This document shows positions 1-64,000 of a stretch of 64,000 nucleotides of DNA, piece after piece. Numbering within the stretch: the stretch's first letter is position 1; each line of letters starts with the position of its first letter. The notes under the pieces were generated by a model, which saw only the letters and a list, made by a program, of their open reading frames with translations, did no database searches and was not told the DNA's origin. Origin of the DNA: Chloroflexota bacterium (GTDB lineage: Bacteria; Chloroflexota; Dormibacteria; CF-121). Position numbers and translations under genes: made by a program. The stretch covers positions 471 to 64,470 of the forward strand of contig VBID01000114.1 in the NCBI GenBank assembly GCA_005880615.1, written 5' to 3'.

Positions 1-857
1 AAAGACGAGCAACTCGGAGGACTCGTTCACGAACAGGCTCCGTCCATCGGCGGAAACGGCCATTGGATGCTGCGCACCGAAGTCGAAGCGGGTGTGCGAA
101 CCGGCATCGAAGTGGCCCGCGATCGTCCCCCGGCGGAGGTCTAAGAGGTCGACAGTGTCGTGAAGGATCGATTCACAGTTTGAGTCGCCGCAGTCGACAA
201 CCCCGCTTACGGAGGCGGTCAGCGCATACACATGCTGCTGGTCGGGCGCTACAACGAGATCGCTCGGAAACGCCATTGGGTAACTCTGAATGACTCGCCC
301 GGCTCGCCAGTCGTACCGGTCGAGCCCGAGCGACACGGTCCGTCTCGAGGGGTCGGTCACCGCGCCAACCCACGTGTAGTGCTCCAGGAAGACCGTCCCG
401 TCGGAAAGCCGGAGCAGCACTGGGCCGCTGCCGTAGCAGCCATGCAAGCTGATCGGTGGGCGCTGATCGTTCCCAGTTGCTGGGTCGACGACCTGGAGAA
501 CGGTGTGGCCACAGTCGTTCGCCGGTGTGATGGCCAGCCGGGCGTGATCCGCCACCATCCAGGCCGATTGCCCGGGAGACAGCCGGCGCTCACGAATATT
601 GAACGCCTGGACCTCCTCCCCAATCGAAAGCTCGATCACGTCGTTGGGGAGGGTGATAGTCGGCGACTTCACTGGAACCCGCGTGGGCGTCGAGCGCAGC
701 TGGAGGAGGACCACGCTCCCTGCGATCAGCAGGCTGCGCTCCGGTCGTGCAGGACGAAGTCGGCGAACCGGAGCATGTCCTGGGCGTGCCGGTGCAGGAG
801 GGCTTCGAACGCCTCCCGATCTCCGGCGCGGGCCCGCCCCGCGAGCTCCTCGTCCAT
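1..857 (-). pseudogene. Truncated ECF sigma factor N-terminus (726..857, 43 aa) joined out of frame to a membrane-anchored beta-propeller/anti-sigma-like ORF that runs off the left edge
   Basis: ATG at 857 gives MDEELAGRARAGDREAFEALLHRHAQDMLRFADFVLHDRSAAC-stop, resembling the start of ECF region 2. A second frame is open from about 740 to base 1: LLIAGSVVLLQL (TM-like) then YVTN-like segments VVAPDQQHVYAL and AVSADGRSLFVN, with no start codon before the TM. Confidence 0.65.
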
Positions 858-933
858 GCCCGCCACCCTAATAGAGGTCACGAGGGGATACAAAAGTTTG
901 GTGGGATGCGTTCCTCGTGGCCTGGAGCGGCGG

Positions 934-1527
934 TCAGCCCACCCGGCCGCTGATCAGCAGGATCCCGATCACCCCCGTGATCACCGCCGCGGTCAACTCC
1001 AGCGGGCGCTGGGGGATCAGCGTGCCCAGCCGGTTGCCGGCGACGACCGCCAGGGCGCTCACGCTCCACAGGGCCAGCGTCGACGCCAGTAAGACCGGGA
1101 CGGGGCGCTGGTAGCGGGCCTGCAGGGCCGCGGTGGCCAGCTGGGTCAAGTCGCCCCACTCGGCAATGAAGACGACCAGGAATGCGGTCATAAACGGCCC
1201 CCGGTGGCGGCGCTCCTCGCGCACAATCTCCTTCTGTTCGACCTCGGCTTGCTTGCGAAAATTCCTCCGGACGAGGACGGCGGCCACCACCACGAATGCC
1301 AGCCCGGCCACGATTCGCACCGGCTCTCGGGGCAGGAAGCCGAGCAGCGACCCGGCGAAGACCGCGACCACGGACTGGATGACGAACGCCAGGGCCGTGC
1401 CGGCGAAGACCGGGAGGGGGCGGAGCCGGCTGGCCATCAACAACGTCGCCAGGGCCGTCTTGTCGGGGAGCTCCAGCAGGAAGATGACCGCGAAAACGCT
1501 CAGCCCGATGGTGAGGTCGGTCGGCAC
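934..1527 (-). CDS. TMEM165/GDT1 (UPF0016) family Ca2+/Mn2+ transporter
   Basis: Two ExGDxT-like motifs (LELPDKT, AEWGDLTQ); hydrophobic, 197 aa. Confidence 0.9.
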   Translation of the reverse strand: MPTDLTIGLSVFAVIFLLELPDKTALATLLMASRLRPLPVFAGTALAFVIQSVVAVFAGSLLGFLPREPVRIVAGLAFVVVAAVLVRRNFRKQAEVEQKEIVREERRHRGPFMTAFLVVFIAEWGDLTQLATAALQARYQRPVPVLLASTLALWSVSALAVVAGNRLGTLIPQRPLELTAAVITGVIGILLISGRVG

Positions 1528-1552
1528 CAGTGGAGTCTACGGAGAAGGAGGT

Positions 1553-1615
1553 CTAGCGGGCCCAGAGCGGGAAGGAGACCAGGAAGATCACGACGCCGAG
1601 CCCCAGGGTGCGCAT
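1553..1615 (-). CDS. Candidate 20-aa hydrophobic peptide MRTLGLGVVIFLVSFPLWAR
   Basis: ATG lies 1 nt after the response regulator stop (TAA-C-ATG); single TM-like; very short. Confidence 0.3.
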   Translation of the reverse strand: MRTLGLGVVIFLVSFPLWAR

Positions 1616-1616
1616 G

Positions 1617-2357
1617 TTAGCCCGCCAGCGCCAGCTCGGGTCCCTGGGAAGAGGTTACCTTCCCGTTGAACCGGTAGCCGACGCCGCGCTTGGTGTGGAT
1701 GTAGGTGGGCTTGTTGGGCTGGGGCTCGATCTTGGCCCGCAGCCGGGAGATGTGCACCCGCAGGCCCTCCTCGTAGGCTTCCTCGTCGCCGTCCCAGGCT
1801 TTGGCCAGCAGGGTCTCGTTGGTGACGACCCGCCCGGCGTTGCGCACCAGCAGGAACAGCAGCTTGGACTCGGTGGGGGTGAGGGTCAGCTGCTTGCCGC
1901 GCACCCGTGCCCAGTGCTGGACAAAGTTGATCTGCAAATCCGGGTCGATGACGACCTCGGGCTGCTCCACCCCGGCGGATTCGCCGAAGCGGCGCAGGAC
2001 GCGCTGGATGCGGGCCACCAGCTCTTCCTTCTCGAATGGCTTCACGATGTAGTCCTCGGCGTACATTTGCAGGCCCTCGACCTTGCTCTCCAGGGCCGCC
2101 ACGGCGCTGAGGATCATGATCGGGACGTCGAGGTGACTCTTAATTCGCCGGCACAGCTCGAACCCATCCATGTCCGGCATCATCAGGTCCACCACCACGA
2201 GGTGGGGGATGCCGTCGTGGAGCTTGCGCAGAGCCTCCGGGCCGCTGCCGGCGGTCATGACCTCGTACCCCGCGTGCTCGAGGATCCGCTTGAGGATCTC
2301 GCGAGCCATCGCGTCGTCGTCCACGATCAGGACCCGGTAGCGGTTGACGATGTTCAC
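1617..2357 (-). CDS. OmpR/PhoB-family response regulator (no kinase adjacent)
   Basis: VLIVDDD, phosphoacceptor in VVDLMMP, KPF, winged-helix end HTKRGVGYRF. GTG at 2357 chosen; the longer 390-aa ORF extends into a MITE. Confidence 0.92.
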   Translation of the reverse strand: MNIVNRYRVLIVDDDAMAREILKRILEHAGYEVMTAGSGPEALRKLHDGIPHLVVVDLMMPDMDGFELCRRIKSHLDVPIMILSAVAALESKVEGLQMYAEDYIVKPFEKEELVARIQRVLRRFGESAGVEQPEVVIDPDLQINFVQHWARVRGKQLTLTPTESKLLFLLVRNAGRVVTNETLLAKAWDGDEEAYEEGLRVHISRLRAKIEPQPNKPTYIHTKRGVGYRFNGKVTSSQGPELALAG

Positions 2358-2405
2358 TCCCTGCCGACCCGCCAGGATCGCGCGCCTAACGGCGGAGCGG
2401 CCGCC

Positions 2406-2528
2406 ATGAATCTGGATACCCTGCAGCAAGAGGGTTTCGCCCTCGCCCTGCACTGGTATATGACCGGGTTCGTCCATTTCCTTACGGTTCCTCTTGACGA
2501 TGTGATGAAGCTTGTCGCACGCGAGTGA
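2406..2528 (+). CDS. Candidate 40-aa protein MNLDTLQQEGFALALHWYMTGFVHFLTVPLDDVMKLVARE
   Basis: ATG with GGAG upstream, protein-like composition, divergent from the response regulator. Confidence 0.3.
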   Translation: MNLDTLQQEGFALALHWYMTGFVHFLTVPLDDVMKLVARE

Positions 2529-2644
2529 CAGCCCCTGCTGGTCCATCACGCGGGCTGCGCGTGACCTGTCCACACGGTAGGGAGTGGGGCTTACGGCTGC
2601 TCTTACAAGGCCCGAACCAGGATGGGCCGGATGCCCCTGGGCCC

Positions 2645-2825
2645 AAGCCCGAATCCACCGGATCGAGCTGGCATCGCGGGCGCGGATGCGGCCGATCCGG
2701 GCGTCGTCTCCTGCGGGCGCTCGGTCACGCATCGACGGATGCGCTCCCTCGCGTGCTCGTCGCCTCCTTCGGCTCGGCACGCCCCGCATCCCGATCTGCG
2801 GCGCCCGACCGGTAGATCCGGGCTA
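2645..2825 (+). mobile_element. MITE copy 1 (~177-bp core)
   Basis: Ends AGCCCGAATCCACCGG ... CCGGTAGATCCGGGCT; interior similar to the copies at 9160, 19094 and 25607. Confidence 0.85.
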
Positions 2826-2826
2826 G

Positions 2827-2858
2827 AAAAGGGGGGCGAGCGGTGCCTCTCGCCCCCC
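2827..2858 (-). terminator. Intrinsic terminator-like hairpin
   Basis: 10-bp stem 2831-2840/2849-2858 (GGGGGGCGAG/CTCGCCCCCC), followed by TTTT on the minus strand. Confidence 0.6.
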
Positions 2859-2990
2859 TCTGCCCTGATCCTACGGTCCGGCGGACCGGCGGAAAACGAT
2901 CAGAGGGCCCACCCAGGGCGCCATTCGGGCCCCCTCGGAATTGGTGCCGGGCCTTGGCCGGGACCAACCGGGCTACAATGGCGTTTGCCC

Positions 2991-3074
2991 GCCCGGGTGG
3001 TGGAACTGGTAGACACGCAGCTTTGAGGGGGCTGTGAGCGCAAGCTTGTAAGGGTTCAAATCCCTTCCCGGGCA
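2991..3074 (+). tRNA. tRNA-Leu (anticodon GAG), CCA not encoded
   Basis: Acceptor GCCCGGG/CCCGGGC, D arm TGGTGGAACTGGTAGACAC, anticodon arm CAGCT-TTGAGGG-GGCTG, long variable arm, T arm AAGGG-TTCAAAT-CCCTT; TACAAT 11 nt upstream. Confidence 0.97.
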
Positions 3075-3084
3075 GTTCACCGAT

Positions 3085-3597
3085 TTGAGCATCAGCAGCT
3101 GGTTTCTGCGGCTCCGTTACCCCCGGCACCGGTTCGGGGCCGGCTTTCGCGGGCCCTGGCGGCTCCGGATCAAGGGTCCGGGGACGGTCTCCTTCGGCAC
3201 CAACGTGCGGATCCGCAACCGGGCGGGGCGCACAGCGCTGATCACGCACACGCCAGGCGCGCGGATCGAGGTGGGCGACGGGGTGGAAATCGACGGCGCC
3301 GGCATCATGGCCGCCACTTCGATCGTCATCGGACCGGGGGCCATGCTCGGCTCCTGCCTCCTGGTGGACACCGACTACCATTCCGTGGGGCCATCCCGCC
3401 GGGGACCGGACGCGGCGGTGGTAGTGGGGCCAATCCGGATCGGCGCCGGGGCCTGGATCCAGGACCGGGCCACCATCCTGAAGGGAGTGGCGGTGGGGGA
3501 GGGGGCTATAGTCCGGTTCGCGTCAGTGGTCGCCAGTGACGTGCCCGCGGGCGCGGTGGTGCTGGGGAATCCCGCCCGAGTAGTCGTGCCGCCGTAG
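3085..3597 (+). CDS. Hexapeptide-repeat (left-handed beta-helix) acyltransferase
   Basis: IVIGPGAMLG, DTDYH, IRIGAGAWI, DVPAGAVVLGNPARV. Confidence 0.88.
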   Translation: MSISSWFLRLRYPRHRFGAGFRGPWRLRIKGPGTVSFGTNVRIRNRAGRTALITHTPGARIEVGDGVEIDGAGIMAATSIVIGPGAMLGSCLLVDTDYHSVGPSRRGPDAAVVVGPIRIGAGAWIQDRATILKGVAVGEGAIVRFASVVASDVPAGAVVLGNPARVVVPP

Positions 3598-3610
3598 CCC
3601 GAATCTGGCG

Positions 3611-3793
3611 TTAGTGTTGGGCTGCGGCGGCGATGTTGCTGTACAGGTTCTTGACCGTGTTGCCCAGCACCATGACCACCAGGATCAGGATGACGACCAC
3701 CAGCGACAGGATCAGGGCGTACTCGAGCATGGACTGCCCTTCAAGGTCCTGGCGCCGGAGGTACGCGCGAACCGCCCAAATGAGTCCACCCAA
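3611..3793 (-). CDS. flp: Flp/Fap type IVb pilin
   Basis: EG|QSMLEY prepilin cleavage/Flp motif followed by a hydrophobic helix; AGAGG 7 nt before the TTG. Confidence 0.9.
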   Translation of the reverse strand: MGGLIWAVRAYLRRQDLEGQSMLEYALILSLVVVILILVVMVLGNTVKNLYSNIAAAAQH

Positions 3794-3875
3794 AATAAAG
3801 CCTCTTTATAAACGAGATCGACGTTGGGCCCAGCATGCACGGTAAACGTTGCGCCGGCCTTAAGCGAAACTGGCT

Positions 3876-3891
3876 GTGACCGGATTGTTAC
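3876..3891. promoter_or_regulatory. GTnAC-N6-GTnAC direct-repeat box upstream of the pilin gene
   Basis: GTGAC-CGGATT-GTTAC; matches the GlnR/MtrA-type OmpR-family spacing. Confidence 0.4.
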
Positions 3892-3940
3892 CGGAGCGGT
3901 ACCAGACCGGCAGGCTCTTGCCGTTGCCGCCCCGCGCGAG

Positions 3941-4087
3941 TCAGGCCTGGGCCTGGTGGGAGCGCTGGACCAGGTAGGTAACCACCGTCAGGTATTCGGC
4001 CGAGTCCGCCGACCCCACCCAGCGGGCGTCGTCGGGACCTCGGCCAAATAGGGCGAAGAGATCGTTCAGCGTCAGCTTCTCCTGCAT
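3941..4087 (-). CDS. Unannotated 48-aa protein, paralog A
   Basis: MQEKLTLNDLFALFGRGPDDARWVGSADSAEYLTVVTYLVQRSHQAQA; 29/42 identical to its neighbour; TATGAT upstream. Confidence 0.8.
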   Translation of the reverse strand: MQEKLTLNDLFALFGRGPDDARWVGSADSAEYLTVVTYLVQRSHQAQA

Positions 4088-4147
4088 AATGTGATAGTAG
4101 CGGTATCATAGCACGGCCGTCGCGTTCCGCCCAAACCCCGAATACGG

Positions 4148-4288
4148 TCAGCGGTGGTCGTCGCGCTGGACGAGGTAGAGGACGACCGCCAGGTACTCCT
4201 GGGAGTCGGCCGAGGCGACCCAGCGGGTGTCTTCCGGCTGCCGGCCGAACAGGGAAAAGACCTCGGTCAGCGTCAGGTGCTCGTCCAT
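4148..4288 (-). CDS. Unannotated 46-aa protein, paralog B
   Basis: MDEHLTLTEVFSLFGRQPEDTRWVASADSQEYLAVVLYLVQRDDHR; gap-free alignment with paralog A. Confidence 0.8.
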   Translation of the reverse strand: MDEHLTLTEVFSLFGRQPEDTRWVASADSQEYLAVVLYLVQRDDHR

Positions 4289-4345
4289 AGGCGTCGCGCC
4301 CATGGGGGTGCAACGGCCGCCGCCGCGCGAAGCGCGCGAATTCCA

Positions 4346-4361
4346 GTCACAAGCCGGTAAC
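4346..4361. promoter_or_regulatory. Second GTnAC-N6-GTnAC box
   Basis: GTCAC-AAGCCG-GTAAC in the divergent intergenic region. Confidence 0.4.
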
Positions 4362-4441
4362 GGTTGCCGGTTCACAGGCCCGCTGCTTAGGCGGGCGGTG
4401 GCCCGGGTACACTTTCGAGGCAACTTACGGAGGGTAAATCG

Positions 4442-5161
4442 ATGTTCTTCTTCAGTCCCGGCTACTTGTTGTTCGTCTTCCTTCCCATCCTGGTCCTCAG
4501 CCTGGCGGCCCGGGGATGGGTCCAGTCCACCTACGCGCGCTACTCCAAGGTGCCCAACTCCACCGGGCAGACGGGGGCCCAGGTCGCCCAGCGGATCCTG
4601 ACCGGCAGCGGACTGAGCCATGTCCAGATCAACATCATCGACGGGGATCTGACCGACAACTACGATCCCCGCACCAAGACCCTCAACCTGTCCCGCGGCG
4701 TGGCCACCAGCACGTCAGTCGCGGCCGAGGCGGTGGCGGCCCACGAGATCGGTCACGCGCAGCAGGACGCGCAGGGCTACTTCGCCATGCAGTGGCGATC
4801 AGGCCTGGTGCCGGTGGCCAACCTCGGGTCTCAGGCGGCTCCGCTGATCGTGGTGGCCGGCCTGATCCTCTCCTGGCTGTCGGGTGGTGCCACCTTTGGT
4901 ATCGCGATCGCCGAGCTCGGCCTCGCCCTGTTCGCCATGGTCGTCCTCTTCAACCTGGTGACCACCCCGGTCGAGCTAAACGCCAGCCATCGCGCGCTGG
5001 GCCTGCTGGCCGAGAACGGGGCCATCCTGCCGGAAGAGCAAGCCGGCGCGCGCCAGATGCTGCGGGCGGCCGCTTTCACCTACTGGGTGGCGCTGATCGC
5101 CTCCATCCTGACCCTGCTCTATTACGCCTCGCTGGTCTTTGGCAATCGTCGCAACAACTGA
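4442..5161 (+). CDS. yugP: YugP-family membrane zinc metallopeptidase
   Basis: LTDNYDPRTKTLNLS, AAHEIGHA (HExxH), TPVELNAS; GGAGG SD. Confidence 0.9.
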   Translation: MFFFSPGYLLFVFLPILVLSLAARGWVQSTYARYSKVPNSTGQTGAQVAQRILTGSGLSHVQINIIDGDLTDNYDPRTKTLNLSRGVATSTSVAAEAVAAHEIGHAQQDAQGYFAMQWRSGLVPVANLGSQAAPLIVVAGLILSWLSGGATFGIAIAELGLALFAMVVLFNLVTTPVELNASHRALGLLAENGAILPEEQAGARQMLRAAAFTYWVALIASILTLLYYASLVFGNRRNN

Positions 5162-6230
5162 CCGCGCCCCATTCGCGACCGCCGACCCGGACGCGGTCGC
5201 CCGGTTTTTGACGGCCGGCGGGGAGCCCGCATACCGCGCCGACCAGGCGCGGACCTGGTTCTGGCGGCAGCTGGCGCCCTCCTTCGAGGCCATGCGGACG
5301 CTCTCGCCGGCGGCGCGGGCCCAGCTGGCCGGGGGCTACACCTTTTCCACGGTCGCTGAACACCGCAAGCGGGAGGCTGACCGCGGGGCCACCGTCAAAT
5401 ACTTGTTCCGGCTTCAGGATGGGCGCACCATCGAGACGGTGGTGATGCACTATCCGGCGACCGAGCGCGGACGCGCCCGGACCACGGTCTGCGTCAGTTC
5501 GCAGGTCGGTTGTCCCATTGGCTGCACCTTCTGCGCCACTGGCCAGTCCGGCTTCGACCGCAACCTGACCGAGGCCGAGATCGTCGACCAGTTCCTGGCC
5601 GCCAGCCGGGGACTGAAGGCGCAACAGCGCGCTCTGACCAACGTGGTTTTCATGGGCATGGGCGAGCCCCTGAACAACTACGCAGCCGTGGTGGCGGCCA
5701 TCCGGCGCTGGGCACGGCCGGACACACTGAAATTCAGTCCGCGACGGGTGACGATCTCGACCATCGGACTGGTGCCGTTCATCGAGCGGCTGGCGGCGGA
5801 GAACCTTCCGGTCAATCTGGCCATCTCCCTGCACGCCCCGGACGACGCGTTGCGCTCGTCGATGATCCCGGTCAATCGGAAATACCCGATCGCCGCGGTG
5901 GTCGCGGCGGCCCGGGCGCATGCCGAGCGGACCGGGCGGCGCAACAGTTATGAGTACGTGATGCTGGCCGGGGTCAATGACAGCTCGGAACAGGCCGGCC
6001 GCCTGGCGTCCGTGATCGGGCGCCACCTGACCCACGTCAACCTGATCCCGATGAATCCGGTGGAGGGCAGCCCGCTGCATCGGCCGAGTCGCGACCGCAC
6101 CCTCGCCTTCCAGCGCATTCTGCAGGCAGCCGGAATCTCGACCACCATTCGCGATACGCGGGGACTGGACATCGACGCCGCCTGCGGCCAGCTCCGGGCA
6201 CGAGAGCTGGCTCCCACGCCCGCAGGATAG
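5139..6230 (+). CDS. rlmN: 23S rRNA A2503 C2-methyltransferase (radical SAM)
   Basis: CVSSQVGCPIGCTFC, FMGMGEP, DIDAACGQL; start uncertain. Confidence 0.95.
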   Translation: MAIVATTDRAPFATADPDAVARFLTAGGEPAYRADQARTWFWRQLAPSFEAMRTLSPAARAQLAGGYTFSTVAEHRKREADRGATVKYLFRLQDGRTIETVVMHYPATERGRARTTVCVSSQVGCPIGCTFCATGQSGFDRNLTEAEIVDQFLAASRGLKAQQRALTNVVFMGMGEPLNNYAAVVAAIRRWARPDTLKFSPRRVTISTIGLVPFIERLAAENLPVNLAISLHAPDDALRSSMIPVNRKYPIAAVVAAARAHAERTGRRNSYEYVMLAGVNDSSEQAGRLASVIGRHLTHVNLIPMNPVEGSPLHRPSRDRTLAFQRILQAAGISTTIRDTRGLDIDAACGQLRARELAPTPAG

Positions 6231-6298
6231 ACGCGCCTGCAGGGCTTGTACCCTGCATGGATAGTCGTCCCGTGATGCAGACCTATACTCAGGGGGTA

Positions 6299-7144
6299 TT
6301 GAGGAAAACCCTATTCCTCTCGCTTGGGGTGGCGATGACCCTCGCCGCCTGCGGCGCCTCAGCGCCGGCCGAAACGCCGCAGCAGGTGCTGGCCGCCGCC
6401 GCCCAAAAGCTGGGCGGACTGCACACCGTCAAATTCGACGTGCATGGGACCATCCTGACCAGGATCCCACCCGAAGTCATGGCGGCGCTGACGAACAACC
6501 AGGCGCAGCAGGGTTCTTCGGTGGCGGCCCTGGCCAACACCAGCGTCGACCTGAAGGGCACCGGTGAGGCCGTCTATCCGGACCAGATGCACGTCAGCGT
6601 CCAGGTGACCACCAGCGGGCTGGCCTTCGCTACTGAGCAGGTGGTCGCGGGCGGCAAGGTGTACACCAAGAATCCGCTCACCGGGCAATGGCTGGCCGGC
6701 GACCCCAGCCAGCTCGGCATGCAGCTCAACCAGCTCGGACCATTGACAGCCAAGCAGATCCTGGAGGCGTCGGGGTCGGTCCAGGATCTGGGCGACGTCA
6801 GCCCCAACAACGTGGCCACCCATCACTACCGGATCACGCCCGACAAGACCAAGCTGACCAGCACGCTGGAAGCCAATCCGGCCTTCACCGACCCGCAGGC
6901 CCGCAAGGCGCTCGAACAGGCGCTCACTGCCGGGACGCTCACCTTCGAGGTCTGGATTAGTAAGGATGATCACCTGCTGCGATCCATGCGGTCCGATGCC
7001 GACGTGCTGATCCCGGCGGCCCAGCTGGTCTCGGGCACTACGCAGCTCCCGGCCGGTGCCGCCATCCACATCACCGCCCACCTCGACCTGGCCTTTCACG
7101 ACTTCAATGCGCCGGTGACGATTACCATCCCCAAAACGTCTTGA
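6299..7144 (+). CDS. Lipoprotein, LppX/LprAFG-like
   Basis: Signal MRKTLFLSLGVAMTLAA-C (lipobox); TATACT 9 nt before the TTG; beta-rich body ending FHDFNAPVTITIP. Confidence 0.75.
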   Translation: MRKTLFLSLGVAMTLAACGASAPAETPQQVLAAAAQKLGGLHTVKFDVHGTILTRIPPEVMAALTNNQAQQGSSVAALANTSVDLKGTGEAVYPDQMHVSVQVTTSGLAFATEQVVAGGKVYTKNPLTGQWLAGDPSQLGMQLNQLGPLTAKQILEASGSVQDLGDVSPNNVATHHYRITPDKTKLTSTLEANPAFTDPQARKALEQALTAGTLTFEVWISKDDHLLRSMRSDADVLIPAAQLVSGTTQLPAGAAIHITAHLDLAFHDFNAPVTITIPKTS

Positions 7145-7788
7145 TCGTTTCGCCATCGCTCCTGTCGGCCGACTTCAGTCGGCTGGGGGAGGAGGTCGCC
7201 GCGCTGGAAGCGGCCGGCGCCGACTGGATCCACTTCGACGTGATGGACGGCCACTTCGTGCCCCCCATCACCATCGGTCCGATGGTGATCAAGCAGTGCC
7301 GGCGCTATGCCAGGATCCCCTTCGATGTGCACCTGATGATCGAGGCGCCGGAGCGGACCCTCGGAGACTACGCCGACGCCGGGGCGACGACGCTCTCGGT
7401 CCACGTCGAGTCGACCCGCCACATCCACCGGACGCTAGAGCTGATCCGCACGGCCGGCATGCGTCCGGGCGTGTGCCTCAATCCCGGGAGCCCGTTGGAC
7501 CTGGTGGCGCCGGTCCTCCCGTTGGCCGACCTGCTGGTGGTGATGGGCGTCAACCCGGGGTGGGGCGGCCAACCGTTCATCGACTCCACGCCCGAGCGGG
7601 TCCGGGCCGCCCGCCAACTGGCGGACCGCCTGCATCCCACGCTGGACATCGAGGTCGACGGCGGCGTCAACCTGGAGACCGGGCGGAAAGTTTCGACCGC
7701 GGGCGCCACGGTGCTGGTGGCGGGGCACTTCACCTTCAGCCACCCGAACGGCGCCAAGGCCGCCATCGCCCAGTTACACGGCCTTTAG
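7141..7788 (+). CDS. rpe: Ribulose-phosphate 3-epimerase
   Basis: SPSLLSADF, HFDVMDGHFVP, DVHLM, VDGG. Confidence 0.96.
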   Translation: MIVSPSLLSADFSRLGEEVAALEAAGADWIHFDVMDGHFVPPITIGPMVIKQCRRYARIPFDVHLMIEAPERTLGDYADAGATTLSVHVESTRHIHRTLELIRTAGMRPGVCLNPGSPLDLVAPVLPLADLLVVMGVNPGWGGQPFIDSTPERVRAARQLADRLHPTLDIEVDGGVNLETGRKVSTAGATVLVAGHFTFSHPNGAKAAIAQLHGL

Positions 7789-7793
7789 GAAGG

Positions 7794-8495
7794 CTATTCC
7801 GCGGTCGGCATATGCAGGTACATGCTCTGGATGCCCACCTTGCCGGGGCCGGTGAACCGGTTCCAGATCAGCTGGCCGGAGCCGCCAAACATGCCGGTGC
7901 GCAGCCCGAACATCTGGACCTCCATCTTTACGTTCGCGTCCCGGTAGATCCAGCCACCCGGCTCCACATCGATCTGCTCGCCCTGGGCAAGCACCTTCTC
8001 GAAGACGTTCCCATAGCCATGCAGCCAGACCACGCCTTCCTGGTTTTGCGCCCGGAAGTGGTCCACGAAGAAACCGGTGGAGGCGAACAGCATGTTGGTG
8101 ACGCCCTTCTGGCGCGTGAACCCGTACTCCAGGTTGGCGGTGGCGGCCAGGAACTGGTGCTCCCGGACTTCGACCGCCTGGCCCGGCGCCAGATGGATGG
8201 GGAAGATCTGACCGGCGCCGTCACGGGAGAAGGCGATCTCGCCTGGCCCCTGGGCCTCGGTCAGAAAGACCGGCATCCCGGCGATCATGCGCTTGAACGC
8301 GCCTTTCAGCGTCTTCATGCCGATGTTCAGCTGGGGGTCTTTCCAGAGCACGACGTGGTGCTCGAAGAACACCGGGACCTGCCCGCCTAGCGTGACGTGA
8401 AGGATAGGCACCATCTCCCCCTCGATCCGGTAGCCGATCCCGGGGGCCTGGCCGTCCTCGACCCGGGTGGGGAGGAGGCGGGGCGGCTGTGGCAT
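7794..8495 (-). CDS. AIM24-family protein
   Basis: YRIEGEMVPILHV, LHGYGNVFEKVL, IDVEPG, RFTGPGKVGIQSM; ATG at 8495. Confidence 0.85.
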   Translation of the reverse strand: MPQPPRLLPTRVEDGQAPGIGYRIEGEMVPILHVTLGGQVPVFFEHHVVLWKDPQLNIGMKTLKGAFKRMIAGMPVFLTEAQGPGEIAFSRDGAGQIFPIHLAPGQAVEVREHQFLAATANLEYGFTRQKGVTNMLFASTGFFVDHFRAQNQEGVVWLHGYGNVFEKVLAQGEQIDVEPGGWIYRDANVKMEVQMFGLRTGMFGGSGQLIWNRFTGPGKVGIQSMYLHMPTAE

Positions 8496-8574
8496 GGTCA
8501 GAACGCGTAACTCGGGCGGTTCGCCATCCTTGCGGCGGCCGCAGTGAACGGGGTGGGCCCGCGTTTCAGGGGAT

Positions 8575-9162
8575 ATGGCTGCGCCGGCCGCCCAGTTCTT
8601 TCGGTCGCAGCCCAGCCGGGGAGGGCAGCTCCGCCTCTGGAGCGTCGGCCTGACCCTGGCGGCCTCGGTCGGGCTGGCGGTGGCCGCCGCCCATCTGCCG
8701 CCAGTCATTTCCTCGGGGGCGAACCTTCGCGACCCCGACCAGGTGATCTACGCCCGCAACATCTGGCAAGAGAGCCAGACCAGCCTGGTGGTGCTCGCCC
8801 TGTTCATCCCGTGGCTGGGCTACGGCCTGCTGTTGCGGGGCGCGCCCTGGGGCCGGCTAGCGGTGCTGGTGCTAGCAGGGGCCGGGGCGGCGCTCGGCCT
8901 GTGGATGACCGCGCATAGCCTCGGTCTGTATGCGGCGAAGCCAGAGTACGTGGCAGGGGTCGTCACCCGGGTTGACGGCCGGCAGATTACGCTGGCGGCG
9001 CGTCCGCCCCGGACCTTCTACCTGGTCGTCTCAGAGGCCGAACTGCGCGCGGCGCAGATCTGGGACCGGCCGGGCAACGCCGTGGGAATGTGGGTGGCGC
9101 CCAACGGCCAGGCGGGCTTCATCGGACGGCCCAGTGGTGGCAAGCCCATCCTCCAGAGCTAA
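8575..9162 (+). CDS. Hypothetical multi-TM membrane protein
   Basis: 195 aa, three hydrophobic segments and a beta-rich C-terminus; its stop codon is the MITE end. Confidence 0.7.
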   Translation: MAAPAAQFFRSQPSRGGQLRLWSVGLTLAASVGLAVAAAHLPPVISSGANLRDPDQVIYARNIWQESQTSLVVLALFIPWLGYGLLLRGAPWGRLAVLVLAGAGAALGLWMTAHSLGLYAAKPEYVAGVVTRVDGRQITLAARPPRTFYLVVSEAELRAAQIWDRPGNAVGMWVAPNGQAGFIGRPSGGKPILQS

Positions 9163-9343
9163 GCCCGGAACCACCGAAGTCGGGCTTGCATCTCGGGCGC
9201 GGATGTGGCCGATCCGGGCGTCGTCTCCTGCGCGCGCTCGGTCACGCATCGACGGATGCGCTCTCTCGCGTGCTCGTCGCCTCCTTCGGCTCGGCACACC
9301 CCGCATCCCGATCTGCGTCGCCCGATCGGTGGTTCCGGGCTTA
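9160..9343 (+). mobile_element. MITE copy 2 (perfect terminal inverted repeat, TA on both sides)
   Basis: TAAGCCCGGAACCACCGA ... TCGGTGGTTCCGGGCTTA. Confidence 0.9.
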
Positions 9344-9352
9344 GGCCCTGGG

Positions 9353-9538
9353 TCAGGCTTTGCGGGCCGCGGTCCGCAGGCAACGGGTGCAGACCATGGC
9401 CTTCCGGGTTTGCCCACCGATGGTGACCGTGGCCGGGTGCAGGTTGGGCAGGAACCGGCGCTTCGTGTGCACCTTGGAGTGGCTCACGTGGTGGCCGTAC
9501 TGAGGCCCTTTTCCGCAAATTTCGCAGCGTTGTGCCAT
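9353..9538 (-). CDS. rpmB: 50S ribosomal protein L28
   Basis: [30 protein letters not shown]. Confidence 0.97.
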
Positions 9539-9608
9539 TGTCTTACTCAGAGGCCTCCGTGCCCGCCCGCGCTATGATGGAGGCGAAATCAGCGGCTCAT
9601 TCTAGCAG

Positions 9609-10016
9609 ATGGAATCCAGAACCAAGCCCAGCTCGACGCCGAGAGCGAAGGCCGCCAGGACGCTGATCCAGTCCCAGGACCTGGGCCGCATCCAGGTCTC
9701 GCCCCGCGTCGTCGCCACCATCGCGGCGCATGCCGCGGCGGACTGCTACGGCATCGTGGGCATGGCCGCCCAGGGACTGCGGGAAGGCCTGGCCCAGCGG
9801 CTGCACCGCGACAGTGTGCACCGCGGCGTCGACGTGGAACTCCGTGAGGATGGGGTGGCCATCTCGCTCTACGTGATCGTGGAGTATGGGATCCGGGTGT
9901 CCGAGGTCTCCCAGAATCTGACCAACGCTGTTCGCTACTCGATCGAGCGGACACTCGGCCTGCCCGTGGTCGAGGTCAACATCCACGTCCAGGGCGTCCA
10001 CGTCACCGGGGTGTAG
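9609..10016 (+). CDS. yloU: Asp23/Gls24 family protein
   Basis: GRIQVSPRVVATIA, YVIVEYG, VNIHVQGV; rpmB-yloU-yloV synteny. Confidence 0.9.
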   Translation: MESRTKPSSTPRAKAARTLIQSQDLGRIQVSPRVVATIAAHAAADCYGIVGMAAQGLREGLAQRLHRDSVHRGVDVELREDGVAISLYVIVEYGIRVSEVSQNLTNAVRYSIERTLGLPVVEVNIHVQGVHVTGV

Positions 10017-10097
10017 CCCGTCTCCAGCACGCCTCGTCCGACGCTGCCCATCCTCGCGTGTGACGGCCATCTCTTCAAAGAGGCCCTGCAGGGTGCG

Positions 10098-11651
10098 GTG
10101 GCCTGGTTGACCGCCAACCGGGACGAGATTGATGCGCTGAACGTGTTCCCGGTCCCGGATGGCGACACGGGGACCAACATGCTCCTGACCCTCCAGTCGG
10201 CCGTGGAAGAGATCCACGGTATCGACGAAACGCACCTCGGACGGGTTGTCAAGCGGGTGGCCCACGGAGCCCTGATGGGCGCCCGCGGGAATTCGGGGGT
10301 CATCCTCTCCCAGATCTTCCGCGGAATTTCCGTCAGCGTGGAGAACCGTGCGGTCGTCGATGGGCCCGGTCTGGCCCAGGCGCTGGAGTCTGGGGCCACG
10401 GTGGCCTACCGGGCCGTTATGAAACCCACCGAGGGCACCATGCTGACCGTCGTCCGGGAGGCCGCCCATGGCGCCACCGCCCGGGCGTCCCAGACGCCGG
10501 ACATCGTGGACGTGACGCGGGCGGCGTGTGAAGCCGCGCGGGCGGCCGTGGAGCGGACTCCCGAGCAGCTCGACGTCCTGCGGCGAGCTGGGGTGGTGGA
10601 TGCCGGCGGATTCGGCCTGCAGATCATCCTGGAAGGATTCCTCAAGCGGCTGGAGGGCGAGCCGGCCGTCGCCTTCGCCCGGCCCGCCGCCCACCACGCC
10701 GCCCCGCGCGCGGTGGTCGCCCCGGAAACGGGCTGGGGTTACTGCACCGAGTTCATCATCAACGGCGCCGGGCTGCCGCTGGATGAGGTGCGAGCGGAGA
10801 TCGCCCGCCGCGGCGAGTCGGCCATCATCGTCGGAGACGAGTCGGCCATCAAGGTCCACGTGCACACCCACGAACCCGCGGTGGTGATGGCGTACGCCCA
10901 GCAGATCGGTACCCTCAGCCGGATCAAGGTCGACGACATGTCAGCCCAGCACCACCGCTTGCAGGGCGAGGCCTCGCGCCAGCCGCGAAGCCTCAAGCAC
11001 CTCGGGATCGTAGCGGTGGCCAGCGGCCGGGGCTTTCGCCAGATCCTGGAGAGCCTGGGGGTCGACTCGGTGGTCGAAGGCGGTCAAACCATGAATCCCT
11101 CAACCGAGGACCTGCTCACCGCAGTGGAGTCGGTGCCGGCTGCCGAGGTGGTGCTGCTACCCAACAACGGCAATGTGATCATGAGCGCTCAGCAGGTCCC
11201 GCCCCTGAGCGACAAGCGGGTGCGGGTGGTCCCCTCGCGCAGCCTGCCGGAGGGCATCGCGGCCTTGCTTGCCTTCGATTTCACGCAGGACCTGGAGGCC
11301 AACGCCACGGCCATGGGGCGTGCCCTGAAGGCGGTCCGCACGGTAGAGATCACGACGGCGGTGCGCGACTCCGCTGTCGATGGCCTCCAGATCCACGAGG
11401 GGGACGTCATCGGCTTGCTGAACGACCGGGTGGTGGCGGCGGGGAAGGCGCGGCCGCCGGTGATCGACCGGGTGCTGGGCCGGATCGACCCCAGCTCCGT
11501 GCAGACCATCACCATCTATGCGGGCGCGGAGGCCCCGGAGCTCGAGCGCGAAACGGTACGGCGGCAGCTGGCCGAGCGGTTTAAGAACAGCGCCGTCGAG
11601 CTGCAGGCGGGCGAGCAGGCGCTCTATCCCTACATCATTGCGGTCGAATAG
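10098..11651 (+). CDS. yloV: DAK2-domain fatty acid kinase subunit A (FakA/YloV)
   Basis: LNVFPVPDGDTGTNM, GARGNSG, VDAGG, GYCTEF, GGQTMNPS; the true N-terminus probably begins upstream, about 10020-10050. Confidence 0.93.
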   Translation: MAWLTANRDEIDALNVFPVPDGDTGTNMLLTLQSAVEEIHGIDETHLGRVVKRVAHGALMGARGNSGVILSQIFRGISVSVENRAVVDGPGLAQALESGATVAYRAVMKPTEGTMLTVVREAAHGATARASQTPDIVDVTRAACEAARAAVERTPEQLDVLRRAGVVDAGGFGLQIILEGFLKRLEGEPAVAFARPAAHHAAPRAVVAPETGWGYCTEFIINGAGLPLDEVRAEIARRGESAIIVGDESAIKVHVHTHEPAVVMAYAQQIGTLSRIKVDDMSAQHHRLQGEASRQPRSLKHLGIVAVASGRGFRQILESLGVDSVVEGGQTMNPSTEDLLTAVESVPAAEVVLLPNNGNVIMSAQQVPPLSDKRVRVVPSRSLPEGIAALLAFDFTQDLEANATAMGRALKAVRTVEITTAVRDSAVDGLQIHEGDVIGLLNDRVVAAGKARPPVIDRVLGRIDPSSVQTITIYAGAEAPELERETVRRQLAERFKNSAVELQAGEQALYPYIIAVE

Positions 11652-11672
11652 GGAAGCCCGGACCTACCGGGC

Positions 11673-11987
11673 TTAAACCAGCAGCTGATACAGGTTGGCG
11701 GCCACACCCACGGCGGTCAAGCAGGCCCCGATGCGGAAGGCCTGCCAGACGCGCGGTCGCCGGTACTGGAGCATCATCAGGACTCCCAGGAGCACCGCGA
11801 TGGCGACGCCCTTCACCGCGTAGGCTGCCAGCTCGCCCTGCGACCCCACAATGGGCGCCATGATGCTGTTGAGCTCCGGGTGGCTGAGTCGGAGGCCGAT
11901 GTGGGTGGTGATGATATCCAGCGCCTGAAATGCCAGGAAGGCGACCACGATCACCGCCTGGGTTCGAATGGACGGGGCCTTCACCAT
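11673..11987 (-). CDS. Small membrane protein, DUF5658-like
   Basis: LDIITTHIGL..ELNSIMA; TAACGT 11 nt before the ATG. Confidence 0.7.
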   Translation of the reverse strand: MVKAPSIRTQAVIVVAFLAFQALDIITTHIGLRLSHPELNSIMAPIVGSQGELAAYAVKGVAIAVLLGVLMMLQYRRPRVWQAFRIGACLTAVGVAANLYQLLV

Positions 11988-12101
11988 TCCGTACCGATAC
12001 GTTAAACGTGGCCCCTTTCGACCCCCGCGACGCCCCGGTCGCGGGGCTGTCGACGTCCGGCACGTCGTATTCGCGCCGAACTCGTGGCTATACTCGTGGG
12101 C

Positions 12102-12932
12102 GTGGTCCGGATTGTTACGGATTCCACGGCCGCCATCCCTGCCGCGGACCAGCAGGCGATGGCAATTACAGTCGTCCCCCTTAACGTTCATTTTGGCGAC
12201 CAGGTCTTCCGTGATGGGATCGACCTCTCCGAAGCCGAGTTCTTCACTCGCCTAAAGGCGTCGCCTCGCCTGCCAACCACGTCGCAACCGTCGGTGGGCG
12301 CCTTCGAAGAGGTCTTTCGTCCTCTTCGGGAGGCAGGCGATGAGGTCCTGTCGGTCCACCTGTCGGCCAAGCTGTCGGGCACCTTCGGCGCGGCTCGCAT
12401 GGCGGCCGACGCGGTTGATCCCGAGCACATCACGGTGGTGGACTCGGGGACCGTCGCCATGGCCATGGGCTTCCTGGTGCTGGAGGCGGCGCGGCTCGCC
12501 CGGCAGGGTGCGCCGCGGGCCGCCATCACCCAGCGGGTGGAGCACCTCCTCCCCCGCGCGCGGGTGATCTGCACCATCGATACGCTGACCTATCTCGAGC
12601 GCGGCGGCCGGATCGGACGGGCGCAGGCGCTGCTGGGCGCGCTCCTCAACGTCAAGCCGCTGCTGGGCGTCACCGACGGCGAGGTCCTGCCGCTTGGGCG
12701 AGCGCGCAGCCGCGCCCAGGCGCTCGACCGGCTGGTCGAGATCCTGCAGCGGGACGGGAAGCTGTCCCACCTGGCGGTGCTGCACGGCGGGGCCGAGAAC
12801 GACGCCCTCAAATTGCGTGAGCGGGTGGCCAGCCGCTATCCGGAGCTCACCATTCCGCTGGCCGAAATCGGGCCGGTGATCGGTACCCATACCGGGCCGG
12901 GGGTCATTGGGTTCACCTACCTCACGGCTTAA
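12102..12932 (+). CDS. DegV-family fatty acid-binding protein (FakB-like)
   Basis: IVTDST, TTSQPS, LSAKLSGTF, GGRIG, GTHTGPG; TATACT 7 nt before the GTG. Confidence 0.93.
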   Translation: MVRIVTDSTAAIPAADQQAMAITVVPLNVHFGDQVFRDGIDLSEAEFFTRLKASPRLPTTSQPSVGAFEEVFRPLREAGDEVLSVHLSAKLSGTFGAARMAADAVDPEHITVVDSGTVAMAMGFLVLEAARLARQGAPRAAITQRVEHLLPRARVICTIDTLTYLERGGRIGRAQALLGALLNVKPLLGVTDGEVLPLGRARSRAQALDRLVEILQRDGKLSHLAVLHGGAENDALKLRERVASRYPELTIPLAEIGPVIGTHTGPGVIGFTYLTA

Positions 12933-15003
12933 GCCCGGGCTACGGGTTATTACCGGCGGTCCGGCGCTGGACCAGCCGATCACGGTGCTGGGCGGCATCA
13001 AGGAGAAGACGGGCGAAAAGCTCCAGCGGCTGGGCATCGCCACCATCGAGGACCTGCTCCTGCACTTCCCGTTTCGCCACGAGGATTTCAGCCGGGTCAC
13101 GCCCATCGGCTTCGTCAAGCCCGGTGCCAAAACCACCATTCGCGCGCGCGTATACAGCGTCAGGGCTGGGCTGACGCGATACCGCCGGATGCGGCTGACC
13201 GAAGCCGAGCTGTCCGACGGAACCGGGAAGCTCCGGGCAGTCTGGTTCAACCAGCCGTGGGTGACCAAAGCGCTCGAAGGAACGACCGAGATCTTCGTGG
13301 CCGGCACGGTCGAGCGCGACGGTGCCGGGCTGGTGATGAAAAGTCCGCTCTATGAGCGCGTCTCGTCGGATCCGCGCCATGCCGGCCGGCTGGTGCCGAT
13401 CTACCACGAAACGGCCGGCCTCACCTCGCGCTGGCTGCGGGAAAAGATCCAGGCGATCCTGCCCCTGACGGAGCGCCTGGAGGAATTCCTGCCAGAGGCG
13501 GTGCGGGAGCGGCACGGCTTCCTGCCTCGCGGCGAGGCGGTGCGCGAGATGCATTTTCCGGCGACGGCTCAGAGCCTCGATCGGGCCCGGGCCCGGTTGG
13601 CCTTCGAGGAGATGTTCCTGGTGCAGATGGCGGCCCAGCTGGCCAAACGCGCGCGTCAGCGGGAGAAGGGCTACGCGATCGCCTTCGACCAGCCGGCGGC
13701 GCGGGCGTTCGTGGCGGCGCTGCCGTTCCGGCTGACCACGGCCCAGCGGCGGGCCGCCTGGCAGATCCTGCAGGACATGGAGCGCCCGGTCCCCATGAAC
13801 CGGCTGCTGGAAGGCGAGGTGGGCTCCGGCAAGACCGTGGTGTCGGCCATGGCGATGCATCATGCGGCGGCGGCGGGCTTCCAGTCGGTCCTGCTGGCGC
13901 CCACCGAGATCCTGGCGCGCCAGCATGCGGATGTGGTGGAGGGCCTGCTGCGGCCATTTGGGGTCACCATCGCGCTGCTGCTGGGCAGCACGCCGACCAC
14001 CCAGCGAGAACCGATGCGGGAGGCGCTGGGGTCGGGCGGCATTGCCATTGCCATCGGCACCCACGCGCTGCTCGAAGAAGGCATTCGGTTCCAGCGGCTG
14101 GGGCTCTGCGTGGTGGACGAGCAGCATCGCTTCGGCGTCCAGCAACGATTGGCCCTGCGCGGCAAGAGCGAGCGGCCGCCCCACTTCCTGACGATGACCG
14201 CCACCCCCATTCCACGGACGCTGGGGCTCACGCTGTACGGCGATCTCGACATCTCGGTAATCGACGAGCTTCCCGTCGGCCGCCAGCCGGTTGAGACTCG
14301 GTTGGTCAAGCCCGAGGAGCGGGACGAGGCCTATGGCTTCGTGCGCGCCCAGATCGCCGCCGGCCGCCAGGTGTTCGTGATCTGTCCCATCATCCAGGAG
14401 TCGGACAAGCTCGGGGTCCGTTCAGCCACCGCCGAGTTGGAGAAGCTCCGCGCGGAGGTGTTTCCGGACCTGGCCGAGCGCATCGCCCTTATCCACGGCC
14501 GGCTGAAAGCCGCCGAACGGGAGGCGGTGATGGCGCGGGTCCAGCGCGGCGAGGTGGCTATCCTGGTGGCCACCTCGGTGGTCGAGGTGGGGATCGACGT
14601 GCCGAATGCCACCGTGATGCTGATCGAAGGGGCGGAGCGCTTCGGGCTGGCCCAGCTGCATCAGTTCCGCGGTCGCGTCGGCCGCGGGGCCCACGCCGCC
14701 TTCTGCCTGCTCTTCACAGACCTCGAGGATCCCGAGAACCTGCAGCGGCTGCAGGCGGTGATCACCCACCGCAGCGGCTTCGAGCTCGCCGAGATCGACC
14801 TGCGTCTGCGCGGCATGGGGGAGCTGTATGGGGAGCGGCAGCACGGGTTCGACCTGAAGGTGGCGGACCTGTTCGACCTTCAGCTCGTCAGGGAAGCCCA
14901 GGGCGAGGCGCAGCAGGTGCTCGACGCCGACCCCACCCTGGCGCACGACCCCGTCCTTCGCCGTCGCCTTACTTCTTACCGCCGGGTCTTCGCCCTGGAT
15001 TAG
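12907..15003 (+). CDS. recG: ATP-dependent DNA helicase RecG
   Basis: LLHFPFRHED, GEVGSGKT, VDEQHRFG, MTATPIPRT, QLHQFRGRVGRG; start uncertain. Confidence 0.96.
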   Translation: MGSPTSRLKPGLRVITGGPALDQPITVLGGIKEKTGEKLQRLGIATIEDLLLHFPFRHEDFSRVTPIGFVKPGAKTTIRARVYSVRAGLTRYRRMRLTEAELSDGTGKLRAVWFNQPWVTKALEGTTEIFVAGTVERDGAGLVMKSPLYERVSSDPRHAGRLVPIYHETAGLTSRWLREKIQAILPLTERLEEFLPEAVRERHGFLPRGEAVREMHFPATAQSLDRARARLAFEEMFLVQMAAQLAKRARQREKGYAIAFDQPAARAFVAALPFRLTTAQRRAAWQILQDMERPVPMNRLLEGEVGSGKTVVSAMAMHHAAAAGFQSVLLAPTEILARQHADVVEGLLRPFGVTIALLLGSTPTTQREPMREALGSGGIAIAIGTHALLEEGIRFQRLGLCVVDEQHRFGVQQRLALRGKSERPPHFLTMTATPIPRTLGLTLYGDLDISVIDELPVGRQPVETRLVKPEERDEAYGFVRAQIAAGRQVFVICPIIQESDKLGVRSATAELEKLRAEVFPDLAERIALIHGRLKAAEREAVMARVQRGEVAILVATSVVEVGIDVPNATVMLIEGAERFGLAQLHQFRGRVGRGAHAAFCLLFTDLEDPENLQRLQAVITHRSGFELAEIDLRLRGMGELYGERQHGFDLKVADLFDLQLVREAQGEAQQVLDADPTLAHDPVLRRRLTSYRRVFALD

Positions 15004-15181
15004 CCGGCCTGGCGTCGGGGGCTGGGGGGGCTTGGGTTTCGGCGCGTCGAAGCCGGCTGGGCAGGCTCAGCAACCAGCCCAGGGCCAGCCCGGCACCCAC
15101 TGGGACGAGGATGACGAGGATGATGCCGACCAGCCAGGCGATGGGATCGAGCACCGTCGCAGCAAGGAGGGCAGCATCCAA
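14969..15181 (-). CDS. Candidate 70-aa single-TM protein
   Basis: MDAALLAATVLDPIAWLVGIILVILVPVGAGLALGWLLS followed by a basic tail; TAAACT 8 nt before the TTG; fills the recG-rsmD gap. Confidence 0.55.
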   Translation of the reverse strand: MDAALLAATVLDPIAWLVGIILVILVPVGAGLALGWLLSLPSRLRRAETQAPPAPDARPANPGRRPGGKK

Positions 15182-15205
15182 ACGGATCCAGTTTACTGTG
15201 GAGCG

Positions 15206-15769
15206 ATGGCTGCCCCTGGCACCCGCATCACCGCCGGGACGCATCGCGGGCGGATTCTCAAGACGCGGGCCGGGCTCGAGACCCGCCCCACCACCGCCCT
15301 GGTGCGCGAGGCCCTCTTCAACATCATTGGGGCCAGTATCGAGGGGGCCACGGTGCTGGACCTCTTCAGCGGGGGCGGCACGCTGGGCCTCGAAGCCCTC
15401 TCCCGCGGCGCTGCGCGGGTGACCTTTGTGGATCGGGCACAAGCCTGTGCTACCATCGTGGCGGAAAATTTGGCGGCCACCGGGTTCGCCCAGCGCGCGG
15501 AGGTCCATTGCGCCGACGCCCTCGATTGGCTCAAGGCGCATCGAAGCGACCTCTCCGCTTTCAACCTGATCCTGCTTGACCCGCCCTACCGATCGACCGC
15601 AATGGCCGAGACACTCCAGCGCCTCGATAGGCTGCCACTCCGACCGGAGGCGCTGGTGGTTGCCGAGCATCATCGCTTGGCGTCGATTCCGGCACTCGAG
15701 CGCCTGCAGCCGCTGCGCCAGCACGACTACGGGTCAACGCGGTTGAGTTTCTTCCGGTATCCAGGATGA
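15206..15769 (+). CDS. rsmD: 16S rRNA m2G966 methyltransferase
   Basis: RITAG, RPTTALVREALFN, LDLFSGGG, LDPPY. Confidence 0.93.
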   Translation: MAAPGTRITAGTHRGRILKTRAGLETRPTTALVREALFNIIGASIEGATVLDLFSGGGTLGLEALSRGAARVTFVDRAQACATIVAENLAATGFAQRAEVHCADALDWLKAHRSDLSAFNLILLDPPYRSTAMAETLQRLDRLPLRPEALVVAEHHRLASIPALERLQPLRQHDYGSTRLSFFRYPG

Positions 15770-16260
15770 CCACCGCGCTGTATCCGGGGAGTTTCGATCC
15801 GGTCACCCTCGGCCATCTCGACATCCTCGACCGGTCGGCGAGCATCTTCGACCGGGTCGTGATCGCGGTCCTGGAGAATCCCAGCAAGGAGCCCGTTTTT
15901 TCCGCGGCAGAACGGGTGCAAATGATCCGCGACAGCCTGGGCGAGCGGAAGGGCATCGAGGTGGGGACCTTCAATGGGCTGACCACCGATTACGCACGCC
16001 AGGTGGGCGCGGGCGTGATCGTCAAAGGCTTGCGCGCCGTCTCCGACTTCGAGTCGGAGTTCCAGCAGGCGCTGATGAACCGCCGCCTCTTTCCGGAAGT
16101 CACGACGGTCTTCATCCCCACCAGTCTGCGCTACCTGTTTCTCAGCTCCAGCCTGATCAAGGAGCTGAGCGCCTTCGGCGGCGACATCTCGGAATTCGTT
16201 CCTGCCCCCGTCGCGCGCCGCCTGGGCGATCGCTTCGGTCAGAGGAGAAAAACCCCATGA
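15766..16260 (+). CDS. coaD: Phosphopantetheine adenylyltransferase
   Basis: YPGSFDPVTLGH, KGLRAVSDF, LSSSLIKE. Confidence 0.97.
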   Translation: MTTALYPGSFDPVTLGHLDILDRSASIFDRVVIAVLENPSKEPVFSAAERVQMIRDSLGERKGIEVGTFNGLTTDYARQVGAGVIVKGLRAVSDFESEFQQALMNRRLFPEVTTVFIPTSLRYLFLSSSLIKELSAFGGDISEFVPAPVARRLGDRFGQRRKTP

Positions 16261-16730
16261 ACGTGCACGAAACCATCGACCGCATCGAATACCTGGTCAC
16301 CCACAGCCGGCGGATCCCGCTCACCCGCTCGGTGGCGATCGACGAGGACGAGGCGATGGAGCTGCTCGACGCCCTTCGCCTCAACCTGCCCGACGAGATC
16401 AAGCAGGCCCGCTGGACCGTCCAGGAATCCCAGCGGCTGCTCGCCGAGGCCCAGGCCGAAGCAGCCCGCTTGACGGGGCAGGCGACGGATCGGGCGCTCA
16501 ACCTGATCAGCCAGCACGAGCTGGTCCGGCGGGCCGATAAGCAGGCGGAGACGCTGCTCCGGGACGCGACCCTGCGGGCCGAAGAGATCCGCCGGTCCGC
16601 CGATGCCTACGTCCTGGAGGTCATGCAGAACCTGGAAGCCCAGCTGCTAGCGGCCATGGGCACCGTGCAGAAGGGCCTCGAGGTCCTTCGTCCGGAGCGG
16701 ACCGAAGCCAAAGCTGCCGCGCGCCGCTGA
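16257..16730 (+). CDS. Conserved coiled-coil protein of the type often found after coaD
   Basis: RRIPLTRSVAIDEDE, LPDEIKQA, heptad-rich; ATGA overlap. Confidence 0.8.
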   Translation: MNVHETIDRIEYLVTHSRRIPLTRSVAIDEDEAMELLDALRLNLPDEIKQARWTVQESQRLLAEAQAEAARLTGQATDRALNLISQHELVRRADKQAETLLRDATLRAEEIRRSADAYVLEVMQNLEAQLLAAMGTVQKGLEVLRPERTEAKAAARR

Positions 16731-16735
16731 GCCTC

Positions 16736-17968
16736 TTGCGCTCCCGGCTGGTCCAGCGGTGGCGCGACTTCAGCCCGGACGCCCGCCGGCTCCTGGTCTA
16801 TTCCTTCCTGGGTTTTGTCGCCTTCGCGGTCTTCGGTCTGATCTTCAACCTTTATATGAGCGCGCTCGGCTTTCGCAACGATGTGATCGGCGTCTTCAAT
16901 GCCCTGCCCGCCGCGGTCGTGCTCCTGGTCGGGTTGCCCATGGGGGCCTTGGCCGATCGCTTTGGCTATCGCCCGTTCATCCTGGTGGCCAGCGCCGGCG
17001 GCGTGGGAGGGGCCATCGCGCTGGGTCTGGTCTCGGCGCGGCTGCCGGCGGTGCTGGCCGCCGGACTGTTCGCGCTCTCGACCACGATCGTGGGCGTGCT
17101 GGGGGCGCCGCTGCTGGCCCAGCTCAGCCGGCCCGACGAACGGGTGGTCCTGTACTCGGTCCAGAACTCGCTGTCATGGGTGGGAAGCCTGCTGGGCTAC
17201 CTGGTGGGGGGGTATGTGCCGGAGCTCAACGCCAGGCTGACCCACACGGGGGCCGGCAGCGCGGCCTCGCTGCGGCGGGCATTCCTGGTGATGGCCGTGC
17301 TGGAAATGATCAGCCTACCCTTTGTCGTCCAGCTGGCCGCCTCGCCACGGCTGCGGGCCAGCGCGGCGATGCCGGTACGGATGCTCCTCAAAGTCGACTG
17401 GCGTCGCTTCCTTCGCGTCCTCATCCCCCAGGCCCTGCTGGGCATTGGGGCCGGCATGCTCCTCAACTTCCTGCAGCTCTACCTGGCGCAACGCTTTCAC
17501 CTGACGCCGGGACCGATCGGCCTGGTGCTGGCGGTGGGCGCCTTGCTGGCCACCGGCGTCACGCTGACGGTGCCCGCGGTCAGCCGGGTGTTCGGCATCA
17601 CCCGCACCATCGGGGTCAGCCAGCTGTGTGGGGCGCCATTGATCCTGGGCATCGCCTTCACCACTAGCCTGCCGCTGGCCATCCTCGCCATCTACGTGCG
17701 CCAGTCCTTCCTGAACATCCAGGCACCGCTGAGTCAACTCTTCGGCATGGAGGTGGTGAGCGAGCAGGAGCGTGCCCGAATGGCCAGCGCCCAGAACGTG
17801 GTCTTCAGCCTCGGCTTCGCCGGACTGGGACCCTTGATCAGCGGGCTCTTGCAAGTGCGGGGCGGCTTCCAGCTGGCGTTTTCCGTGAGCGCGCTCTTCT
17901 ACCTGCTGGCCGGGAGTACCTTCCTCCTGTTGTTCGGGCGGCTTCGGCTCCCCTCCGAAGCCCACTAG
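16736..17968 (+). CDS. MFS transporter
   Basis: GALADRFGYRP motif A; about 12 TM segments. Confidence 0.92.
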   Translation: MRSRLVQRWRDFSPDARRLLVYSFLGFVAFAVFGLIFNLYMSALGFRNDVIGVFNALPAAVVLLVGLPMGALADRFGYRPFILVASAGGVGGAIALGLVSARLPAVLAAGLFALSTTIVGVLGAPLLAQLSRPDERVVLYSVQNSLSWVGSLLGYLVGGYVPELNARLTHTGAGSAASLRRAFLVMAVLEMISLPFVVQLAASPRLRASAAMPVRMLLKVDWRRFLRVLIPQALLGIGAGMLLNFLQLYLAQRFHLTPGPIGLVLAVGALLATGVTLTVPAVSRVFGITRTIGVSQLCGAPLILGIAFTTSLPLAILAIYVRQSFLNIQAPLSQLFGMEVVSEQERARMASAQNVVFSLGFAGLGPLISGLLQVRGGFQLAFSVSALFYLLAGSTFLLLFGRLRLPSEAH

Positions 17969-17978
17969 GCTGTTCAGC

Positions 17979-18137
17979 TCAGACCGCGCCAGCAAGCCCG
18001 CTCTGCTGTCGAACGCGACTCAGATCCTGCCACGCCACCGTGCCGTACGCCGGCATGACGAGCAGGGCCAGGAAGATGACCACCCCGGTGAGCGTGAGGT
18101 AGTTACGGGCCGTCCTGTCAGGGTTCGCGTACGTCAC
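17979..18137 (-). pseudogene. Membrane-protein fragment (52 aa), probably a remnant
   Basis: (KLDIDGQIE)VTYANPDRTARNYLTLTGVVIFLALLVMPAYG; in-frame TAG 8 codons upstream of the GTG. Confidence 0.3.
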
Positions 18138-18248
18138 CTCTATCTGACCGTCGATATCCAGCTTCGTGATCTAGCCGCCCCAGAGCAGCGACGTCACGGC
18201 CCTTCAGCGCGAAGCGTACGGCGGGATTTCCCTGCGCTGGCGCTACCG

Positions 18249-19226
18249 TTACCATTGCACGTCGCGGTCGACATAGCCTTGCTGGCGTCCGCGGCGATCG
18301 GCCCATCGAAAGACCAGAGACGCAACCACGACCGTCCCGATGGTGCTGGCCACCAGCCGGATCAGGACGTCGACGTCCGACAGCCCCGGGAACATCTGAT
18401 AGGCCTGGGCCTGCAGGAGCGAACGCCGCACCAACTCCATCCAGTAGGCGAGCGGCGACAGGGCCGCGATCGTCGCCAGCGGGCCCGGCAGGATCCCAAT
18501 CGGAAAGATGGCACCAGAGATGACGTAGAGGACACCGGCCCCGATCTCTCCATAGCCGTGTGTATCGCGTCCGGCCAGCAGCAGGAAGGTAAAGGCCATC
18601 CCGATGGCCACGATGGCGGCGAACGCGAGCAAACAGGCCACCCCGAGCAGCAGCCAGTTTGCGCGCAGCGGGTTGATCGGCAAATGCAGAGTGATGGTCC
18701 CCAGTCCGATCACGATGACCGCCGAGGCGGCTGCCCCCGCTAGCTGGGCAATGGCCCGGCCCACCAGGTACACGCCGAACGGCAGCGGTGCGATGTAGAT
18801 GTACTTGAGCATCCGGTACTGGCCGCGGTCGTCCAGGATGGCGTTGGCGAACCCCGACAGCCCCTGCTGCACGAATGACCAGAAGGCGGTGCCGGTGATC
18901 AAGAAGGCCAGGTAGGTGGACGCCCGACCACGGGTGATCACCTGGTAGATGACCGTCAGGATCAGGGCGGCCGAAATGGGCCGCAGGACGGAGTAGACAA
19001 GGAACACGCCGGGTGATGTCCAGTTGCTCGACACCTGCCAGCCCAGGCGAGCCGAGGCACCCAGACCACGCCAGGTCTGAATGCCGGCCGTTGTTAGCCC
19101 GAATCCACCGAATCGAACTTGCATATTGGGCGCGGGGCGAGCGAGCGGGGCGTCGTCTTCTGCGCGCGTTCGGTTACGCACCAACGGGTGCGCGCCCTCG
19201 CGTGCTCGTCGTCTCCTTCCGCTCAT
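18249..19226 (-). CDS. ABC-2 type permease; native start separated by a MITE
   Basis: Six-TM ABC-2 pattern (SGAIFPIGILP, SPLAYWMELVR); in-frame ATGs at 19238, 19226 and 19124 lie inside the MITE. Confidence 0.85.
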   Translation of the reverse strand: MSGRRRRAREGAHPLVRNRTRAEDDAPLARPAPNMQVRFGGFGLTTAGIQTWRGLGASARLGWQVSSNWTSPGVFLVYSVLRPISAALILTVIYQVITRGRASTYLAFLITGTAFWSFVQQGLSGFANAILDDRGQYRMLKYIYIAPLPFGVYLVGRAIAQLAGAAASAVIVIGLGTITLHLPINPLRANWLLLGVACLLAFAAIVAIGMAFTFLLLAGRDTHGYGEIGAGVLYVISGAIFPIGILPGPLATIAALSPLAYWMELVRRSLLQAQAYQMFPGLSDVDVLIRLVASTIGTVVVASLVFRWADRRGRQQGYVDRDVQW

Positions 19227-19275
19227 CTCGCCGCGCATCCCAATCTGCGTCGTCCGATCGGTGGATCCGGGCTTA
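19094..19275 (+). mobile_element. MITE copy 3 (most diverged), flanked by TTA/TTA
   Basis: TTAGCCCGAATCCACCGAATCG ... CGATCGGTGGATCCGGGCTTA; 179-bp net insertion. Confidence 0.88.
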
Positions 19276-20091
19276 AACCCATCGCATGCTCAGCCGAGCG
19301 TCCCGCCGCGCCAGCCGTTCCATCATTCGCAGCGCCCACTGCGCGCTCAGGAGATAGGCCGGAATCTGGAGGGCAATCAAGCCAGCTTCCCAGGCCGGCG
19401 CGAGGAAAACCGGGGTGCCCGGAAGGAGGACCTGGCGGATCGCGTCCAGCCCCAGCGTCAGCGGGATGATGGAGGCTGCCCCGGCCACGTAGGCGCCCAG
19501 CGAGTGGACCGGAAAATAGAAGCCGCTCAGAAAATACACCGGCTCCTGCATGCCGTCGAGGGCATGCCAGGCGGAACGGCCGAAAAAGAGGAAGAGGCTG
19601 GCCAGCAGCATACCCAGGGCATAGAGGGCCAGGAGGGTCAGCGCCAGGAGGCCCACGGCCGGCGCGATTCCCGCGGGGCGGTAGTGGACCTGGAAGAGCA
19701 GCGAGGTCACCAGCAGCACGGCCGCCGCCCGCTGCGCCGTGTAGAAGATGCCGCCCAGGGCCATCCCGAGCAGGATGGCGGTGAACGTGGTCGGCGCCAC
19801 GGTGAACAGCTCGAGGTTCGATCCGCCGCGCTCCCAGATGAAGTTGCCGGCCATGTCAAACACGATGTTTTGCCAGAACGCCAGCAGCGTGCCGCCCAGG
19901 ACAACGAACCCGGTGTACTCGGCCGGCGCTCGCAGGGCTCGATAGACGTACACCATAGCGACCGTCCCGATCAGGGGCAGCACGATCTCAATCACGACCC
20001 AGCTCCAGTTCCGGGCGTGCCCGACGGTTCGCGGATAGGCGCGCGCGATCACGGTCTTGACGAAGATCCGGAGTGCCGAGGGACGGCTCAC
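19273..20091 (-). CDS. ABC-2 type permease
   Basis: GTLLAFWQ, GSNLELFTVAP, YFLSGFYFP, IPLTLGLDAIRQ. Confidence 0.88.
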   Translation of the reverse strand: MSRPSALRIFVKTVIARAYPRTVGHARNWSWVVIEIVLPLIGTVAMVYVYRALRAPAEYTGFVVLGGTLLAFWQNIVFDMAGNFIWERGGSNLELFTVAPTTFTAILLGMALGGIFYTAQRAAAVLLVTSLLFQVHYRPAGIAPAVGLLALTLLALYALGMLLASLFLFFGRSAWHALDGMQEPVYFLSGFYFPVHSLGAYVAGAASIIPLTLGLDAIRQVLLPGTPVFLAPAWEAGLIALQIPAYLLSAQWALRMMERLARRDARLSMRWV

Positions 20092-21101
20092 GGCGCTTCC
20101 TCCTCGGCCATGCCGCGCCCCACCAACTTGACGAAGGCGTCCTCCAGGCTCGGGTCGCGTTTCTGCAAGCCCAGCACCTCCCGACCGGAGCCGGCGACGA
20201 TGCCCAGCACCGACGTGAGCACGCCGTCGTCTGCCAGCAACAGGCTGAAGCGGTCCGCCCCGTCCTGCTGGGTGACCGTCGCCGCCGTGACGCCGTCCAC
20301 TCGCCGCAGCTCGGTCAGCAGGTCGCGGCCAAGGGTCAGCTGCAGGTCGACGATGACGTCCTGCTGGACCTGCTGCTTGAGGCTGGGGGGCGTTCCCTGC
20401 GCCACGATCCGGCCGTGGTTGACGATGGCGAGGCGGTCACACAGCTCGTCCGCCTCGTTCATGTAGTGGGTGGTCAGGATGACGGTGCGGGTCGGATCCT
20501 CCTGGACCCAGCGCCGCACTTCCCGGCGCACGTCCCGGGCCGCCCCCACGTCGAGCGCCACGGTCGGCTCGTCCAGGAACAGGATTCGCGGATCCGTCAC
20601 CAGGCCCCGGATGAGGTTCATCTTCTGCCGCATCCCGCTGGACAGGGCGCTGACGTAGCGGTCGGCCGCCTCGGTCAACCCTAGCCGCTCCATCAGCTCA
20701 TCGATCCGGGCCCGCGCGACCCGGCTGGAGAGGCCGTAGAACTGGCTGAACATCCAGATGTGTTCGCGGGTCTTCATCAGGCCGTAGCCGGAGTTCTCGC
20801 CGCCAGATACCATCGCAATCCGATGCCGCAGCTCCTGGAAATCGCGCGCCACATCGAGGTCGTCCACGAACGCCTGGCCGGAAGTTGGGAGGAGGAGCGT
20901 CACCAGGATCTTGATCAGCGTGGTCTTGCCAGCGCCGTTGGGGCCGAGCACGCCGAAAATCTCCCCGCGCGCGACCGAGAGGTCGATCCCGTCCAGGGCT
21001 ACGACGGACTCCCGACGCGACTGGTAGACGCGCCGGAGCGCGATGGTCTGAACCGCTGCCGATTGAATGAGGTCAGGCATCGAGATCGCCGATGCTACCA
21101 T
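20088..21101 (-). CDS. ABC transporter ATP-binding protein
   Basis: GPNGAGKT, LSSGMRQK, FLDEPT, TTHYM. Confidence 0.95.
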   Translation of the reverse strand: MVASAISMPDLIQSAAVQTIALRRVYQSRRESVVALDGIDLSVARGEIFGVLGPNGAGKTTLIKILVTLLLPTSGQAFVDDLDVARDFQELRHRIAMVSGGENSGYGLMKTREHIWMFSQFYGLSSRVARARIDELMERLGLTEAADRYVSALSSGMRQKMNLIRGLVTDPRILFLDEPTVALDVGAARDVRREVRRWVQEDPTRTVILTTHYMNEADELCDRLAIVNHGRIVAQGTPPSLKQQVQQDVIVDLQLTLGRDLLTELRRVDGVTAATVTQQDGADRFSLLLADDGVLTSVLGIVAGSGREVLGLQKRDPSLEDAFVKLVGRGMAEEEAP

Positions 21102-21117
21102 GGCCTAGACCTTCTTT

Positions 21118-23688
21118 ATGGATACACGGAACAATCTCACCCGCGACGAGGCGCGCACCCGAGCGGGACTCTTTACCGACATTCACTACGAGGTCAGCCT
21201 CGACCTGACTCGTGGGGACGAGACCTTCGGCGTCGACACCACGATCCGGTTTCGATGCGCTTCCGCCGGCGTGACCAGCTTCGTGGACTGCCTAGCCGCC
21301 TCCGTCGATCGGATCGAGGTCAACGGCCGGCCACAGCCAGCCAGCACATTCGACGGAGCTCGGATCGCGCTTTTGGACCTGGCGGAGAGCAACGTGGTCA
21401 GGGTGGTGGGCAGCGGGGCCTACCAGCACACCGGTGCCGGCCTGTCCCAGTTCAAAGACCCGGTGGACGGCCGGGTTTACCTGCACACCCAGTTCGAGCC
21501 GTTCGATGCCCACCGCCTCTTCCCCTGCTTCGACCAGCCCGACCTGAAGGGCACCTTTCGATTCGGCGTGAAGGCCCCGGCGGGCTGGGAGGTCGTTTCC
21601 AACAGCCCGGCGGACCCGCCCGGGGGCGCCGCCACGGATGGCGCCGCCGGCGCCCGCCTCTGGACATTCCAGACCACGCCCCGGCTCTCCAGCTACGTGA
21701 CGGCCATCGTCGCCGGACCCTTTCACGTGGTGCGGGAGCGCCACGGCCAGATCGACCTGGGGCTCTACTGCCGCCAGTCGCTGGCCCAGTACCTCGATGC
21801 GGCGGAGATTTTCGAGATCACCCGCCAGGGCTTCGACTTCTATCAGCGGGTGTTCGATTACCCGTACGCCTTCGGCAAGTACGACCAGCTCTTCGTGCCG
21901 GAGTTCAGCGCCGGGGCCATGGAGAATGCCGGCTGTGTGACGTTTGCGGAGGGGATGATCTACCGCTCCAAGGTGACGGAATCCGCTCGCGAGTGGCGCG
22001 CCAGCACCATCCTGCACGAGATGGCGCACATGTGGTTCGGCGACCTGGTGACCATGCGCTGGTGGGACGACCTCTGGTTGAACGAGAGCTTCGCGACGTT
22101 CATGGCCGTGCTGGCCCTCACCCGGGCCACCCGCTTCACCAATGCCTGGACAACCTTCGCCAATGAAGAGAAGGGGTCGGCCCGCCGGCAGGATCAGCTG
22201 CCGACCACCCATCCGATCGCGGCCAATGTGGTCGACGTAGAATCCACGCACCTCAACTTTGACGCGATTACCTATGAGAAGGGCGCCTCGGTGCTACGCC
22301 AGCTCTTCGCCTGGGTGGGCGAGGACGCCTTCTTCCAGGGGCTGCGCCGATACTTCCGTCAGCACGAATTCGCCAACGCCGATTTGCAGGAATTCCTGGC
22401 CGCCGTCGGCGCCGGCAGCGGCCGCGACCTGCATGCCTGGTCGAAGGAATGGCTCGAGACCGCCGGGCTCAACACGCTGCGCCCGCTCCTGGAGCACGAT
22501 GGGAACCGGCTGGTCGAACTGACCGTCGAGCAGGAGGCCGAGCTGGGGTGGCCGACGCTGCGATCCCAGCGCATCGGGGTCGGACTCTTCGACCTGGATG
22601 AGGAGCGGCTGACGCGGCGCCGCCGGGTGGAGTTCGACGTGACCGGCGCGTCGAGCGATGTCCCGGCCGTCGCCGGCGAGCTGGTCCCGGATCTGCTCTT
22701 GCTGAACGACGGGGATCTGGGCTACGCCAAGATCCGCCTGGACGACCAATCGATGGACACGGTGACCCGCCACCTGGCATCCCTCGACGACTCGCTGGCG
22801 CGGGCGCTGTGCTGGAGCGCCGCCTGGGACATGGTGCGGGACGCCCGGCTGGCTGCCCGGCAATATCTGCCCCTGGTGGCCAACAACGTTCACGGCGAGA
22901 CCGACATCGGCGTGGTCCAGGCGCTCCTGGCGCAATGCGAGTCGGCCACGGACATCTACGGCGACCCGGCCAACGTGCCGCAGGCTCGCGAGCTGATCGT
23001 GCGGCTGGCCGAGCGCTCGCTGGAGAAGGCGGAGCCGGGGAGTGACCTGCAGCTGGTCTGGGCCCGTACGCTGATCTCGGCCTCGCGCACCCCCGCCCAG
23101 CACGCGCTGGTGCGCGGCATCCTGGATGGCTCGATCCCGTACGAGGGGCTGCAGGTCGACATCGATCTCCGCTGGCACATCGTGCGCTCGCTCGCCAGCG
23201 AAGGCGTGATTGGACCTGCCGAAATCAAAGCGGAGCTGGAGCGCGATCCCACCGACGCCGGCCGTCGCCATGCCGCGGGCGCCCTGGCCGCCAGACCGAC
23301 CGCCGAGGCCAAGGCCGAGGCCTGGCGGTTGATCGTCGAGGATCCGACCCAACCGCTGGCCACCCTGCGGGCCATCATGCGCGGCTTTCAGCAGCCCACC
23401 CAGCGGCCCCTGCTGGAGCCATACGCCGACCGATACTTCGAGACCCTGGGGCCGTTCTGGAAGAGCCGGATTATCGAGGTGGCCCTCGCCTTTGCCCGCG
23501 GGATGTATCCGTCGCTCGTTATCGGGGAGCGCGTGGTCAGTCAGACGGAAACCTACCTGCGAACCCAAGCCCCGCCTGGTCCCGTGCAGCGGATTCTGCT
23601 GGAGGGCCAGGACCAGATGCGCCGGGCCATCCGGGCCCGGCGCGTGGACGCGGGAGCCCCCGCCACCCCCGTCGAACTCCGGATATAA
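21118..23688 (+). CDS. pepN: Aminopeptidase N (M1 family)
   Basis: GAMEN, HEMAH-x18-E, ITYEKG. Confidence 0.95.
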   Translation: MDTRNNLTRDEARTRAGLFTDIHYEVSLDLTRGDETFGVDTTIRFRCASAGVTSFVDCLAASVDRIEVNGRPQPASTFDGARIALLDLAESNVVRVVGSGAYQHTGAGLSQFKDPVDGRVYLHTQFEPFDAHRLFPCFDQPDLKGTFRFGVKAPAGWEVVSNSPADPPGGAATDGAAGARLWTFQTTPRLSSYVTAIVAGPFHVVRERHGQIDLGLYCRQSLAQYLDAAEIFEITRQGFDFYQRVFDYPYAFGKYDQLFVPEFSAGAMENAGCVTFAEGMIYRSKVTESAREWRASTILHEMAHMWFGDLVTMRWWDDLWLNESFATFMAVLALTRATRFTNAWTTFANEEKGSARRQDQLPTTHPIAANVVDVESTHLNFDAITYEKGASVLRQLFAWVGEDAFFQGLRRYFRQHEFANADLQEFLAAVGAGSGRDLHAWSKEWLETAGLNTLRPLLEHDGNRLVELTVEQEAELGWPTLRSQRIGVGLFDLDEERLTRRRRVEFDVTGASSDVPAVAGELVPDLLLLNDGDLGYAKIRLDDQSMDTVTRHLASLDDSLARALCWSAAWDMVRDARLAARQYLPLVANNVHGETDIGVVQALLAQCESATDIYGDPANVPQARELIVRLAERSLEKAEPGSDLQLVWARTLISASRTPAQHALVRGILDGSIPYEGLQVDIDLRWHIVRSLASEGVIGPAEIKAELERDPTDAGRRHAAGALAARPTAEAKAEAWRLIVEDPTQPLATLRAIMRGFQQPTQRPLLEPYADRYFETLGPFWKSRIIEVALAFARGMYPSLVIGERVVSQTETYLRTQAPPGPVQRILLEGQDQMRRAIRARRVDAGAPATPVELRI

Positions 23689-23700
23689 TTCGTCGAGCTT

Positions 23701-23877
23701 ATGGCCCTTCCCAAGACCCGCTATTCCCGTGCCCGTCAGGGTGAGCGACGCGCCCACCTGGCAATCAAGCTGCCCCGCCTGGTGGAGTGTTCGCAGTGCC
23801 ACCAGCTGCGCCGGCCGCATACCATCTGCCAGAACTGCGGCTACTACGACGGCCGCGAGGTCATCAAGACCGAATAG
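23701..23877 (+). CDS. rpmF: 50S ribosomal protein L32 (58 aa, absent from the ORF track)
   Basis: MALPKTRYSRARQGERRAH, CSQC, HTICQNCGYYDGR. Confidence 0.96.
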   Translation: MALPKTRYSRARQGERRAHLAIKLPRLVECSQCHQLRRPHTICQNCGYYDGREVIKTE

Positions 23878-23934
23878 TCCCCAAGCGCCATTCCCAGCGG
23901 TGCCGGTAAGAAGTCTTCACAATAGCCGCGGGAT

Positions 23935-24864
23935 ATGACGATGGATGGCACCGCCTTTCTGTTCCCGGGTCAAGGCGCGCAATTCGTCGGCATGGCGCGC
24001 GACCTGATCGGGCAGGATGAGCGGACCAGGCGCTTCCTGAGCGCGGCCGAGGGCCGGCTCCAGATGCCGCTCGGCGAGCTGATGCTGCAGGGGCCAGAGG
24101 CGGCGCTGCAGGCCACCGAGAACGCCCAGCCCGCCATCGTCTTCCACAGCCTGGCGCTGCTCGGCCACCTCGACGATCGCGGTCTGGCCCCGGCGGCCGT
24201 CGCCGGACACAGCCTGGGAGAGCTGGCTGGCCTGGTGGCGGCGGGCGGTCTCAGCCCGCTCGATGCGCTGGCGGCAGCCCAGGTGCGCGGGCGCACCATG
24301 GCAGCGGCGGCGTCGGCCCAAACCGGGATGGCCGCCGTCCTCGGCCTGGACGATGGGACCGTGGAGCGGCTCTGTGCCGAGAGTGGGGGAGCGGTGGTCG
24401 CAGCCAACTACAACGCCCCCGGGCAGGTGGTCATCTCGGGCACCGACGCCGGGATCCGTGCCATCGAGCCCCTCCTGCTGGCGGCGGGAGCCAGGCGGGT
24501 CGTCCGCCTGCCGGTCAGTGCGGCATTCCACTCCCCCCTGATGGCCTCCGCGGCGGAAGCCTTCGGCCAGGCGTGGCAGCAGATCCCGCTGGAGCCGCTG
24601 GCGGTGCCGCAGGTGTTCAATACCGACGCGCGGGTCCATGCCAGTCCAGCCGAGGTTCGCCCCCTGTTGGCCCGCCAGCTGACCGGGCCGGTCCGCTGGA
24701 CGGCCAGCATCGAACGGCTGGCGGCGCTGGGCGTCCGCACCTTCGTGGAGATCGGCCCCAAGCGCACCCTCACCGGCCTGGTGCAAAAGATTCTGCCCAA
24801 GGCCGCCGTCGCCAACGTCGAAGATCTGCCCAGCCTGCGGGCGTTCGTGACGGCGCATGCCTGA
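23935..24864 (+). CDS. fabD: Malonyl-CoA:ACP transacylase
   Basis: FPGQGAQ, GHSLGE, SAAFHS. Confidence 0.95.
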   Translation: MTMDGTAFLFPGQGAQFVGMARDLIGQDERTRRFLSAAEGRLQMPLGELMLQGPEAALQATENAQPAIVFHSLALLGHLDDRGLAPAAVAGHSLGELAGLVAAGGLSPLDALAAAQVRGRTMAAAASAQTGMAAVLGLDDGTVERLCAESGGAVVAANYNAPGQVVISGTDAGIRAIEPLLLAAGARRVVRLPVSAAFHSPLMASAAEAFGQAWQQIPLEPLAVPQVFNTDARVHASPAEVRPLLARQLTGPVRWTASIERLAALGVRTFVEIGPKRTLTGLVQKILPKAAVANVEDLPSLRAFVTAHA

Positions 24865-25609
24865 CCGCGCGCTACAGGGACAGGTCGCCCTGGTCACCGG
24901 AGGCAGTCGCGGGATCGGGCGGGCGGTGGCGCTGGGCCTCGCCCAGGCCGGGGCCAACGTCGCTATCAGCTATCGGGTGAAGCAGGCGGAGGCCGAGGCG
25001 GTGGTGGAGGAGCTGCGGCAACACGGGGTTGAGTCGGTGGCGCTGCAGGCCGACCTGGCCGAGGTGGCGGCGCCGGCCACGCTGATCGGCGCCGTCCTGG
25101 CCCGCTGGGGCCGGCTGGATGTGTTGGTCAACAACGCCGGCATCACCCGGGACACGCTGGTGATGCGGATGAGCGAGGCCGATTGGGACCTGGTCATCCA
25201 CACCAACCTGCGGGGGCCGTTCCTGGTCAGTAAGGCGGCCCTGCGGCCGATGCTGAAGCAGCGCTACGGGCGGATCGTAAACATGTCCTCGCTGGCTGGG
25301 GTCGCCGGCAATGCCGGGCAGGCCAACTACAGTGCGGCCAAGGCCGGCCTGATTGGCTTTACCAAGTCGCTGGCCAAAGAGGTCGGCTCCCGCAACATCA
25401 CGGTGAATGCGGTCGCCCCCGGGTTCATCGAGACCGACCTGACCCGCGACCTCCCGGCGGAGTTGCTGGACCGCGCCCGCGCGGCGGCGGCCATCCCCCG
25501 CCTGGGGACACCAGATGAGGTCGCTGCCGCGGTGGTCTTCCTGGCGTCCCCGGCGGCGGCCTACGTCACCGGGCAGGTGCTGGGCGTGGACGGGGGGCTA
25601 CCAATCTAA
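24857..25609 (+). CDS. fabG: 3-oxoacyl-ACP reductase
   Basis: TGGSRGIG, NNAGITRD, YSAAK. Confidence 0.95.
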   Translation: MPDRALQGQVALVTGGSRGIGRAVALGLAQAGANVAISYRVKQAEAEAVVEELRQHGVESVALQADLAEVAAPATLIGAVLARWGRLDVLVNNAGITRDTLVMRMSEADWDLVIHTNLRGPFLVSKAALRPMLKQRYGRIVNMSSLAGVAGNAGQANYSAAKAGLIGFTKSLAKEVGSRNITVNAVAPGFIETDLTRDLPAELLDRARAAAAIPRLGTPDEVAAAVVFLASPAAAYVTGQVLGVDGGLPI

Positions 25610-25785
25610 GCCCGAATCCACCGAATCGAACTCGCATTGTGGGCGCGGAGCGGCCGATCCGGGCGTTGGCTCCTGCGCGGTCGGTCACGCATCGACGGAT
25701 GCGCTCCCTCCCGTCCCCGTCGCCGCCTTCGGCTCGGCACGCCCCGCATCCCAATCGGCGTCGTTCGACCGATAGATCCAGGCTT
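25607..25785 (+). mobile_element. MITE copy 4
   Basis: Begins at the fabG stop, TAAGCCCGAATCCACCGAATCG, and ends GATAGATCCAGGCTT. Confidence 0.85.
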
Positions 25786-25849
25786 GGCCCTAGCCGCCAC
25801 CGGGCTCGCCCATTACAATGTGGGCGCCACTCTTAAACTGGGAGTCGGG

Positions 25850-26092
25850 ATGGACGCATACGAAAAGTTTCGCGGCATTATCGTGCAGCAGCTCGGGGTC
25901 GAGCCTGCAGAGGTGACTCCCGACGCATCGTTTGTGGACGACCTGAACGCTGACTCGCTCGACCTGGTCGAGCTGGTGATGGCGTTCGAGGAAGAATACG
26001 GAATGGAGATTTCTGACGAGGACGCAGAGAAGATTCAAACCGTCGGGCAAGCCTGGGACTACGTCCAGGAAAAGTCCGGCATCGCCAGCTAA
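25850..26092 (+). CDS. acpP: Acyl carrier protein
   Basis: [20 protein letters not shown]; GGAG SD. Confidence 0.96.
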
Positions 26093-26135
26093 GCCTGCTG
26101 CCGCCGAGGAGCCACTCCAGAAGCTCCAGCGTGCG

Positions 26136-26846
26136 TTGCGGATCCGGTTCCACGACCAGGCTCTGCTGCGCCAGTCCCTGACGCACCGGTCGTACAACAA
26201 TGAGCATCCCGAAGCCGGGCTGCAGGACAATGAGCGGCTGGAGTACCTGGGCGACGCGGTGCTGGAGCTGATCGCCGCCGAGCATCTCTTCCACACGTAC
26301 CAGACGTCTGACGAGGGGGAACTGACCCGGCTGCGGGCCTCGGTGGTGAACACCAAGAGCCTCGCCCGCCTGGCTTCCCGGTTCAGCCTGGGCGACTACC
26401 TGCTGCTGGGCAAGGGCGCCCACAAGACCGGGGCTCGATCGCTGCAGTCCATCCTGGCCAACACTTTCGAGGCCGTGATCGGGGCCATCTTCCTGGACCA
26501 GGGCTACCGCGCCGCCTACCGCCTCTTTAGCCGCAGCCTCATCGATGTCCAGGCCTGGCCGGACGACAACTATAAGGGCCGCCTCCAGGAGGTAACCCAG
26601 GAGCGTTTCCTGGCCACCCCCCAGTACGAAATCGTGGCCACGTCCGGGCCGGGCCACCGGCGCGACTATGTCTCGGAGGTCATCTTCAAGGGCCAGGTGC
26701 ACGGCACGGGGCGGGGCAAGACCAAGCGGGCAGCAGAGCAGCTGGCGGCCCGCGAGGCGCTGGAATCCCTGGGCGAGTTGCAGCAGCCGGCCCGCACCGC
26801 CGACGACCAGGTGCTGGAGGCCGTCGCCGCCCGCGAACGCGGGTAG
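26136..26846 (+). CDS. rnc: Ribonuclease III
   Basis: LTHRS, NERLEYLGDAVL, ANTFEAVIGA, dsRBD; start may lie upstream. Confidence 0.95.
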   Translation: MRIRFHDQALLRQSLTHRSYNNEHPEAGLQDNERLEYLGDAVLELIAAEHLFHTYQTSDEGELTRLRASVVNTKSLARLASRFSLGDYLLLGKGAHKTGARSLQSILANTFEAVIGAIFLDQGYRAAYRLFSRSLIDVQAWPDDNYKGRLQEVTQERFLATPQYEIVATSGPGHRRDYVSEVIFKGQVHGTGRGKTKRAAEQLAAREALESLGELQQPARTADDQVLEAVAARERG

Positions 26847-26908
26847 GTAAATCCCTACATCCGGCCTGCTGGTTCCGAATGCGCCGCGCCGGTATCATCA
26901 GGCGCCAC

Positions 26909-27763
26909 ATGCGGTCGCCCTTAGCCTGGCTTATTGCCGGGCTGATCCTGACCGGCTGTCAGTCGGCTTCGCCGCCTGCGGTACCGGCCACCCCCGCGCC
27001 GGTCGCGGAGGTGGTGGCGCCAACCGTCCTGCCGTCGCCCGCGCCGGCAGTCCACGTCGACGCGGTGGCGACCTTCGCCGCCCACCTGGTGGCCCTCGAG
27101 TCCAGGCTGCGCTCACCGCGGACGCCGTTTGTGCAGTTCGGCGCACTGGGGCAGAACCAGCAGGATGCGTACTACCAGCTGATGGCGCATCCGGACTGGC
27201 TGTCGCGCGTCCTGCAAGCCGCCCCGCCCGATTTGCGCCCGGTCATCCAGGCCAATGTCAACGCGGAGCTGGAGCTGCGCGAGCTCAATGGGACGGCCTC
27301 GACCCTGCCCCACTGGCGCATCGACAAGCCCGAGTCGCCGCCCGACCTGCTGGCCCATTACCGGGAGGCCGAGCGCGCCTACGGGATTCCGTGGTCGTAC
27401 TTCGCCGCCATCAACTTCGTGGAGAGCCGGATGGGTCGCATTCACGGGCTCAGTTCCGCCGGCGCCGTTGGACCCATGCAGTTCTTGCCCAGCACCTGGG
27501 CGTACTACGGGCAGGGCGATATCTACAACCCGCGCGACGCGATCCTGGCGGCAGGCCGCTACCTGCGGGCCCATGGGGCGCCCGGCGACATGGGCCGGGC
27601 CCTCTATGCCTACAATCCCAGCGACCGGTATGTCCGGATCATCTCCATCTACGCCAACCTGATGCAGGCCGACGACCGCGTGTTTCTCGGCTACTATGCC
27701 TGGCAGGTCTACGTCTACACGCCCAAGGGCGACGTCTTGCTGCCGGAAGGCACGACGACATAA
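26909..27763 (+). CDS. Lipoprotein lytic transglycosylase (SLT/MltB-like)
   Basis: Lipobox LTG-C; AINFVES, GAVGPMQFLPSTW, AYNPS; TATCAT 10 nt before the ATG. Confidence 0.85.
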   Translation: MRSPLAWLIAGLILTGCQSASPPAVPATPAPVAEVVAPTVLPSPAPAVHVDAVATFAAHLVALESRLRSPRTPFVQFGALGQNQQDAYYQLMAHPDWLSRVLQAAPPDLRPVIQANVNAELELRELNGTASTLPHWRIDKPESPPDLLAHYREAERAYGIPWSYFAAINFVESRMGRIHGLSSAGAVGPMQFLPSTWAYYGQGDIYNPRDAILAAGRYLRAHGAPGDMGRALYAYNPSDRYVRIISIYANLMQADDRVFLGYYAWQVYVYTPKGDVLLPEGTTT

Positions 27764-27875
27764 CGTACCCCGCTCGCTGGAACGGCCGGCTATGGAATAA
27801 TGCAGCCGTGACCCGCGCCGCGGTCCACACCTACGTCACAGTTGGCGCGAAGGTCCAGCTATTGCTGGGCATTCC

Positions 27876-30800
27876 ATGTACCTGAAGTCCCTTCGCATCC
27901 AGGGTTTCAAGACATTCGCCAAGCTGACGAACCTGCCATTCAGTCACGGCATCACCGGGATCGTGGGGCCCAATGGGAGCGGCAAGTCCAACCTGGTGGA
28001 CGCCGTCCGCTGGGCGCTGGGGGAGCGCAACGCGCGCGAGATTCGCGGCCAGCGCATGGAGGACCTTATCTACTCCGGTGGCCCTGGCAAAGCCCAGGTC
28101 GGGATGGCCGAGGTGACCCTCGTGATCGACAACGCGGAAGGCCGGCTGCCGGTGGAGTTTGGCGAGATCGAAGTCACGCGGCGGCTCTATCGCTCCGGCG
28201 AAAGCCATTACTACATCAACGGCACCGCGGCCCGGCTGAAGGACATCGATGCGCTGCTGGCCAGCACTGGCTTGCGCCAGGACGGCTACGCGGTGGTGGC
28301 CCAGAACGACATCGACTTCGTCATCCAGGCCGTCCCCGCCACCCGCCGGGCGCTGATCGAAGAGGCTGCTGGGGTGCGCCGCCTGCGCGACCAGCGGGAG
28401 GAGGCCAGCCGCCGCCTGGAGGAGGCCCGGCGCGACATGCAGCGCGCCCGGGACCTGCTGGCCGAGCTCCAGCCCCGGGTCGAGGAGCTGCGTGCCCAGG
28501 CGCAGGCCGCCGAAGAGTACCGAGGACTGGAATCCCAGCTCCGAACCCTGCAGGGGAGCCTGGCGCGCGACGCCTGGCGCAAGGCCAAGGTCCAGTTGCG
28601 GAAGGCCGAGGCTCGCCTGGCCGGCGCCCGGACCAAGCGCGAGGCGGCCGCCGCCGCCCTGGCCGACTTCGAACCCGTCTACGCCGCCGACCGGGCGGCC
28701 GTGGCTGCCGCCCGCGATGCCCGGTTCACCCATCAGCAGCGGGTCACCGAGCTCAAGCTGAGCCTGGCCGACAGCCAGCACCAGGAGCGCATCGCCGTGG
28801 AACGCTCAGAGGCGGCGGCGCGGGCACTGGCCGGCGGTCGAGCGGAGCTGCAGCGGCTGACCGCCTCGACCAGGGCCGGGACCCAGGTGGTCGAGGAGCT
28901 CGATCGGGCCATCGCCATGGCCGCCGGCGATGCCGCGGCCGCCACGGCGGCGATGGACGCGGCCCTTCACCGCCAGGAAGAGGCGGGCCGTGCCCGAGTC
29001 GGCCTCGATGCGGAGCGGGTCGCCCTGCTGCAGCGGCGCCAGGAGTCGCAGCGCGATCGCCTCCGAGCCGACTTCGAGCTGCGCCAGCTCGACGGCCGCA
29101 TCCAGTTCCTGGGGGAGCAGCGAGAGCAGGCGGTCACCGAACGGGGCAGCTGGCTGGCTCAGCAATCCATGGTGACCACGCTGGCCGAGCGGGAAGCGGC
29201 CGGCCTGGCCGCGCTCACCCGCGACCTCGATGCCCGGGTCGCGCGGGTCGATGAACTGGATCGCCTGGTATCGGAGGCGGCCGCCGCGGTGGCCGTGGCC
29301 GAGAGGTCGGTCTCCGTGGTCACCCGGGAGATCGCCGGGCTGGAGGCCGAGATCACCGCCCTCCGCCTGCTTCGCGACCGCGCCCAGGACGCCGGCCCAC
29401 TGAGTAACGGCAGCCTCCGCCTGCAGCGGTTGCTGGAGGTGATCGAGGTCGACGAACCATACCGTCGGGCGGTGGAGGCCGTGCTCGAAGGATGCCTGTA
29501 CGGATGGGTGGCGGGCACGGCAGACGTGGCCGAACGTGCCATCGCGCTGGTCACGGGGTCAGCCTCCGGCCGCGAGACTATCCTCGTCAGCTCCGGGACG
29601 GCGCCGGTGGAGACCATCCCCAGCGATTTGACGAGCGCCCGCAGCCTCATTCGCGGCCCGGCTGCCCTGCAGCCGCTGCTCGGTTCGCTGCTCCACAATG
29701 TCGCCCTGGTCAAAGACCTCCAGGAGGCGCGTCGGGTGCAGGGGCGCAACCCCGACCTGCACCTGGTGACGATGACTGGCGAGCTGCTTACGTCCTTCTC
29801 GTACCGCGGTGGAGTCGAGGCCCACGCTCCGCTCGACGTCCAGGCCCGGTTGGCCACCGCCGAGCGAAACCTGGCATCCGCCACGGCCCGGCTGGCCGCG
29901 GCCCGCCTTGTCCTGGATGGCCGGCGGGACACCGAGTCCGCGCTCACGACTGAGCAGGCCGCCACCACCGTCGACCGCGACGCGGCGCGGGCCACCCACG
30001 CGCAGCTCAAGGCCACCGCTTCGGCCGCCGTCGCCGATGCCGAGCGCCATGCCCAGCGCGGCGTCCACCTGGAGCAGCAGGTGCAGCGCTACGACCGGTT
30101 GCTGGCGGAGGCCCAGGCGCAGCAGGGGGCCGCCCGTTCGGCGCTGACGCAGGCCCAACACGCGGAAGGGCAAGGGGACGAGGCCCTGCCCCAGTTTGAG
30201 GCGCGGCTCCAGTCGCAGGCCGAGGCGCTTTCGGCGGTGGTGCGCGAGCGCCAGGAGGCCGAGGTGCGGGTCGCACTGGCCGGGCAGCGCCACGATGACC
30301 TGCAGCGCCAGCACGCCGCTGCCGAGGCGGCCCGTCGCGCCCAGGGCGACGAGCTCGCTCAGCGGGAGGCGGCCATTCGCGAGCAAGAAGCCCAGCCGGT
30401 CGTGCTGCTGGAGGAAGCCGCCCGCCGGCGGACCGCGGCCACCGAGATCCAGGCCGCGCTGTCGGCGTTGGAGCAGGAGCCGGTGCCCGACGCGGCGGCG
30501 CTGGGTGCGCTGGAGACCCAGGTGCGCGGCGACGAACAGCGCAACGTGGCGTTACAGGTGGAGGCCGCCCACGCGGACGATGCCGAAGCGGCGGCCCGCG
30601 TCGAGGTGGAAACCAGCCAGGCGGAGGTCGATCGTTGCGCCGCGGCGCTGCGCGACGAGCCGGACAGCCTCGACGAGAGCGAACCGCTGACCGAGGTGGA
30701 CTGGCAGAAGACCGAGCGGGAGGTCAGCCGGCTGCAGCGGCGGCTGGATGCCATCGGCGCGGTCAACCTGCTGGCCCCGGATGAGTTCACCCAATCACGC

Positions 30801-31394
30801 GGCCGGTGCGAAAGCCTCACCAGTCAGCTGCAGGATCTCGAGGCCGCCGCGGCACAGCTGGTTCAGTTGCGGCAGCACCTGGAGAAGGACATCGACAGCC
30901 GCTTTCGGACGGTCTTCCAGGCGGTGGCCGCCAACTTCCAGGAGTTCTTCCAGGAACTCTTCGAGGGCGGGCGCGCCACCCTTCGCCTGGAGATGCCGGA
31001 GGAGGCGACCAGCCCGCTGGACGAGGGGGTGGAGATCCTGGCCCAGACGCCGGGAAAGCGGCTGCAGACCCTCACCCTGCTCTCGGGTGGGGAGCGGGCG
31101 CTGACCGCCCTGGCGTTCCTCTTTGCCCTGCAAGCCGTCAATCCCAGCCCCTTCCACGTCCTCGATGAGGTGGATGCCGCCCTCGACGACGCCAATGTGG
31201 TCCGATTCAATCGGGTGCTGACCCGCCTGGCGCGGGGCCAGCAATTCCTGATCGTGACCCATAACCACTCCACCATGGCGAAGGCGGAGGTCCTGTACGG
31301 CGTCACCCTGGGCGACCACGGCATCTCCCGCATCGTCTCGGTGCGGTTGGAGAGCGACCGCGGCGTCCCGGCACTGCGTGAGCGATCCGCCTAA
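27876..31394 (+). CDS. smc: Chromosome segregation protein SMC
   Basis: GPNGSGKS, coiled coils, LSGGE, LDEVD. Confidence 0.96.
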   Translation: MYLKSLRIQGFKTFAKLTNLPFSHGITGIVGPNGSGKSNLVDAVRWALGERNAREIRGQRMEDLIYSGGPGKAQVGMAEVTLVIDNAEGRLPVEFGEIEVTRRLYRSGESHYYINGTAARLKDIDALLASTGLRQDGYAVVAQNDIDFVIQAVPATRRALIEEAAGVRRLRDQREEASRRLEEARRDMQRARDLLAELQPRVEELRAQAQAAEEYRGLESQLRTLQGSLARDAWRKAKVQLRKAEARLAGARTKREAAAAALADFEPVYAADRAAVAAARDARFTHQQRVTELKLSLADSQHQERIAVERSEAAARALAGGRAELQRLTASTRAGTQVVEELDRAIAMAAGDAAAATAAMDAALHRQEEAGRARVGLDAERVALLQRRQESQRDRLRADFELRQLDGRIQFLGEQREQAVTERGSWLAQQSMVTTLAEREAAGLAALTRDLDARVARVDELDRLVSEAAAAVAVAERSVSVVTREIAGLEAEITALRLLRDRAQDAGPLSNGSLRLQRLLEVIEVDEPYRRAVEAVLEGCLYGWVAGTADVAERAIALVTGSASGRETILVSSGTAPVETIPSDLTSARSLIRGPAALQPLLGSLLHNVALVKDLQEARRVQGRNPDLHLVTMTGELLTSFSYRGGVEAHAPLDVQARLATAERNLASATARLAAARLVLDGRRDTESALTTEQAATTVDRDAARATHAQLKATASAAVADAERHAQRGVHLEQQVQRYDRLLAEAQAQQGAARSALTQAQHAEGQGDEALPQFEARLQSQAEALSAVVRERQEAEVRVALAGQRHDDLQRQHAAAEAARRAQGDELAQREAAIREQEAQPVVLLEEAARRRTAATEIQAALSALEQEPVPDAAALGALETQVRGDEQRNVALQVEAAHADDAEAAARVEVETSQAEVDRCAAALRDEPDSLDESEPLTEVDWQKTEREVSRLQRRLDAIGAVNLLAPDEFTQSRGRCESLTSQLQDLEAAAAQLVQLRQHLEKDIDSRFRTVFQAVAANFQEFFQELFEGGRATLRLEMPEEATSPLDEGVEILAQTPGKRLQTLTLLSGGERALTALAFLFALQAVNPSPFHVLDEVDAALDDANVVRFNRVLTRLARGQQFLIVTHNHSTMAKAEVLYGVTLGDHGISRIVSVRLESDRGVPALRERSA

Positions 31395-32325
31395 GCGGGC
31401 TGAGGAAGCTTCCTCCGGCGGCTGGTGGCGGCGGTTTGCCGACCGGCTGGCGACCGGCCGAAAGGCGTACGTCGCCGACTTGCAGGAACTCCTCGGTCGG
31501 CCCGCGCTGGACGAGCAATTCTTTGAAGACCTGGAGGGCACGCTGCTGTCGGCCGACGTCGGCGCGGCGACCACCGAGCGCACCCTGCGCCGGCTGCGGG
31601 CGGAGGCGGCGTCGGCCCACCTCCGCAGTCCCACCGATGCCCTCCACTACCTGAAGCAAGCTTTCCTGCAGGAGATGCAGCGGATGGACCGCAGCCTGCG
31701 GCTCGATGGACAGCCGGCGGTGGTACTGGTGGTCGGCGTCAACGGGTCGGGCAAGACCACGACCGTAGCTAAGCTGGCCCACCTGCTGGGGCAGTCCGGT
31801 CGCCGGCCCTTGATCGCCGCGGCGGACACCTACCGGGCGGCGGCCATCGACCAGCTCAAGCTCTGGGGGGAGCGCGCCGAGACGCCGGTGATTGCCCACC
31901 AGCCGGGCTCGGATCCGGGTGCGGTGGCCTACGACGCCATCCAGGCGGCGCGGGCCCGCGGCAGCGACGTGGTGCTGGTCGACACGGCCGGCCGCCTGCA
32001 CACCCGAGTCGACCTGATGGACGAACTCCGGAAAATCCAGCGGGTGATTCAGCGGCACGACCCGGCCGCGCCGCAAGAGGTGCTCGCGGTGCTGGACGCG
32101 CATATCGGGCAGAACTCCGCGCAGCAGGTCAAGCACTTCGGCGACGCGGTCCGGCTCACCGGGCTAGTGGTGACCAAGATGGATGGCAGCGCCCGGGCCG
32201 GTGTGGTGCTGAGTATCGAGGAGGACCTGCAGGTACCCACCAAACTGGTCGGCATCGGCGAGAGTCTGGACGATCTAAACTTCTTCGATCCGGCGAGGTA
32301 CCTCGATGCACTGCTGGGCCTGTGA
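31378..32325 (+). CDS. ftsY: SRP receptor
   Basis: [32 protein letters not shown]. Confidence 0.96.
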
Positions 32326-32343
32326 CGCGGAGGTGAGACGGCC

Positions 32344-32601
32344 ATGACCACCAAGGGCACGGAGGCGGCGTTCGTCAAGCTCGTGACGGCCAACGGGCTG
32401 GTAGAGGCCGACACCTGGAAGGCTGTGCTCGAGGCCAATGGGATCCCCGTTTTTCTGCGCCACGAGTCGATCGCCCAGCTGGAGCCGACCAGCGTGGCCT
32501 ACGGTCTGGTCGACCTCTGGGTCCCGCGGGAGGAGGCGGCCCGCGCCCTCGAGGTGCTGCAGGATGAGCGCACGCAGCCGGAGTTCGAGGAGGAACCGTG
32601 A
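32344..32601 (+). CDS. DUF2007-like putative signal-transducing protein
   Basis: EADTWKAVLEANGIP, VDLWVPREEAARA; GGAGG SD. Confidence 0.8.
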   Translation: MTTKGTEAAFVKLVTANGLVEADTWKAVLEANGIPVFLRHESIAQLEPTSVAYGLVDLWVPREEAARALEVLQDERTQPEFEEEP

Positions 32602-32726
32602 CCGGGATCGCCTATCTGCTCCTGGGGGCGGGAGCCCTGATCGTGCTGCTGGTGGGGGTGGCCGCCTGCCTGTGGCTGGTGCAGGTGGTCCTTAACGCGC
32701 ACGAGGCCGGGCAGAAAGGTTCGTAG
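32598..32726 (+). CDS. Unannotated 42-aa single-TM protein
   Basis: GTGA overlap, GAGGAGG SD; MTGIAYLLLGAGALIVLLVGVAACLWLVQVVLNAHEAGQKGS. Confidence 0.65.
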   Translation: MTGIAYLLLGAGALIVLLVGVAACLWLVQVVLNAHEAGQKGS

Positions 32727-32741
32727 CGGCTTAATCCGGGC

Positions 32742-33284
32742 TTACCGGCACTCCCACTGATCGGTCCAGCCACGCTGGTAAAAGACGAGGGCGGCCTGGG
32801 CCTGGCTCACTGGATCCCAGATGTTCCATCCCGCAAAATAACCGTTCCAGGTGGACGGCATGAACTGGAAGAGTCCGGTGGCGCCGCTCGCCTGGTTGAC
32901 TGCGCCAGGGTCGTAGTGGCTCTCGCAGTGGGCAACCCGGAGCGCCCAGGTCAGCCCGTCACTCTGTCCGAACACACGAAAGATGGCAGCCACGCCCGGC
33001 CCGGTTGAGCCGTCGGGGGCGACCCAGGCCAGGGTCCGATCGGTTGCCCCCGGGTGCGGTGGCACCGGATCGTCGCGCCCGGCCGGGACGTCGGCGGCGG
33101 CAGAGTCGCCCGCCGGATCAGAGGTAGTGACGGCTGGTTCGGCCGCCTGGCGAAGTGGTGCGACGGTACCGATCACGGGTGTCGCCGCCAGCGTCGGCGA
33201 GTCGATGGTGGAGAGGGAAGCGGTTCCGGCGCCCAGCAGCAGGAGGCCACCGAGCAGCACCAGGAAACGGGGCGCATGGTGCAC
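32742..33284 (-). CDS. Secreted lytic transglycosylase (SLT/Rpf-like)
   Basis: Signal-like N-terminus; CESHYDPGAVN, GATGLFQFMPSTW; start may be ATC 33299 or CTG 33305. Confidence 0.85.
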   Translation of the reverse strand: MHHAPRFLVLLGGLLLLGAGTASLSTIDSPTLAATPVIGTVAPLRQAAEPAVTTSDPAGDSAAADVPAGRDDPVPPHPGATDRTLAWVAPDGSTGPGVAAIFRVFGQSDGLTWALRVAHCESHYDPGAVNQASGATGLFQFMPSTWNGYFAGWNIWDPVSQAQAALVFYQRGWTDQWECR

Positions 33285-33480
33285 GGAGCGTGAGACGATC
33301 CGCAGTCCCTCCTTCTTTCAGGCACTGTTGGCGGCCCGGGAGGGACTTACGGCAAGCGAAAACTGGGCCACCGGACACCCTACAGGCAGCCAAGCGGGCG
33401 TTCAACCGGGTGGGCTGTCACCTTGCGTACAGACCGACTGACAGAGAACCACCACCAGTGGCCGTGTCTGCCTAAACAGC
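33285..33480 (-). promoter_or_regulatory. Long structured leader with an SD-occluding stem (riboswitch candidate)
   Basis: AGTCCCTCC/GGAGGGACT 9-bp stem (33304-33312/33339-33347) covering the SD; further stems upstream. Confidence 0.4.
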
Positions 33481-33581
33481 CTTCTGGATAATTCGTGGCG
33501 GCACGCGCCGCGGGGTCTTCCAGGGGGGCGAGGGAGACGCGGCGCGTAACGTTCCAAGTTGCGCACCTGGCTCGAGCTTGG

Positions 33582-33607
33582 ATACGGGCGTCTGACTACG
33601 CCCGTAT
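33582..33607. promoter_or_regulatory. Perfect 10-bp inverted repeat overlapping the ylxM -10 element
   Basis: ATACGGGCGT-ctgact-ACGCCCGTAT; TATACT at 33605-33610. Confidence 0.5.
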
Positions 33608-33621
33608 ACTGTCAAGGCTAA

Positions 33622-33951
33622 ATGCTTGACAGAACCCGCGCCCGGGAGCACAACCTCCGCCTGCTTGACCTCTACGGACCGTTGCTGACGGCGCACCAGC
33701 GGCGCATCTTGCACCTGGCCTGGGAGGAAGACTGGTCCTACAGCGAAGTGGCGGAGCGGGAGGGCGTCAGCCGGACCGCCGTCTACGATCTGGTGCGCCG
33801 TGCGCGCACGGCGCTGCAAGGCTATGAGGTCAAGCTGGGGCTGGATCGCGAACGCCGGAACCGGGCCCGCCTGGCGGAGGCGATGCGCGTGCGCCTGAGC
33901 TCGCTGGAACGGGAAGTCTCGAGCCTGTCGCGTCGGCTGGAACATGTTTGA
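33622..33951 (+). CDS. ylxM: YlxM/p13-like HTH protein
   Basis: LLDLYGPLLT, SYSEVAEREGVSRTAVYD, YEVKLGL; lies upstream of ffh. Confidence 0.92.
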   Translation: MLDRTRAREHNLRLLDLYGPLLTAHQRRILHLAWEEDWSYSEVAEREGVSRTAVYDLVRRARTALQGYEVKLGLDRERRNRARLAEAMRVRLSSLEREVSSLSRRLEHV

Positions 33952-35284
33952 GACCCTGACCGAGCGCCTCGATGCGGCGCTCAAGAAGCTCACCGGCCGG
34001 GGCAAGCTCTCGGAAGCCGATGTGGATGCCGGGCTGCGCGAGGTGCGGCTCGCCTTGCTAGAGGCCGACGTCAACTACAAGGTGGCGCGCGACTTCGTGG
34101 CCCGCATCCGGCAGCGGGCCGTGGGCGCCGAGGTGTTGGACAGCCTCACCCCGGGACAGCAGCTGATCAAGGTGGTGCGGGACGAACTGGTCGAGCTGCT
34201 CGGGCGCGAGCGGGCACCGTTCACCTACGCGCCGTCCCCCCCGACCGTGATCATCCTGGCGGGTTTGCAGGGTTCGGGCAAGACGACCACCGCGGGCAAG
34301 CTGGCGCTCTACGTCCGCCGCGAAGGCCACCGGCCCCTGCTGGTCTCCACCGACGTGCGCCGACCGGCCGCCATGGAACAGCTCGAGGTCCTGGCCGGGA
34401 GCCTGTCGCTGCCAGCCTTCGCCCCCCGCGGGCAGGAGCCGGTCGCGATTGCGCGCCAGGCGCTGGACGAAGCGCGGCGCGTGAATGCCGACCTGATCCT
34501 GCTGGATACCGCCGGTCGGCTGCAGATGGACCCGGAGCTGCTGGCGGAGCTGGCGGCGATGGTGGCGGCTGTGCCGGCACAGCACCGGTTGCTGGTCCTG
34601 GACGCCATGACCGGCCAGGAGGCAGTGAACGTGACCACCAGCTTCCAGCAGGCTGTCTCCCTCACCGGCGTGATCCTGACCAAGCTCGATGGTGACGCCC
34701 GGGGAGGAGCCGCGCTCTCCCTGCGCGCGGTCACCCACTGTCCGATCCAGTTCGTGGGGGTAGGGGAGAAGCTGACCGATTTCGAGCCGTTTCATCCCGC
34801 CCGGATGGCATCCCGGATCCTAGGCATGGGTGACGTGCTGACGCTGATCGAGAAGGCGCAAGAACAGGTGGACGTGGGCGCCGCCGAGAAGGTGGAAAAG
34901 CGGCTTCGCGAGGGCCAGTTCACTCTCACCGACTTTATGGAACAGCTGAAGCAGGTCAAGAAGATGGGACCGTTGGAGGGCATCATCGGCATGCTGCCCG
35001 GAGGCGGCCGATTGAAGGAACTGGGCGGCGCCCTGCCCAGCGATGGGCAACTGCGCCAGATGGAGGCCATCATCCTCTCGATGACCCCGCCCGAGCGGGA
35101 GCGGCCGGACATCATCGACGGCAGCCGCCGTCGACGGATCGCCCGCGGCAGCGGGACCGATGTGAGCCAGGTCAACCGCCTCTTGAAAGGGTTCGCGCAG
35201 ATGCAGCAACTGGTGAAGCAGATGGGCAAGGGGAGGGGCAACCTCGGCGGCCTGCCCATTGATCCCAGACAACTGATCGGCTAA
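33944..35284 (+). CDS. ffh: Signal recognition particle protein
   Basis: [25 protein letters not shown] domain. Confidence 0.97.
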
Positions 35285-35301
35285 GAAGAAGGAGAAAGAA
35301 A

Positions 35302-35664
35302 TTGTCAGTAAAGATTCGGTTGCGACGCATGGGGGCCCGCAAACGGCCCTTCTACCGACTGGTGGTGACGGACAGCCGGTCTCCTCGGGATGGCAAGTTC
35401 CTGGAGATTCTGGGGACGTTTGACCCGCTGACCGAGCCGGTCACCCTCCGGCTCGACACCGAGAAGACCAAATCCTGGCTGCAGAAGGGCGCGCGGCCAT
35501 CGGACACCGCGCGCAAGTTCCTGATCGATAACGGCCTGCTGCCCAAGGAGTCGGCGCGCAAGCGCCCCAGCAAGCCGCCCAAGTCCGCCGCTCCGGCCGC
35601 TCCCGCCGCGCCGACGGCGCCGGCCGCGCCAGCAGCGCCGGTGGTGGAGGAGGCAAAGGCCTGA
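35302..35664 (+). CDS. rpsP: 30S ribosomal protein S16 with Ala/Pro tail
   Basis: [22 protein letters not shown]; AAGGAG SD. Confidence 0.97.
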
Positions 35665-35665
35665 C

Positions 35666-35902
35666 ATGGAAGACTACACCGGGCTCGTGACCTACATCGT
35701 GAAAGCGATCGTCTCCAAACCCGAGGCGGTGAAGGTAGCCATGGTGGAGGGCGAGCGCACCCACCGTGTGGAGCTGACCCTCGCCCCGGAAGATGTGGGC
35801 AAGGTGATTGGGCGCGGCGGTCGCAACATCGACGCCATTCGCTCTGTGGTTCGTGCGGCCGCGCTGAAGAATCACGAGCGGGTGATGGTCGAGATCGTGT
35901 GA
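35666..35902 (+). CDS. khpA: KH-domain RNA-binding protein
   Basis: EDVGKVIGRGGRNIDAIR. Confidence 0.92.
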   Translation: MEDYTGLVTYIVKAIVSKPEAVKVAMVEGERTHRVELTLAPEDVGKVIGRGGRNIDAIRSVVRAAALKNHERVMVEIV

Positions 35903-36417
35903 TGGGCCGCGGCGCCGAGCCCGCGCCCCGCCTGCGCGTGGGGCGGGTTCTTCGAGCCCTGGGGTTGGATGGCTCGGTCCGGGTGGAGTCGCTGAGCGAC
36001 TTCCCAGACCGGTTCCGCAGCGGCGTGTCGTTGCGAATCGGCGACCGGGAGCTGACCGTGGAGGCCGTGCGCCGGCAGGGGGAGGAGCTCGTCATCCGCT
36101 TTGCCGGCATTACCGACCGACCCGGTGCGGAACGGCTGGAGGGCGAGTACCTGACGGTTCCGCTCAACGAAGCCCGGGCGCTGCCGGCCGACCACTTCTA
36201 CCACTTCCAGCTAGTGGGCTTGACCGTGATCGATGCCCGGACCGGCCAGGCGATCGGCGTGGTGGCCGAGGTCCTGCCCAACCCAGCGAATGACATCCTG
36301 CGGGTGGTCAACGGCGCGGTGGAAGTGCTGGTGCCGCTGGTGCGGGCCGTGGTCAAGGCCGTCAACCCGGGCGAGCGGACGATGGTGGTCGACCTGCCCC
36401 CCGCCGAAGAGGGCTAG
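35899..36417 (+). CDS. rimM: 16S rRNA processing protein
   Basis: [24 protein letters not shown]-barrel. Confidence 0.93.
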
Positions 36418-37088
36418 TGCGCTTCGAGGTGCTGACCATCTTCCCGGACATGTTTCCGGGGCCGCTGGCGCATGGGGTCACCGGCCGGGCGCTCCAAAAC
36501 GGCCGGATCACGGTGATGGTTCACGACCTGCGGACCTACACCCACGACCGGCATCGGCAGGTCGACGATGTGCCCTATGGCGGCGGGGCGGGCATGGTGC
36601 TGAAGCCCGAGCCCATCTTCGAGGCCGTCCATGGCCGGCACGGGACAGGACCCGTGATCCTGCTCAGCCCGCAGGGCGAGGTCTTCACCCAGGTGGTCGC
36701 CCACGACCTGGCGGCCCACGACGACCTGTACCTGATCTGCGGGCGCTACGAGGGGGTCGACGAGCGGGTGGCCGAGTTCCTGGTCGACCGCGAACTGTCG
36801 ATCGGCGACTTCATCCTGACGGGCGGCGAGCTGGCGGCCATGGTGGTCATCGACGCCGTCAGCCGGCTGCGGACCGGCGTGCTCGGCGCCGAGGCGTCGC
36901 CCGTCGACGAGTCCTTTGTCGACGGCCTGCTGGAGTACCCGCACTACACGCGACCGCCGGTCTTCGAGGGCCACGCCGTTCCGGAAATCCTCCTCTCCGG
37001 CCATCACGCGGAAATTGAAAAGTGGCGCAGGGCCCAGGCGAAGGCGCGGACCCAACAGCGGCGTCCAGACCTGTCAAGAGACCAGTGA
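36417..37088 (+). CDS. trmD: tRNA m1G37 methyltransferase
   Basis: [33 protein letters not shown]. Confidence 0.97.
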
Positions 37089-37450
37089 AGATGCGGCGTA
37101 TGCTCCGGCCCGCCGGCTGGCTGGTCGCTGGCGCCGTGATGGCCTTCTTATCAGTTCGCGTTGGCTGGCCAGGATTGGTGGCTGTTGTTGCGACGTTTGC
37201 CCTGGTTATCATCGAGGCGCGCGGTCCAGAACGTCCCGGCGCCTATCTGCTTGACTCGGGCTGAGCGGCCTCCTCGCACTCCTCCCGTCCTTTACGGGCA
37301 CGGGGCCCTGCCGACCGATGCCGTTTCGGTGGGGCATCCTTTCGCTGCCGTGCTATTCGGCGCTGCTCCCGGTCGTCGCGACCGGCTTTGGCGTTGCCCT
37401 CGGAGCCACTGCTGGTGGCTATCCCGATTCTCCGGCGTGCCCAACGGTGA
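37085..37450 (+). pseudogene. Probable frameshifted membrane-protein gene
   Basis: 59-aa hydrophobic ORF (GTGA overlap) ending at 37264; hydrophobic text continues in another frame (LSGLLALLPSFTGTGPC) and returns to the first frame (LLVAIPILRRAQR-stop). Confidence 0.35.
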
Positions 37451-37505
37451 GCCATTTGACACGGCGTAGCGGGCCCTACGTTCCGATGCGGTAAACTGGT
37501 TCGCC

Positions 37506-37946
37506 GTGCCGAACGTGATCGACCTGATCGAAGCCGAGACCAAGCGCAAGAAAGTCCCCGAGCTACGCCCCGGGGACACCGTGCGTGTGCATGCCAAGGT
37601 CGTGGAGGGAACTCGGGAACGGGTCCAGATGTTCGAGGGCATCGTCATCGGCATCCACGGGTCGGGTGTCAAGGAAGTCTTCACCGTCCGCCGGATCGCC
37701 CATGGTGTGGGCGTCGAACGGTCCTTCCTGGTGCATTCGCCGCGGATCGATAAGATCGACGTGCTCCGCCACGGTGATGTGCGCCGGGCCAAGCTCTATT
37801 ACCTCAGGGGGAAGATCGGCAAAGGTGCCCGCATCCGGGAAAAGCGTGAAGCCATCGTCGCCGCTGACGGAGCAGTCGTCGAGCCCGAGCTCGAGCGGGA
37901 GCCCGAGCCCGAGCCCGAAGCGGCAACCGAAACCGCCAAAAGCTGA
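37506..37946 (+). CDS. rplS: 50S ribosomal protein L19
   Basis: [34 protein letters not shown]. Confidence 0.97.
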
Positions 37947-38589
37947 CCGCGACCTCTGGGTCTTCGAGCGGCAGGCGTTCGGTCTGGGCTATGCGACGGT
38001 GGCCGGCGTCGATGAGGCCGGCATGGGTCCCTGGGCGGGGCCGGTGGTGGCGGCCGCCGTCGTCCTGCGGCCCTTCTTCGAGAGCGATGGCATCAACGAC
38101 TCCAAGCTGCTGACGGCTGAGCAGCGGGAGGCCTACTACCCGCAGATCCTGCAGCACGCGGAGTCGTGGGGGGTGGGCCTGATTGAGGTGGATGAGATCG
38201 ACCGGGTGGGCGTGCGGCGCGCCGGCCGGATGGCGATGGCGCTGGCCCTGCAGCGACTGGGGCGGCGGCTGGACTACCTGCTGGTCGACGGATTTCGGCT
38301 GCCCGAAGCGCTGCTGCCGCAGCTGCCCATCATCAAGGGCGATCGCCGCTCCATTTCCATCATGTCCGCCGGGATCATTGCCAAGGTGACCCGCGACCGC
38401 CGCATGGTCGCGGAGGGCGAGCGGTTTCCGGCTTATGGCTTCCAGGCGCACAAAGGCTATCCCACCCCCGAGCACCTGGCGGCGCTCGATCGCCACGGCC
38501 TCTGTCCGCTGCACCGCCGCTCGTTCATCACCATCCGCACCCGTGCCGAGCTGGAGGCCCAGGCGCTTGCCAACGCCACTCGGGACTAG
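37942..38589 (+). CDS. rnhB: Ribonuclease HII (start approximate)
   Basis: [40 protein letters not shown]. Confidence 0.93.
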
Positions 38590-38917
38590 CGGCGAGGAGC
38601 TGGCCGAGGATCATCTCCGTGGCCTGGGCTACGGCATCCGCGGCCGGGACGTGCGGACGCCGATCGGACAGCTCGACCTGGTGGCCACGGATGGGCCCAC
38701 GCTCGTCTTCGTCGAGGTCAAGACGCGAGCCGGCGTTGGGTTCGGGTTGCCGGAGGAGGCCATCGCCGGACACAAGTCGCGCAAGCTGCGCCAGCTGGCC
38801 CAGTACTACCTCAAGCGCCATCCGCATGCCGGACCGGTGCGCTTCGACGTGGTCGGCATCATCGTGGAAGACGGCCGGGTGTCCCGGCTCACCCACATCA
38901 AGAACGCGCTGGATTAG
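38567..38917 (+). CDS. yraN: YraN (UPF0102) family protein
   Basis: GEELA, QLDLVA, LVFVEVKTR, RFDVVGI; GGAGG 9 nt before the TTG. Confidence 0.92.
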   Translation: MPTPLGTSGEELAEDHLRGLGYGIRGRDVRTPIGQLDLVATDGPTLVFVEVKTRAGVGFGLPEEAIAGHKSRKLRQLAQYYLKRHPHAGPVRFDVVGIIVEDGRVSRLTHIKNALD

Positions 38918-39541
38918 TTAGGTAGTCTCGCTTCGGCCATCCAACCGTGAGCCAGACGGCTGCGCGATCCGGTCGAGGACGCTGAGCACGCGGTCTAGGA
39001 GCAGGGCGGCGGCCTTCTGGTCATAATCGGGCAGGCTGTTGTCGGCGAACAGGTGTCGATTGCCGGGATACAGGAACAGCTCCGCGCTGGCGACCGTCTC
39101 GCTGAGCTGGCGGGCAGCGTCGAGGTCCTGGTTCGGTGGCAAGACCCACTCGTCGGCGTCCATCATGTGGATCTGGACCGGGACGCCCATCGGCCACGGC
39201 CGGCCGAACTCTGAGGTCGGAACGCAGCCGTGAAACAGCAGGGCTCCCTTCGCGCCGGGCCTTGTCTGGGTCAGCATCTGCGCGGGCAGGACCCCGAGCG
39301 AGAACCCGGCGTAGACCATGCGGTCGGGCAGGCCATTCGCAGCCAGGCGGCAGCGCTCGATAATCGTGTCGAAGCCAACTTCCTCGGCGTAGCGAACACC
39401 CTCGGTGAGGTCGGTGAAGATCTTGCCGTCGTAGAGATCCGGCGTGTGCACGACGTGTCCGGCGGCGCGCAGTCGCTCGGCGAAGGCGAGGCACCCCCGG
39501 GTCAGGCCGTGCGCGTGATGAAAGAGCAAAATCTCAGCCAC
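38918..39541 (-). CDS. Dienelactone hydrolase-family alpha/beta hydrolase
   Basis: LLFHHAHGLT, HTPDLYDG, GFSLG, YPGNRHLFAD; TAGAGT 7 nt before the GTG. Confidence 0.88.
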   Translation of the reverse strand: MAEILLFHHAHGLTRGCLAFAERLRAAGHVVHTPDLYDGKIFTDLTEGVRYAEEVGFDTIIERCRLAANGLPDRMVYAGFSLGVLPAQMLTQTRPGAKGALLFHGCVPTSEFGRPWPMGVPVQIHMMDADEWVLPPNQDLDAARQLSETVASAELFLYPGNRHLFADNSLPDYDQKAAALLLDRVLSVLDRIAQPSGSRLDGRSETT

Positions 39542-39604
39542 GTACAGCACTCTAACAACTCGGCTCCGTGGTGAATCGGCCGACTTCGAGACCGCCAAGC
39601 GGGC

Positions 39605-40231
39605 TTAGAGGGCTTGCCAGATCTCCAGGAACTGGTCGAGGATGCGCCCGGTGGCGCCCCAGATGATGTCGTCGTCGATGGTGAAGTAGTGCACGGTGAA
39701 GTGCAGGCCGTCGGCGACCCGGTCCTCGGTTCGGTGAACGGCCGGGTCCAGTAAGCGGCGCAGCGGGACCACCAGCAGGTTCTTGACCTCCAGTGGCGCC
39801 GGCGTCAGGGTAGCGGGGTCGATCCCCAGCGTCCCCACGATGGGGGTGATGACGAAGCCGCTGACCACGGTGGGGACATCGTCAAGCTGGCCAAGGACAT
39901 CGACCGCGGCCGGGTCCAGGCCGATCTCCTCGTAACTCTCGCGCAGGGCCGCCGCCACCGGCGAGCCGTCGCCCGGCTCCTGGGCGCCCCCAGGAAACGA
40001 GATCTGCCCCTTGTGGGTCAGAACCGTGTCGGTCCGCCGGGTGAAGAGCACCTCGACTCCACCGGGACGGGTGAGCAGGGGCACCAGCACCCCGGCCGCA
40101 GTCCAACGGCCGGTCTCGAGCGCGATCCGGTCGCGTTTGCCCAGCCGCTGTCGCAAGCGCTCGATCCGCTCGCGCTCGGCGACCGCGGCTACGTCCAGGC
40201 CTCGTGGGAGATGGGAATGGTGTGGCCGCAC
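39605..40231 (-). CDS. CoA pyrophosphatase-type Nudix hydrolase
   Basis: HKGQISFPGG, ALRESYEEIGL, IWGATG. Confidence 0.92.
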   Translation of the reverse strand: MRPHHSHLPRGLDVAAVAERERIERLRQRLGKRDRIALETGRWTAAGVLVPLLTRPGGVEVLFTRRTDTVLTHKGQISFPGGAQEPGDGSPVAAALRESYEEIGLDPAAVDVLGQLDDVPTVVSGFVITPIVGTLGIDPATLTPAPLEVKNLLVVPLRRLLDPAVHRTEDRVADGLHFTVHYFTIDDDIIWGATGRILDQFLEIWQAL

Positions 40232-40377
40232 TCCTTACAGACCCATCCTTGGCCGCGCCGGAGTACGGTCCGGCCGCCCGAGAGCCGGACCGTCTGATCG
40301 GGACCGTTCAGGCGCTCCCAGACCGGGATCCGCTTGCACTGCTCGCAGACGCGAGGTGGGGGATTCACACGCATCAT
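40189..40377 (-). CDS. 62-aa zinc-ribbon-like protein
   Basis: CEQC and CKECGH; ATGA overlap with the upstream gene. Confidence 0.7.
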   Translation of the reverse strand: MMRVNPPPRVCEQCKRIPVWERLNGPDQTVRLSGGRTVLRRGQGWVCKECGHTIPISHEAWT

Positions 40378-40925
40378 TCGATTATGCCCCGGGCTTGGCC
40401 ATCCAGGGCCCGTACGACACGGGCCGGGTTGCCGGCGACGATCACGTCGGGCGGGACATGGTCAAAGACGACGGCGTGGATGCCCACCACGGAGTTTCGG
40501 CCAATGCGCACACCCGGCATGATTCCAACCTGGCCGCCGACCCAAACGTTGTCCTCCAGCACGATCGGGTCGGCCGACCCGTCGGGCCGGCCGGGGGCGG
40601 GGTCGTGGTCGCGCAGGAAGCAGGAGCCCAGCACGCAGTCGGCGCCCACCTCGATGGCGGCGGCCGCCACCAGGGTGCAGCCGTTGAGGCGCGCGTGGCG
40701 GCCGATGCGGATCCGCGCCTTCGGCGTAGTGGTGATCAGCCGGTTGACTTCCGCGTGCGACCAGGCGTTGACGCCGGCTTCCAGGACGACCGTGCCCGGC
40801 CCGCGGATCTGTAGGCGGCCATTCCCGAGCAGGCCCGGCGCGATCTGTACCCGGCCGCCGGGCCGGCGGTAGGGGAGGGTGGTCAGCCAGCCCAGGCAGC
40901 GCGCGGCTGCGCCTTTCCAGTCCAC
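40374..40925 (-). CDS. Hexapeptide-repeat acyltransferase (paralog of 3085..3597)
   Basis: IVLEDNVWVGG, VPPDVIVAGNPARVV. Confidence 0.88.
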   Translation of the reverse strand: MDWKGAAARCLGWLTTLPYRRPGGRVQIAPGLLGNGRLQIRGPGTVVLEAGVNAWSHAEVNRLITTTPKARIRIGRHARLNGCTLVAAAAIEVGADCVLGSCFLRDHDPAPGRPDGSADPIVLEDNVWVGGQVGIMPGVRIGRNSVVGIHAVVFDHVPPDVIVAGNPARVVRALDGQARGIIE

Positions 40926-40985
40926 GTGGCCAGTCTAGTAGTGGTCCGCGAACATACACAAAATAGTGGTAGCATGGGCGGCACG

Positions 40986-42491
40986 GTGCTGGCTCGGGCG
41001 CTCTGCGGGACCCTATTCGGCCTGGACGGCGTGCGCATCGACGTCGAAGCTGATATCGGGCCCGGCCTGCCGGCCTTCCATATCGTGGGGTTGGCCGATC
41101 GAGCCCTGCAGGAGGCCCGGGAACGGGTGAAGATCGCGATCAACAACAGCGGGGTCGACTTCCCGGGCCAGAAGGTCACCGTCAACCTGGCTCCCGCCCA
41201 GCTTCCCAAAGAAGGATGCGGCTTCGACCTGGCCATCGCGGTCGCCATTCTAAGCGCGTCCGGGAAGGGCCACCTGCCGGACGGGGCGGCCTGGTTGGGG
41301 GAGCTCGGCCTGGATGGCTCCGTCCGGCGTGTTCGGGGCGTGCTGCCCATCGCGGCCCATCTGACCCGCAGCGGGGCGACCCAGTTCTACGTCCCGCGCG
41401 ACAACATGGCCGAGGCTCGGCTGGGCACGCCCCACCCCGTCCACGGCGTGCGCGACCTTCAGGAGCTGGTGGCCCACTGGGAGTCGGGGAACAGCCTGGC
41501 CGCCGACGCCCCGGCCCCGGGCGGATCAGTCGCCCCGCCCGAGCCGGCCTACGACCTGGCGGACGTGCGCGGCCAGGCCACCGCCCGGCGCGCCCTGGAA
41601 ATTGCGGCGGCCGGCGCCCACCACATCCTATTAATAGGTCCGCCGGGGGCGGGCAAGACCCTGCTGGCCCGTGCCCTGCCCAGCATCCTGCCGCCGCTGC
41701 CGCCGGCCGAGTCGCTGGAGGTGACGGCCATCGCCTCCTGCGTGGGCCTGCTCCCGCCGGGGAGCGGGCTGCTGGTGGAGCCACCCTTCCGGGCGCCCCA
41801 CCACAACATCTCGGCGGCCGGCCTGATCGGCGGGGGCGGGGCGGTCCCGCGGGCCGGCGAAATCACGAGAGCCCACCGGGGCGTCCTGTTCCTGGACGAG
41901 GTTACCGAGTTCCGACGGGATGCGCTCGAGGCCTTGCGCCAACCGCTGGAAGACGGCCGGGTGGCCGTGGCCAGGGTTGGCGGCCACGCCGTGTTTCCGG
42001 GCCGGTTCATCCTGGTGGCCGCCGCCAATCCGTGTGCCTGCGGTTTCGCAGGCGAGTCCGGGCGATGCCGTTGCACGCCCCTCGATCGGCAGCGGTACCA
42101 GGCCCGGCTCTCCGGGCCCATCCGGGATCGCATCGACCTGCAGGTCCTCGTTCCCCGGTTGCCGGCGGCCGAGCTGCTGGGAGCGTCCGCCGCGGCCGAG
42201 TCGAGTGCGGTGGTCCGCAGCCGGGTTCTTGCGGCCCGGGGGCGGCAGGAGGCCAGGCGACCGATCGGGCCCCTCAACGGCGCGCTCACCGGGGCGCAGC
42301 TGCGCCGGGATGCTCGGCTGGACGACCCCGGACACGCGTTGCTCGAGGCCGCCGCCGACCGACTGCACCTGACCGGGCGCGCCATCCATCGCGTGCTGCG
42401 GGTGGCCCGCACCATCGCCGACCTGGAGGGGGTGGAGAACGTGGACTCGACCCACCTGGCGGAAGCCCTCCAGTACCGCGATCCCGCATGA
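40986..42491 (+). CDS. yifB: YifB/ComM Mg-chelatase-like AAA+ ATPase
   Basis: VTVNLAPA, GPPGAGKT, PFRAPHH, FLDE, AANPCACG, SGPIRDRID; TAGCAT 10 nt before the GTG. Confidence 0.93.
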   Translation: MLARALCGTLFGLDGVRIDVEADIGPGLPAFHIVGLADRALQEARERVKIAINNSGVDFPGQKVTVNLAPAQLPKEGCGFDLAIAVAILSASGKGHLPDGAAWLGELGLDGSVRRVRGVLPIAAHLTRSGATQFYVPRDNMAEARLGTPHPVHGVRDLQELVAHWESGNSLAADAPAPGGSVAPPEPAYDLADVRGQATARRALEIAAAGAHHILLIGPPGAGKTLLARALPSILPPLPPAESLEVTAIASCVGLLPPGSGLLVEPPFRAPHHNISAAGLIGGGGAVPRAGEITRAHRGVLFLDEVTEFRRDALEALRQPLEDGRVAVARVGGHAVFPGRFILVAAANPCACGFAGESGRCRCTPLDRQRYQARLSGPIRDRIDLQVLVPRLPAAELLGASAAAESSAVVRSRVLAARGRQEARRPIGPLNGALTGAQLRRDARLDDPGHALLEAAADRLHLTGRAIHRVLRVARTIADLEGVENVDSTHLAEALQYRDPA

Positions 42492-43390
42492 CGACGCTGC
42501 AGGTCGGGGATGAAGGCTATCCCGCCTGCCTGCGCCAGATCCACGACCCGCCCGCCCGGCTGTTTGTCCAGGGACGGTTGCCGGCCGAGGAGATGATTGC
42601 CATCGTCGGGTCGCGGCGGGCCACGCCCTACGGGTTGCGGGTCGCCTATCGGCTGGCGGCCGACCTGAGCCAGTGCGGGGTGGTGGTGGTCAGCGGCCTG
42701 GCCCGCGGCGTCGACGCCGCCGCCCATCGCGGGGCGCTATCCGGTCCCACCCCTACCGTGGCGGTGATGGCCACTGGCCTGGACCGCATCTATCCACCCG
42801 AGCACGCGGACCTGGCCGCCCAGATTGCGCGCACCGGCGCGCTGGTGACGGAGGCGCCGGACGGGACGCCGCCCCTGCCCTCCCGCTTTCCGGTGCGCAA
42901 TCGGATCATCTGCGGTCTGAGCAAAGGGGTAGTGGTGGTCGAGGCGGCGGCGCGCAGTGGCGCGCTGATCACGGCCAACATGGCGGGCCGGGAAGGCCGC
43001 GAGGTGTTCGCGGTGCCGGGCAGCATCGAGAATCCACTGACCGAGGGGACGCACGCGCTGATAGACGATGGCGCCAAGCTGGTGCGCGATGTCGACGACA
43101 TCCTCGAAGAATTTCCAACCCTCGCGCGCGTACACGCGCGCGCGCGTACGTACGCGTCTGCGCGCGCAGACAGATACGCGCATGCGCGCGCGGATTCAGG
43201 ACCACAGGAGACGGCGCTTCGCGATGTTTGGGAATTGCTTGATCTGGATATTCCACGGCATCATGATGAGGTGGCCACCCAACTCGGGATCACGGCGGCG
43301 GAACTTAACCGTCGGATCACCGTGCTGGAAATGGGCAACTATATAATCGGCGACGCTGGCGGCCTGCGCCGTCGCGGCCCCGCATCCTGA
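42488..43390 (+). CDS. dprA: DNA-processing protein DprA
   Basis: LRQIHDPP, AIVGSRRAT, SGLARGVD, FPVRNRII, EAAARSGAL; C-terminal winged helix. Confidence 0.95.
   Translation: MTTLQVGDEGYPACLRQIHDPPARLFVQGRLPAEEMIAIVGSRRATPYGLRVAYRLAADLSQCGVVVVSGLARGVDAAAHRGALSGPTPTVAVMATGLDRIYPPEHADLAAQIARTGALVTEAPDGTPPLPSRFPVRNRIICGLSKGVVVVEAAARSGALITANMAGREGREVFAVPGSIENPLTEGTHALIDDGAKLVRDVDDILEEFPTLARVHARARTYASARADRYAHARADSGPQETALRDVWELLDLDIPRHHDEVATQLGITAAELNRRITVLEMGNYIIGDAGGLRRRGPAS
43123..43192. repeat. Alternating purine-pyrimidine / nested palindrome tract inside dprA
   Basis: Perfect alternation over 43123-43157 (35 nt) and 43175-43192; palindromes CGCGTACGTACGCG, TCTGCGCGCGCAGA, CGCGCATGCGCG. Confidence 0.85.
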
Positions 43391-43398
43391 ATCACACC

Positions 43399-45720
<2,322 letters not shown>

Positions 45721-45784
45721 GCCTCATCGGGCCGGTCGCCCATGAGTTTGAGTTCGCCGGAATTGGGCTATACTTCGCCGGAAA

Positions 45785-45866
45785 TACTGCACGCCTTCCG
45801 ACGGTAGGCCGAGGTGCCCGGGATACTGGGTTCGGCCGCCGGATGACGAGGGCGGAGGCGCAAACA
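45785..45866 (+). promoter_or_regulatory. rpsB 5' leader (t44/S2 autoregulatory RNA-like)
   Basis: CACGCCTTCC pairing with GGAGGCG; GGTGCC and ATGACGAGGGCGGAGG landmarks; TATACT upstream; AAGGAGG SD follows. Confidence 0.6.
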
Positions 45867-45881
45867 AGGAGGTCGTCCCCG

Positions 45882-46720
45882 ATGGCTCTCGTCACGCTCA
45901 AACAACTGCTCGAGGCTGGCGTCCACTTCGGCCATCAGACCAGCCGCTGGAATCCCAAGATGAAGCGCTACATCTTCACCGCGCGCAACGGGATCCACAT
46001 CATCGATCTCCAGCAGACGGTCAAGCTGCTGGACGAAGCCTGCAACTGGGTGAAGGATGTCGTCGGCGGCGGTCGGGTGGTGCTTTTCGTCGGGACCAAG
46101 AAGCAAGCCCAGGAATCGATCGAGCTGGAGGCCCGCCGCAGCGGCATGCCCTACGTCAACCACCGGTGGATGGGCGGCATGCTGACCAACTTCACCGTCA
46201 TCCGCAAGCAGATCGACCGGCTGAACGCGCTGCGGGCGATCCGCAACAACGGCGGCTTCACCGGGAGCAAGAAGCAGGTGACCAAGCTGGAGGACGAGCT
46301 CACCCGGCTGGAACGGTTCTTCGGGGGAATGGCCGACATGAAGAAGCTGCCCGGGGCCGTTTACGTCGTCGACCCGCGCAAGGAGCACATCGCGGTCACG
46401 GAGGCCCGCAAGCTGGGCATCCCCATCGTCGCCATCGTGGACTCCAACTGTGACCCGGATGAGATCGACAAGGTCATCCCCGGGAACGATGATGCCATCC
46501 GCGCCGTCAAGCTGATCACGAACAAAGTGGCGGACGCCTGCCTCGAAGCCCGCCAGCTAATTAGCCCCGAGGAACTAGTGGCTGTCCCTGAGGTGGAGGC
46601 GCCGGCGGCGATCTACCAGGCCGGCGAGGAAGAAGAGGAAGAAGAGGAGAAGGCCTTCGCCGGAATGCCCACGATCGACGAGGCGGAGTTCTACGAGGAC
46701 GAATCCCTGGACGATGAGAA

Positions 46721-46724
<4 letters not shown>
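45882..46724 (+). CDS. rpsB: 30S ribosomal protein S2
   Basis: [29 protein letters not shown]. Confidence 0.97.
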
Positions 46725-48674
<1,950 letters not shown>

Positions 48675-48689
48675 GCTGCACCAGTATCC

Positions 48690-49418
48690 ATGACTCCCCC
48701 GGTTCACATCGGCATCATCATGGACGGCAACAATCGCTGGGCTCGCCAGCGGCTGTTGCCCCGAGAGGCGGGGCACCGGGCGGGCGTGGAATCGATCCGG
48801 CGGGTGGCCGAGGCCTGCGAGACGGCCGGGGTGCGTGTGCTCACCGTGTACGGCTTCTCCACCGAGAACTGGGCCCGGCCGTCAGACGAAGTGGCGTTCC
48901 TGATGCAGCTCTTCGAGGAGACGATCCCCAGGGAGGTGCCCGAGCTGGCCGAGCGCGGCATCGAACTCCGCTTCTCGGGCAGGATTGAGGAGCTCTCGCC
49001 GTCGCTCCAGCAGCTGATGCGCGATGCCAACCTCAAGACCCGGGACAACGCGCACGCGGTGCTCAACATCGCGGTCAACTACGGTGGCCGGTCGGAGATA
49101 GTGGACGCCATCCGGGCGATGGCCCGCGCCGGCGCCGACCTGCGCACCCTGGATGAAGCCGCGGTGTCGGACTTCCTGTACACGCAGGGTCTCCCCGATC
49201 CCGACCTGATCATCCGAACCGCGGGCGAGATGCGGCTGAGCAATTTCCTGCTCTGGCAGAGTGCCTACGCGGAGTTCTACAGCACGCCCACCCTCTGGCC
49301 GGACTTCGGCGAGGCCGACCTGGAACAGGCGCTGGTGGCGTACCAGAGCCGGGTACGCCGATTTGGCGCTCGCCCGGAGGAGGAGGTGTCCCATCGAGCC
49401 CGCCAGGTCAACGGCTGA
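48690..49418 (+). CDS. uppS: Undecaprenyl diphosphate synthase
   Basis: HIGIIMDGNNRWA, FSTENW, RLSNFLLWQ. Confidence 0.96.
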   Translation: MTPPVHIGIIMDGNNRWARQRLLPREAGHRAGVESIRRVAEACETAGVRVLTVYGFSTENWARPSDEVAFLMQLFEETIPREVPELAERGIELRFSGRIEELSPSLQQLMRDANLKTRDNAHAVLNIAVNYGGRSEIVDAIRAMARAGADLRTLDEAAVSDFLYTQGLPDPDLIIRTAGEMRLSNFLLWQSAYAEFYSTPTLWPDFGEADLEQALVAYQSRVRRFGARPEEEVSHRARQVNG

Positions 49419-50253
49419 GGCGCCGTCGCCGGCCGGCCGGGCCAGCCTGCTCCCCCGGATCGGCAGCGCCGCCCTGCTGCTGGCCGCGGTCCTGGCCGCC
49501 CTGATTGCCGGGTCGGTCTGGGCCTACGCGGCGACCGCGGTGCTCCTGGGCGCGGCCCTCTTCGAGTATCGGCAGCTGACCCGGGCCCTCCAGGCGCCGG
49601 CGCCCTGGTGGCTGCTGTTCCCGCTCAGTTACGCGCTCTTGTTGCGCGACCGCTGGCCGGCGCCGGTGGACCTGGCGCTGTTGCTGGCCGCCGCCACGGT
49701 CATGGGACTGGGAGCCATGGTCTTCCTGCGCGACTGGAGCCAGAGCTTTTTCCGCTGGGCCCTGGCGATCGGAGGCAGCCTCTACCTGGGATTCCTCCTG
49801 AGCTACTACCTGGCGCTCTACTTCCTCCACCAGCCCGATCCGAACCACCTGGGCTTCGGCACCGTGATCTTCACCCTGGGGGCGGTCTTCGTGGGCGACA
49901 CGGCCGCCCTGCTGGCCGGGAGCCGGTTTGGCCGGCACCCATTCTTCCCCCGGATCAGCCCCAAGAAGACTGTGGAGGGCGCGGTCGCCGAGGTGATCGC
50001 CAGCATGCTCCTCTTCGGGCTGTTCTCACCGCTGGTCAATATCTGGTTCCCACACAACCTGATCCTGGGGCTGCTGATTGGGATCGTGGCCCAGGTCGGG
50101 GACCTGGTCGAATCGCAGCTCAAGCGCGCGGCCGGAGTGAAGGACGCCAGCCACTTGATCCCGGGCCACGGTGGCATCCTGGACCGGATCGATTCGGTGC
50201 TGCTGGTTGGCGTGGTGGTCTACTACTATCTGCGCGCCTTCCACCTGGGATGA
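49393..50253 (+). CDS. cdsA: Phosphatidate cytidylyltransferase (probable ATC start)
   Basis: GDTAAL, ISPKKTVEG, GDLVESQLKR, KDASHLIPGHGGILDRIDS; AGGAGGT 5 nt before the ATC. Confidence 0.92.
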   Translation: MEPARSTAEAPSPAGRASLLPRIGSAALLLAAVLAALIAGSVWAYAATAVLLGAALFEYRQLTRALQAPAPWWLLFPLSYALLLRDRWPAPVDLALLLAAATVMGLGAMVFLRDWSQSFFRWALAIGGSLYLGFLLSYYLALYFLHQPDPNHLGFGTVIFTLGAVFVGDTAALLAGSRFGRHPFFPRISPKKTVEGAVAEVIASMLLFGLFSPLVNIWFPHNLILGLLIGIVAQVGDLVESQLKRAAGVKDASHLIPGHGGILDRIDSVLLVGVVVYYYLRAFHLG

Positions 50254-51407
50254 CGCGCCCCAAGCGCCTGGCGCTGCTGGGAGCCACCGGCTCCATCGGC
50301 CGGCAGGTTTGCGAGATCGTCCAGCGCTACCCGGAGCGGTTCGCCCTGCATGCCATGGTGGCCGGACGAGACCGGGCGGCCCTACGCGACCTGGCGGCGG
50401 CGCATCCCAGCGCGCACACCCGGCTGGCGACGCCCGGCGACGGTGACCCAGAGGCGGCCGCGGCGGCCATCGATGAGCTCGTCCGGGACCCCGAGGTGGA
50501 TCTGGTGGTGGTGGCCATCGCCGGCAGCGCCGCCCTGCGGCCGACCCTGGCCGCCCTGGAGGCGGGCAAGGACGTCGCCCTGGCGACCAAGGAAGTGCTG
50601 GTCATGGCCGGGGACCTGGTCCGCCAGCGTATGCAGCGGCACCACTCCCGGCTGCTGCCCATCGACAGCGAGCACTCCGCCATCTGGCAGTGCCTGTGGG
50701 GCGAGCAGCGGGCGTCCGTACGCCGGCTGATCCTGACCGGGTCCGGCGGCCCCTTCTTGCGTCGCCCCCTGGAGACCCTGTCGGCGGCGACCGTCGACGA
50801 GGCGTTGCAGCACCCGCGCTGGAAGATGGGCCCCAAGATCACCGTCGACAGCGCGACCATGATGAACAAGGGGCTGGAGATGATCGAGGCGCACTACCTC
50901 TTCGATGTCGGGTACCCGGACATCGAGGTGGTCATCCACCCCGAGGCGGTGGTGCACTCCATGGTGGAGTTCGTGGACGGGAGCGTGAAGGCCCAGCTCG
51001 GGGTGCCCGATATGCGTCTGCCCATCGCCGTGGCCCTGGCCTATCCCGATCGGATCCCCGACATCGTCCCCCCGCCCGATCTGACGGCGATCAAGGCGCT
51101 CACCTTTGAGCCCGTTGATCCGCAGCGATTTCCGGCGCTGGCCCTGGCCCGTACGGCTGCCCAGCATGGGAGCGTGGCCACCGCGGTCCTCAATGCCGCC
51201 AACGAAGAGGCGGTGGCGGCCTTCCTCCGGGGGCGCTTGGGGTTCACCCGGATCGTCGCCACCGTCCAGGAGGCGGTGGCCCGGGAGCCTCGGTCGGTGG
51301 CCGAGGACCTGGAGGCGATCCTGGGGGCGGACCGGCGCGCCCGGCAGTTCGTTCGAAAGGTCAGCGGGGCCGATTCCGACATACTGGAACGGAGGCTCCC
51401 GGCATGA
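50250..51407 (+). CDS. dxr: DXP reductoisomerase
   Basis: [29 protein letters not shown]. Confidence 0.96.
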
Positions 51408-52429
51408 ACCCAGTCCTGCTCGTCGTGGTCGTCGGCCTCGTATTCAGCTTGATCGTGGTGGTGCACGAGGCTGGCCACTTCCTGACGGCCAAGGCGGTGG
51501 GCATCAAGGTCGACCAGTTCAGCGTCGGCTTCGGCCCCCGGCTCTTTGGGGTCACCCGCGGCGAGACGACTTATGCCGTCCGCGCCCTGCCCCTGGGCGG
51601 GTTCGTGAAGCTGGCCGGCATGGATCCCTCAGAGCAGGCCGGGCCCCGCGGGTTCAACGCCCACCCACTCTGGCAGCGGCTGCTGGTCATCGTGGCCGGG
51701 CCGGTCCTGAATCTGGTGCTGCCGGTGGTCCTGTTCGCGGCCGTCTACGCCGTCGGATCGCCGGTCCAGGTGGTGAGCGTCGACAGCGGCACGCCCGCCC
51801 AGGCGGCCGGCGTCCAGGCGGGCGATGTCATCGTGGCCGTCAATGGCCACCGGGTGCAGCAGCAAAGCGACCTGCGCGCCGTGGTCACCGCCGCCGGCCA
51901 GGCCGGCGAGCCGGTGCAGTTGCAGGTGAGCCGGCACGGGCAGCTGCTGGCCTTCACCATAACGCCGATGAAGCGGGACCCGGGATACATCCTGGGCGTG
52001 CGGACCAGCCCCGGCGTCAAACAACTGTCGCCGCCCTACGCGGTCTCCCAATCGGTCACGGATACCGCCGGCCTAGTGGTCGGCACCTTCCAGGGCTTCT
52101 ACCGGCTGGCGACGGATAAGTCGCTGGGTGGCTTCTTCGGCCAGAATGGCATCCGCGGTCCGGTCGGCATCATGAAAACCACCGCCGATGAGGCTCGCGG
52201 CGGGCCGGTGCCCCTTACATTCTGGATTGGGTTCCTGAGCCTGAGCCTGGGGCTGATCAACATCCTGCCCTTCCCGGCGCTGGATGGCGGGCGGCTGGTG
52301 TTCCTGTTCTTGGAGGGCATCCGGGGCCGGCCGGTCGATCCGATGCGCGAACAGATGGTGCATTATGTCGGGCTGGCCATCCTGTTCGGGTTCATCGCGC
52401 TGGTAACCTTCAACGACGTGTTCAGGTGA
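51404..52429 (+). CDS. rseP: RIP metalloprotease with PDZ domain
   Basis: [23 protein letters not shown]. Confidence 0.93.
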
Positions 52430-52433
52430 TGAC

Positions 52434-53531
52434 ATGAGACCCCGACGGAAGTGTCAGCCGGTGCGGGTCGGTGACGTCATCGTGGGGGGCGCCGCGCCCA
52501 TCGTGGTGCAGTCCATGACCAAGGCGGACACCCGCGACGCCGCTGCCACCCTGGAGGAGATCGCCCGGCTGAAGGACGTCGATTGCCGGATCGTGCGGGT
52601 GGCGGTGCCCACCCGGGAAGCGGCCGAGGCCATGATCGAGATCAAGCGCAAGTCGCCGCTGCCCATCATCGCCGACATTCACTACGACTACCCGCTGGCT
52701 CTGCTGGCCATGAAAGCCGGCGTGGACGGCCTGCGCCTGAACCCCGGGAATATCCGCGATCCCGACAAGGTCAAGGAGATCACGGCCATGGCCAAGGAGC
52801 GGGACATCCCCATTCGGATCGGCGTCAACTCCGGCTCCCTGCCCGGCCGGCCGAAAGAGGGGGAGGGGAGGCGCCCGCCCCTAGATCAGGTGGTGGAAGC
52901 CATGGTCAGCGCGGCCCTCGGCCACATCCGCATCCTGGAGTCGCTCGACTTCAACCAGATCAAGGTCTCCATGAAGGCGTCCGACCCGCCCACCATGATC
53001 GCGGCCAACCGGGCCATCGCCGGTAAGATCTACTACCCGCTGCACCTGGGCGTGACCGAGGCCGGCCCGCCCGGAACGGGCTCGGTGAAGAGTGCGGTCG
53101 GCATCGGCGTCCTGCTGGAGGAAGGGATCGGTGACACCATCCGGGTGTCGCTGGCCGGCGATTCCGTGCAAGAAGTCGAGGTCGGCTACGGCATCGTGAA
53201 TGCCCTCTCCGAGAAACCGACCGGCCCGAACCTGATCGCCTGTCCCATGTGCGGCCGCCTGGAGATTGACATGCTGCCCATGGTGGCCGAGGTAGAGAAG
53301 GCGCTGAAGAAGATCAAGCGGCCGATCAACGTCTCGGTGATGGGCTGCGTGGTCAACGGCCCTGGTGAAGGCCAGCACGCGGACATCGGCATCGCCGGGG
53401 GGAAGGGCAAAGGCATCCTGTTCAAGCACGGGAAGATCGTGGGCACCTTCCCGGAAAAGGAACTGGTGCCAGCCTTGCTGCGCGAGCTGGATGCCATCGC
53501 CCGCGAAGACGAGCAAAAGCTGGCGTCCTAG
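52434..53531 (+). CDS. ispG: HMBPP synthase
   Basis: VQSMT, RLNPGN, HLGVTEAG, CPMCGR, MGCVVNGPGE. Confidence 0.97.
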   Translation: MRPRRKCQPVRVGDVIVGGAAPIVVQSMTKADTRDAAATLEEIARLKDVDCRIVRVAVPTREAAEAMIEIKRKSPLPIIADIHYDYPLALLAMKAGVDGLRLNPGNIRDPDKVKEITAMAKERDIPIRIGVNSGSLPGRPKEGEGRRPPLDQVVEAMVSAALGHIRILESLDFNQIKVSMKASDPPTMIAANRAIAGKIYYPLHLGVTEAGPPGTGSVKSAVGIGVLLEEGIGDTIRVSLAGDSVQEVEVGYGIVNALSEKPTGPNLIACPMCGRLEIDMLPMVAEVEKALKKIKRPINVSVMGCVVNGPGEGQHADIGIAGGKGKGILFKHGKIVGTFPEKELVPALLRELDAIAREDEQKLAS

Positions 53532-53561
53532 CCCCCTTCGGGTGGTCGCCCGAAATGCCAG

Positions 53562-54044
53562 CTACAGCTGTGGTGTCGGTGGCAGGGATACGGTCGGGGT
53601 GGGCAGCGGGAGTGGAGTCGGGGTGGGCAGCGGGAGTGGGGTCGGCGTGGGTAGGGGTAGCGGGGTCGGCGGGGGGGGCACTGATATGCCTGTCGGCGTC
53701 GGGAGCGGGTTAGCCGTCGGGGACGGTCCCGGGACGCTGGGGTTGTTCGGGCTCGCCGACGCAGTAGGCGTCGGGACGACCGGGGTGCCGCTCGTCGCGC
53801 TGGGCCCCGGGCTGGCCGTCGCCGGAGCGGCGTCGTGCCGGGCATCGGCGATGACCCGCGCCGACAGCGGCGCCAGCTGGCCGCTGCCGTGGCCGCTGTA
53901 GCCGGGCGCGGTCAGCACGTGGACGTTGACTGGCAGCGCCAGGGTCGTCGGAGCGGCCGATCCGCGCAGAGCCGCCAGCCAGAATGCCGGGCCCAGGCAC
54001 AGGGCGGCAGCCAGCGGAACGGCCCAGTGGGTGGCCCGCCTCAT
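53562..54044 (-). CDS. Membrane-anchored Pro/Thr-stalk protein A (partner of the HD-GYP gene)
   Basis: N-terminal TM ending LAALR, motif PLSARVIADARHD, PT-rich tail; ATGA overlap with the HD-GYP stop. Confidence 0.8.
   Translation of the reverse strand: MRRATHWAVPLAAALCLGPAFWLAALRGSAAPTTLALPVNVHVLTAPGYSGHGSGQLAPLSARVIADARHDAAPATASPGPSATSGTPVVPTPTASASPNNPSVPGPSPTANPLPTPTGISVPPPPTPLPLPTPTPLPLPTPTPLPLPTPTVSLPPTPQL
53593..53664 (-). repeat. 3 x 24-bp tandem repeat encoding PLPLPTPT-type units
   Basis: GTCGGGGTGGGCAGCGGGAGTGG(A/G) twice plus one degenerate copy. Confidence 0.85.
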
Positions 54045-55720
54045 GATGCCTTGATCTCCTCGACGATGGCGGCGATCGCCTGGCGACGGGCCGCGAATGC
54101 GGTCACGACGTCGGGGTCATAGCGCACCCCGGACTCGACGATGATCGCCCGGGTGGCGGCTTCCGGGCTCAGCGCCCGCCGGTACGGTCGCTCCGACGTC
54201 AGGGCATCAAAGACGTCGGCCACGGTCAGGATGCGGACCAGCAGCGGGATGCCCGAGCCGGCGATGCCGTCCGGATAGCCCGCGCCATCCCAGCGCTCGT
54301 GATGATGCAGCACACCGGGCAGGCTGGGCTGGAGGAAGCGCAGGCCTTTCAGCATCTCGTACCCGATGCGGGGGTGCTCCTGCATGGTGCCCGCCTCTTC
54401 GTCATTGAGCTGGGTCGGCTTGTGCAGCACGCGGTCGGCAATGCCGATCTTGCCGATGTCGTGCAGCAGGGCCGACCGCCGCAGCGCCAGGCGTGCCCCG
54501 GGATCCAGTCCCAGGGCCGCCGCGATCTCCGCGCTGATAGCAGCCACGCGTTCGGAATGGCCGAAGGTATACGGATCCCGCGCGTCGATGGCCCGGGCCA
54601 GGGCTTCCATGCTGCTGAAGTAGATCTCCTCCAGCTGTCCCGTCTTGTCGGCCAGGCTGGCGGCCATATGGTTGAACGACTGGGCCAGCGAGCCGATCTC
54701 GTCCCGGGAGCGCACCCGGGCTCGGTAGGCGAGGTCCCCGGCGGCAATCACTCGGGTGGCCGTGGCCAGCTCCTCCACCGGCCTGGTGATCCACCAGGCC
54801 ACCAGCGCGCCCGCCAGCAGCGTGAGCAGCCCAGCCGCGGCGAAGATGGCCGTCAGCAGCACGCGCAGCTGCGCCAGCAGGGCGGTCAGGCCGTCGGCAT
54901 TCAGGGACGTTCCCAGATAGCCCAGCTGGTGCCCGCGCAGCGTCCAGTCACTGAAGAGGGTGCCGACCTGGTGACCCTCACGGACCTCCATGACCCGGAT
55001 CGCCTGGCCGGCGGTGACCTGCTGGCGGACGGCTTGATTGAGGGAGCGGGCGGCCGGCAGGGTTGAGCTCAAGAGGCTGCCGTGGCCGTCGTAGAACGAA
55101 GACCCGGGGATGCTATGGGCGACGTCAGCCACGGACTCCCCGATTAGGATGGCGCCCACCACCTGGACCCGGCTGTTCCAGACCGGTCCGATCCAGTAGA
55201 GCTCGGGCTGGGGCAGCCCGGCGTCCAGAAAGACGTTGCGCTCGCCCATCCCATCGGTTCGTCCCGCCAGTGCATCCTGGACGGGGGGAAGCGGAGACAG
55301 CTGGGAGTCGATGTTTGGCAGGGTGACGGGCCCCCCGGGGCTGCCCAGGACCCCGAGCAGCTGGTGTCCGCCCCGGTCCAGGACGCGAAGCTCAAGATTG
55401 GCCGGTGTCGTGTTGCCGGCCAGCGGCGTGAGCAGCCGGGCCAGGGTCCTGCCATCGCCGCCGGCCACCGCTTCCGGAACGCCCAGGGTGTCGGTGGCCG
55501 CCCGCAGCTGGGCCAGCCGGTCGGTTTCGAGGACCTCCAGCCGATCGTTGGCCAGCAGGCTGGCGCGCAGCAGGCCGGCATCGAACTCGGCGGCGGCGGC
55601 GAGCGACAGCCGGGCCGTCGCTAGCCAAGTTCCCAGGACGCCCACCAGTAGCAGGACCACGAAGAAGGGGAGGATGATCTTGGCGCGGATCGGTAGGTAC
55701 ACGGGGTCCGACACGATCAT
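54041..55720 (-). CDS. Sensor HD-GYP c-di-GMP phosphodiesterase (TM, Cache-like, TM, HAMP, HD-GYP)
   Basis: DPYTFGHSERV, LLHDIGK, HHERWDGAGYP, ADVFDAL, RPY; HAMP ITRPVEEL..DEIG; ATG at 55720 chosen. Confidence 0.92.
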   Translation of the reverse strand: MIVSDPVYLPIRAKIILPFFVVLLLVGVLGTWLATARLSLAAAAEFDAGLLRASLLANDRLEVLETDRLAQLRAATDTLGVPEAVAGGDGRTLARLLTPLAGNTTPANLELRVLDRGGHQLLGVLGSPGGPVTLPNIDSQLSPLPPVQDALAGRTDGMGERNVFLDAGLPQPELYWIGPVWNSRVQVVGAILIGESVADVAHSIPGSSFYDGHGSLLSSTLPAARSLNQAVRQQVTAGQAIRVMEVREGHQVGTLFSDWTLRGHQLGYLGTSLNADGLTALLAQLRVLLTAIFAAAGLLTLLAGALVAWWITRPVEELATATRVIAAGDLAYRARVRSRDEIGSLAQSFNHMAASLADKTGQLEEIYFSSMEALARAIDARDPYTFGHSERVAAISAEIAAALGLDPGARLALRRSALLHDIGKIGIADRVLHKPTQLNDEEAGTMQEHPRIGYEMLKGLRFLQPSLPGVLHHHERWDGAGYPDGIAGSGIPLLVRILTVADVFDALTSERPYRRALSPEAATRAIIVESGVRYDPDVVTAFAARRQAIAAIVEEIKAS

Positions 55721-55825
55721 CTCGATGACGGGTTGCGCCGCGAGTTTCGTCCTGCCCAAATCGGCCGGCTGAATGGCGCAGCCAGGCCGGCCGAATGGCC
55801 TACTGCCCGTATAATCGTCAGCCAC

Positions 55826-57280
55826 ATGCCGGCCGGCAGTGACGACGGGTTCGTCAAGGACATCCGCAAACAGTCTCAGGACTTCCCGGGCTGGTACAAC
55901 GACGTGGTCCGCAAGGCCGAGCTGGCGGACAACTCACCCGTCGCCGGGTCCATGGTCATCCGCCCGTATGGGTATTCGCTCTGGGAAAACATCCGTGACC
56001 CGCTGGACGCGCTGATCAAGCAAACCGGCCACGAGAACTGGTACTTTCCCGCCCTGATCCCGCTGAGCTTCCTGCAGAAAGAGAAGGAGCATGTGGCGGG
56101 CTTTGCGCCCGAGTTTCAGCTGGTGACCCATGGCGGTGGCAAGGAACTCGAGGAACCGCTCGTCCTGCGGCCGACCTCCGAGACCATGATCGCCAGCGTC
56201 CTGCGAAATTACATCCAGTCGTACCGCGACCTGCCAGTGCTCACCAACCAGTGGAACAACGTCTTCCGCTGGGAGTTGCGCACCCGGTTCTTCCTGCGCA
56301 CTCGCGAGTTTCTATGGCAGGAGGGGCATACCTTCCACGAGACGGCCGCGGAGGCCGAGGAAGAGGTTGACCGGATGCTGGAGTGCTACCGCCAGATCTG
56401 TGAGGACTGGTGCGCCATGCCGGTCTTCCTGGGCCGGAAGTCCGAAACCGAAAAGTTCGCCGGGGCCCAGTACTCCACCGCGGTGGAGGCCATGATGAAG
56501 GATGGCAAGGCGCTCCAGGCCGGCACCTCGCACTACTTCGGGCAGAATTTCACGCGGGCGTACGACCTGACCTTCACTGACCGGTCCAACCAGCGGGAGC
56601 ATCCCCACTCCACCAGCTGGGGCATGTCCACCCGGATGGTGGGGGCCGTGGTGATGGCCCATGGCGACGATTTCGGGCTGCAGCTCCCGCCGCGCATCGC
56701 GCCGATCCAGGTGGTGGTCGTCCCGATTTTTCGGACTGAGGACGAAAAGTCTCAGATCCAGGAAGCACTGGGTCCGGCGCTGCATCCCGCCGCCGGCGTC
56801 CGCGTCAAGGTCGACTGGCGGGATGAGCGGCCCGGCTTCAAGTTCAACGAATGGGAGCTCAAGGGCGTCCCCCTGCGCATCGAGGTGGGGCCTCGCGACC
56901 TGGCCAAGGGGGAGGTCCTCCTGGTCCGCCGCCTCGACCGGAGCAAGAAGGAGTCCGTGCCGCTGCTCATGCTAAAGAGCCGGCTGCCGGAGGCGCTGAG
57001 CGAGATCCAGCAAGCCATGTATGCGCGAGCGCTGCAGTTCCGGACCGAGCACACCGTGCGCCTCGACTCGCTGGCCGCCATGGTCGATTTCTTCGAGCAT
57101 CGGATCGGGTTCGTGATCACGCCCTGGTGCGGCCGCGCCGAGGACGAGAAGCTGGTGCAGGAACGGACCGGCGGCGCCACCACGCGCGTCATCCCCAAGA
57201 ACGCGGCCAAGCCGGCCGGAGCCTGCGCCGTCTGTGGCACGCCCGCCGTCAGCGACGTCATCTGGGCGAAGGCCTATTAG
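55826..57280 (+). CDS. proS: Proline-tRNA ligase (archaeal/eukaryote-like type)
   Basis: LRPTSET, FLRTREFLWQEGHT, ALQAGTSH, C-terminal WAKAY. Confidence 0.96.
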   Translation: MPAGSDDGFVKDIRKQSQDFPGWYNDVVRKAELADNSPVAGSMVIRPYGYSLWENIRDPLDALIKQTGHENWYFPALIPLSFLQKEKEHVAGFAPEFQLVTHGGGKELEEPLVLRPTSETMIASVLRNYIQSYRDLPVLTNQWNNVFRWELRTRFFLRTREFLWQEGHTFHETAAEAEEEVDRMLECYRQICEDWCAMPVFLGRKSETEKFAGAQYSTAVEAMMKDGKALQAGTSHYFGQNFTRAYDLTFTDRSNQREHPHSTSWGMSTRMVGAVVMAHGDDFGLQLPPRIAPIQVVVVPIFRTEDEKSQIQEALGPALHPAAGVRVKVDWRDERPGFKFNEWELKGVPLRIEVGPRDLAKGEVLLVRRLDRSKKESVPLLMLKSRLPEALSEIQQAMYARALQFRTEHTVRLDSLAAMVDFFEHRIGFVITPWCGRAEDEKLVQERTGGATTRVIPKNAAKPAGACAVCGTPAVSDVIWAKAY

Positions 57281-57362
57281 CCGGCGTCGGCCTAGCGCGT
57301 GCGGCAGCCGGCCCGGCGCGTCTCCATAATTTGGGTACAAACACTCAAGAGGACCGATACCC

Positions 57363-59510
57363 ATGCAATTCGCCGATCTGGTTGCCAAGGTGGGATACCT
57401 GCCGCCGCAGGATCTGGAGGTCCTCTCGCGTGCCTATGAGACGGCCGCCAGCGCCCACCACGACCAGAACCGGCTCTCGGGCGAAAAGTTCATCGAACAC
57501 CCCCTAGCGGTGGCCGCCATCCTGGCCGATCTGCAGATGGACCGCGACACGCTGGCCGCGGCCATCCTGCACGACACCGTGGAGGACACCCACTTGACGG
57601 TGCAGGACCTGGAGCAGAGCTTCGGCCCCACCGTGGGCAAGCTGGTGGCGGGCGTCACCAAGCTGGAGCGGATCTCGTTCCACAGCCAGGAGCAAGCGCA
57701 GGCCGAGAACGTCCGCAAGATGCTGGTGGCCATGGCCGAAGACATCCGGGTGGTGCTGACCAAGCTGGCCGACCGGCTTCACAACATGCGCACCGTGAAC
57801 TTCCTGCCCCAGGAGCGCCGCAAGGCCATGGCGCAGGAGACGCTCGACATCTACGCCCCGCTGGCCCACCGGCTGGGCATGTGGGGCATCAAGTGGGAGC
57901 TGGAAGACCTCTCCTTCGCCGAGCTCCACCCCGACAACTACCAGGACATCGTCAAGAAGATCGCGCGCAAGCGAAAGGAACGCGAGGCCTACGTCAACGA
58001 CGTCACCGAGATCCTGCAGCGCGAGCTGACCGCGGTCGGGATCAAGGCCGAGACCACCGGCCGGCCGAAGCACGTCTACAGCATCGCCAACAAGCTGGCC
58101 CTGGGCAAAGACTTCGACGAGATCTACGACCTCTCCGCCATCCGGGTGCTAACAGATTCGATCAAAGATTGCTACGGCGCCCTGGGGGTCATCCACTCGC
58201 TCTGGAAGCCGATCCCCGGTCGGTTCAAGGACTACATCGCCATGCCCAAGTCCAACGGGTACCAGTCACTGCACACGACCGTGGTCAGCCACACCGGAGA
58301 GCCGATGGAGATCCAGATCCGGACCCAGGAGATGCACCGGACCGCCGAGTGGGGCGTGGCTGCCCACTGGACATACAAGGAAGGGGCCGGGAAGGACGAG
58401 CGCAAGCTGGACCAGCGGTTCGCCTGGCTGCGCCAGCTGATGGACTGGCAGAAGGAGGTCCTGGACGCCGAGAAGTTCGTGGACGCGGTCAAGGTCGATG
58501 TCTTCCAGGACGAAGTGTTCGTCTTTACGCCGAAGGGCGACGTCCTGGCCCTGCCATCGGGCGCCACCACCGTCGATTTTGCCTACCGCATTCACACCGA
58601 GGTGGGCCACCACTGCATCGGCGCCAAGGTCAACAACCGCATGGTTCCGCTGGACCACGCCCTGGAAAACGGCGACATCGTGGAGATCGTCACCTCACGC
58701 GGCCCCCACGGCCCGAGCCGCGATTGGCTGAGCTTTGTCAAGACCGCCGGCGCGGCGCAAAAAATCCGGGCGTGGTTCAAGAAGGAGCGGCGCGAAGAGA
58801 ACATCACCAAAGGCAAGGAGTTGCTGGACAAGGAGTTCCGCCGGATGCAGCAGCGACCGATTGCCTCCTTGAGCGAAGCGCAACTGCTAGAGCTGGCGAA
58901 GGAATTCCGATTCAACGACCTGACCGACTTCTACGCGGCCATCGGCTACGGTGACGTCAGCCCATACGCCGTGCTGGTGAAGGCGGCCGCCGGCGACCAG
59001 CCGGACAGCAGCGGGGAGTTCCCGCTCATCCCCTTCGTCCCCCAGTTCAAGCCGACCGGGGAGGTGCGGGTCAAGGGCGAGAGCGGTGTCCTCTCCCAGA
59101 TCGCACGCTGCTGCAAGCCGGTTCCCGGGGACGCCATCGCCGGCTACATCACCCGCGGCAAGGGCATCAGTGTGCACCGGGCATCCTGTCCGAACATTGT
59201 CAATGCCCAAAGCCGGGAACGGCTGGTGGACGTGGAGTGGGATACCGGAGGCCGGCAGCTCTACCAGGTTGGCATCAAGATCGAGGCCTGGGACCGCACC
59301 GGCTTGCTACGCGACATCGCCACGGTCATCGCCGAAAACAAGATCAACCTCACCGGAGCCGAGGTCCAGGTCTACGACGATAAGACGGCGGTGATCTCGA
59401 CCACCGTGGAGATCAATAGCCTCACGCAACTGAGCCGGCTGATGGAGCGGCTGGAGACGGTCAAGGACGTGCACACCGTTGCCCGGGAAGGAAACCTGGC
59501 TGCCAGTTAG
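57363..59510 (+). CDS. rel: Bifunctional (p)ppGpp synthetase/hydrolase (long RSH)
   Basis: LHDTVEDT, KLADRLHNMRT, YQSLHT, EIQIRT, TGS (VFTPKG), CC-containing segment (CCKPVPGD), ACT. Confidence 0.97.
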   Translation: MQFADLVAKVGYLPPQDLEVLSRAYETAASAHHDQNRLSGEKFIEHPLAVAAILADLQMDRDTLAAAILHDTVEDTHLTVQDLEQSFGPTVGKLVAGVTKLERISFHSQEQAQAENVRKMLVAMAEDIRVVLTKLADRLHNMRTVNFLPQERRKAMAQETLDIYAPLAHRLGMWGIKWELEDLSFAELHPDNYQDIVKKIARKRKEREAYVNDVTEILQRELTAVGIKAETTGRPKHVYSIANKLALGKDFDEIYDLSAIRVLTDSIKDCYGALGVIHSLWKPIPGRFKDYIAMPKSNGYQSLHTTVVSHTGEPMEIQIRTQEMHRTAEWGVAAHWTYKEGAGKDERKLDQRFAWLRQLMDWQKEVLDAEKFVDAVKVDVFQDEVFVFTPKGDVLALPSGATTVDFAYRIHTEVGHHCIGAKVNNRMVPLDHALENGDIVEIVTSRGPHGPSRDWLSFVKTAGAAQKIRAWFKKERREENITKGKELLDKEFRRMQQRPIASLSEAQLLELAKEFRFNDLTDFYAAIGYGDVSPYAVLVKAAAGDQPDSSGEFPLIPFVPQFKPTGEVRVKGESGVLSQIARCCKPVPGDAIAGYITRGKGISVHRASCPNIVNAQSRERLVDVEWDTGGRQLYQVGIKIEAWDRTGLLRDIATVIAENKINLTGAEVQVYDDKTAVISTTVEINSLTQLSRLMERLETVKDVHTVAREGNLAAS

Positions 59511-59596
59511 CCGGTGAAGACTGGCATGGACGTGGTGACTTTAGGCATTCCGTAACGGCGTGCGCCTAGCATCGGCGTGGCCAAAGGGGCCGACCC

Positions 59597-60181
59597 ATGG
59601 GTGCCACCTCCAATCCTCGCCGCGCGCTGGCCGGATACCTGACGGTAGCGGCCGGCATCGCCCTGCTGTTCGGGGTGGTGGCGCTGGCCGCTCTCCGTCC
59701 CGCGGACGGGCTGGCCTGGGTCCGGCTGCCCCAGCTGGGCGCCGACTTCGGACTCGATCCCGGCCTGAAGACTCGACCGCTGCGCTCGACCATCGTTGCC
59801 GAGGCGTTACAGGATCGCCTCGACAGCTCAACAGGCCCCGAGGCGAGTCTCGTTATTCCTCCGATCCTGGCCATGACCCCGCCCAACGCCGTCCCCAGCG
59901 CGGCTGGTCCGGGAAGACCGGTGGCTGTCGTGAAGCCAGTACCCAACCCGAGCGCCGCGCCGAGCCCCACGCCAATCCCCACGGCCAGCCCCACGCCAAT
60001 CCCCACGGCCAGCCCCACGCCAATCCCCACGGCCAGCCCCACGGCCAGCCCCACGGCCAGCCCCACGGCCAGCCCCACGGCCAGCCCCACGCCTGCCCCA
60101 ACGCCGGCTCCAACTCCCTCGCCGACTCCATGCAACCGGGGTGGCGGCGCCGGCGCCGGCACTGGAAACTGCAAACGGTGA
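59597..60181 (+). CDS. Membrane-anchored Pro/Thr-stalk protein B (partner of the diguanylate cyclase gene)
   Basis: N-terminal TM ending LAALR, motif PLRSTIVAEALQD, PT-rich tail, C-terminal Cys pair; GTGA overlap with the cyclase. Confidence 0.8.
   Translation: MGATSNPRRALAGYLTVAAGIALLFGVVALAALRPADGLAWVRLPQLGADFGLDPGLKTRPLRSTIVAEALQDRLDSSTGPEASLVIPPILAMTPPNAVPSAAGPGRPVAVVKPVPNPSAAPSPTPIPTASPTPIPTASPTPIPTASPTASPTASPTASPTASPTPAPTPAPTPSPTPCNRGGGAGAGTGNCKR
59963..60082 (+). repeat. Perfect tandem repeat: 3 x 24 bp plus 4 x 12 bp
   Basis: AGCCCCACGCCAATCCCCACGGCC x3 (SPTPIPTA) then AGCCCCACGGCC x4 (SPTA). Confidence 0.95.
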
Positions 60182-62874
60182 GGGCGGTGAGGCTGACCCA
60201 GCTGATCAGCCGGCTGCCCGGCTTGCCCTCCCTTCGTATCCGGACCCAGATCATTGCCCCCTTCCTACTATTGATGGTGATCCTGGGAATCGTGGGGACC
60301 TATCTCACCACCAGCCTGGTGGCCAGTTCGCTGGAGCAACGGATCGCCGGCCAGCTGGTCCAAGCGCAGGACGCGGCCTTGGATGGCGCGGCCAACCTTC
60401 AGGCCCGCCAGGTGGCCGCTATCCGGCTGGTCGCCAACACGGAGGGGGTCGACGCGGCGATCCTCCGGGCTGATCAACCCGCCCTGAAACAGCTGGTCGT
60501 GCCAATCGAGGTCAACAACCGGTTGGGAAGCGTGAAGATCTTCGATGTCCAGGGCCGCACGCTGCTCGAGATCGAGCAACCGAACCCGGCCAACCCGGGT
60601 GGCCTCACCTTCCAGAGCGGCACCGACCTGTCCGCAGAGCCGCTGATCGCCCAGGTGCTGCATGGGAACTACGACGCCCTGGGCGACAAGTGGGTGGGGT
60701 ACGCGGGCAGCCCGCCCTCGACCCTGGCGGCCGCCGGACCGGTCCTCAGCCACGACCAGGTGGTGGGTGGCATCTTGCTGGAGACCCCCCTGTCCTGGGC
60801 GCTGGCCGAGATGCGGAGCAAAGCCATGGCCGACGTGGTGCTGCTCGATCAAAACGGGCAGCTGCTCGGGTCCACCCTCCCCGGCGTGGGCAAAGACGTG
60901 CTGGACGAGCGCACCCGCTCCTACCTGGGCCTGGCGTCGCCCGGCCGGGCCGCTCGCCGCACCCTCGATGTGGGCCAGCACCCCTATGAGTTCCAGTTTT
61001 CGTTGTTCTACCTGCGGCAGCGCCCGGTGGGCTTCCTGGCTGTCGCCCTCTCACGCCAGACCGTGGTGGACGCGGGCGTCCGCTCAGCCCTGCAGATGAC
61101 CATCCTCTTCACCGCCGTGGTGCTGCTCCTGCTCATCATCGGGTACATCCTGGCACTTCGGATCACGCGCCCCATCGACGACCTGGTGGCCGGCACCGCG
61201 GCCGTGGCCCGCGGCGAGCTCGGCCGCCGTCTGCAGGTCCGACGGCGGGATGAACTGGGACATCTGGCCGACTCCTTCAATGCCATGACCGAGGACCTGC
61301 AGGAGCGGACACGCGACCTGCACGAGCAGATGGGCCGCCTGGCTGCCCTACATCAGACCCGCGTGGGATTGGGACGCCGGGGGGAACCCGCGGAGATGGC
61401 CGAGGCCATTCTGGGGGTTAGCCTCAAGGCCCTGGGGATCGAAACCGCACTCCTCCTGTCCCGCAACCGGGAGACTCAGCGGGTTGAGCCCCGTGCGTTG
61501 GTGGGTTTTGGGGCAGACTCGGCCGACCTGCTGCACCGCTTCGAGCAGGTCGACCTGGCGGAAGGGTTCGATCTGGAACGTGAGACCGACATCGAGACCG
61601 TCGAGGACCCCTCACTGGACGGCCGACCCGCCCTGCGGCTCTTCGGTCAGGCGGCCGGAGTCGACCGCGCCCTGGTGGTGCCCCTCTCCGGCGGCGCCGA
61701 GACGGCCGGCTACCTGCTGCTGGGGGCGCCGGCCGGGTACGTGCCGACCCAGCAGGACGTTGAGGTGCTGCAAACCATCGCCACCGAGGTGGCCCTCATG
61801 GTCGAGAACATCGACCTGCAGCACAAGACCGAGGTGCAGGCCCGCCGGCTCGACCAGGCGATCATCGCCCTGGAGAAGATCTCCCAGGCGCTCACCACGG
61901 TGACGGTTGGCGCGGACAACCTGCTGCGGGCCGTGGCCCGGGCCACCATGGAGATCCTCGAGGTGCCCTACGCCTCCATCCACCTGACCAAACCCGAGTG
62001 GCGCGACCGGTTCGCCGACGTGGCCGTCGGGCCGGTCTCGCGCAGCGAAATGCATGCGGTGCGGGTCAGCGCGGGCGCCCTGTCGCGCCGGATGGCCGGT
62101 TCGGACTCGCTGGTCGAGCTCGACCTGGCTAGTGAGCCTCGTCTGCCGCAGCGTCTGCTGGAAAAGGTGGGACTGCGGCGGGGGGTGGGGGTCTCGATGA
62201 CTCTGGGCGGGGCGGTCGTCGGGACGCTGGCCATTCATATGCGGGAGCCGCGTACCCTGGAGCAGAGCGAGCTGCGGGTGCTCCAGACTCTCGCCAACCA
62301 GGCGGTCATTGCCATCGAGAACGCCTTCTTGTTCGAAGAGACCCGTCACCTGGCCATGACGGACGGGCTGACCGGGGTGGCCAACCATCGTGGCTTTGAG
62401 GCCCGGCTGGAGCGCGAGCTGCAGCGGGCTCGCCGGTCGCGCGAACGGCTGGCCCTGGTGCTCTGCGACCTCGACCATTTCAAGGACATCAACGACACCA
62501 TCGGTCACCTGGCGGGCGACGCGGTACTACGCTACCTCGCCGAACAGGTCCTCACTCCCGAGGTCCGGCCCAAGGACCTGGTCGCCCGCTATGGGGGGGA
62601 TGAGTTCGTGCTGGTTCTCCCAGGGGCAGACGCCCGGGTCGCGGCCGGCGTCGCCGAGCGAATCCGGCAGGCGGCTATGCGGCCGCTGGTCTTCGAGGGC
62701 CGGGTCATCTCGAACCTCTCCATGAGCCTCGGGATCGCCAGCTTTCCGAAAGACGGCGACACGCGCGAAGCCTTGGTGCAGGCGGCCGACCGGGCGCTGT
62801 ACCTGGCCAAGCGCGAGGGGCGCAACCGCATTGCCCGTGCCGATGAGCCCGCCTCGCACGAACGCGCGAGCTAA
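60178..62874 (+). CDS. Sensor diguanylate cyclase (TM, Cache-like, TM, HAMP, GAF, GAF, GGDEF)
   Basis: TDGLTGVAN, DLDHFKDINDTIGH, RPKD I-site, RYGGDEF, ADRALYLAK; GTG at 60178. Confidence 0.93.
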   Translation: MRAVRLTQLISRLPGLPSLRIRTQIIAPFLLLMVILGIVGTYLTTSLVASSLEQRIAGQLVQAQDAALDGAANLQARQVAAIRLVANTEGVDAAILRADQPALKQLVVPIEVNNRLGSVKIFDVQGRTLLEIEQPNPANPGGLTFQSGTDLSAEPLIAQVLHGNYDALGDKWVGYAGSPPSTLAAAGPVLSHDQVVGGILLETPLSWALAEMRSKAMADVVLLDQNGQLLGSTLPGVGKDVLDERTRSYLGLASPGRAARRTLDVGQHPYEFQFSLFYLRQRPVGFLAVALSRQTVVDAGVRSALQMTILFTAVVLLLLIIGYILALRITRPIDDLVAGTAAVARGELGRRLQVRRRDELGHLADSFNAMTEDLQERTRDLHEQMGRLAALHQTRVGLGRRGEPAEMAEAILGVSLKALGIETALLLSRNRETQRVEPRALVGFGADSADLLHRFEQVDLAEGFDLERETDIETVEDPSLDGRPALRLFGQAAGVDRALVVPLSGGAETAGYLLLGAPAGYVPTQQDVEVLQTIATEVALMVENIDLQHKTEVQARRLDQAIIALEKISQALTTVTVGADNLLRAVARATMEILEVPYASIHLTKPEWRDRFADVAVGPVSRSEMHAVRVSAGALSRRMAGSDSLVELDLASEPRLPQRLLEKVGLRRGVGVSMTLGGAVVGTLAIHMREPRTLEQSELRVLQTLANQAVIAIENAFLFEETRHLAMTDGLTGVANHRGFEARLERELQRARRSRERLALVLCDLDHFKDINDTIGHLAGDAVLRYLAEQVLTPEVRPKDLVARYGGDEFVLVLPGADARVAAGVAERIRQAAMRPLVFEGRVISNLSMSLGIASFPKDGDTREALVQAADRALYLAKREGRNRIARADEPASHERAS

Positions 62875-62921
62875 ACCCCGAATCTACGGGGCTAAACCCC
62901 CTTGCTAAGCTTTGGCGAATC

Positions 62922-64000
62922 ATGGCGCCAGTTGCGCAGCGTCCGCGCGGAACGCAGGACATCCTACCGGCGGAGCAACTGTACTGGCAGGAGATGACCG
63001 GCGCCGGCGACGCCATCGCCACCGCCCGCGGATATCAACGTATCGATACGCCGATTTTCGAAGCCACCGCGCTCTTTGTCCGAAGTGCCGGCGAGACGTC
63101 CGACGTGGTGACCAAGGAGATGTACACGTTTCCCGATCGCGGTGGGCGATCGATGACCCTTCGGCCCGAGGGGACCGCTCCCGTGGTCCGCGCCTACTTT
63201 GATGCCGGTCTCGACCGGGAACGCCAGCCGGTGCGCCTCTACTACATCGGGCCGTTCTTCCGGTACGACCGGCCACAAGCCGGCCGTCACCGACAGTTCC
63301 ATCAATTCGGGGTGGAGGTCATTGGGGACGCCGCCCCCAGCCTCGATGTCGAGGTCATCGCCCTCGGCTGGCGCTGGTTCGCGTCGTTGAAGCTCTCGGG
63401 CGTCAGTCTGCAGGTGAACAGCATCGGGGACGGCGCCTGTCGCCCCCGGTATCGCGACGCGCTCCGCGACTATTACCGCCCCTACCTGGATGCCCTGTCG
63501 GAGCAGGATCGAAGCCGCTTCGAGCGAAACCCGCTCCGCCTGCTCGATTCCAAGGATCCCGACGCCGTGGCGCTCCAGGCCAGCGCCCCCAGGACTCTCG
63601 ACTTCCTGTGCGACGCCTGCCGCCAGGCGTTTGAGCAGGTGGAACGCGGCCTCCAGCAAGGTGGTATTCCCTACGTCGTGAATCCACGGTTGGTTCGGGG
63701 GCTCGATTACTACACCAGGACGGCCTTCGAGTTCTGGCACGAAAGCCTTCTTGGCGCGCAAAACTCGTTGGGTGGCGGTGGTCGCTACGACGGTCTGGCG
63801 GCCGACCTCGGCTACCGGGATACCCCTGGGGTTGGCTTTGCCCTGGGCCTAGACCGCACGGCGACGATCCTGAAGGCTGCGGACATCGGTCCTGCCATTT
63901 ACGCGGTTGCGGTTGACGAGTCCGCGTCGCGGCTCATGCAGGAACTCGCGGAAGAATTGCGCCGGCGGGGCCTGGCCGTGATTGTCGATGTCTCGTCGGG
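62922..64000 (+). CDS. hisS: Histidine-tRNA ligase (partial, runs off the window)
   Basis: RPRGTQD, TPIFE, KEMYTF, LRPEGTA, FRYDRPQAGR, LVRGLDYY, GGGRYDGL. Confidence 0.97.
   Translation, partial: MAPVAQRPRGTQDILPAEQLYWQEMTGAGDAIATARGYQRIDTPIFEATALFVRSAGETSDVVTKEMYTFPDRGGRSMTLRPEGTAPVVRAYFDAGLDRERQPVRLYYIGPFFRYDRPQAGRHRQFHQFGVEVIGDAAPSLDVEVIALGWRWFASLKLSGVSLQVNSIGDGACRPRYRDALRDYYRPYLDALSEQDRSRFERNPLRLLDSKDPDAVALQASAPRTLDFLCDACRQAFEQVERGLQQGGIPYVVNPRLVRGLDYYTRTAFEFWHESLLGAQNSLGGGGRYDGLAADLGYRDTPGVGFALGLDRTATILKAADIGPAIYAVAVDESASRLMQELAEELRRRGLAVIVDVSS

Follow-up and report, generated by a model that had tools for sequence, protein, structure and literature searches.

Hairpin-forming MITEs with a conserved centre, often located at stop codons, in an uncultured soil Dormibacterota

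The ~180-bp repeats that recur in this 64,000-nucleotide stretch of DNA (the window) are, with a probability that we place at roughly 70%, MITEs moved in trans by a DDE transposase, most likely of the IS630/Tc1-mariner type, into C-T(W)A-G sites. Because they land on TA-containing sites, about half of the copies lie on the stop codon of a gene, which is rebuilt at the junction. In the proposed mechanism, a transposase supplied from elsewhere would cut the element at its inverted-repeat ends, and the excised copy would be pasted into a TA-containing C-T(W)A-G site with duplication of 2-3 bp. Such sites are rare at the GC content of this genome (67%), and outside coding sequence about one third of them belong to a TAA or TAG that ends a gene. 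The first base of the element (A or G), joined to the duplicated TA, would then form an in-frame TAA or TAG for a gene on either strand. With the stop restored in frame, insertions would be harmless and would therefore persist.

Size, form and mobility of the family

A genome-wide search, of the kind suggested in the initial annotation of the window, recovered 115 family matches (15.4 kb, or ~0.4% of the sequence) in the 3.6-Mb draft genome of this uncultured soil Dormibacterota, 59 of them full length. The matches are far above chance, with nhmmer E-values of 1e-53 to 1e-55 for the four full copies in the window, which that annotation had described as lying in one orientation and which were all recovered in place on the forward strand (Table 1). 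Mean column identity among these four is 86%, and identity between nearest-neighbour copies reaches 99%. Family members are non-coding, dispersed and 177-183 bp long, carry terminal inverted repeats of ~22 bp in which AGCCCGRATCCACCGAA... pairs with ...TCGGTGGATCCGGGCT, and form three sub-families whose arms covary. The terminal repeats AGCCCGRAWCYACCG and the self-complementary segments (GGATGCGG/CCGCATCC and CGCATC-GACG-GATGCG) noted previously are present in the copies. Each copy is predicted to fold as a single long hairpin; for copy 2, the + strand gives -113.7 kcal/mol (z -7.9) and the - strand -115.9 kcal/mol (z -9.4). That the entire element is one hairpin, and that its conserved part is the centre and not the ends, had been missed earlier.

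Table 1. Positions of the repeat copies and adjoining genes in the window.
Feature	Position	Strand	Description
MITE copy 1	2645-2826	+	Core GCCCG...CGGGC 2647-2823; flanks CAA (left) and TAG (right); no stop contact
Surroundings of copy 1			Response-regulator gene (1617-2453, -), its start facing the copy, on the left; tRNA (2991-3074) on the right
Gene adjoining copy 2	8575-9162	+	195 aa, no Pfam match; TAA stop (9160-9162) adjoins copy 2
MITE copy 2	9161-9343	+	Core 9163-9340; left flank TAA 9160-9162, right flank TTA
Conserved centre of copy 2	9215-9287 (approximate limits)	+	GTCG-N-CTCC TGCGCGCGCTCGGTCACGCATC-loop-GATGCGCTC.CTCGCGTGCTCGTCG-N'-CTCC
Second ABC-2 gene	18249-19007	-	Start 88 bp past left end of copy 3
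MITE copy 3	19095-19275	+	Core 19097-19272; right flank TTA 19273-19275
ABC-2 permease gene	19273-20091	-	TAA stop (reverse complement of 19273-19275) adjoins copy 3
FabG-like short-chain dehydrogenase gene	24857-25609	+	TAA stop (25607-25609) adjoins copy 4
MITE copy 4	25608-25786	+	Core 25610-25783; left flank TAA 25607-25609, right flank TTG; most decayed copy

Comparison with two other species of the genus (G001 and G002) revealed more than 15 sites at which one species has the element and another lacks it. These species differ by 5-10% in the flanks, and many of the "empty" sites hold short remnants. The site of copy 1 is empty in both relatives (CCC-AG-AAAAGG), which have instead a copy ~140 bp farther to the right, beside the tRNA. 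Copy 3 is present in all three genomes, with 1-2 differences per 176 nt against a flank divergence of 6-8%. Copy 4 is filled in G001; in G002, which lacks the element, the gene closes with ...CCA CTC TAG and the codon position of its stop is unchanged. Short length, lack of coding capacity, terminal inverted repeats, dispersal and site polymorphism among three species support the original identification of the repeats as MITEs and place them with RUP, Correia and ERIC, a known type of element to which they add a new family.

Elements of the family also cluster and insert into one another, and the self-insertions at GGCC^GATCC and CTCC^TTCC occurred without TA. A further copy (C71:20522-20646) has lost its centre and is still present.

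Target sites and stop codons

The flank consensus around the core is C-T-N-A/GCCCG...CGGGC/T-N-A-G, and the extra bases counted at filled against empty sites number 2 to 5. In one case an empty GGC-TTA-GCT corresponds to a core with TTA on both sides (the C50 site), and in another an empty CTAG corresponds to CTAA-core-TAGG (L049). The comparison of relatives proposed in the initial annotation yielded a T(W)A-like duplication of 2-3 bp, which may represent either TWA or a TA with one variable base added. A few insertions, including copy 1, L054 and L069, are at sites that lack TA. Three lines of comparison (occupied against unoccupied sites, the copies of most recent origin, insertions of one element into another) leave both TA and TWA as candidates, because the genomes are from different species and remnants persist.

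These two duplication types are the ones known from eukaryotic MITEs, Stowaway (Tc1/mariner, TA) and Tourist (PIF/Harbinger, TWA), whose bacterial relatives are IS630 and IS5, respectively. As in those families, non-autonomous copies here far outnumber any partner; their ends are conserved and their interior variable, however, whereas the reverse is true of the present repeats. A Tourist-like element, for which an IS5/PIF-Harbinger-type transposase would duplicate a 3-bp TWA within CTWAG, is an unlikely alternative. It would account for the clean C50 site, for the two commonest identical flank pairs (TTA on both sides in eight copies, TAA in three), for tandem junctions of the form CGGGC-TNA-GCCCG, and for a copy at C16:3618 whose core is inverted in G002 with the right-hand TTA left in place, which suggests that the triplet belongs to the flank; DDE_Tnp_1 elements are also present in the genome. 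Just 11 of 44 copies have the same triplet on both sides, however, and TA plus 0-2 extra terminal bases fits 22 of the 44; the youngest copies, mostly NTA-core-TTA or NTA-core-TAG, are better described by TA plus an optional base. Moreover, related families have TA flanks and IS630-like ends, the IS427/IS1031 group (PF13586) has no match in the genus and was rejected as the mover, and the three DDE_Tnp_1 (PF01609) loci of the genome, tried as partners, all have unrelated ends.

Under insertion by an IS630-type enzyme, which we prefer, a stop codon at the site can be regenerated from the duplicated TA and the first base of the insert. The annotation had placed three copies exactly at the TAA of a gene, and copies 2, 3 and 4 are so located. 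Its statement that removal of copy 2 would leave a TAG agrees with the empty site in G002 (AGC-TAG-GCC) and fails for that in G001 (AGC-TAA-GCC). Wherever an empty counterpart was available, the protein end is unaltered at copies 2 and 4 and at C51:70211 and C51:76751, in line with the proposed rebuilding of the stop. The codons at the junctions (TAA 13, TAG 7, TGA 2) are rich in TAA and TAG and poor in TGA compared with stop usage in the genome (20, 32 and 48%, respectively), and TAA stops are over-represented beside the repeats. Hairpins that share the same centre across the class behave similarly, with 33 of 55 adjoining a stop, mostly a TAG made of TA and the first G of the element.

The association with stop codons also extends beyond the window, since 21 of 44 stand-alone copies in the genome overlap a called stop codon. 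For non-coding sites the expected share is 12% at TA, 16% at TWA, 28% at CTWAG and 33% at CTAG; the observed number is thus far above the plain TA expectation (p=6e-9) and moderately above those for CTWAG and CTAG (p=0.004-0.03). Most of the pile-up is thus accounted for by preference for the target and not by stop codons as such. Copies across the genome have no orientation bias and no bias for a type of intergenic region, and on these distributional grounds a function as terminator or at 3' ends was rejected.

Known intergenic palindromic repeats at gene 3' ends can likewise supply a stop codon; in the present family it is the insertion junction that regenerates the stop, from TA and the first base, at roughly half of the copies and whichever strand the gene occupies. 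For Correia/NEMIS elements of Neisseria, a TA target, hairpin RNA or DNA, an IHF site as internal functional motif, inversion in situ and a location mostly upstream of genes, with carried promoters, have been reported (PMC2229807, PMC10969869). The present family shares the hairpin, self-insertion and clustering, inversion in place (here of one copy, between species), a preference for TA-containing sites and, in its centre, a putative internal functional motif; it differs from the promoter-bearing Correia elements in its lack of an intergenic-type bias.

Candidate transposases

Two loci encoding IS630-type transposases (PF13358; 78-80 bits), each with TA duplications, were identified in the genome. 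The first (C148) contains an open frame of 375 aa and is bounded by C-TA-GTGTCCTGA...TCAGGACAC-TA-G, with a TA duplication, and the second (C228) consists of two frames linked at an A7G slippery site; one more PF13358 match is present in G001. All genome-wide matches of the four transposase families tested are on contigs other than that of the window. The IS630 ends of this genome read TA-GTGTCC..., a sequence matched by the arms of most of the related hairpins found class-wide; IS630 ends elsewhere in the family read TAGTGTCCCGAAACCGAAGTTCGT. Sister families with the same centre (TAGTGTCC...) have arms that match IS630 ends (p<=0.002-0.007 against shuffles). For arms of the AGCCCG genus the likeness is weak and confined to the inner part (CCCGAA..ACCGAA..TCG, p=0.013), and the terminal bases differ.

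The initial annotation had linked the repeats to IS630-type transposases and had called for an IS with matching termini. An indirect link is supported by CTAG/TA-like flanks, by the presence of two IS630-type elements and by the match of sister-family arms to IS630 ends. No autonomous element with AGCCCGRATCC ends was detected in the draft genome or the fetched loci; because these assemblies are fragmented MAGs, the missing partner is weak evidence. Scanning for end-like motifs and for IS-sized repeats by self-BLAST returned just internally deleted remnants and strain-duplicate contigs. Similarity between the MITE and the IS630 copies, such as an antisense regulator would show, is not above chance.

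Together, these observations lead us to infer that an IS630-type enzyme moves the AGCCCG-ended family. The inverted repeats, the hairpin, the evidence of mobility, the stop-codon statistics, the IS630 loci with their TA duplications and the sister-arm match argue for this assignment, as does the absence of Y1/RAYT and IS427/IS1031 transposases from the genus. Against it stand the lack of an AGCCCG-ended partner, the weak match of the genus arms, a duplication that is not a clean TA and the insertions at TA-less sites. In addition, recognition by an ordinary DDE transposase depends on conserved ends, whereas here the ends vary by lineage and the centre is conserved.

Another reading is that of REP/REPIN-like hairpins moved as single strands by an HUH enzyme (Y1, RAYT or IS200-type) that reads the hairpin and not the ends. 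Structure that spans the full element, freely covarying stems, a conserved apex and strand-biased mismatches would all fit such movement, which we nevertheless consider very improbable: Y1_Tnp (PF01797) is absent from the genome, from all three genomes of the genus and from 28 of 30 relatives searched, the only Y1-rich relative (G026) has no copy of the centre, and the elements carry genuine terminal inverted repeats as well as short duplications in their flanks, both absent in IS200/IS605 and REPINs.

A close precedent for the IS630 reading is RUP of pneumococcus, for which movement by IS630-Spn1 has been proposed (Oggioni and Claverys 1999; reviewed in PMC2229807, PMC3049150). Both families are small and non-coding, with terminal inverted repeats, ~100 copies, insertion at TA-containing sites and an IS630-type IS in the same genome, and in both the link was drawn from ends and target. 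RUP ends match those of its IS directly, whereas here only the sister families do so and the AGCCCG ends are so far partnerless; the present element is also a GC-rich hairpin throughout, with a centre conserved across classes.

The conserved centre

Every copy contains a counterpart of the centre delimited in copy 2 (Table 1). This region of ~70 nt is 77-97% identical across two class-level lineages in which the arms differ completely. Within the class, 125 of 301 genomes, from 33 of 69 genera, carry it at 85-97% identity with unrelated arms; in a second lineage (f35) the identity is 77-83%. The f35 hairpins are 117-132 bp long, have copy-specific arms and no TA ends, and occur in tens of copies per genome, 4-35 nt past stop codons. 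At one orthologous f35 locus, the centre is kept and the arms have diverged in five genomes, and the hairpin is absent in four.

Among 61 sequences, 49 have an N' that can pair with N, three kinds of pair being represented; the stem at the apex also covaries (GCATC/GATGC to GCACC/GGTGC). Conserved mismatches accompany these covarying pairs. Mismatches in the arms are strand-biased, A.C against G.T (+ strand as oriented), at 211:44 in this genome, 120:70 among the class-wide hairpins, which were delimited by local alignment of their arms, and 15:2 in f35; counted by element across the class, the bias holds in 31 and is inverted in 9 (p=0.0007). Both repeats are GGAG-N-CGAC when read from the complementary strand, where a short helix containing tandem G.A mismatches would lie between them. 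The covariation and the mismatch bias suggest that the centre may be a functional module riding on the MITEs, and we infer that it acts in cis for the element or has a function of its own.

The ~70-nt centre, GTCG-N-CTCC...CACGCATC-loop-GATGCG...GTCG-N'-CTCC, could tentatively be regarded as an undescribed structured module, active as complementary-strand RNA or ssDNA, which would be older than the class Dormibacteria, have a sequence-free closing stem, and in Dormibacteria have repeatedly received IS630-type ends and dispersed in the form of a MITE. It is conceivable, at somewhat less than even odds, that this centre is itself the mobile or selected unit: an ancient gene-end module with a free closing stem that acquired transposon ends in Dormibacteria, the MITE being just its vehicle and its spread in part a reflection of module function. 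Its conservation between unrelated arms, the f35 hairpins past stop codons, the orthologous f35 locus, the covariation and a mismatch bias common to all three sets are consistent with such a history. However, orientation relative to the upstream gene has no preference (6/6 here, 26/15 class-wide and ~6/4 in f35), convergent gaps are not enriched, and in orthologous copies within the genus the centre evolves no more slowly than the arms (28/524 against 25/717 substitutions). A copy without the centre persists, and Rfam returned no match at the gathering score or at E<=10, except for a chance lncRNA match.

The family illustrates how target preference and stop-codon rebuilding turn gene ends into safe landing sites, and many contig breaks and problems in gene-end annotation in these assemblies may be due to its copies. 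If the proposed role of the centre is true, it would be a conserved structured element carried by transposons, new either as a functional RNA or DNA module or as a cis-acting transposition enhancer, and would offer a handle on how MITEs keep or gain internal functions.

A mobile hairpin repeat and its derivatives

The four copies in the window proved to be one repeat in a single orientation (nhmmer E-values 1e-53 to 1e-55), with the terminal repeats and internal complementarities described in the initial annotation. A genome-wide search, as had been proposed, was performed on the 3.59-Mb draft (G000; 241 contigs, 66.7% GC; the window corresponds to C51:471-64470) using a profile built from these four copies, and returned 115 matches (15.4 kb), of which 59 were full length. 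Rfam gave no match on the copies, neither at gathering score nor at E<=10. Alignment of the 59 full copies and their flanks revealed a constant core, GCCCG...CGGGC, of 175-178 bp, with terminal inverted repeats of ~22 bp and consensus flanks C-T-N-A (left) and T-N-A-G (right). Paired arm changes distinguish three sub-families (CCACCGA/TCGGTGG, CTACCGG/CCGGTAG and GGCCGCCGG/CCGRCGGCC). Either strand of the full MITE is predicted to form a single extended hairpin (-113.7 and -115.9 kcal/mol; z -7.9 and -9.4).

MITE copies in the window and IS630-family elements elsewhere in the same genome
Feature	Location	Strand	Description
MITE copy 1	2645-2826	+	
MITE copy 2	9161-9343	+	
MITE copy 3	19095-19275	+	
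MITE copy 4	25608-25786	+	
IS630-family insertion sequence, apparently intact	C148:2829-3988 (outside window)		375-aa open frame, DDE_3 match
Second IS630-family element	C228:~2059-3190 (outside window)		two frames, A7G slippery run (CATATAAAAAAAGG)

Remnants with internal deletions are also present, for example TAA-GCCCGAATCTACCGGGC-TAAG, and one copy has lost exactly its conserved centre, between two GTCG-N-CTCC direct repeats. Such remnants, 20-125 bp long and retaining TAA/TTA at their flanks, occur at contig positions C134:5045, C172:10453, C20:2844, C30:12552 and C71:20522-20646. Self-insertions are found at two fixed points, approximately positions 52 and 125, which are the two edges of the centre, and in some arrays the left half occurs three times and the right half five times. 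The nested or tandem arrays at C232:417-1210 and C223:5367-5990 consist of three left halves, a full copy, and then right halves repeated four or five times every 128 bp; the joins coincide with both edges of the centre and contain no TA. Two other repeats were observed in the window: a perfect G/C-rich hairpin, GGGGGGCGAG-CGGTGCC-TCTCGCCCCCC, immediately right of copy 1 (2840-2860) and conserved in both relatives, and a 12-bp tandem repeat (GGCCAGCCCCAC and variants, ~18 units) within a coding region (59911-60126).

Two further species of the genus contain at least 40 (G001) and at least 28 (G002) copies. The joined flanks of 12 G000 sites were searched against both relatives and, reciprocally, 40 of their copies against G000; the empty sites anticipated in relatives were found, many sites carrying the MITE in one species and lacking it in another. 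Copy 2 has no counterpart in either relative, copy 4 is in G001 and not in G002, and copy 3 is in all three species; copy 1 is missing from both relatives, which instead have a MITE copy adjoining a tRNA. Copy 3 differs from its orthologues (loci L027 and L028) at 1-2 of 176 bases among the three species, and the adjacent ABC-2 permease genes diverge by 6-8%; this near-identity may reflect either constraint on the copy or homogenisation via gene conversion. Nearest-neighbour copies reach 99% identity, others just 85%, indicating that the family has been active over the long term, one of the two options in the initial annotation (old or long-active), and recently as well. The copy at C16:3618-3794 stands in the opposite orientation between the same flanks in G002 (contig C145, locus L030; 174/182 identical, 95.6%), through either inversion in situ or a repeat hit on one site; inversion in place has been reported for Correia elements (PMC10969869), to which this reversed copy would then be comparable. 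In a genome of family f3 (G126:C117:131-609, locus L074), a hairpin carries AGCCCGAATCCACCGG arms as in the genus of G000 and a centre that is 97% identical, a likeness in sequence that suggests horizontal transfer of the MITE between families.

Target sites and stop codons

Identical left and right triplets flank only 11 of 44 copies (TTA on both sides in 8, TAA in 3), whereas TA plus 0, 1 or 2 extra terminal bases fits 22. The youngest copies mostly read NTA-core-TTA or NTA-core-TAG, and a few insertion sites lack TA. Filled sites exceed empty ones by 2-5 bases in addition to the core, a comparison blurred by the 5-10% divergence of species flanks and because several "empty" sites are occupied by similar short MITE remnants.

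Placement relative to stop codons is non-random, as had been proposed. Genes were called with a simple purpose-built codon-usage caller (3358 genes, 85% coding; stops TGA 1529, TAG 1028, TAA 637), and a called stop overlaps the junction in 21 of 44 stand-alone full copies (48%). In ~13 copies the stop is the three bases abutting the core, and in ~8 it is a TAG made of TA and the first G of the core; junction stops (TAA 13, TAG 7, TGA 2) reverse the usage of the genome. The expected share for non-coding sites is 12% for TA (p=6e-9), 16% for TWA (p=9e-7), 28% for CTWAG (p=0.004) and 33% for CTAG (p=0.03). Target preference therefore explains most of the pile-up, and the remaining excess probably reflects purifying selection against insertion elsewhere. 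Orientation relative to the gene in contact is even (6 vs 6), and the gaps occupied (tandem, convergent or divergent) do not depart from the genome's mix.

Each of three window junctions involves a real or plausible gene: an ABC-2 permease (copy 3), a FabG-like dehydrogenase (copy 4) and one without a Pfam match (copy 2). The claim that insertion rebuilds the stop held where a comparable empty site exists, since the protein keeps its last codon whether or not the MITE is present at copies 2 and 4, C51:70211 and C51:76751. At C43:520 the stop is lost and the frame continues 25 nt into the MITE.

Candidate transposases

The suggested link to IS630-type transposases was upheld in part. The ends of the C148 element, C-TA-GTGTCCTGAGTT...AATTCAGGACAC-TA-G, show a TA duplication at a CTAG-like site; those of the C228 element read TA-CTGATCTACG, given also as TA-CTGATCTACGTATAAG, and its two frames are probably joined by programmed frameshifting at the slippery run. 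One further IS630-type element in G001 has ends CTAAGTGGTCCTCGCTGGAAG, and TAGTGTCCCGAAACCGAAGTTCGT ends are seen on additional copies in the family. Across the class Dormibacteria, hairpin arms around the centre mostly start with TAGTGTCC, TAAGTGG or CAGTGTCC, which are IS630 ends (p<=0.002-0.007 against shuffles), and a stop also adjoins 33 of 55 centre-bearing elements, in most cases a TAG composed of TA and the first G. The AGCCCG arms of the G000 genus, however, match weakly and in their inner part only (p=0.013 against shuffles). Given the IS630 elements in G000, the end match of the class-wide arms and the class-wide stop contacts, an IS630-type transposase is most likely the motor of the MITE.

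The insertion sequence with matching termini that the initial annotation had envisaged was not found, either as a repeat of suitable size with MITE ends in G000 or as an IS630 partner with AGCCCG-type ends; all genomes compared are fragmented MAGs, so that this absence is weak evidence. Among other candidates, the genus has no genes of the IS427/IS1031 type (PF13586) or the Y1/RAYT type (PF01797), and the ends of all three DDE_Tnp_1 loci are unrelated to the MITE.

The conserved centre

A 79-nt centre, within hairpins of 180-240 bp, occurs in 125 of the 301 genomes of the class, representing 33 of 69 genera; at most three candidates were scored per genome, so copy numbers are lower bounds. It is this centre that is conserved, not the ends: centres are 85-97% identical over four families of the class, and the arms are unrelated. 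Elsewhere in the phylum, the centre is present at 77-83% identity in a second lineage, f35, and was found in no other sampled lineage. The f35 hairpins (117-132 bp, tens per genome) have copy-specific arms without TA ends and lie 4-35 nt past stop codons in both orientations. At a single orthologous f35 locus, the centre is retained between diverged arms in five genomes and the hairpin is missing from four.

The N and N' positions of the two direct GTCG-N-CTCC repeats in the centre can pair in 49 of 61 sequences (G-C 19, A-T 16, C-G 14), and conserved pyrimidine-pyrimidine mismatches flank the repeats. The apical stem covaries (GCATC/GATGC or GCACC/GGTGC), with loops of differing length. Arm mismatches favour A.C over G.T when the strand is read in the orientation used here (211:44 in G000, 120:70 class-wide, 15:2 in f35; per element class-wide, 31 with the bias and 9 reverse, p=0.0007), which argues that the complementary strand would fold better, as RNA or single-stranded DNA. 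On the complement (e.g., window 9215-9287, - strand) both repeats read (A)AGGAG-N-CGAC, resembling a Shine-Dalgarno sequence, and on the + strand CCTCCTT, resembling the 16S rRNA 3' end; in a hairpin this rich in GC the likeness may be accidental.

Copies show no orientation bias, and in seven within-genus orthologous comparisons, with small numbers, substitutions accumulate no more slowly in the centre than in the arms (28/524 vs 25/717); both observations argue against a host function for each copy. In our reading of these sequences, the centre would be either cis-acting and needed by the element itself, or an older structured module carried by MITEs.

The literature already describes RUP, a TA-targeting MITE linked to IS630, Correia, a hairpin MITE with a functional site in its interior, and ERIC and BOX, palindromic repeats that lie at the 3' ends of genes and are able to provide a stop codon (PMC2229807, PMC3049150, PMC10969869), so the MITE is an added example among known element types; our literature search found no description of such repeats in Dormibacterota. 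The centre, as an older structured module carried by MITEs, would be the new case.

Follow-up and report, generated by a model that had tools for sequence, protein, structure and literature searches.

Layout of the permease operon

The 64-kb window, the whole stretch of DNA that was analysed, carries an ABC transporter operon on its minus strand. The first gene of the operon (20088-21101) encodes a DrrA-like ATP-binding subunit, assigned from its open reading frame and profile matches. Its best NCBIfam match is drrA with 281.6 bits, which does not reach the curated cut-off of 312, and the Pfam ABC_tran domain is found in orthologous loci. The next gene encodes ABC-2 permease 1 (19273-20091, 272 aa), which starts at GTG 20091 behind a strong Shine-Dalgarno site (duplex energy -11.6 kcal/mol) and ends, on the minus strand, in ...ATG CGA TGG GTT TAA. 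The conserved body of a second ABC-2 permease, permease 2, occupies 18249-19093; delimited from its open reading frame and from relatives, it is intact in the window.

Between the two permeases lies a long imperfect hairpin of 176 nt (19097-19272, minus strand), the body of a MITE of the 'GAGATGAGC' subfamily that reads GCCCGGATCC...GGATTCGGGC. The body ends in GCCCGG...CCGGGC and is bordered on both sides by TAA. The left copy of this target-site duplication (19275-19273) is also the stop codon of permease 1, and the right copy (19094-19096, 3 nt) is recognized from the sequence and from empty sites. The original prediction held that a MITE had split the overlapping start of permease 2, and filled and empty sites agree with it. 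Deleting 179 nt, the 176-nt body plus one 3-nt TAA, restores ATG GGT TTA ACA ACG GCC, and MITE-less orthologues begin MGLAAAG, MGLATAG or MGVVAAG at the same junction, which identifies ATG 19282 (19280-19282) as the native start, overlapping the end of permease 1 (ATGGGTTTAA). The native junction without the MITE is ATGGGTCTAG, and the empty site reads ATGCGATGGGTCTAGC... Since the start of permease 2 overlapped the stop of permease 1, an insertion at that stop severed permease 2 from its ATG.

The native start codon now opens a different frame. As also predicted, ATG 19282 opens a run of 19 sense codons (MGLSPDPPIGRRRLGCAAR) closed by a TGA; sequence and frame analysis place this insertion-created ORF at 19223-19282, where it enters the 5' arm of the MITE. 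Its TGA (19225-19223) overlaps an ATG (19226-19224) to form an ATGA at 19223-19226, and this ATG is in frame with permease 2, with a predicted element-derived N-terminus of 43 aa beginning MSGRRRRAREG... The permease frame is free of stops through the whole MITE and contains three ATGs there. The first is ATG 19238 (19236-19238; MRGEMSGRRRR...), located in the MITE motif GGGATGCG, followed by ATG 19226 and by ATG 19124 (19122-19124), which lies near the 3' end of the element. An earlier reading of the locus had overlooked ATG 19238.

Identity and distribution of the element

The inserted sequence is a MITE: it is short, carries terminal inverted repeats, is flanked by a target-site duplication with matching empty sites, and is present in many dispersed copies. 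Four copies occur in the 64-kb window, all on the minus strand. The permease-locus copy was matched at 19096-19273, and its paralogues lie at 2646-2824 and 9162-9341, both of the GTGCCGAGCC subfamily, and at 25609-25784. Shuffled sequence gave 0 chance matches to the MITE terminus. Empty sites for the permease-locus copy are found in relatives L003, L004, L146, L147 and L149, and the copy at 25609-25784 is missing in relative L055, where the empty site reads CTCTAGCC. The copy set assembled from related MAGs comprises 63 full copies, spread over 61 contigs; one MAG accounts for about 35 of them. In soil metagenomes, words of the element reach a depth of 300-2100 against 16-20 for the flanks (50-130x).

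The permease-locus copy is predicted to fold into a long hairpin of -114.6 kcal/mol (z = -7.5). Across 37 independent copies, 59 pairs are predicted for the family hairpin, and compensatory changes are seen at 14 of these. Such changes also occur where alignment columns 1-22 pair with columns 159-182; in the terminal inverted repeats AGCCCGGATCCACCGATCGG pairs with CCGATTCGGTGGATTCGGGCT. Family termini begin AGCCCGGATCC... Typical copies measure 176-180 nt and contain no transposase gene. A search of the fetched loci for paired termini 0.6-3.5 kb apart found no autonomous insertion sequence with the same termini, the pairs being only neighbouring MITEs that flank ordinary genes. The element is a non-autonomous hairpin transposon with a 3-nt T-A-rich target duplication, abundant in soil Candidatus Limnocylindria (Chloroflexota). 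Rfam searches at gathering and permissive thresholds assigned the MITE to no RNA family, and a promoter and terminator scan of the element found nothing. A tRNA at 2991-3074 is the sole gathering-level Rfam hit of the window.

Insertion at the end of a gene is frequent in this family. Of 54 copies, 17 directly adjoin the stop codon of an ORF that is 150 codons or longer, compared with 1.2% per side for random positions. Its members often sit on stop codons, A/T-rich triplets being scarce in the rest of a genome of about 70% G+C.

The overlapping stop and start as a subfamily trait

The permease-locus copy differs from the other three window copies at the ATGA, reading GAGATGAGCG where they read GTGCCGAGCC, as had been noted originally. 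The further claim that the ATGA is unique to this copy holds inside the window alone: GAGATGAGC is present in 15 of the 63 full copies from related MAGs, of which five are orthologues of this copy in relatives and ten come from unrelated loci. In a further four unrelated copies the motif is GAGATGAGA, GAGATGAAG or a shortened GAGATG. In the curated set, GAGATGA occurs in 14 of 37 independent copies, or in 13 of 36, at unrelated and mostly intergenic sites, when the permease-locus copy is excluded. The nearest paralogues, L026 (96%) and L027 (94%), carry the ATGA as well. The opposite arm of the hairpin changes to match, with CG:23/UG:14 and CG:28/GC:9 pairs.

The remaining start-like features are equally widespread. 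ATG 19238, with which the open frame begins, does not vary among the four copies of the window and is shared by 44 of 51 independent copies, and ATG 19124 is found in most family copies and happens to be in frame at the permease locus. The ATGA, both of these ATGs, the 178-nt length and the open frame all recur at many unrelated loci. Changes private to the permease-locus copy amount to 19212 G>A and 19184 C>T, neither of which creates a start. All start-like features were already in the inserted subfamily, and no rescuing mutation followed the insertion. The proposal of a copy-specific rescue by selected re-initiation is contradicted by GAGATGA in 13 other independent copies, including the closest paralogues. 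Comparison of the copies demonstrates that the putative ATGA start arrived with the MITE subfamily and was not selected afterwards. Open reading frames that begin inside a MITE copy and extend 100 codons or more past it occur in 9 of 44 and 10 of 43 copies, as expected for G+C-rich DNA.

Origin and apparent spread of the insertion

Every MITE-carrying allele has the same TTAA...TAA junction and 19184T, and all except L066 have 19212A; both variants are absent or nearly so from paralogous copies. Independent insertions at one site are ruled out by this common junction together with 19184T and 19212A (save in L066), and an assembly artefact by the recovery of the same allele in independent assemblies (NCBI MAGs, JGI, ENA and Logan contigs). 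At this site, the sequence is CTAG or ATGA in alleles of the same backgrounds that lack the MITE. For instance, MITE-less L149 matches the flanks of MITE-carrying L001 (permease 1 dS 0.014), and MITE-less L146 matches those of L148 (dS 0.024-0.042). A metagenome scan with the permease found only L066 and L067 as close relatives, all others being at most 60% identical.

Flanking genes of the MITE-carrying alleles have diverged far more than the element itself. Their dS is 0.07-0.35, as against a MITE divergence of at most 0.011 (1.1%), so that the MITE is 20-30 times less diverged than the flanking synonymous sites. Between the window and L055, the MITE has 2 differences in 182 nt, compared with 180 in 2240 nt overall. 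On these alignments, the insertion can be seen to have arisen once, to be young, and to segregate with MITE-less alleles on near-identical backgrounds. Four or more diverged backgrounds carry it, and in the 90% cluster it is present in about half of the members listed. DNA divergence between the backgrounds is 3-8%, a pattern suggestive of homologous recombination as the means of spread; judging from these divergence patterns only, the MITE-carrying allele appears to have moved between backgrounds in this way. The implied recombination breakpoints lie 12-25 nt from the element, unusually tight, which counts against such spread.

The permease-locus MITE is therefore an ordinary, young insertion polymorphism. 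Retention of the repeat across lineages under purifying selection is not what is found, as the element is polymorphic in near-identical backgrounds. Given this polymorphism and the young age of the insertion, selection on an N-terminal extension has not had time to become detectable. Permease 2 itself shows a dN/dS of 0.1-0.15 against relatives everywhere, a value uninformative on rescue since nearly all of this divergence is older than the insertion; the apparent spread by recombination likewise prevents dN/dS from testing it.

Translation of permease 2

The candidate starts for permease 2, as read from the sequence, are ATG 19226 or ATG 19238, reached by a relay of ribosomes, and ATG 19124, as annotated. 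The ATGA at 19226-19223 places the upstream stop over a downstream start that has no strong ribosome-binding site. Shine-Dalgarno duplex energies are -4.0 and -3.5 kcal/mol for the MITE ATGs at 19226/19238, +1.9 kcal/mol for ATG 19124, and -3.7 kcal/mol, almost none, for the native start. The predicted fold places all three MITE ATGs inside the helix and leaves ATG 19282 unpaired at the hairpin base. NCBI and JGI annotation start permease 2 at ATG 19124 (291 aa), a 329-aa gene call, P0126, identical to the window ORF, starts at ATG 19238, and one gene caller starts P0136 at ATG 19226. The predicted tryptic peptide AEDDAPLARPAPNMQVR would arise only from starts 19226 or 19238, and FGGFGLTTAGIQTWR is predicted in both the long form and the form that starts at 19124. 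Three metatranscriptomes from the linked study contained nothing from the operon except conserved ABC ATPase motifs of other organisms.

We favour, as rather probable, an account in which the MITE inserted at the permease 1 stop without any adaptive rescue, the resulting allele is young and recombining, and permease 2 is reached by a relay. The hairpin MITE would have entered at the TAA stop of permease 1 and cut permease 2 from its ATG. Ribosomes that finish permease 1 would restart at the old ATG 19282, as before the insertion, and translation of the 19-codon ORF would melt the 5' arm of the hairpin. Termination at TGA 19225 could then be followed by a restart at the overlapping ATG 19226, or at ATG 19238, which lies 13 nt upstream. 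This would yield a permease 2 with an Arg-rich cytoplasmic extension of 43-47 aa, and the insertion would have persisted since the subfamily happened to fit the reading frames, not by being repaired. Such a stop/start relay is mechanistically possible, as a lucky inherited property of the inserted sequence and not as an adaptation. Two successive re-initiations would lower the yield, and the preference of the NCBI and JGI pipelines for ATG 19124 also speaks against the relay.

A tentative extension of this account is that the element belongs to an 'operon-compatible' MITE subfamily, in which the ATGA and open frame hand ribosomes on without polar damage. The allele would have been spread by very short-tract recombination among soil Limnocylindria, across up to about 8% DNA divergence, and two N-terminal isoforms would coexist in the population.

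It is unlikely, by comparison with the favoured relay, that permease 2 is untranslated or barely translated in MITE-carrying alleles, which would make the insertion a null or hypomorphic, near-neutral or mildly deleterious polymorphism in a dispensable exporter. This would fit the absence of a ribosome-binding site at the candidate starts, the location of all of them in a very stable hairpin, and an allele that is polymorphic and not fixed. A 1-nt deletion frameshifts permease 2 in the window-like MITE-carrying alleles L155 (= P0136) and P0014, with no such frameshift among the listed MITE-less alleles, so permease 2 may be dispensable or already impaired. However, 10 of the 12 MITE-carrying alleles seen keep permease 2 intact, and the allele is found on four or more diverged backgrounds and in about half of the 90% cluster members listed. 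Nor is there an excess of amino-acid changes relative to the nearest MITE-less alleles: L148 differs from L146 by 1 aa change in 10 nt differences, and L001 from L149 by 4 aa changes in 14. The native coupled ATG and the stop/start relay are, moreover, present. Production of permease 2 from the MITE-carrying allele probably continues, given how common this allele is and that it is usually intact.

Initiation at ATG 19124, yielding the 291-aa protein, is likewise improbable, whether this ATG simply becomes accessible as translation of the 19-codon ORF opens the hairpin or ribosomes enter there independently. Only nine element-derived residues (MQVRFGGFG) would replace the native Met-Gly, the smallest change to the protein, and this ATG is in frame here, is shared by most family copies and is chosen by two annotation pipelines. 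The predicted fold leaves the surrounding region about 48% unpaired when the 5' arm is held open, and otherwise 19%. However, the site lacks Shine-Dalgarno complementarity (+1.9 kcal/mol) although the organism uses such sites, it lies about 100 nt past the stop of the short ORF, which is far for re-initiation, and it is base-paired within a helix of -115 kcal/mol.

The near-identity of the MITE across diverged alleles might also be attributed to strong purifying selection on the element, as RNA or as coding sequence, rather than to youth and recombination. The contrast between 2 differences in 182 nt of the element and about 8% divergence of the flanks would agree with this, and nine variable sites among the orthologous copies, classified by hand in the permease frame as 5 synonymous and 4 non-synonymous, lean the same way without being significant (P about 0.08). 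Such selection is nevertheless very improbable. Free drift of the element is evident in L066, whose MITE copy has about nine changes (5%) between flanks close to those of the window (dS 0.02-0.07). Alleles of the same backgrounds that lack the MITE indicate that it is dispensable, and a constraint on hairpin or coding would not freeze all bases. Finally, selection of post-insertion mutations from GTGCCGAGCC to GAGATGAGCG for an ATGA overlap restoring permease 2 translation is scarcely credible: the arrangement is mechanistically neat and found in only one of the four window copies, but the same ATGA, with its other arm complementary, recurs in 13 of 36 independent unrelated copies and in L026 and L027, leaving 19212 G>A and 19184 C>T as the sole private changes.

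Relation to known repeats and coupled junctions

In bacterial operons, translational coupling can proceed through overlapping stop and start codons, as in ATGA and TGATG junctions. The new 19-codon ORF resembles these in ending in an ATGA overlap with an in-frame start, and the native junction ATGGGTCTAG and the L149 variant ATGGGTATGA are stop/start overlaps as well. Unlike ordinary coupling, the arrangement predicted here would need two couplings in series, by way of a repeat-derived short ORF. If the relay operates, it would constitute a natural serial translational coupling through repeat-derived sequence.

Co-transcribed hairpin MITEs are familiar from Neisseria (Correia elements) and enterobacteria (ERIC/IRU). 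The permease-locus MITE is like them in being a hairpin within the 100-200 nt range, in its terminal inverted repeats and in its position between presumably co-transcribed genes, and by analogy an effect on mRNA folding and downstream expression may be expected. It shows no sequence relation to either group. Correia elements duplicate TA, whereas the present family duplicates 3 nt, TAA, TAG or TTA. The effects of Correia and ERIC/IRU elements, RNase III processing and mRNA stability, have been established by experiment; those of the present MITE are predicted.

Rickettsia palindromic elements lie in frame inside protein genes (Ogata et al. 2000, as reviewed in PMC10969869 and PMC3184786). The likeness would be that of a short palindromic mobile repeat with a stop-free frame in a coding region, which could be translated with the host protein. 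The Rickettsia elements are described as internal, in frame, kept across species and encoding a conserved peptide (PMC10969869, PMC3184786). The permease-locus MITE, in contrast, is a young, polymorphic insertion at the very 5' end; its 179 nt shift the frame, a new start is required, and its translation is only putative. Neisseria REP2 and Borrelia inverted-repeat sequences give a ribosome-binding site and ATG to downstream genes (PMC3184786), and the MITE resembles them as a dispersed repeat that would supply the start codon of an adjacent gene. Those repeats lie upstream of genes and carry a promoter and ribosome-binding site (PMC3184786); the MITE has neither a promoter-like site nor a usable Shine-Dalgarno sequence before its ATGs, lies inside an operon and would depend on coupling.

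In an uncultured soil phylum, the locus offers a clean comparison of filled and empty sites for a MITE that sits where a stop and a start codon overlap, and it illustrates how a plausible story of selected rescue vanishes once more copies of the repeat are examined. The population genomics of Limnocylindria gains modestly from the apparent movement of an insertion allele among diverged backgrounds. Public annotations give inconsistent starts for permease 2, with lengths of 291, 287 and 329 aa. Mechanical ORF calling also adds a recurrent false N-terminal peptide (MRG.MSGRRRRAREGAHP...) to other MITE-adjacent genes.

Structure of the permease junction

The insertion lies in an ABC exporter operon made up of an ATPase and two ABC-2 permeases, with all genes on the minus strand: a DrrA-like ATP-binding subunit (20088-21101; the NCBIfam match is under the cut-off), permease 1 (19273-20091) and the open frame of permease 2 (18249-19238). 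On this strand permease 1 ends in ATG CGA TGG GTT TAA, with its stop TAA at 19275-19273, and is followed by the 176-nt MITE body, GCCCGGATCC...GGATTCGGGC (19272-19097), and by a second TAA (19096-19094) that leads into CAACGGCCGGC.... Deleting 179 nt restores ATG GGT TTA ACA ACG GCC, reproducing the original prediction. In the filled site, ATG 19282 opens 19 sense codons ending at TGA 19225-19223, which overlaps an ATG (19226-19224) in the permease 2 frame. Three claimed details hold on the minus strand: the coordinates, the number of codons (19) and the 43-aa N-terminus derived from the element. The permease 2 frame is stop-free through the whole MITE, and its first ATG is 19238, earlier than 19226.

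Relatives lacking the MITE bear out ATG 19282 as the native start of permease 2. The best MITE-less protein relatives are 284-286 aa long, with the N-termini MGLAAAG, MGLATAG, MGVVAAG or MGLAIPAAG. In empty-site DNA from related assemblies, which reads ...AGCATGCGATGGGTCTAGCGGCGGCC in L003 and L004 and ...GGGTCTAGCAACGG in L146 and L147, permease 1 ends in MRWV*, and its end overlaps the ATG that starts permease 2. L149 (1103-1270), a MITE-less locus whose background resembles that of L001, reads GGGTATGACAACGG / ATGGGTATGACAACGG at the junction, keeping the old ATG and gaining an ATGA overlap; its permease 2 is called by JGI as 282 aa starting MTTAG. This junction could be an independent variant of the TTAA site or an excision footprint.

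The MITE family

The element is a MITE, conventional in kind and with the defining features of one. The window holds four copies, all in one orientation, and shuffled sequence gave no chance matches to a 22-nt terminus probe. The transcript strand is predicted to fold into a single long hairpin (-114.6 kcal/mol, z = -7.5). A degenerate 24-nt pattern for the apex, searched against species-representative genomes, hit 61 contigs with 63 full copies, mostly from the Candidatus Limnocylindria MAG DASPZT01 and from MAG DASQAY01, labelled Eisenbacteria. The consensus fold of 37 independent copies has 59 pairs, 14 with compensatory double changes. Word depth in soil metagenome contigs is 300-2100 over the MITE and 16-20 in the flanks. 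Rfam has no family matching it, and the family is probably undescribed, since the literature library searched has no paper that pairs 'Limnocylindria' with 'transposable'.

The flanks are T-A-rich triplets: TAA at the permease locus, TAG at 25609-25784 and TTA elsewhere. Empty sites were found for the permease-locus copy and for copy 25609-25784. Insertion on the permease 1 TAA is typical of the family, because copies often abut stop codons: 17 of 54 have one end against the stop of an ORF 150 codons or longer, compared with 1.2% per side at random positions. The family has been recently active, since at locus 2646-2824 relatives carry the MITE at a different, neighbouring position.

ATGA as a subfamily trait

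The ATGA had been claimed as unique to the permease-locus copy, which reads GAGATGAGC. Among 63 copies the same site is GTGCCGAGC in 22 and GAGATGAGC in 15, with GAGATGAGA, GAGATGAAG or a truncated GAGATG in four more; five of the 15 are the permease locus in relatives, and the other 10 sit at unrelated loci with unrelated flanks. GAGATGA occurs in 14 of 37 curated independent copies. In this subfamily, one base shorter at 178 nt, GCTCGC(C/T)-CCCG replaces GGCCGCATCCG in the 3' arm and matches the 5'-arm changes, so the helix is kept (pair counts at the changed positions in 37 copies: CG:23/UG:14, GC:22/GU:15, CG:28/GC:9). The ATGA and a GCGCGGC variant recur in the closest paralogues, L026 (96% identical) and L027 (94%); L026 has in addition the AATATG and CAGAAG of the permease-locus copy. 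ATG 19238 (in GGGATGCG) and ATG 19124 (in A.ATGC.AG) are common family-wide. Private to the permease locus, relative to the subfamily, are only 19212 G>A and 19184 C>T, neither of which makes a start.

Copy-specific rescue of permease 2 is thus contradicted, because the ATGA, ATG 19238 and ATG 19124 are subfamily or family traits. The original prediction is largely correct in what it observed: its split start stands, on the evidence of MITE-less relatives, and its selected, copy-specific rescue is wrong, the ATGA having been inherited with the subfamily.

An open frame running from a MITE into a neighbouring gene is unremarkable by itself, because such ORFs recur: 9 of 44 and 10 of 43 copies have a mechanical ORF that starts at a MITE ATG and continues for 100 codons or more into flanking DNA. 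In L038 (1291-3012, minus), a 573-aa mechanical ORF of an unrelated gene starts inside a MITE copy (MRGAPSRRRRRAREGAHPSV... / MRGAPSRRRRRAREGAHPSVRDRPRAEDDA...), showing that ORF lists repeatedly contain the 'N-terminal peptide' derived from the element. Repeat-ORF fusions and start-codon-donating repeats are well documented in RPEs, ERIC, BOX, Neisseria REP2 and Borrelia inverted repeats (PMC10969869, PMC3184786). RPEs are characterized by retention under selection, unlike the permease-locus MITE, and the junction resembles known stop/start coupling by sequence only.

Age and probable spread of the insertion

The permease-locus insertion is also present in L001, L002, L055, L066, L148, L150-L153 and L155. 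The TTAA...TAA junction and 19184T are common to all filled alleles, and 19212A to all but L066, which speaks for a single insertion. The MITE differs between alleles by at most 2/179 nt while DNA divergence in the flanking genes is 3-8% (window against L055: 2/182 nt in the MITE, 180/2240 nt overall; dS between filled alleles 0.07-0.35), and lineage-specific differences start again 12-25 nt beyond its ends. Constraint has not frozen the element, since the L066 copy has ~9 changes. MITE-less alleles occur on closely similar flanks: L149 on L001-like flanks (permease 1 dS 0.014) and L146/L147 on L148/L055-like flanks (dS 0.024-0.042). About half of the listed members of the 90% protein cluster carry the MITE (291 or 329 aa) and about half lack it (284 or 282 aa). 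The simplest reading is that the MITE inserted recently into a TTAA-type site, was carried between backgrounds by homologous recombination and still segregates. Permease 2 dN/dS is 0.1-0.15, a value that reflects pre-insertion history and so cannot show present expression.

Between the window and L001/L002, differences number 0-2 per 100 nt upstream (19400-20700) and 6-8 per 100 nt downstream (18700-19093); such a jump is suggestive of a recombination breakpoint at the MITE or close to it.

Possible translation of permease 2

Permease 1 has the Shine-Dalgarno GAGGAGGAAG (duplex -11.6 kcal/mol), a kind of site that the organism uses. Such pairing is almost absent at the native start of permease 2 (-3.7 kcal/mol), which fits coupling through the stop/start overlap. 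The three ATGs within the MITE have no Shine-Dalgarno either (-3.5, -4.0 and +1.9 kcal/mol), and a scan of the element for promoter-like and terminator-like sites found none. All three ATGs are predicted to lie within the long helix, with ATG 19282 and the TAA unpaired at its base. Three metatranscriptomes of a linked study yielded nothing of the operon apart from conserved ABC ATPase motifs belonging to other organisms.

A relay would be the only route using what is present, and we hold it tentatively as the way permease 2 may be made. Ribosomes would re-initiate at ATG 19282, as before the insertion; translating the 19-codon ORF would open the 5' arm of the hairpin; after terminating at TGA 19225 the ribosomes would start again, either at ATG 19226, which overlaps that stop, or 13 nt upstream at 19238. 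It is rather unlikely that the opened helix instead exposes ATG 19124 as the start, a model in which the predicted unpaired fraction there goes from 19% to 48%. ATG 19124 is the start annotated by NCBI and JGI (291 aa); other gene calls differ: the 329-aa protein P0126, whose sequence equals that of the window ORF, begins at 19238, and P0136 begins at 19226. Equally doubtful is that the filled allele is a hypomorph or null with permease 2 untranslated, a reading favoured by two window-like sequences in which permease 2 is frameshifted by the loss of one nucleotide from a GGGG run. One is L155, the source of P0136, shifted at about 1217 (~window 18555) and identical to the window at 1886/1889 nt; the other, P0014, has the same frameshift in a slightly different sequence from another data set.

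Additional observations

Near the tRNA gene 2991-3074, the window MITE lies on one side of a ~130-nt segment and those of L042, L051 and L024 on the other; these are independent insertions at neighbouring sites. Copy 25609-25784 is missing from the 92%-identical L055 (1411-1500; empty site ...CCACTCTAGCCGC...), and the filled site has TAG duplicated plus 5 extra bases (GGCCA/TGGCC) at one end. In L014, L019, L036, L040, L061, L063 and L065, on contigs labelled Dormibacterota, Actinomycetes and Chloroflexi, a ~65-nt core around the apex (GGAGGCGACGAGCACGCGAGGGAGCGCATCCGTCGATGCGTGACCGAGCGCGCGCAGGAG) is joined to quite different arms and termini; either the MITEs have evolved in modular fashion or the core is a conserved internal module. 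Apex pairs exactly 128 nt apart in L047 (89-240), L060 (41-192) and L062 (7154-7305) appear to be nested or tandem copies, in which one MITE interrupts the 3' arm of a second at ...GACGCCCGG/AGCCCGGGG.... The DASQAY01 contigs (e.g. L055, L011, L016, L020) are labelled Candidatus Eisenbacteria, yet are 92-94% identical to the Limnocylindria-like window and carry its MITE family, which suggests mis-binning or mislabelling. Elsewhere in the window, 59911-60126 holds a tandem array of ~18 12-nt units, GCCAATCCCCAC / GGCCAGCCCCAC.

Follow-up and report, generated by a model that had tools for sequence, protein, structure and literature searches.

Two c-di-GMP enzymes with related dCache_3-type sensors and their membrane-anchored, Pro/Thr-rich candidate accessory proteins in Dormibacteria

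Control of a cyclase by a periplasmic repressor is known from YfiR and its like, and clostridial RsgI-type proteins carry exchangeable C-terminal sensing heads. B. subtilis RsgI uses its disordered extracytoplasmic region to sense cell-wall gaps (PMC9732909), and the bitopic accessory proteins YycH and YycI control WalK (PMC7355866, PMC5013275). The dCache_3 family (PF14827) was defined previously (PMC4822843), and no accessory partner protein of this family was described in the literature searched. For few membrane-bound c-di-GMP enzymes is the signal input known, and next to nothing is known about signalling in Dormibacteria, uncultured soil bacteria that are abundant worldwide; literature searches found no work on c-di-GMP in Dormibacterota and nothing relevant on accessory proteins of Cache or HD-GYP proteins.

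In the window, by which the whole analysed stretch of 64,000 nucleotides is meant, two two-gene operons are located 4 kb apart, one consisting of an HD-GYP gene and a small gene termed PT1, the other of a GGDEF gene and a small gene termed PT2. Their analysis defines two families of uncharacterised proteins, one tied to a phosphodiesterase and the other to a cyclase, with Cache sensors that are related between the two enzymes.

Enzymes, sensors and genomic setting

The HD-GYP gene (54041–55720, minus strand) codes for a predicted membrane-bound c-di-GMP phosphodiesterase of 559 amino acids with the architecture TM1, dCache_3-type sensor, TM2, HAMP, and HD-GYP, and public gene calls contain exactly this product with the same start. 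The extracytoplasmic sensor (aa 34–286; 54863–55621, minus strand) lies between the TM segments at aa 15–33 and aa 287–305. Pfam matches were obtained for HAMP (PF00672, 7e-18) and HD_5 (PF13487, 8e-40, 136.8 bits), the latter corresponding to the catalytic domain (aa 373–538; 54107–54604, minus strand), in which the motifs LLHDIGK and HHHERWDGAGYP (HHExxDGxGYP type; HHERWDGAGYP) are intact. With HD_5 and both the HD and the HHExxDGxGYP motif present, the protein is predicted to be an HD-GYP c-di-GMP phosphodiesterase. The GGDEF gene (60178–62874, plus strand) codes for a predicted membrane-bound diguanylate cyclase of 898 amino acids, composed of TM1, dCache_3, TM2, HAMP, GAF-GAF, GGDEF, and an I-site, and shares 62% identity with its orthologue in Ca. 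Dormibacter. Its matches comprised dCache_3 (PF14827, 27.1 bits at a cut-off of 25.7), HAMP, two GAF stretches, and GGDEF (6e-45; PF00990, 153 bits; aa 726–884, 62353–62829, plus strand). An I-site is present since the motif RPKD-LVARY-GGDEF places RxxD five residues N-terminal to an intact GG[DE]EF, and with both motifs the protein is predicted to be a diguanylate cyclase. Genes, coordinates, and domains of both enzymes and the RxxD I-site had been given in the original prediction and were confirmed.

The sensor of the cyclase (aa 44–308; 60307–61101, plus strand) was modelled by AF2 with a pLDDT of 84.5. Foldseek searches with this model had 3lid (vpHK1S-Z8, E 4e-10), 2p7j, and Tlp3 as top matches and also retrieved DctB and PctA. 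The domain, flanked by the two TM segments, has the expected double PAS-like (Cache) fold with a long stalk helix. No direct Pfam match (E ≤ 0.1) was found for the sensor of the HD-GYP protein; its homologue P0026 has a precomputed PF14827 match, as have orthologues of the cyclase. The two enzymes aligned in BLASTP over 378 aa of the double-Cache (dCache_3-type)-HAMP region with 31% identity (E 3e-31), and this alignment contained every match that had previously been picked out by eye. Homology of the sensors had been made a check of the prediction, and it remained significant when TM segments and HAMP were left out of the comparison (E 3e-11, with 28% identity over 246 aa). With an extracytoplasmic identity of no more than approximately 28%, the two sensor domains are, by sequence comparison, old paralogues.

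The two operons are independent, conserved units. Their gene order differs, as the partner is located 3' of the phosphodiesterase gene (PT1) versus 5' of the cyclase gene (PT2). The earlier description as twin modules and a matched make/break pair is unsupported, because the HD-GYP module of Ca. Dormibacter is found on a separate contig from the cyclase module. In that organism the cyclase module occupies the slot between relA and hisS, as in the window, and the ispG–proS interval lacks the HD-GYP module; among the loci compared, adjacency of both modules is confined to the lineage of the window. The gene for the site-2 protease RseP, two genes off, was considered as a functional link and rejected, because cdsA-dxr-rseP-ispG-proS-relA is a conserved housekeeping synteny that also occurs without an HD-GYP module. 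An Rfam scan of positions 50000–64000 (E ≤ 0.1) gave no match and thus no riboswitch, and in a promoter and terminator scan no signal exceeded the shuffled background. The region has a G + C content of 70% and contains many long spurious ORFs on both strands. In a search of sequencing runs, the window sequence was present in soil DNA metagenomes only.

The small partner genes and their families

Both small ORFs code for one N-terminal hydrophobic segment followed by a Pro/Thr-rich tail that partly consists of 24-nt tandem repeats. PT1 (53562–54044, minus strand; 160 aa) has a short basic N-terminus, one TM segment, a conserved juxtamembrane core, and a Pro/Thr stalk. Its extracytoplasmic core (aa 36–72; 53829–53939, minus strand) reads LPVNVH...GY...LAPLSARVIADARHD, and TM and core together have a mean column identity of 67% in the family alignment A4. 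The stalk contains 3.2 copies of a 24-nt repeat coding for PTPTPLPL units (TRF; 53592–53669, minus strand). PT2 (59597–60181, plus strand; 194 aa) consists of a TM segment, a conserved core, a Pro/Thr/Ala/Ser stalk, and the C-terminus CNRGGGAGAGTGNCKR, and is a truncated member of a family of approximately 280 aa. Its extracytoplasmic core (aa 34–75; 59696–59821, plus strand), RPADGLAWV..LGADFGLDPGLKTRPLRSTIVAEALQDR, contains invariant W, D, K, P, and L columns in the family alignment A5, and its stalk harbors 12/24-nt repeats (TRF; 13.2 and 5.5 copies; 59948–60106, plus strand) coding for PT(P)I/ASPT units. Stalk length and repeat number differ even between 97%-identical genomes: at such a locus (L004) PT1 has 152 instead of 160 aa, and PT2 has a much shorter repeat array (166 aa protein) with unchanged C-terminus. 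The predicted 4-nt overlaps are both present, the start of PT1 overlapping the stop of the HD-GYP gene (ATGA, 54041–54044) and the stop of PT2 the start of the GGDEF gene (GTGA, 60178–60181).

GC3 is highest in the proposed frames of both small ORFs, and these frames are kept in orthologues. Together with the hydrophobic segments this supports the proposal of small, TM-anchored Pro/Thr-rich genes, and PT1 and PT2 are real genes by these sequence-based measures. The opposite reading, that they are chance ORFs in DNA of 70% G + C or that the cyclase starts further 5' in a frame of 1104 aa, could appeal to the spurious ORFs on both strands of the region and to the low-complexity, repeat-rich sequence. 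It is effectively refuted by the comparative data and retains hardly any probability: the frame-specific GC3 favours the proposed frames, and hundreds of homologues occur in the same frame and position with N-terminal halves that are 30–80% identical. The 1104-aa ORF (59560–62874) was rejected as the cyclase gene, as GC3 and orthologue frames disagree with it and its frame is not conserved.

The PT1 family comprises 117 proteins, or 74 clusters at 50% identity. In Dormibacteria, a PT1 orthologue follows the HD-GYP gene on the 3' side with a 4-nt overlap in 13 of 13 loci, whose enzymes are 37–97% identical and which differ in their surroundings, with three or more neighbourhoods represented. 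The HD-GYP enzymes of a low-GC lineage are 34% identical to that of the window, with a homologous partner directly 3' of the HD-GYP gene in 35 loci and convergent to it in three; the core of these partners matched the PT1 core in hhalign with a probability of 90% (E 1.4e-6). The core family is neither obligatory for nor exclusive to these enzymes, because in one low-GC sublineage partner-like genes belong to an operon with an ECF sigma gene and converge on the HD-GYP gene, and a second HD-GYP paralogue in Ca. Dormibacter lacks an own partner. The PT2 family contains at least 212 proteins, and its members are found immediately 5' of the orthologous GGDEF gene in every locus examined (L001–L003, L024, L025, and L112–L115), usually with an overlap of 8 nt. 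The co-occurrence search that the original prediction had called for thus revealed that homologous enzymes do not usually lack the partner. Since the pairing recurs in every related locus for which neighbouring sequence is available, it is regarded on this comparative basis as a real, undescribed family of putative accessory function. Searches with the PT1 and PT2 cores, full-length relatives, and heads against Pfam and NCBIfam yielded no family covering the cores, and nothing on the partners was found in these databases or the literature searched, in line with the original prediction, in which the architecture had not been recognised as a described system. Many PT2 family members bear the automatic JGI name TonB, which is a low-complexity artefact, as no TonB_C was found in PT2 or its full-length relatives; the family also has no ExbBD context.

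In relatives, the stalk ends in a beta-sandwich head that varies between proteins, examples being CarboxypepD_reg, DNRLRE, PKD, and Ig-like domains. The heads found on the common core comprised two to three copies of CarboxypepD_reg, DNRLRE (2e-34), DUF7507/SdrD_B/Big_5, PKD, and a Bactofilin-like domain, and the head of the PT2 family was modelled by AF2 as an Ig/FnIII-like sandwich. Both window partners are head-less, as are most PT1 proteins of Dormibacteria. Three proteins (P0327, P0342, and P0345) were considered as Rosetta-stone fusions of sensor and partner and rejected as PKD-repeat proteins that match via a repeated short motif.

Sequence comparison is no more than suggestive of homology between the PT1 and PT2 families. 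Aligned with hhalign, the two families reached a probability of 52–53% (E 1.5e-4) in an alignment that takes in the TM segment, and an HMM of the PT2 core had a single non-self match among 10,818 sequences, a protein of the PT1 superfamily at the equivalent position (E 0.035). An exhaustive search with the PT1 profile recovered no PT2 member, the low-GC core gave no significant hhalign match to PT2, and a single PT1 sequence aligned to the PT2 alignment over a 20-residue motif only (probability 0.6%).

In the AF2 model of the PT2 relative P0030, the TM segment forms a 27-residue helix (block pLDDT 84–94), and aa 49–111, which include most of the core-equivalent aa 34–110, have a pLDDT below 50. 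Because of these mostly low values, the PT2 core probably does not fold on its own. The hydrophobic segment might instead be a cleaved signal peptide, in which case a free Pro/Thr-rich chain would function within the wall or, similar to YfiR, as a soluble extracytoplasmic ligand or inhibitor of the Cache domain. The basic n-region, hydrophobic stretch, and small residues (..ALRGSAAP..) of PT1 would fit such a peptide, YfiR-type control is a precedent, and NCBIfam includes a "YfiR-like protein-associated" kinase family. This reading is nevertheless improbable, as the segments have 19–24 residues with invariant positions (FW..AA; LLFG.VA..AL), which resembles a conserved TM helix more than the h-region of a signal peptide, and the modelled helix agrees with the former.

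Possible role of the partners

The partners are, with a probability of roughly 55%, accessory regulators that dock on their cognate dCache_3-HAMP c-di-GMP enzymes; we infer the contact, its direction, and the cue. Each enzyme would receive extracytoplasmic input through dCache_3, wired through HAMP to an HD-GYP phosphodiesterase or a GAF-GAF-GGDEF cyclase as output, and its gene would be translationally coupled to that of a bitopic (N-in, C-out) accessory protein with a TM segment, a core of about 40 residues, and a disordered Pro/Thr-rich stalk. TM and core may dock on the cognate enzyme, either at its TM bundle or at its membrane-proximal Cache module, and thereby bias HAMP signalling, while the stalk would extend into or through the cell wall of what is probably a monoderm host and report wall state or surface contact. 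The pattern of a conserved TM and core combined with a variable stalk fits a binding module, and YycH/YycI and RsgI are precedents for such a role. The exchangeable beta-sandwich heads of relatives could supply further inputs; since the window partners are head-less, a role as sensor head is not directly applicable to PT1 and PT2.

Operon linkage fits co-expressed, non-interacting envelope proteins equally well. The stalk proteins could thus be envelope or surface proteins (wall-spanning tethers or adhesin-like) that serve as pathway outputs, cargo, or enzyme localisers rather than regulators, with dCache_3 sensing small ligands alone. The heads of relatives have folds that are typical of surface or adhesion proteins (CarboxypepD_reg, PKD, SdrD_B, Big_5, DNRLRE), small molecules are the general ligands of dCache domains, the best structural matches come from chemoreceptor domains that bind ligands, and operon linkage alone does not prove contact. 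However, conservation is strongest in the TM helix and the short juxtamembrane core and not in stalk or heads, the heads are dispensable, being absent from the window and most Dormibacteria PT1 proteins, and the 4-nt overlap, which suggests stoichiometric co-translation, has been kept over deep divergence and in different neighbourhoods. We consider this explanation unlikely, albeit one with appreciable weight. Should the partners turn out to be passive components of the envelope, what is left is a lineage-specific operon of ordinary enzymes.

The docking of accessory regulators can also be extended to a more speculative proposal, which we regard as rather doubtful. Chloroflexota and Dormibacteria would then have a widespread split-receptor system with the stalk proteins as its true input modules, in which the TM and core form an adaptor that plugs exchangeable probes (a disordered wall-threading stalk, or a stalk with beta-sandwich head) into dCache_3-HAMP enzymes. 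The phosphodiesterase and cyclase modules would derive from one ancestral sensor-partner pair and let the state of the cell wall or surface control c-di-GMP in a push-pull manner.

Comparison with known systems

Both window sensors belong, or are homologous, to the dCache_3 family (PF14827; vpHK1S-Z8, PDB 3lid), with the fold being confirmed by modelling for the cyclase sensor. Like TonB, proteins of the PT2 family are anchored in the membrane at the N-terminus and continue with a proline-rich spacer, but the C-terminal domain of PT2 relatives models as an Ig/FnIII-like sandwich.

YfiBNR (DgcN/TpbB system) likewise contains a membrane-bound HAMP-GGDEF cyclase, and a dedicated accessory protein encoded next to it acts on the periplasmic domain of the enzyme to control it. 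However, YfiR is soluble and periplasmic and YfiB is an OmpA-like lipoprotein, neither of which resembles the stalk proteins, and the cyclase sensor here is dCache_3 and not CHASE8 (13.7 bits at a cut-off of 27), with partners that have no Pfam or NCBIfam match. The comparison with YfiBNR and CdaA-CdaR drawn in the original prediction is thus an analogy and does not extend to membership: for YfiBNR, CHASE8 is below the cut-off and the partners match no family.

YycH/YycI and WalK of Bacillota share with the present modules N-terminally anchored bitopic proteins whose genes form an operon with that of a membrane sensor, the latter having HAMP and a PAS/Cache-type extracytoplasmic domain, and the integrative WalK-YycH model 9a5d was among the structural neighbours of the cyclase sensor model. 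Topology alone is in common, as the partners have no Pfam matches (E ≤ 0.1 to 10) and no sequence relationship to YycH/YycI. Furthermore, the sensor there is a histidine kinase, whereas c-di-GMP is turned over here, and folded YycH/YycI domains contrast with a core and disordered stalk.

RsgI-type anti-sigma factors (SigI/RsgI) resemble the partners in that they cross the membrane once and are disordered or Pro/Thr-rich on the extracytoplasmic side, and the combination of anchor, disordered Pro/Thr stalk, and swappable surface domains suggests, in parallel to RsgI, a modular envelope or surface input to second-messenger turnover. Unlike RsgI, the partners have approximately 7–35 cytoplasmic residues (about 7–14 before the TM segment in PT1 and PT2), no anti-sigma domain, and no Pfam match, and no SEAL or autoproteolysis domain was detected in them. 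A further difference to RsgI is that the signal of the partners would pass sideways to a separate enzyme.

Related sensors in the two c-di-GMP enzymes

The phosphodiesterase gene (54041-55720, - strand) encodes TM1, a sensor of ~250 aa, TM2, HAMP and an HD-GYP domain in which the HD and HHERWDGAGYP motifs are both intact, and an identical 559-aa product was found in public gene calls. The cyclase gene (60178-62874, + strand) encodes TM1, dCache_3, TM2, HAMP, GAF-GAF and a GGDEF domain, with an RPKD I-site five residues ahead of GGDEF. Both enzymes belong to known families and are unremarkable within them. The original prediction had aligned the two sensor regions by eye, and every one of its blocks lies inside the BLASTP alignment of the two proteins (31% identity over 378 aa, E 3e-31). 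The extracytoplasmic sensor parts alone are significantly similar as well (28% identity over 246 aa, E 3e-11). The cyclase sensor scores above the Pfam cut-off for dCache_3, and an AF2 model (pLDDT 84.5) predicts a double-Cache fold on a long helix, with the best structural matches to vpHK1S-Z8 (3lid, E 4e-10), the Vibrio GGDEF-family sensor 2p7j, and chemoreceptor dCache domains. Judged by sequence, the two sensors are old paralogues related to the known family dCache_3, and at 28% identity they need not read the same cue. A sensor type common to a cyclase and a phosphodiesterase is ordinary in c-di-GMP networks.

In several metagenome contigs the orthologous cyclase appears as two ORFs with differing break positions (L001 3729-6416, L002 2623-5269, L003 3042-5680, and L114 4381-7066), which are probably assembly frameshifts and not true split genes. 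A second dCache-HAMP-HD-GYP paralogue (37% identical) occurs in Ca. Dormibacter (L006 7603-9357 and L023 5319-7076, both - strand), where it lies in convergent orientation to the partner gene and lacks one of its own.

Linkage of the small Pro/Thr-rich genes to the enzymes

Each enzyme gene adjoins a small gene for a TM-anchored Pro/Thr-rich protein, namely PT1 (53562-54044, - strand, 160 aa) at the phosphodiesterase and PT2 (59597-60181, + strand, 194 aa) at the cyclase. The predicted ATGA and GTGA overlaps with these genes are both real, as are the genes themselves; GC3 is highest in the frames originally named for them, and spurious ORFs are excluded. An in-frame ORF of 1104 aa that lengthens the cyclase through PT2 (window 59560-62874, + strand) and many long antisense ORFs in window 50000-64000 were dismissed as by-products of the 70% GC content without support from orthologues.

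Scanning genomes with the sensor of the HD-GYP protein retrieved 15 loci with enzymes 37-97% identical, and in all 13 of those having downstream DNA a TM plus Pro/Thr gene begins 4 nt before the HD-GYP stop. The concern that homologous enzymes usually lack such a neighbour is thus not borne out for these Dormibacteria loci. The PT1 orthologues have 136-159 aa in twelve of the 13 loci and 298 aa in L006. Their neighbourhoods are not the same: the window has ispG/proS, L020 and L106 have MacB-type ABC genes plus a transposase, and L023 has a trypsin-PDZ gene. PT1 and HD-GYP therefore travel together as one unit. The PT1 family comprised 117 proteins in a word-indexed search, and an exhaustive HMMER run over 1.84 billion representatives gave 74 clusters (50% identity). 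Directly at its 3' end, PT1 of the main Dormibacteria lineage is overlapped over ~65-70 nt by a Transposase_mut gene (L020 8374-9540 and L106 3877-5037, both - strand).

For PT2, a profile from which the low-complexity stalk had been left out retrieved at least 212 proteins, nearly all of 270-300 aa and none containing a Pfam domain; many are automatically named "TonB" because of their proline run. The order relA-PT2-dCache_3/GGDEF-hisS was found in all PT2 loci examined (L001-L003, L024, L025, and L112-L115), usually with an 8-nt overlap between the PT2 stop and the cyclase start.

The pairing extends to a low-GC lineage. P0026, an HD-GYP protein from a low-GC genome that is 34% identical to the window enzyme, is encoded directly ahead of a gene overlapping it by 4 nt. 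With its sensor as query, a metagenome scan yielded ~50 related loci of 43-60% GC, in which a partner was found wherever downstream sequence exists, either directly after the enzyme (35 loci; 4-nt overlap or 7-11 nt gap) or convergent to it (3 loci). The partner core of ~70 residues in this lineage (DSLPVSIRAxSQADYSxD..IPPIxENILxQIIxD..PATGxPQDR..SPVPTMT) matched the Dormibacteria PT1 core (..VHGPLVADYRAES..LAPLSPDIxxDASRD) with a probability of 90% and E 1.4e-6 (hhalign, no TM contribution). According to these loci and the core comparison the enzyme-partner pairing predates the Dormibacteria, and its status as a conserved genetic unit is strongly supported.

The gene order in this region of the window is cdsA-dxr-rseP-ispG-[PT1<HD-GYP]-proS-relA-PT2-GGDEF-hisS, a conserved housekeeping block according to tblastn with genes from a contig of Ca. 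Dormibacter. The Ca. Dormibacter assembly GCA_039922495.1 has its cyclase module in the same relA-hisS slot, with proS directly after ispG and the HD-GYP module on another contig (L006). The 4-kb distance between the modules in the window and in L004, a 97%-identical genome, is therefore lineage-specific. Their description as "twin" modules holds only loosely: the proximity is confined to one lineage and the gene orders are opposite (enzyme then partner for HD-GYP, partner then enzyme for GGDEF). In a run search the window sequence was present in soil metagenomes only, and its relatives are labelled Candidatus Dormibacteraeota or Limnocylindria. This lineage is sister to, or within, the Chloroflexota in the Terrabacteria group, which comprises monoderms and some atypical diderms (PMC10608941).

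Architecture and origin of the partner proteins

Every partner is composed of a short basic tail in the cytoplasm, a single conserved hydrophobic helix, a conserved core and a Pro/Thr-rich stalk. Stalk lengths are ~60-100 aa for Dormibacteria and 100-500 aa for the low-GC lineage. The region after the stalk varies between relatives. PT1 of the window and most Dormibacteria PT1 proteins have no head, two or three CarboxypepD_reg/PEGA domains occur in L006, P0287, P0298 and others, and other relatives carry a DNRLRE head (L034, 2e-34), DUF7507 with SdrD_B and Big_5 (L065), a PKD head (P0325) or a bactofilin-like beta-helix head (P0323); in some partners the stalk is followed by beta domains outside any assigned family. 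The PT2 family has a C-terminal two-cysteine domain of ~110 aa, for which AF2 gives a confident Ig/FnIII-like sandwich that weakly resembles ApaG, GH3 FnIII domains, and RbmA. PT2 of the window ends exactly where this head starts (..PTPCNRGGGAGAGTGNCKR* vs ..NGNGGNNGHCAQLIVTATG.. in full-length relatives), and the same end in L004 marks the truncation as a trait of the lineage, not an error of assembly. Comparison of window 60100-60181 with L001 2903-3736 locates the loss of this head, which is present in nearly all ~280-aa family members; a short Cys-x13-Cys tail is kept. Tandem repeats of 24 nt (window 53592-53669 and 59948-60106) encode the stalks, and their copy number differs between the window and L004 (PT1, 160 vs 152 aa; PT2, 194 vs 166 aa), suggesting that stalk length varies by slippage.

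In the AF2 model of a PT2-family protein the TM helix is confident, and pLDDT is below 50 for the greater part of the strongly conserved core (aa 49-111). A core that is conserved yet does not fold alone in the model would be the signature of a segment folding on a partner.

Both families share a collinear pattern consisting of TM, ~20 aa, AD(Y/L)(R)x(E/D), ~5 aa, and PL(S/K)xx(I/V)xx(D/E)AxxD, and family-against-family hhalign gave a probability of 52-53% (E 1.5e-4) with the TM helix inside the alignment. An HMM of the extracytoplasmic PT2 core only was run against 10,818 sequences, i.e., 10,633 ORF segments (six frames; window plus every fetched locus, true partner genes included) and 185 PT1-superfamily proteins. 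Its sole non-self match was the PT1-superfamily protein P0334 at the equivalent position (E 0.035; LRADYSADARTMLPPLNARIIEDALRDQAL vs ADLRLDAGLQTKPLKNAVVAEALHDQAL in PT2). No PT2 member came up in the exhaustive search with the PT1 profile, and hhalign of the low-GC core against PT2 was not significant. A common origin of PT1 and PT2 is unproven and appears slightly favoured. The PT1 core profile also gave additive weak matches to the first strands of PKD repeats (P0327, P0342, and P0345; VADFSA..TEG.APLSVQF.DSS vs VADYRAES..LAPLSPDI.DAS of the PT1 core), which may reflect a strand-like motif or chance.

Possible mode of action and known systems

The mechanism of the pairing can only be inferred. 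The conserved TM helix and core of a partner would bind the TM bundle or the membrane-proximal Cache module of the cognate sensor and thereby bias HAMP output, by analogy with YycH/YycI, which bias the output of WalK (PMC7355866, PMC5013275). The disordered stalk would reach into the wall (~20 nm for ~70-90 residues if extended, by our estimate) and could report wall porosity, a function demonstrated for the disordered part of RsgI (PMC9732909). The stalk of relatives would present a head domain at the surface. Alternatively, the partners may be surface proteins co-expressed with the enzymes, may act as a tether for localisation, or may be cleaved and secreted as a ligand. As to partners acting on their sensor enzymes, an exclusive one-to-one model is doubtful, because core genes also lie behind an ECF sigma factor and the second Ca. 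Dormibacter paralogue is unaccompanied. The former arrangement was observed in a low-GC sublineage (L078 1070-3620, - strand; likewise L072), in which two core-bearing genes, convergent to the HD-GYP gene, are preceded by genes for an ECF sigma factor (Sigma70_r2 in Pfam, 1e-17) and a putative membrane anti-sigma protein, so that the core family may have a part in sigma/anti-sigma signalling too.

No Pfam or NCBIfam model matched the partners, and no description of them was found in the literature searched. They lack the TonB C-terminal domain and are not TonB members. A working similar to that of YycH/YycI, RsgI, and YfiR/YfiB is proposed for them, but YycH/YycI domains are absent, they have no anti-sigma domain as RsgI does, and they differ from the YfiR/YfiB proteins, and the cyclase has no CHASE8 sensor. 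By analogy, the system would be of a kind already known, in which sensor enzymes are under a dedicated bitopic accessory protein, with the partners described here as a new variant.

Follow-up and report, generated by a model that had tools for sequence, protein, structure and literature searches.

Few c-di-GMP enzymes have a known input, and only a handful of extracytoplasmic partners of these enzymes (YfiR, NspS, and PruR) have been described. NspS, the adjacent-gene partner of MbaA, delivers an extracytoplasmic signal to a dual-domain c-di-GMP enzyme. The contact of YycH and YycI with the sensor WalK runs through transmembrane helices, and in the RsgI-type anti-sigma factors of Clostridia and Bacillus the output is carried by a cytoplasmic anti-sigma domain. 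YycH and YycI are accessory proteins encoded beside WalK in Bacillota (PMC7355866, PMC5013275). YfiR is encoded beside the cyclase YfiN/TpbB and represses via the periplasmic part of the cyclase (PMC4887326, PMC2837407, PMC3375315). In the pterin-dependent DcpA pathway, PruR is encoded next to the enzyme and delivers the extracytoplasmic signal (PMC4488946).

Two small genes, termed A and B, adjoin predicted c-di-GMP enzyme genes in a 64,000-nt stretch of Chloroflexota DNA (the window, meaning the whole stretch that was analyzed; positions are counted from its first letter). YycH/YycI is the closest match to A and B in proposed mechanism. The features in common are one N-terminal membrane helix (predicted by AF2 in A and B), an extracytoplasmic remainder, which is predicted for A and B, and a place in the operon of the sensor. 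A and B differ in having no YycH or YycI domain in Pfam scans and no sequence relationship to these proteins, and in having a c-di-GMP enzyme rather than a histidine kinase as the partner. YycH and YycI also possess a folded extracytoplasmic domain, whereas A and B would have a short motif and a disordered Pro/Thr stalk.

YfiR resembles the predicted B protein in being small and extracytoplasmic and in having its gene next to that of a TM-sensor-HAMP-GGDEF cyclase. YfiR is soluble, folded, and periplasmic and is sequestered by an outer-membrane lipoprotein, whereas A and B are predicted to be membrane-anchored and mostly disordered, and no such outer-membrane partner is evident in the lineage. 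A YfiR/DUF4154-type domain was not matched in A or B by Pfam or by NCBIfam up to E = 1. NspS-MbaA and PruR-DcpA are similar in that the partner gene adjoins the c-di-GMP enzyme gene, but NspS and PruR are ligand-binding globular proteins and the window's A and B have no recognizable ligand-binding domain. Long relatives of A and B resemble RsgI in layout, with a membrane helix and juxtamembrane segment followed by a Pro/Thr linker and, extending into the wall, a beta-sandwich or carbohydrate-binding module at the distal end. The difference from RsgI is that A and B have just 5–10 predicted cytoplasmic residues, so any output must go via the partner.

Genes A and B and their sensor neighbors

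The two genes, their parts, and the adjoining sensor genes are located as follows.

53562..54044, minus strand: gene A, 160 aa, predicted single-pass membrane protein
53958..54032, minus strand: predicted membrane helix of A, residues 5–29 (AF2 and conservation)
53913..53933, minus strand: PVNVHVL segment of A, residues 38–44 (profile comparison, conservation)
53832..53870, minus strand: shared motif of A, PLSARVIADARHD, residues 59–71 (pattern search, AF2, conservation)
53565..53831, minus strand: Pro/Thr/Ser/Ala-rich tail of A, residues 72–160 (alignment, repeats)
54041..55825, minus strand: sensor phosphodiesterase gene; TM1, ~260-aa extracytoplasmic domain, TM2, HAMP, HD-GYP
59597..60181, plus strand: gene B, 194 aa, predicted single-pass membrane protein
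59615..59695, plus strand: predicted membrane helix of B, residues 7–33 (AF2 and conservation)
59777..59815, plus strand: shared motif of B, PLRSTIVAEALQD, residues 61–73 (pattern search, AF2, conservation)
59873..60130, plus strand: Pro/Thr/Ser/Ala-rich linker of B, residues 93–178 (alignment, repeats)
60131..60172, plus strand: Cys loop of B, CNRGGGAGAGTGNC, residues 179–192 (alignment with relatives)
60178..62874, plus strand: sensor diguanylate cyclase gene; TM1, dCache_3-like domain, TM2, HAMP, GAF, GGDEF

Both ORFs have exactly the layout described in an earlier note on this DNA: an N-terminal TM segment, LAALR (residues 23–27 of A and 30–34 of B), a motif 25–30 residues further on, and a Pro/Thr-rich tail. 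They are the only Pro/Thr-rich ORFs of the window. The membrane helix of A is followed by a conserved juxtamembrane segment and then by the tail, which ends in PLPLPTPT repeats (a 24-bp tandem repeat at 53592–53669) with no distal domain after it in the window's A. The B linker is built from SPTPIPTA/SPTA repeats (tandem repeat at 59948–60106, periods 12 and 24). The lengths of the A tail and of the B linker differ between orthologues. The earlier note took the rest of the two proteins to be low complexity and overlooked the conserved Gly-rich two-Cys loop (C-x12-C) at the B C-terminus.

The HD-GYP protein has Pfam HAMP and HD_5 (PF13487, E = 9.1e-40) matches and contains HHERWDGAGYP, and is a predicted phosphodiesterase; the true start of its gene may lie inside the ORF. 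The GGDEF protein is a predicted cyclase that matches PF00990 (E = 6.1e-45) and also NCBIfam GGDEF, with an intact cyclase motif (RYGGDEF) and an RPKD I-site five residues upstream. The best NCBIfam model for its GGDEF domain is DgcN/YfiN, with a score under the cut-off of that model. Its sensor domain scores 27.1 bits against dCache_3 (PF14827), for which the gathering cut-off is 25.7 bits. No direct dCache_3 match was obtained for the HD-GYP protein, whose sensor module and that of the GGDEF protein share 31% identity over 378 aa (E = 4e-33). By this sequence similarity the two sensor modules, the only ones of their kind in the window, are judged to be paralogues. The A- and B-branches flank relA.

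The start ATG of A overlaps the stop TGA of the HD-GYP gene (ATGA), and the stop TGA of B overlaps a GTG at 60178 (GTGA) that is most likely the start of the GGDEF gene. A-type genes are found directly after a HAMP-HD-GYP gene in every readable context, a set that excludes the 64–68% identity clade; the 5-kb upstream flanks of the metagenome loci end within the HD-GYP gene. This order is seen in the window and in L001, L003, L005, and L007, and again in relatives that are 40–59% identical (P0030, P0036, P0037, and P0038). B-type ORFs lie directly 5' of a dCache_3-HAMP-GAF-GGDEF gene in 71 loci, and in 62 of 67 loci the B stop and the GGDEF start share 4 or 8 nt. The proposed link of the small proteins to signaling genes is thus borne out wherever the context can be read. 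A search with the HD-GYP sensor returned mainly fragments on short contigs, and L096 encodes a second paralogous HD-GYP sensor that has no A-type partner gene. In soil RNA libraries B was covered by only a few contigs at 2x and A by none, and the run concerned is of uncertain RNA status.

The N-terminal part of A has a dN/dS of 0.27–0.59 between orthologues and that of B 0.06–0.39, and the indels of both genes in orthologues are in-frame. With GC3 values of 0.845 (A) and 0.785 (B), compared with 0.86–0.89 in adjacent genes, both frames look coding. A and B are real, conserved genes that adjoin sensor genes and are coupled to them. The explanation we favor, at a confidence that is evenly balanced, is that A and B are distant paralogues of an undescribed family and act as helper subunits of the adjoining c-di-GMP sensors in uncultured, Limnocylindria-like soil Chloroflexota.

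Relatives and distal domains

Orthologues of A occur in L001, L003, L005, L007, and L090–92, and 12 database relatives were recovered by exhaustive representative search. P0039, another match of the A search, was dropped as a spurious repeat protein. B has 11 close homologues and 64 unique relatives in the 71 loci. The A/B family was found only in Limnocylindria-like soil bacteria, and a GTDB genome scan with very specific patterns returned only two near-identical contigs. Pfam and NCBIfam scans (NCBIfam up to E = 1) matched no family to A or B, which makes the earlier designation of a new small-protein family a fair one, and no PDB relatives of either protein were found.

Several distant A relatives carry a CarboxypepD_reg domain (P0037, with two copies, E = 2.6e-33; P0038; P0040), and in P0037 and P0038 it is placed after a Pro/Thr linker. 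The corresponding Pfam models PF13620 and PF13715 have no match in the window's A and B. Long B relatives have a ~105-aa globular domain at the place of the window's Cys loop, bracketed by the same two Cys, and this domain has no Pfam or PDB sequence match as a single sequence or as a profile. Judged from these relatives, the ancestral Pro/Thr tract linked the N-terminal part to globular domains at the distal end, and in the window lineage the distal domain has been lost in A and collapsed to the Cys loop in B.

These features bear on a rather unlikely alternative, namely that A and B belong to the envelope or surface (wall-spanning stalks, adhesins, or matrix) and are co-regulated cargo or output of a c-di-GMP operon rather than sensor-binding subunits. 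Surface and matrix functions are commonly under c-di-GMP control, and the CarboxypepD_reg beta-sandwiches of the relatives are typical of surface and carbohydrate-associated proteins, but the window's A and B have no distal domains and yet their N-terminal unit is under purifying selection. The highly variable, repeat-driven C-terminal parts fit a surface role, whereas conservation sits in the membrane helix and juxtamembrane segment, away from the exposed end. The A ORF stays intact next to a frameshifted HD-GYP gene in L001 and L005 and next to an HD-GYP gene with large deletions in L090–92 (three samples), and its dN/dS is 0.29–0.44 between lineages with a frameshifted or deleted HD-GYP gene. 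The survival of A beside broken HD-GYP genes argues against strict dependence on that partner and in favor of a surface protein, but the stop/start overlap with the sensor gene fits stoichiometric co-production better.

Shared motif and relationship of A and B

The pattern P-L-x3-[VI][VIL]-A-[DE]-A-x2-D is present in both A and B ~30 residues past the membrane helix, and six-frame translation of the window gave no copy of the strict pattern outside these two genes. The motif is kept in orthologues and remoter relatives of both proteins, with conservation of 98–100% for P and L and 92–100% for the final D in each family (13 A-type and 64 B-type sequences); P61 and D73 are invariant in the 64 B-family sequences. 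AF2 predicts a membrane helix and a short motif helix in both proteins (residues 64–78 for the B motif), with low confidence (model pLDDT of 52 and 59 for the two small proteins), so the helix proposed earlier for the motif was recovered as a low-confidence prediction. The hydrophobic moment of the motif helix is only 0.17–0.34, which gives it no obvious binding face, and the idea of an amphipathic docking helix was rejected on this basis.

The motif helix had been presented as the sole conserved element, a claim that does not hold. The membrane helix is conserved as FWL[AT]A in the A family, with W22 and A25 invariant throughout, and as LFGxVALxAL[RQ]P in the B family. Between the membrane helix and the motif, the A family has the consensus VNVH[GS]L, with N40, V41, H42, and L44 invariant, and the B family has W[VI]xVPxL. 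Within the B family LAALR is conserved as L[AV]AL[RQ]P, and within the A family its central Ala alone is invariant; the identity of LAALR in A and B is therefore partly a coincidence.

An alternative that we regard as unlikely is that A and B are two unrelated families, with a motif and layout that chance or convergence produced in proteins rich in Ala, Leu, and Pro from a genome with 68% G+C. Pairwise statistics leave room for this view. Single-pair shuffles of A versus B gave p = 0.17 when the N-termini were compared and p = 0.027 with the post-membrane segment, the BLASTP E value of 1e-5 is driven by the low-complexity tails, and HMM-versus-sequence comparisons of the two families were not significant (E = 0.1–12). 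HMMs of close orthologues of A or B left the other family unmatched at E up to 10, and cross-family matches need enriched profiles beyond these. With such profiles, hhalign aligned 72 co-linear columns with a score of 29.1 (P = 8.9e-5) that none of 150 column shuffles equaled, although the hhalign probability is 60–83%. The post-membrane part alone scored 21.8 versus 9.1 ± 1.9 for shuffled profiles, and none of 200 shuffles equaled it; the column-shuffle control included a version with the membrane block held fixed, and the real score still beat all shuffles. PVNVHVL of A aligns to W[VI]xVPxL of B in the profile-profile comparison, and the two families are mutual best non-self HMM matches among 9,944 six-frame ORFs. 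The distal domains are unlike (CarboxypepD_reg for A, a new two-Cys domain for B), but both families have the near-invariant motif residues P, L, and D at an equal distance from the membrane helix. A and B lie on opposite sides of their sensor genes (A 3' and B 5'), so duplication of a simple two-gene module is not the explanation, but both adjoin paralogous sensors. From profile similarity A and B are probably remote homologues in one family, as had been claimed, and the weak single-pair statistics leave the claim unproven.

The predicted membrane helices span residues 5–29 of A (pLDDT ~75–80) and 7–33 of B (pLDDT ~79). Two Arg ahead of the A helix suggest an N-in/C-out topology. The B helix is preceded by RR and ends in the conserved LAALRP, and all 63 of the 63 complete B proteins have exactly two Cys, which together with the positive charge before the helix favors an extracytoplasmic location. 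It is improbable that the hydrophobic N-terminus is instead a cleavable signal peptide and that A and B are secreted Pro/Thr-rich proteins. The succession of charges, hydrophobic stretch, and small residues (GSA followed by AP in A, ASS in divergent A members) looks by eye like a signal peptidase I site, but B has no plausible AxA site because LRP closes its helix and puts Pro at +1. A Gly-Pro pair lies midway along the A hydrophobic stretch, which also suits a signal peptide, but AF2 predicts continuous helices of 25–27 residues. The hydrophobic stretches of A and B are 20–25 residues long and conserved, including the two invariant residues of A, whereas a typical signal peptide is shorter and poorly conserved in sequence. 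The earlier analogy to lipoproteins was rejected for want of a conserved lipobox: tested against [LVI][ASTVI][GAS]C, A has AALC with Leu at -1, its membrane-helix Cys is outside any lipobox and is replaced by Leu in L005, P0029, P0030, and P0031, and the N-terminal part of B has no Cys.

That the ORFs are chance open frames in G+C-rich DNA or repeats has almost no probability left, because the several alternative ORFs that overlap on both strands, the opposite strand picked by the gene caller in L003, and the lack of a match to A residues 1–75 in a word index of 5.8 billion proteins are outweighed by conservation data that contradict it, with the highest GC3 in the proposed frames, in-frame indels, dN/dS below 1, N-termini that are conserved in 12 relatives of the A type and over 64 of the B type, and start codons translationally coupled to the adjoining sensor genes.

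Proposed role of A and B

In the favored helper-subunit explanation, the conserved unit would be the N-terminal 75–95 residues, comprising the membrane helix, a short strand-like segment, and the motif helix. A Pro/Thr-rich stalk would follow this unit and, in relatives, carry a distal beta-rich domain. A would be co-translated with the HD-GYP phosphodiesterase and B with the GAF-GGDEF cyclase, and each small protein would serve as an accessory subunit of its TM-sensor-TM-HAMP partner. We infer that the membrane helix and juxtamembrane motif dock onto the transmembrane and membrane-proximal region of the sensor. A sequence-conserved membrane helix is unusual in a mere anchor and is as expected of a helix-helix contact. 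The docked protein would set or modulate the signaling state of the HAMP-linked c-di-GMP enzyme, and the stalk, with the distal domain where present, would extend into the wall. The Pro/Thr tract may also be O-glycosylated, as the earlier note suggested.

A tentative extension, which is possible but doubtful, is a lineage-specific two-branch device in which paralogous stalk co-sensors, by way of their membrane-helix and juxtamembrane contacts, relay one kind of input from the envelope or wall to a cyclase and a phosphodiesterase whose sensor modules are paralogous. If this is true, the relA-flanking branches would tie both c-di-GMP and (p)ppGpp control in Chloroflexota to the state of the wall, and the small proteins would form a new class of tethered partner for c-di-GMP enzymes.

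The N-terminal unit of 75–95 residues is small enough for direct mutational and two-hybrid work. If A and B do not bind the sensors, they still constitute a new family of envelope proteins with a Pro/Thr stalk that can be annotated. If they do bind, no earlier membrane-tethered partner of this kind would be known, nor any for an HD-GYP enzyme, and their paired layout, in which a cyclase and a phosphodiesterase have paralogous sensors and partners, would be a natural system for one signal wired to opposite outputs. These partners would then occur in Limnocylindria, a class of Chloroflexota that is abundant in soils and almost unstudied.

Genes A and B and the neighbouring sensor genes

Each of the two genes A and B, which encode Pro/Thr-rich stalk proteins, lies beside the gene of a c-di-GMP sensor enzyme in a conserved block (window G+C 65-73% over 64 kb):

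plus strand, ispG, before gene A
53562-54044, minus strand, gene A
54041-55825, minus strand, HAMP-HD-GYP sensor gene
plus strand, proS and relA, between the HD-GYP gene and gene B
59597-60181, plus strand, gene B
~60178-62874, plus strand, dCache_3-HAMP-GAF-GGDEF sensor gene

The start codon ATG of A and the stop codon TGA of the HD-GYP gene share bases (ATGA), and GAGGAG lies 11 nt upstream of A. The stop codon TGA of B likewise shares bases with a GTG at 60178, which lies in the reading frame of the GGDEF protein. In relatives, hisS and aspS come next after the GGDEF gene. GTDB contigs near-identical to the window are labelled Candidatus Limnocylindria, phylum Chloroflexota. The order dxr-rseP-ispG-A-HDGYP-proS-relA-B-GGDEF-hisS-aspS is conserved. 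The phosphodiesterase and cyclase genes are separated by proS and relA, the (p)ppGpp synthetase/hydrolase gene (window 55733-59510, and likewise in the related loci L001, L003 and L005), and this clustering of two second-messenger systems may be significant.

The TM1-sensor-TM2-HAMP modules of the two sensor proteins are paralogous (31% identity over 378 residues, E 4e-33), and the window holds no further copies. The dCache_3 Pfam match is marginal and confined to the GGDEF protein (27.1 bits; cut-off 25.7). The catalytic signatures are intact in both the phosphodiesterase (HHERWDGAGYP) and the cyclase (GGDEF and the RxxD I-site).

The earlier note had proposed that A and B share a membrane helix ending in LAALR, the motif P-L-x3-[VI][VI]-A-[DE]-A-x2-D and a Pro/Thr-rich tail. 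The strings are present in both proteins:

A (160 aa): LAALR, residues 23-27; motif PLSARVIADARHD, residues 59-71
B (194 aa): LAALR, residues 30-34; motif PLRSTIVAEALQD, residues 61-73

After the motif both are indeed rich in Pro, Thr, Ser and Ala, and 12- and 24-bp tandem repeats encode this stretch. In all six reading frames of the window the motif pattern appears in A and B alone, and no other ORF there is Pro/Thr-rich. GC3 reaches 0.845 in A and 0.785 in B and is lower in the competing frames, orthologue indels keep the frame in both genes, and dN/dS of the N-terminal parts is 0.27-0.59 for A and 0.06-0.39 for B; relA gives 0.02-0.04 across the same pairs of genomes. These features indicate that A and B are real, fast-evolving genes under purifying selection. 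The repeats (53592-53669 and 59948-60106) encode PLPLPTPT and SPTPIPTA/SPTA units, and their copy number varies between near-identical orthologues (B 162-194 aa, A 141-219 aa); the stalk thus lengthens or shortens rapidly, presumably through slippage or recombination.

Distribution and conservation of the two families

A orthologues are found downstream of the HD-GYP gene in loci L001, L003, L005, L007 and L090-92; in L003 the gene caller had picked the opposite strand. When residues 1-75 of A were searched exhaustively against 1.84 billion representatives, 12 true relatives came back, with identity down to 40%. All four with readable contigs (P0030, P0036, P0037 and P0038) start at or overlap the stop of a HAMP-HD-GYP gene. 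Beyond the Pro/Thr linker, P0037, P0038 and P0040 have one or two beta-sandwich domains of the CarboxypepD_reg type. Invariant residues of the A family are Trp22 and Ala25 in the membrane helix, Asn40-Val41-His42, Leu44 and Ala58-Pro59-Leu60; Asp71 is nearly invariant. Locus L096 has a second, convergent HAMP-HD-GYP gene (2392-4149, minus strand) tail-to-tail with its A-type gene. The sensor module of this second gene is paralogous (39% identity to the window's), and it has no A- or B-like partner; the upstream 103-aa ORF (4176-4487, minus strand) lacks a membrane helix. The L005 contig opens (19-90) with a peptide ending SDVYKRQ, which we take to be the usual translation of a sequencing-adapter remnant, and the first bases of this JGI contig are probably artefactual.

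A word-index search returned 11 B homologues (66-96% identity), all with identical synteny, and a metagenome scan seeded with the sensor module gave 80 soil loci. In 71 of the 80, the ORF immediately before the sensor-GGDEF gene is of B type (64 unique sequences), and in 62/67 loci the B stop and the nearest in-frame start of the sensor gene overlap by 4 or 8 nt. Each of the 63 complete B proteins contains exactly two Cys. B proteins from the clade with 64-68% sensor identity are 253-353 aa in length and consist of the N-terminal unit, a Pro/Thr linker and a C-terminal domain of ~105 residues bracketed by the two Cys. This domain matched no Pfam model and no PDB sequence, and it may represent an extracytoplasmic domain not described before. 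In the window's clade the inter-Cys domain has shrunk to C-NRGGGAGAGTGN-C, a pattern invariant among close orthologues. The long form is seen in loci L012-L087, in the ORF that immediately precedes the sensor match (L027 4052-4963, for example), with the consensus FAIxxAxExV...C.Q.TVTA.G.FTTNG.GG.V.Y.W.R.D...AGD...H.V..D.F.P.HSG.DQLVF..PAYSV.AQSW.C.G, in which both Cys are invariant.

Database protein P0011 (146 aa, source 'src') consists of B residues 1-57 followed by the N-terminal part of the GGDEF gene read out of frame; in the window this corresponds to ~59597-59770 fused with the sequence from ~60215 on. It looks as if ~450 bp, the rest of B, was deleted between two CCCGGC(C/T)TG stretches, and P0011 could reflect either a genuine deletion variant or an error of assembly. 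The B gene and flanks of L006 (DASQAY010000306.1), a 6-kb contig labelled Candidatus Eisenbacteria, are 91-96% identical to Limnocylindria loci, and the contig is probably mis-binned in an Eisenbacteria MAG.

Relationship between A and B

Single-pair evidence that A and B are related is weak, and evidence from family profiles is stronger. In shuffling tests p was 0.17 when the N-termini were compared and 0.027 when the comparison was confined to the segment after the membrane helix. BLASTP gave an E of 1e-5 over an alignment that takes in the low-complexity tails, and HMMs built from close orthologues did not cross-match. The hhalign comparison of family profiles aligned 72 co-linear columns (score 29.1, P 8.9e-5, probability 60%) spanning the membrane helix, LAxxVNVHGL versus LAWVxVPxL, and the motif. 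This score was reached by 0/150 full column shuffles (mean 11.1, maximum 21.3) and by 0/150 shuffles with the membrane block fixed (mean 19.7, maximum 21.1). The post-membrane part alone scored 21.8 versus 9.1 ± 1.9 for shuffled columns, with 0/200 as high. Among 9,944 six-frame ORFs from the window and all loci, the A HMM finds its best non-self matches in B ORFs (E 0.11-0.77), and the B HMM finds its best non-self full-length matches in A ORFs (E 0.77-5).

The motif had been expected to be conserved and linked to signalling genes. In both families Pro and Leu (98-100%) and the final Asp (92-100%) bear this out, the [VI][VIL] pair is always hydrophobic and HD-GYP or GGDEF genes adjoin wherever the context could be read. 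A-[DE]-A occurs in the majority and is not invariant. AlphaFold2, run on shallow family alignments, gives A and B the same layout of a long membrane helix (A 5-29, B 7-33; pLDDT about 75-80), a short motif helix (A 59-72, pLDDT about 71; B 64-78, pLDDT below 50) and an unstructured remainder, at a confidence too low to compare folds. The hydrophobic moment of the motif helix is low. Two things count against common ancestry: A and B lie on opposite sides of their sensor genes, and their distal domains differ. Weighed with the profile comparisons, the N-terminal units of A and B quite probably share an ancestor.

Putative role beside the sensors

The earlier analogy with lipoproteins fails because Cys is not conserved and a lipobox is absent. 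Gene context and conservation make putative accessory subunits of the adjoining sensors the most economical reading of A and B. The functional part would be the membrane helix and juxtamembrane segment, touching the sensor's transmembrane or membrane-proximal region, since the N-terminal unit is conserved, the distal part is evolutionarily dispensable, co-translation with the sensor is strict and the partner sensors are paralogous. Where a distal domain exists, the Pro/Thr stalk would place it within the wall or past it. YycH and YycI contact WalK through helix-helix interactions. These accessory proteins of a sensor are a precedent for the proposed role (PMC7355866, PMC5013275), and YfiR with YfiN would be functionally comparable to the A/B-sensor pairs (PMC4887326, PMC2837407).

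The main evidence against accessory subunits is that the HD-GYP gene is decaying in several close relatives while A stays intact. It is frameshifted in L001 (near residue 257; 4226-6048) and L005 (near residue 168; 1026-2806), and in L090-92 it has large deletions of residues 1-108 and 291-428, in the same form in three independent samples:

L090 3734-4778, also in L091 and L092, deleted HD-GYP gene orthologous to window 54041-55825

The deletions leave a 236-aa ORF without TM2, HAMP and part of the HD domain. Assembly error could account for the frameshifts but not for the shared deletions. A is intact downstream in all of these loci, with dN/dS of 0.29-0.44 between the lineages, and therefore might act independently or also on the paralogous GGDEF sensor.

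Sensors with a small extracytoplasmic or membrane partner encoded next to them are a known kind of system. A and B matched neither a Pfam or NCBIfam model nor a YfiR, YycH or YycI domain, which agrees with the new small-protein family first suggested. New are this family, its Pro/Thr-stalk layout, the pairing with both HD-GYP and GGDEF enzymes and the host lineage; as far as seen, the family, whose function we infer, is limited to uncultured soil Limnocylindria-like bacteria.
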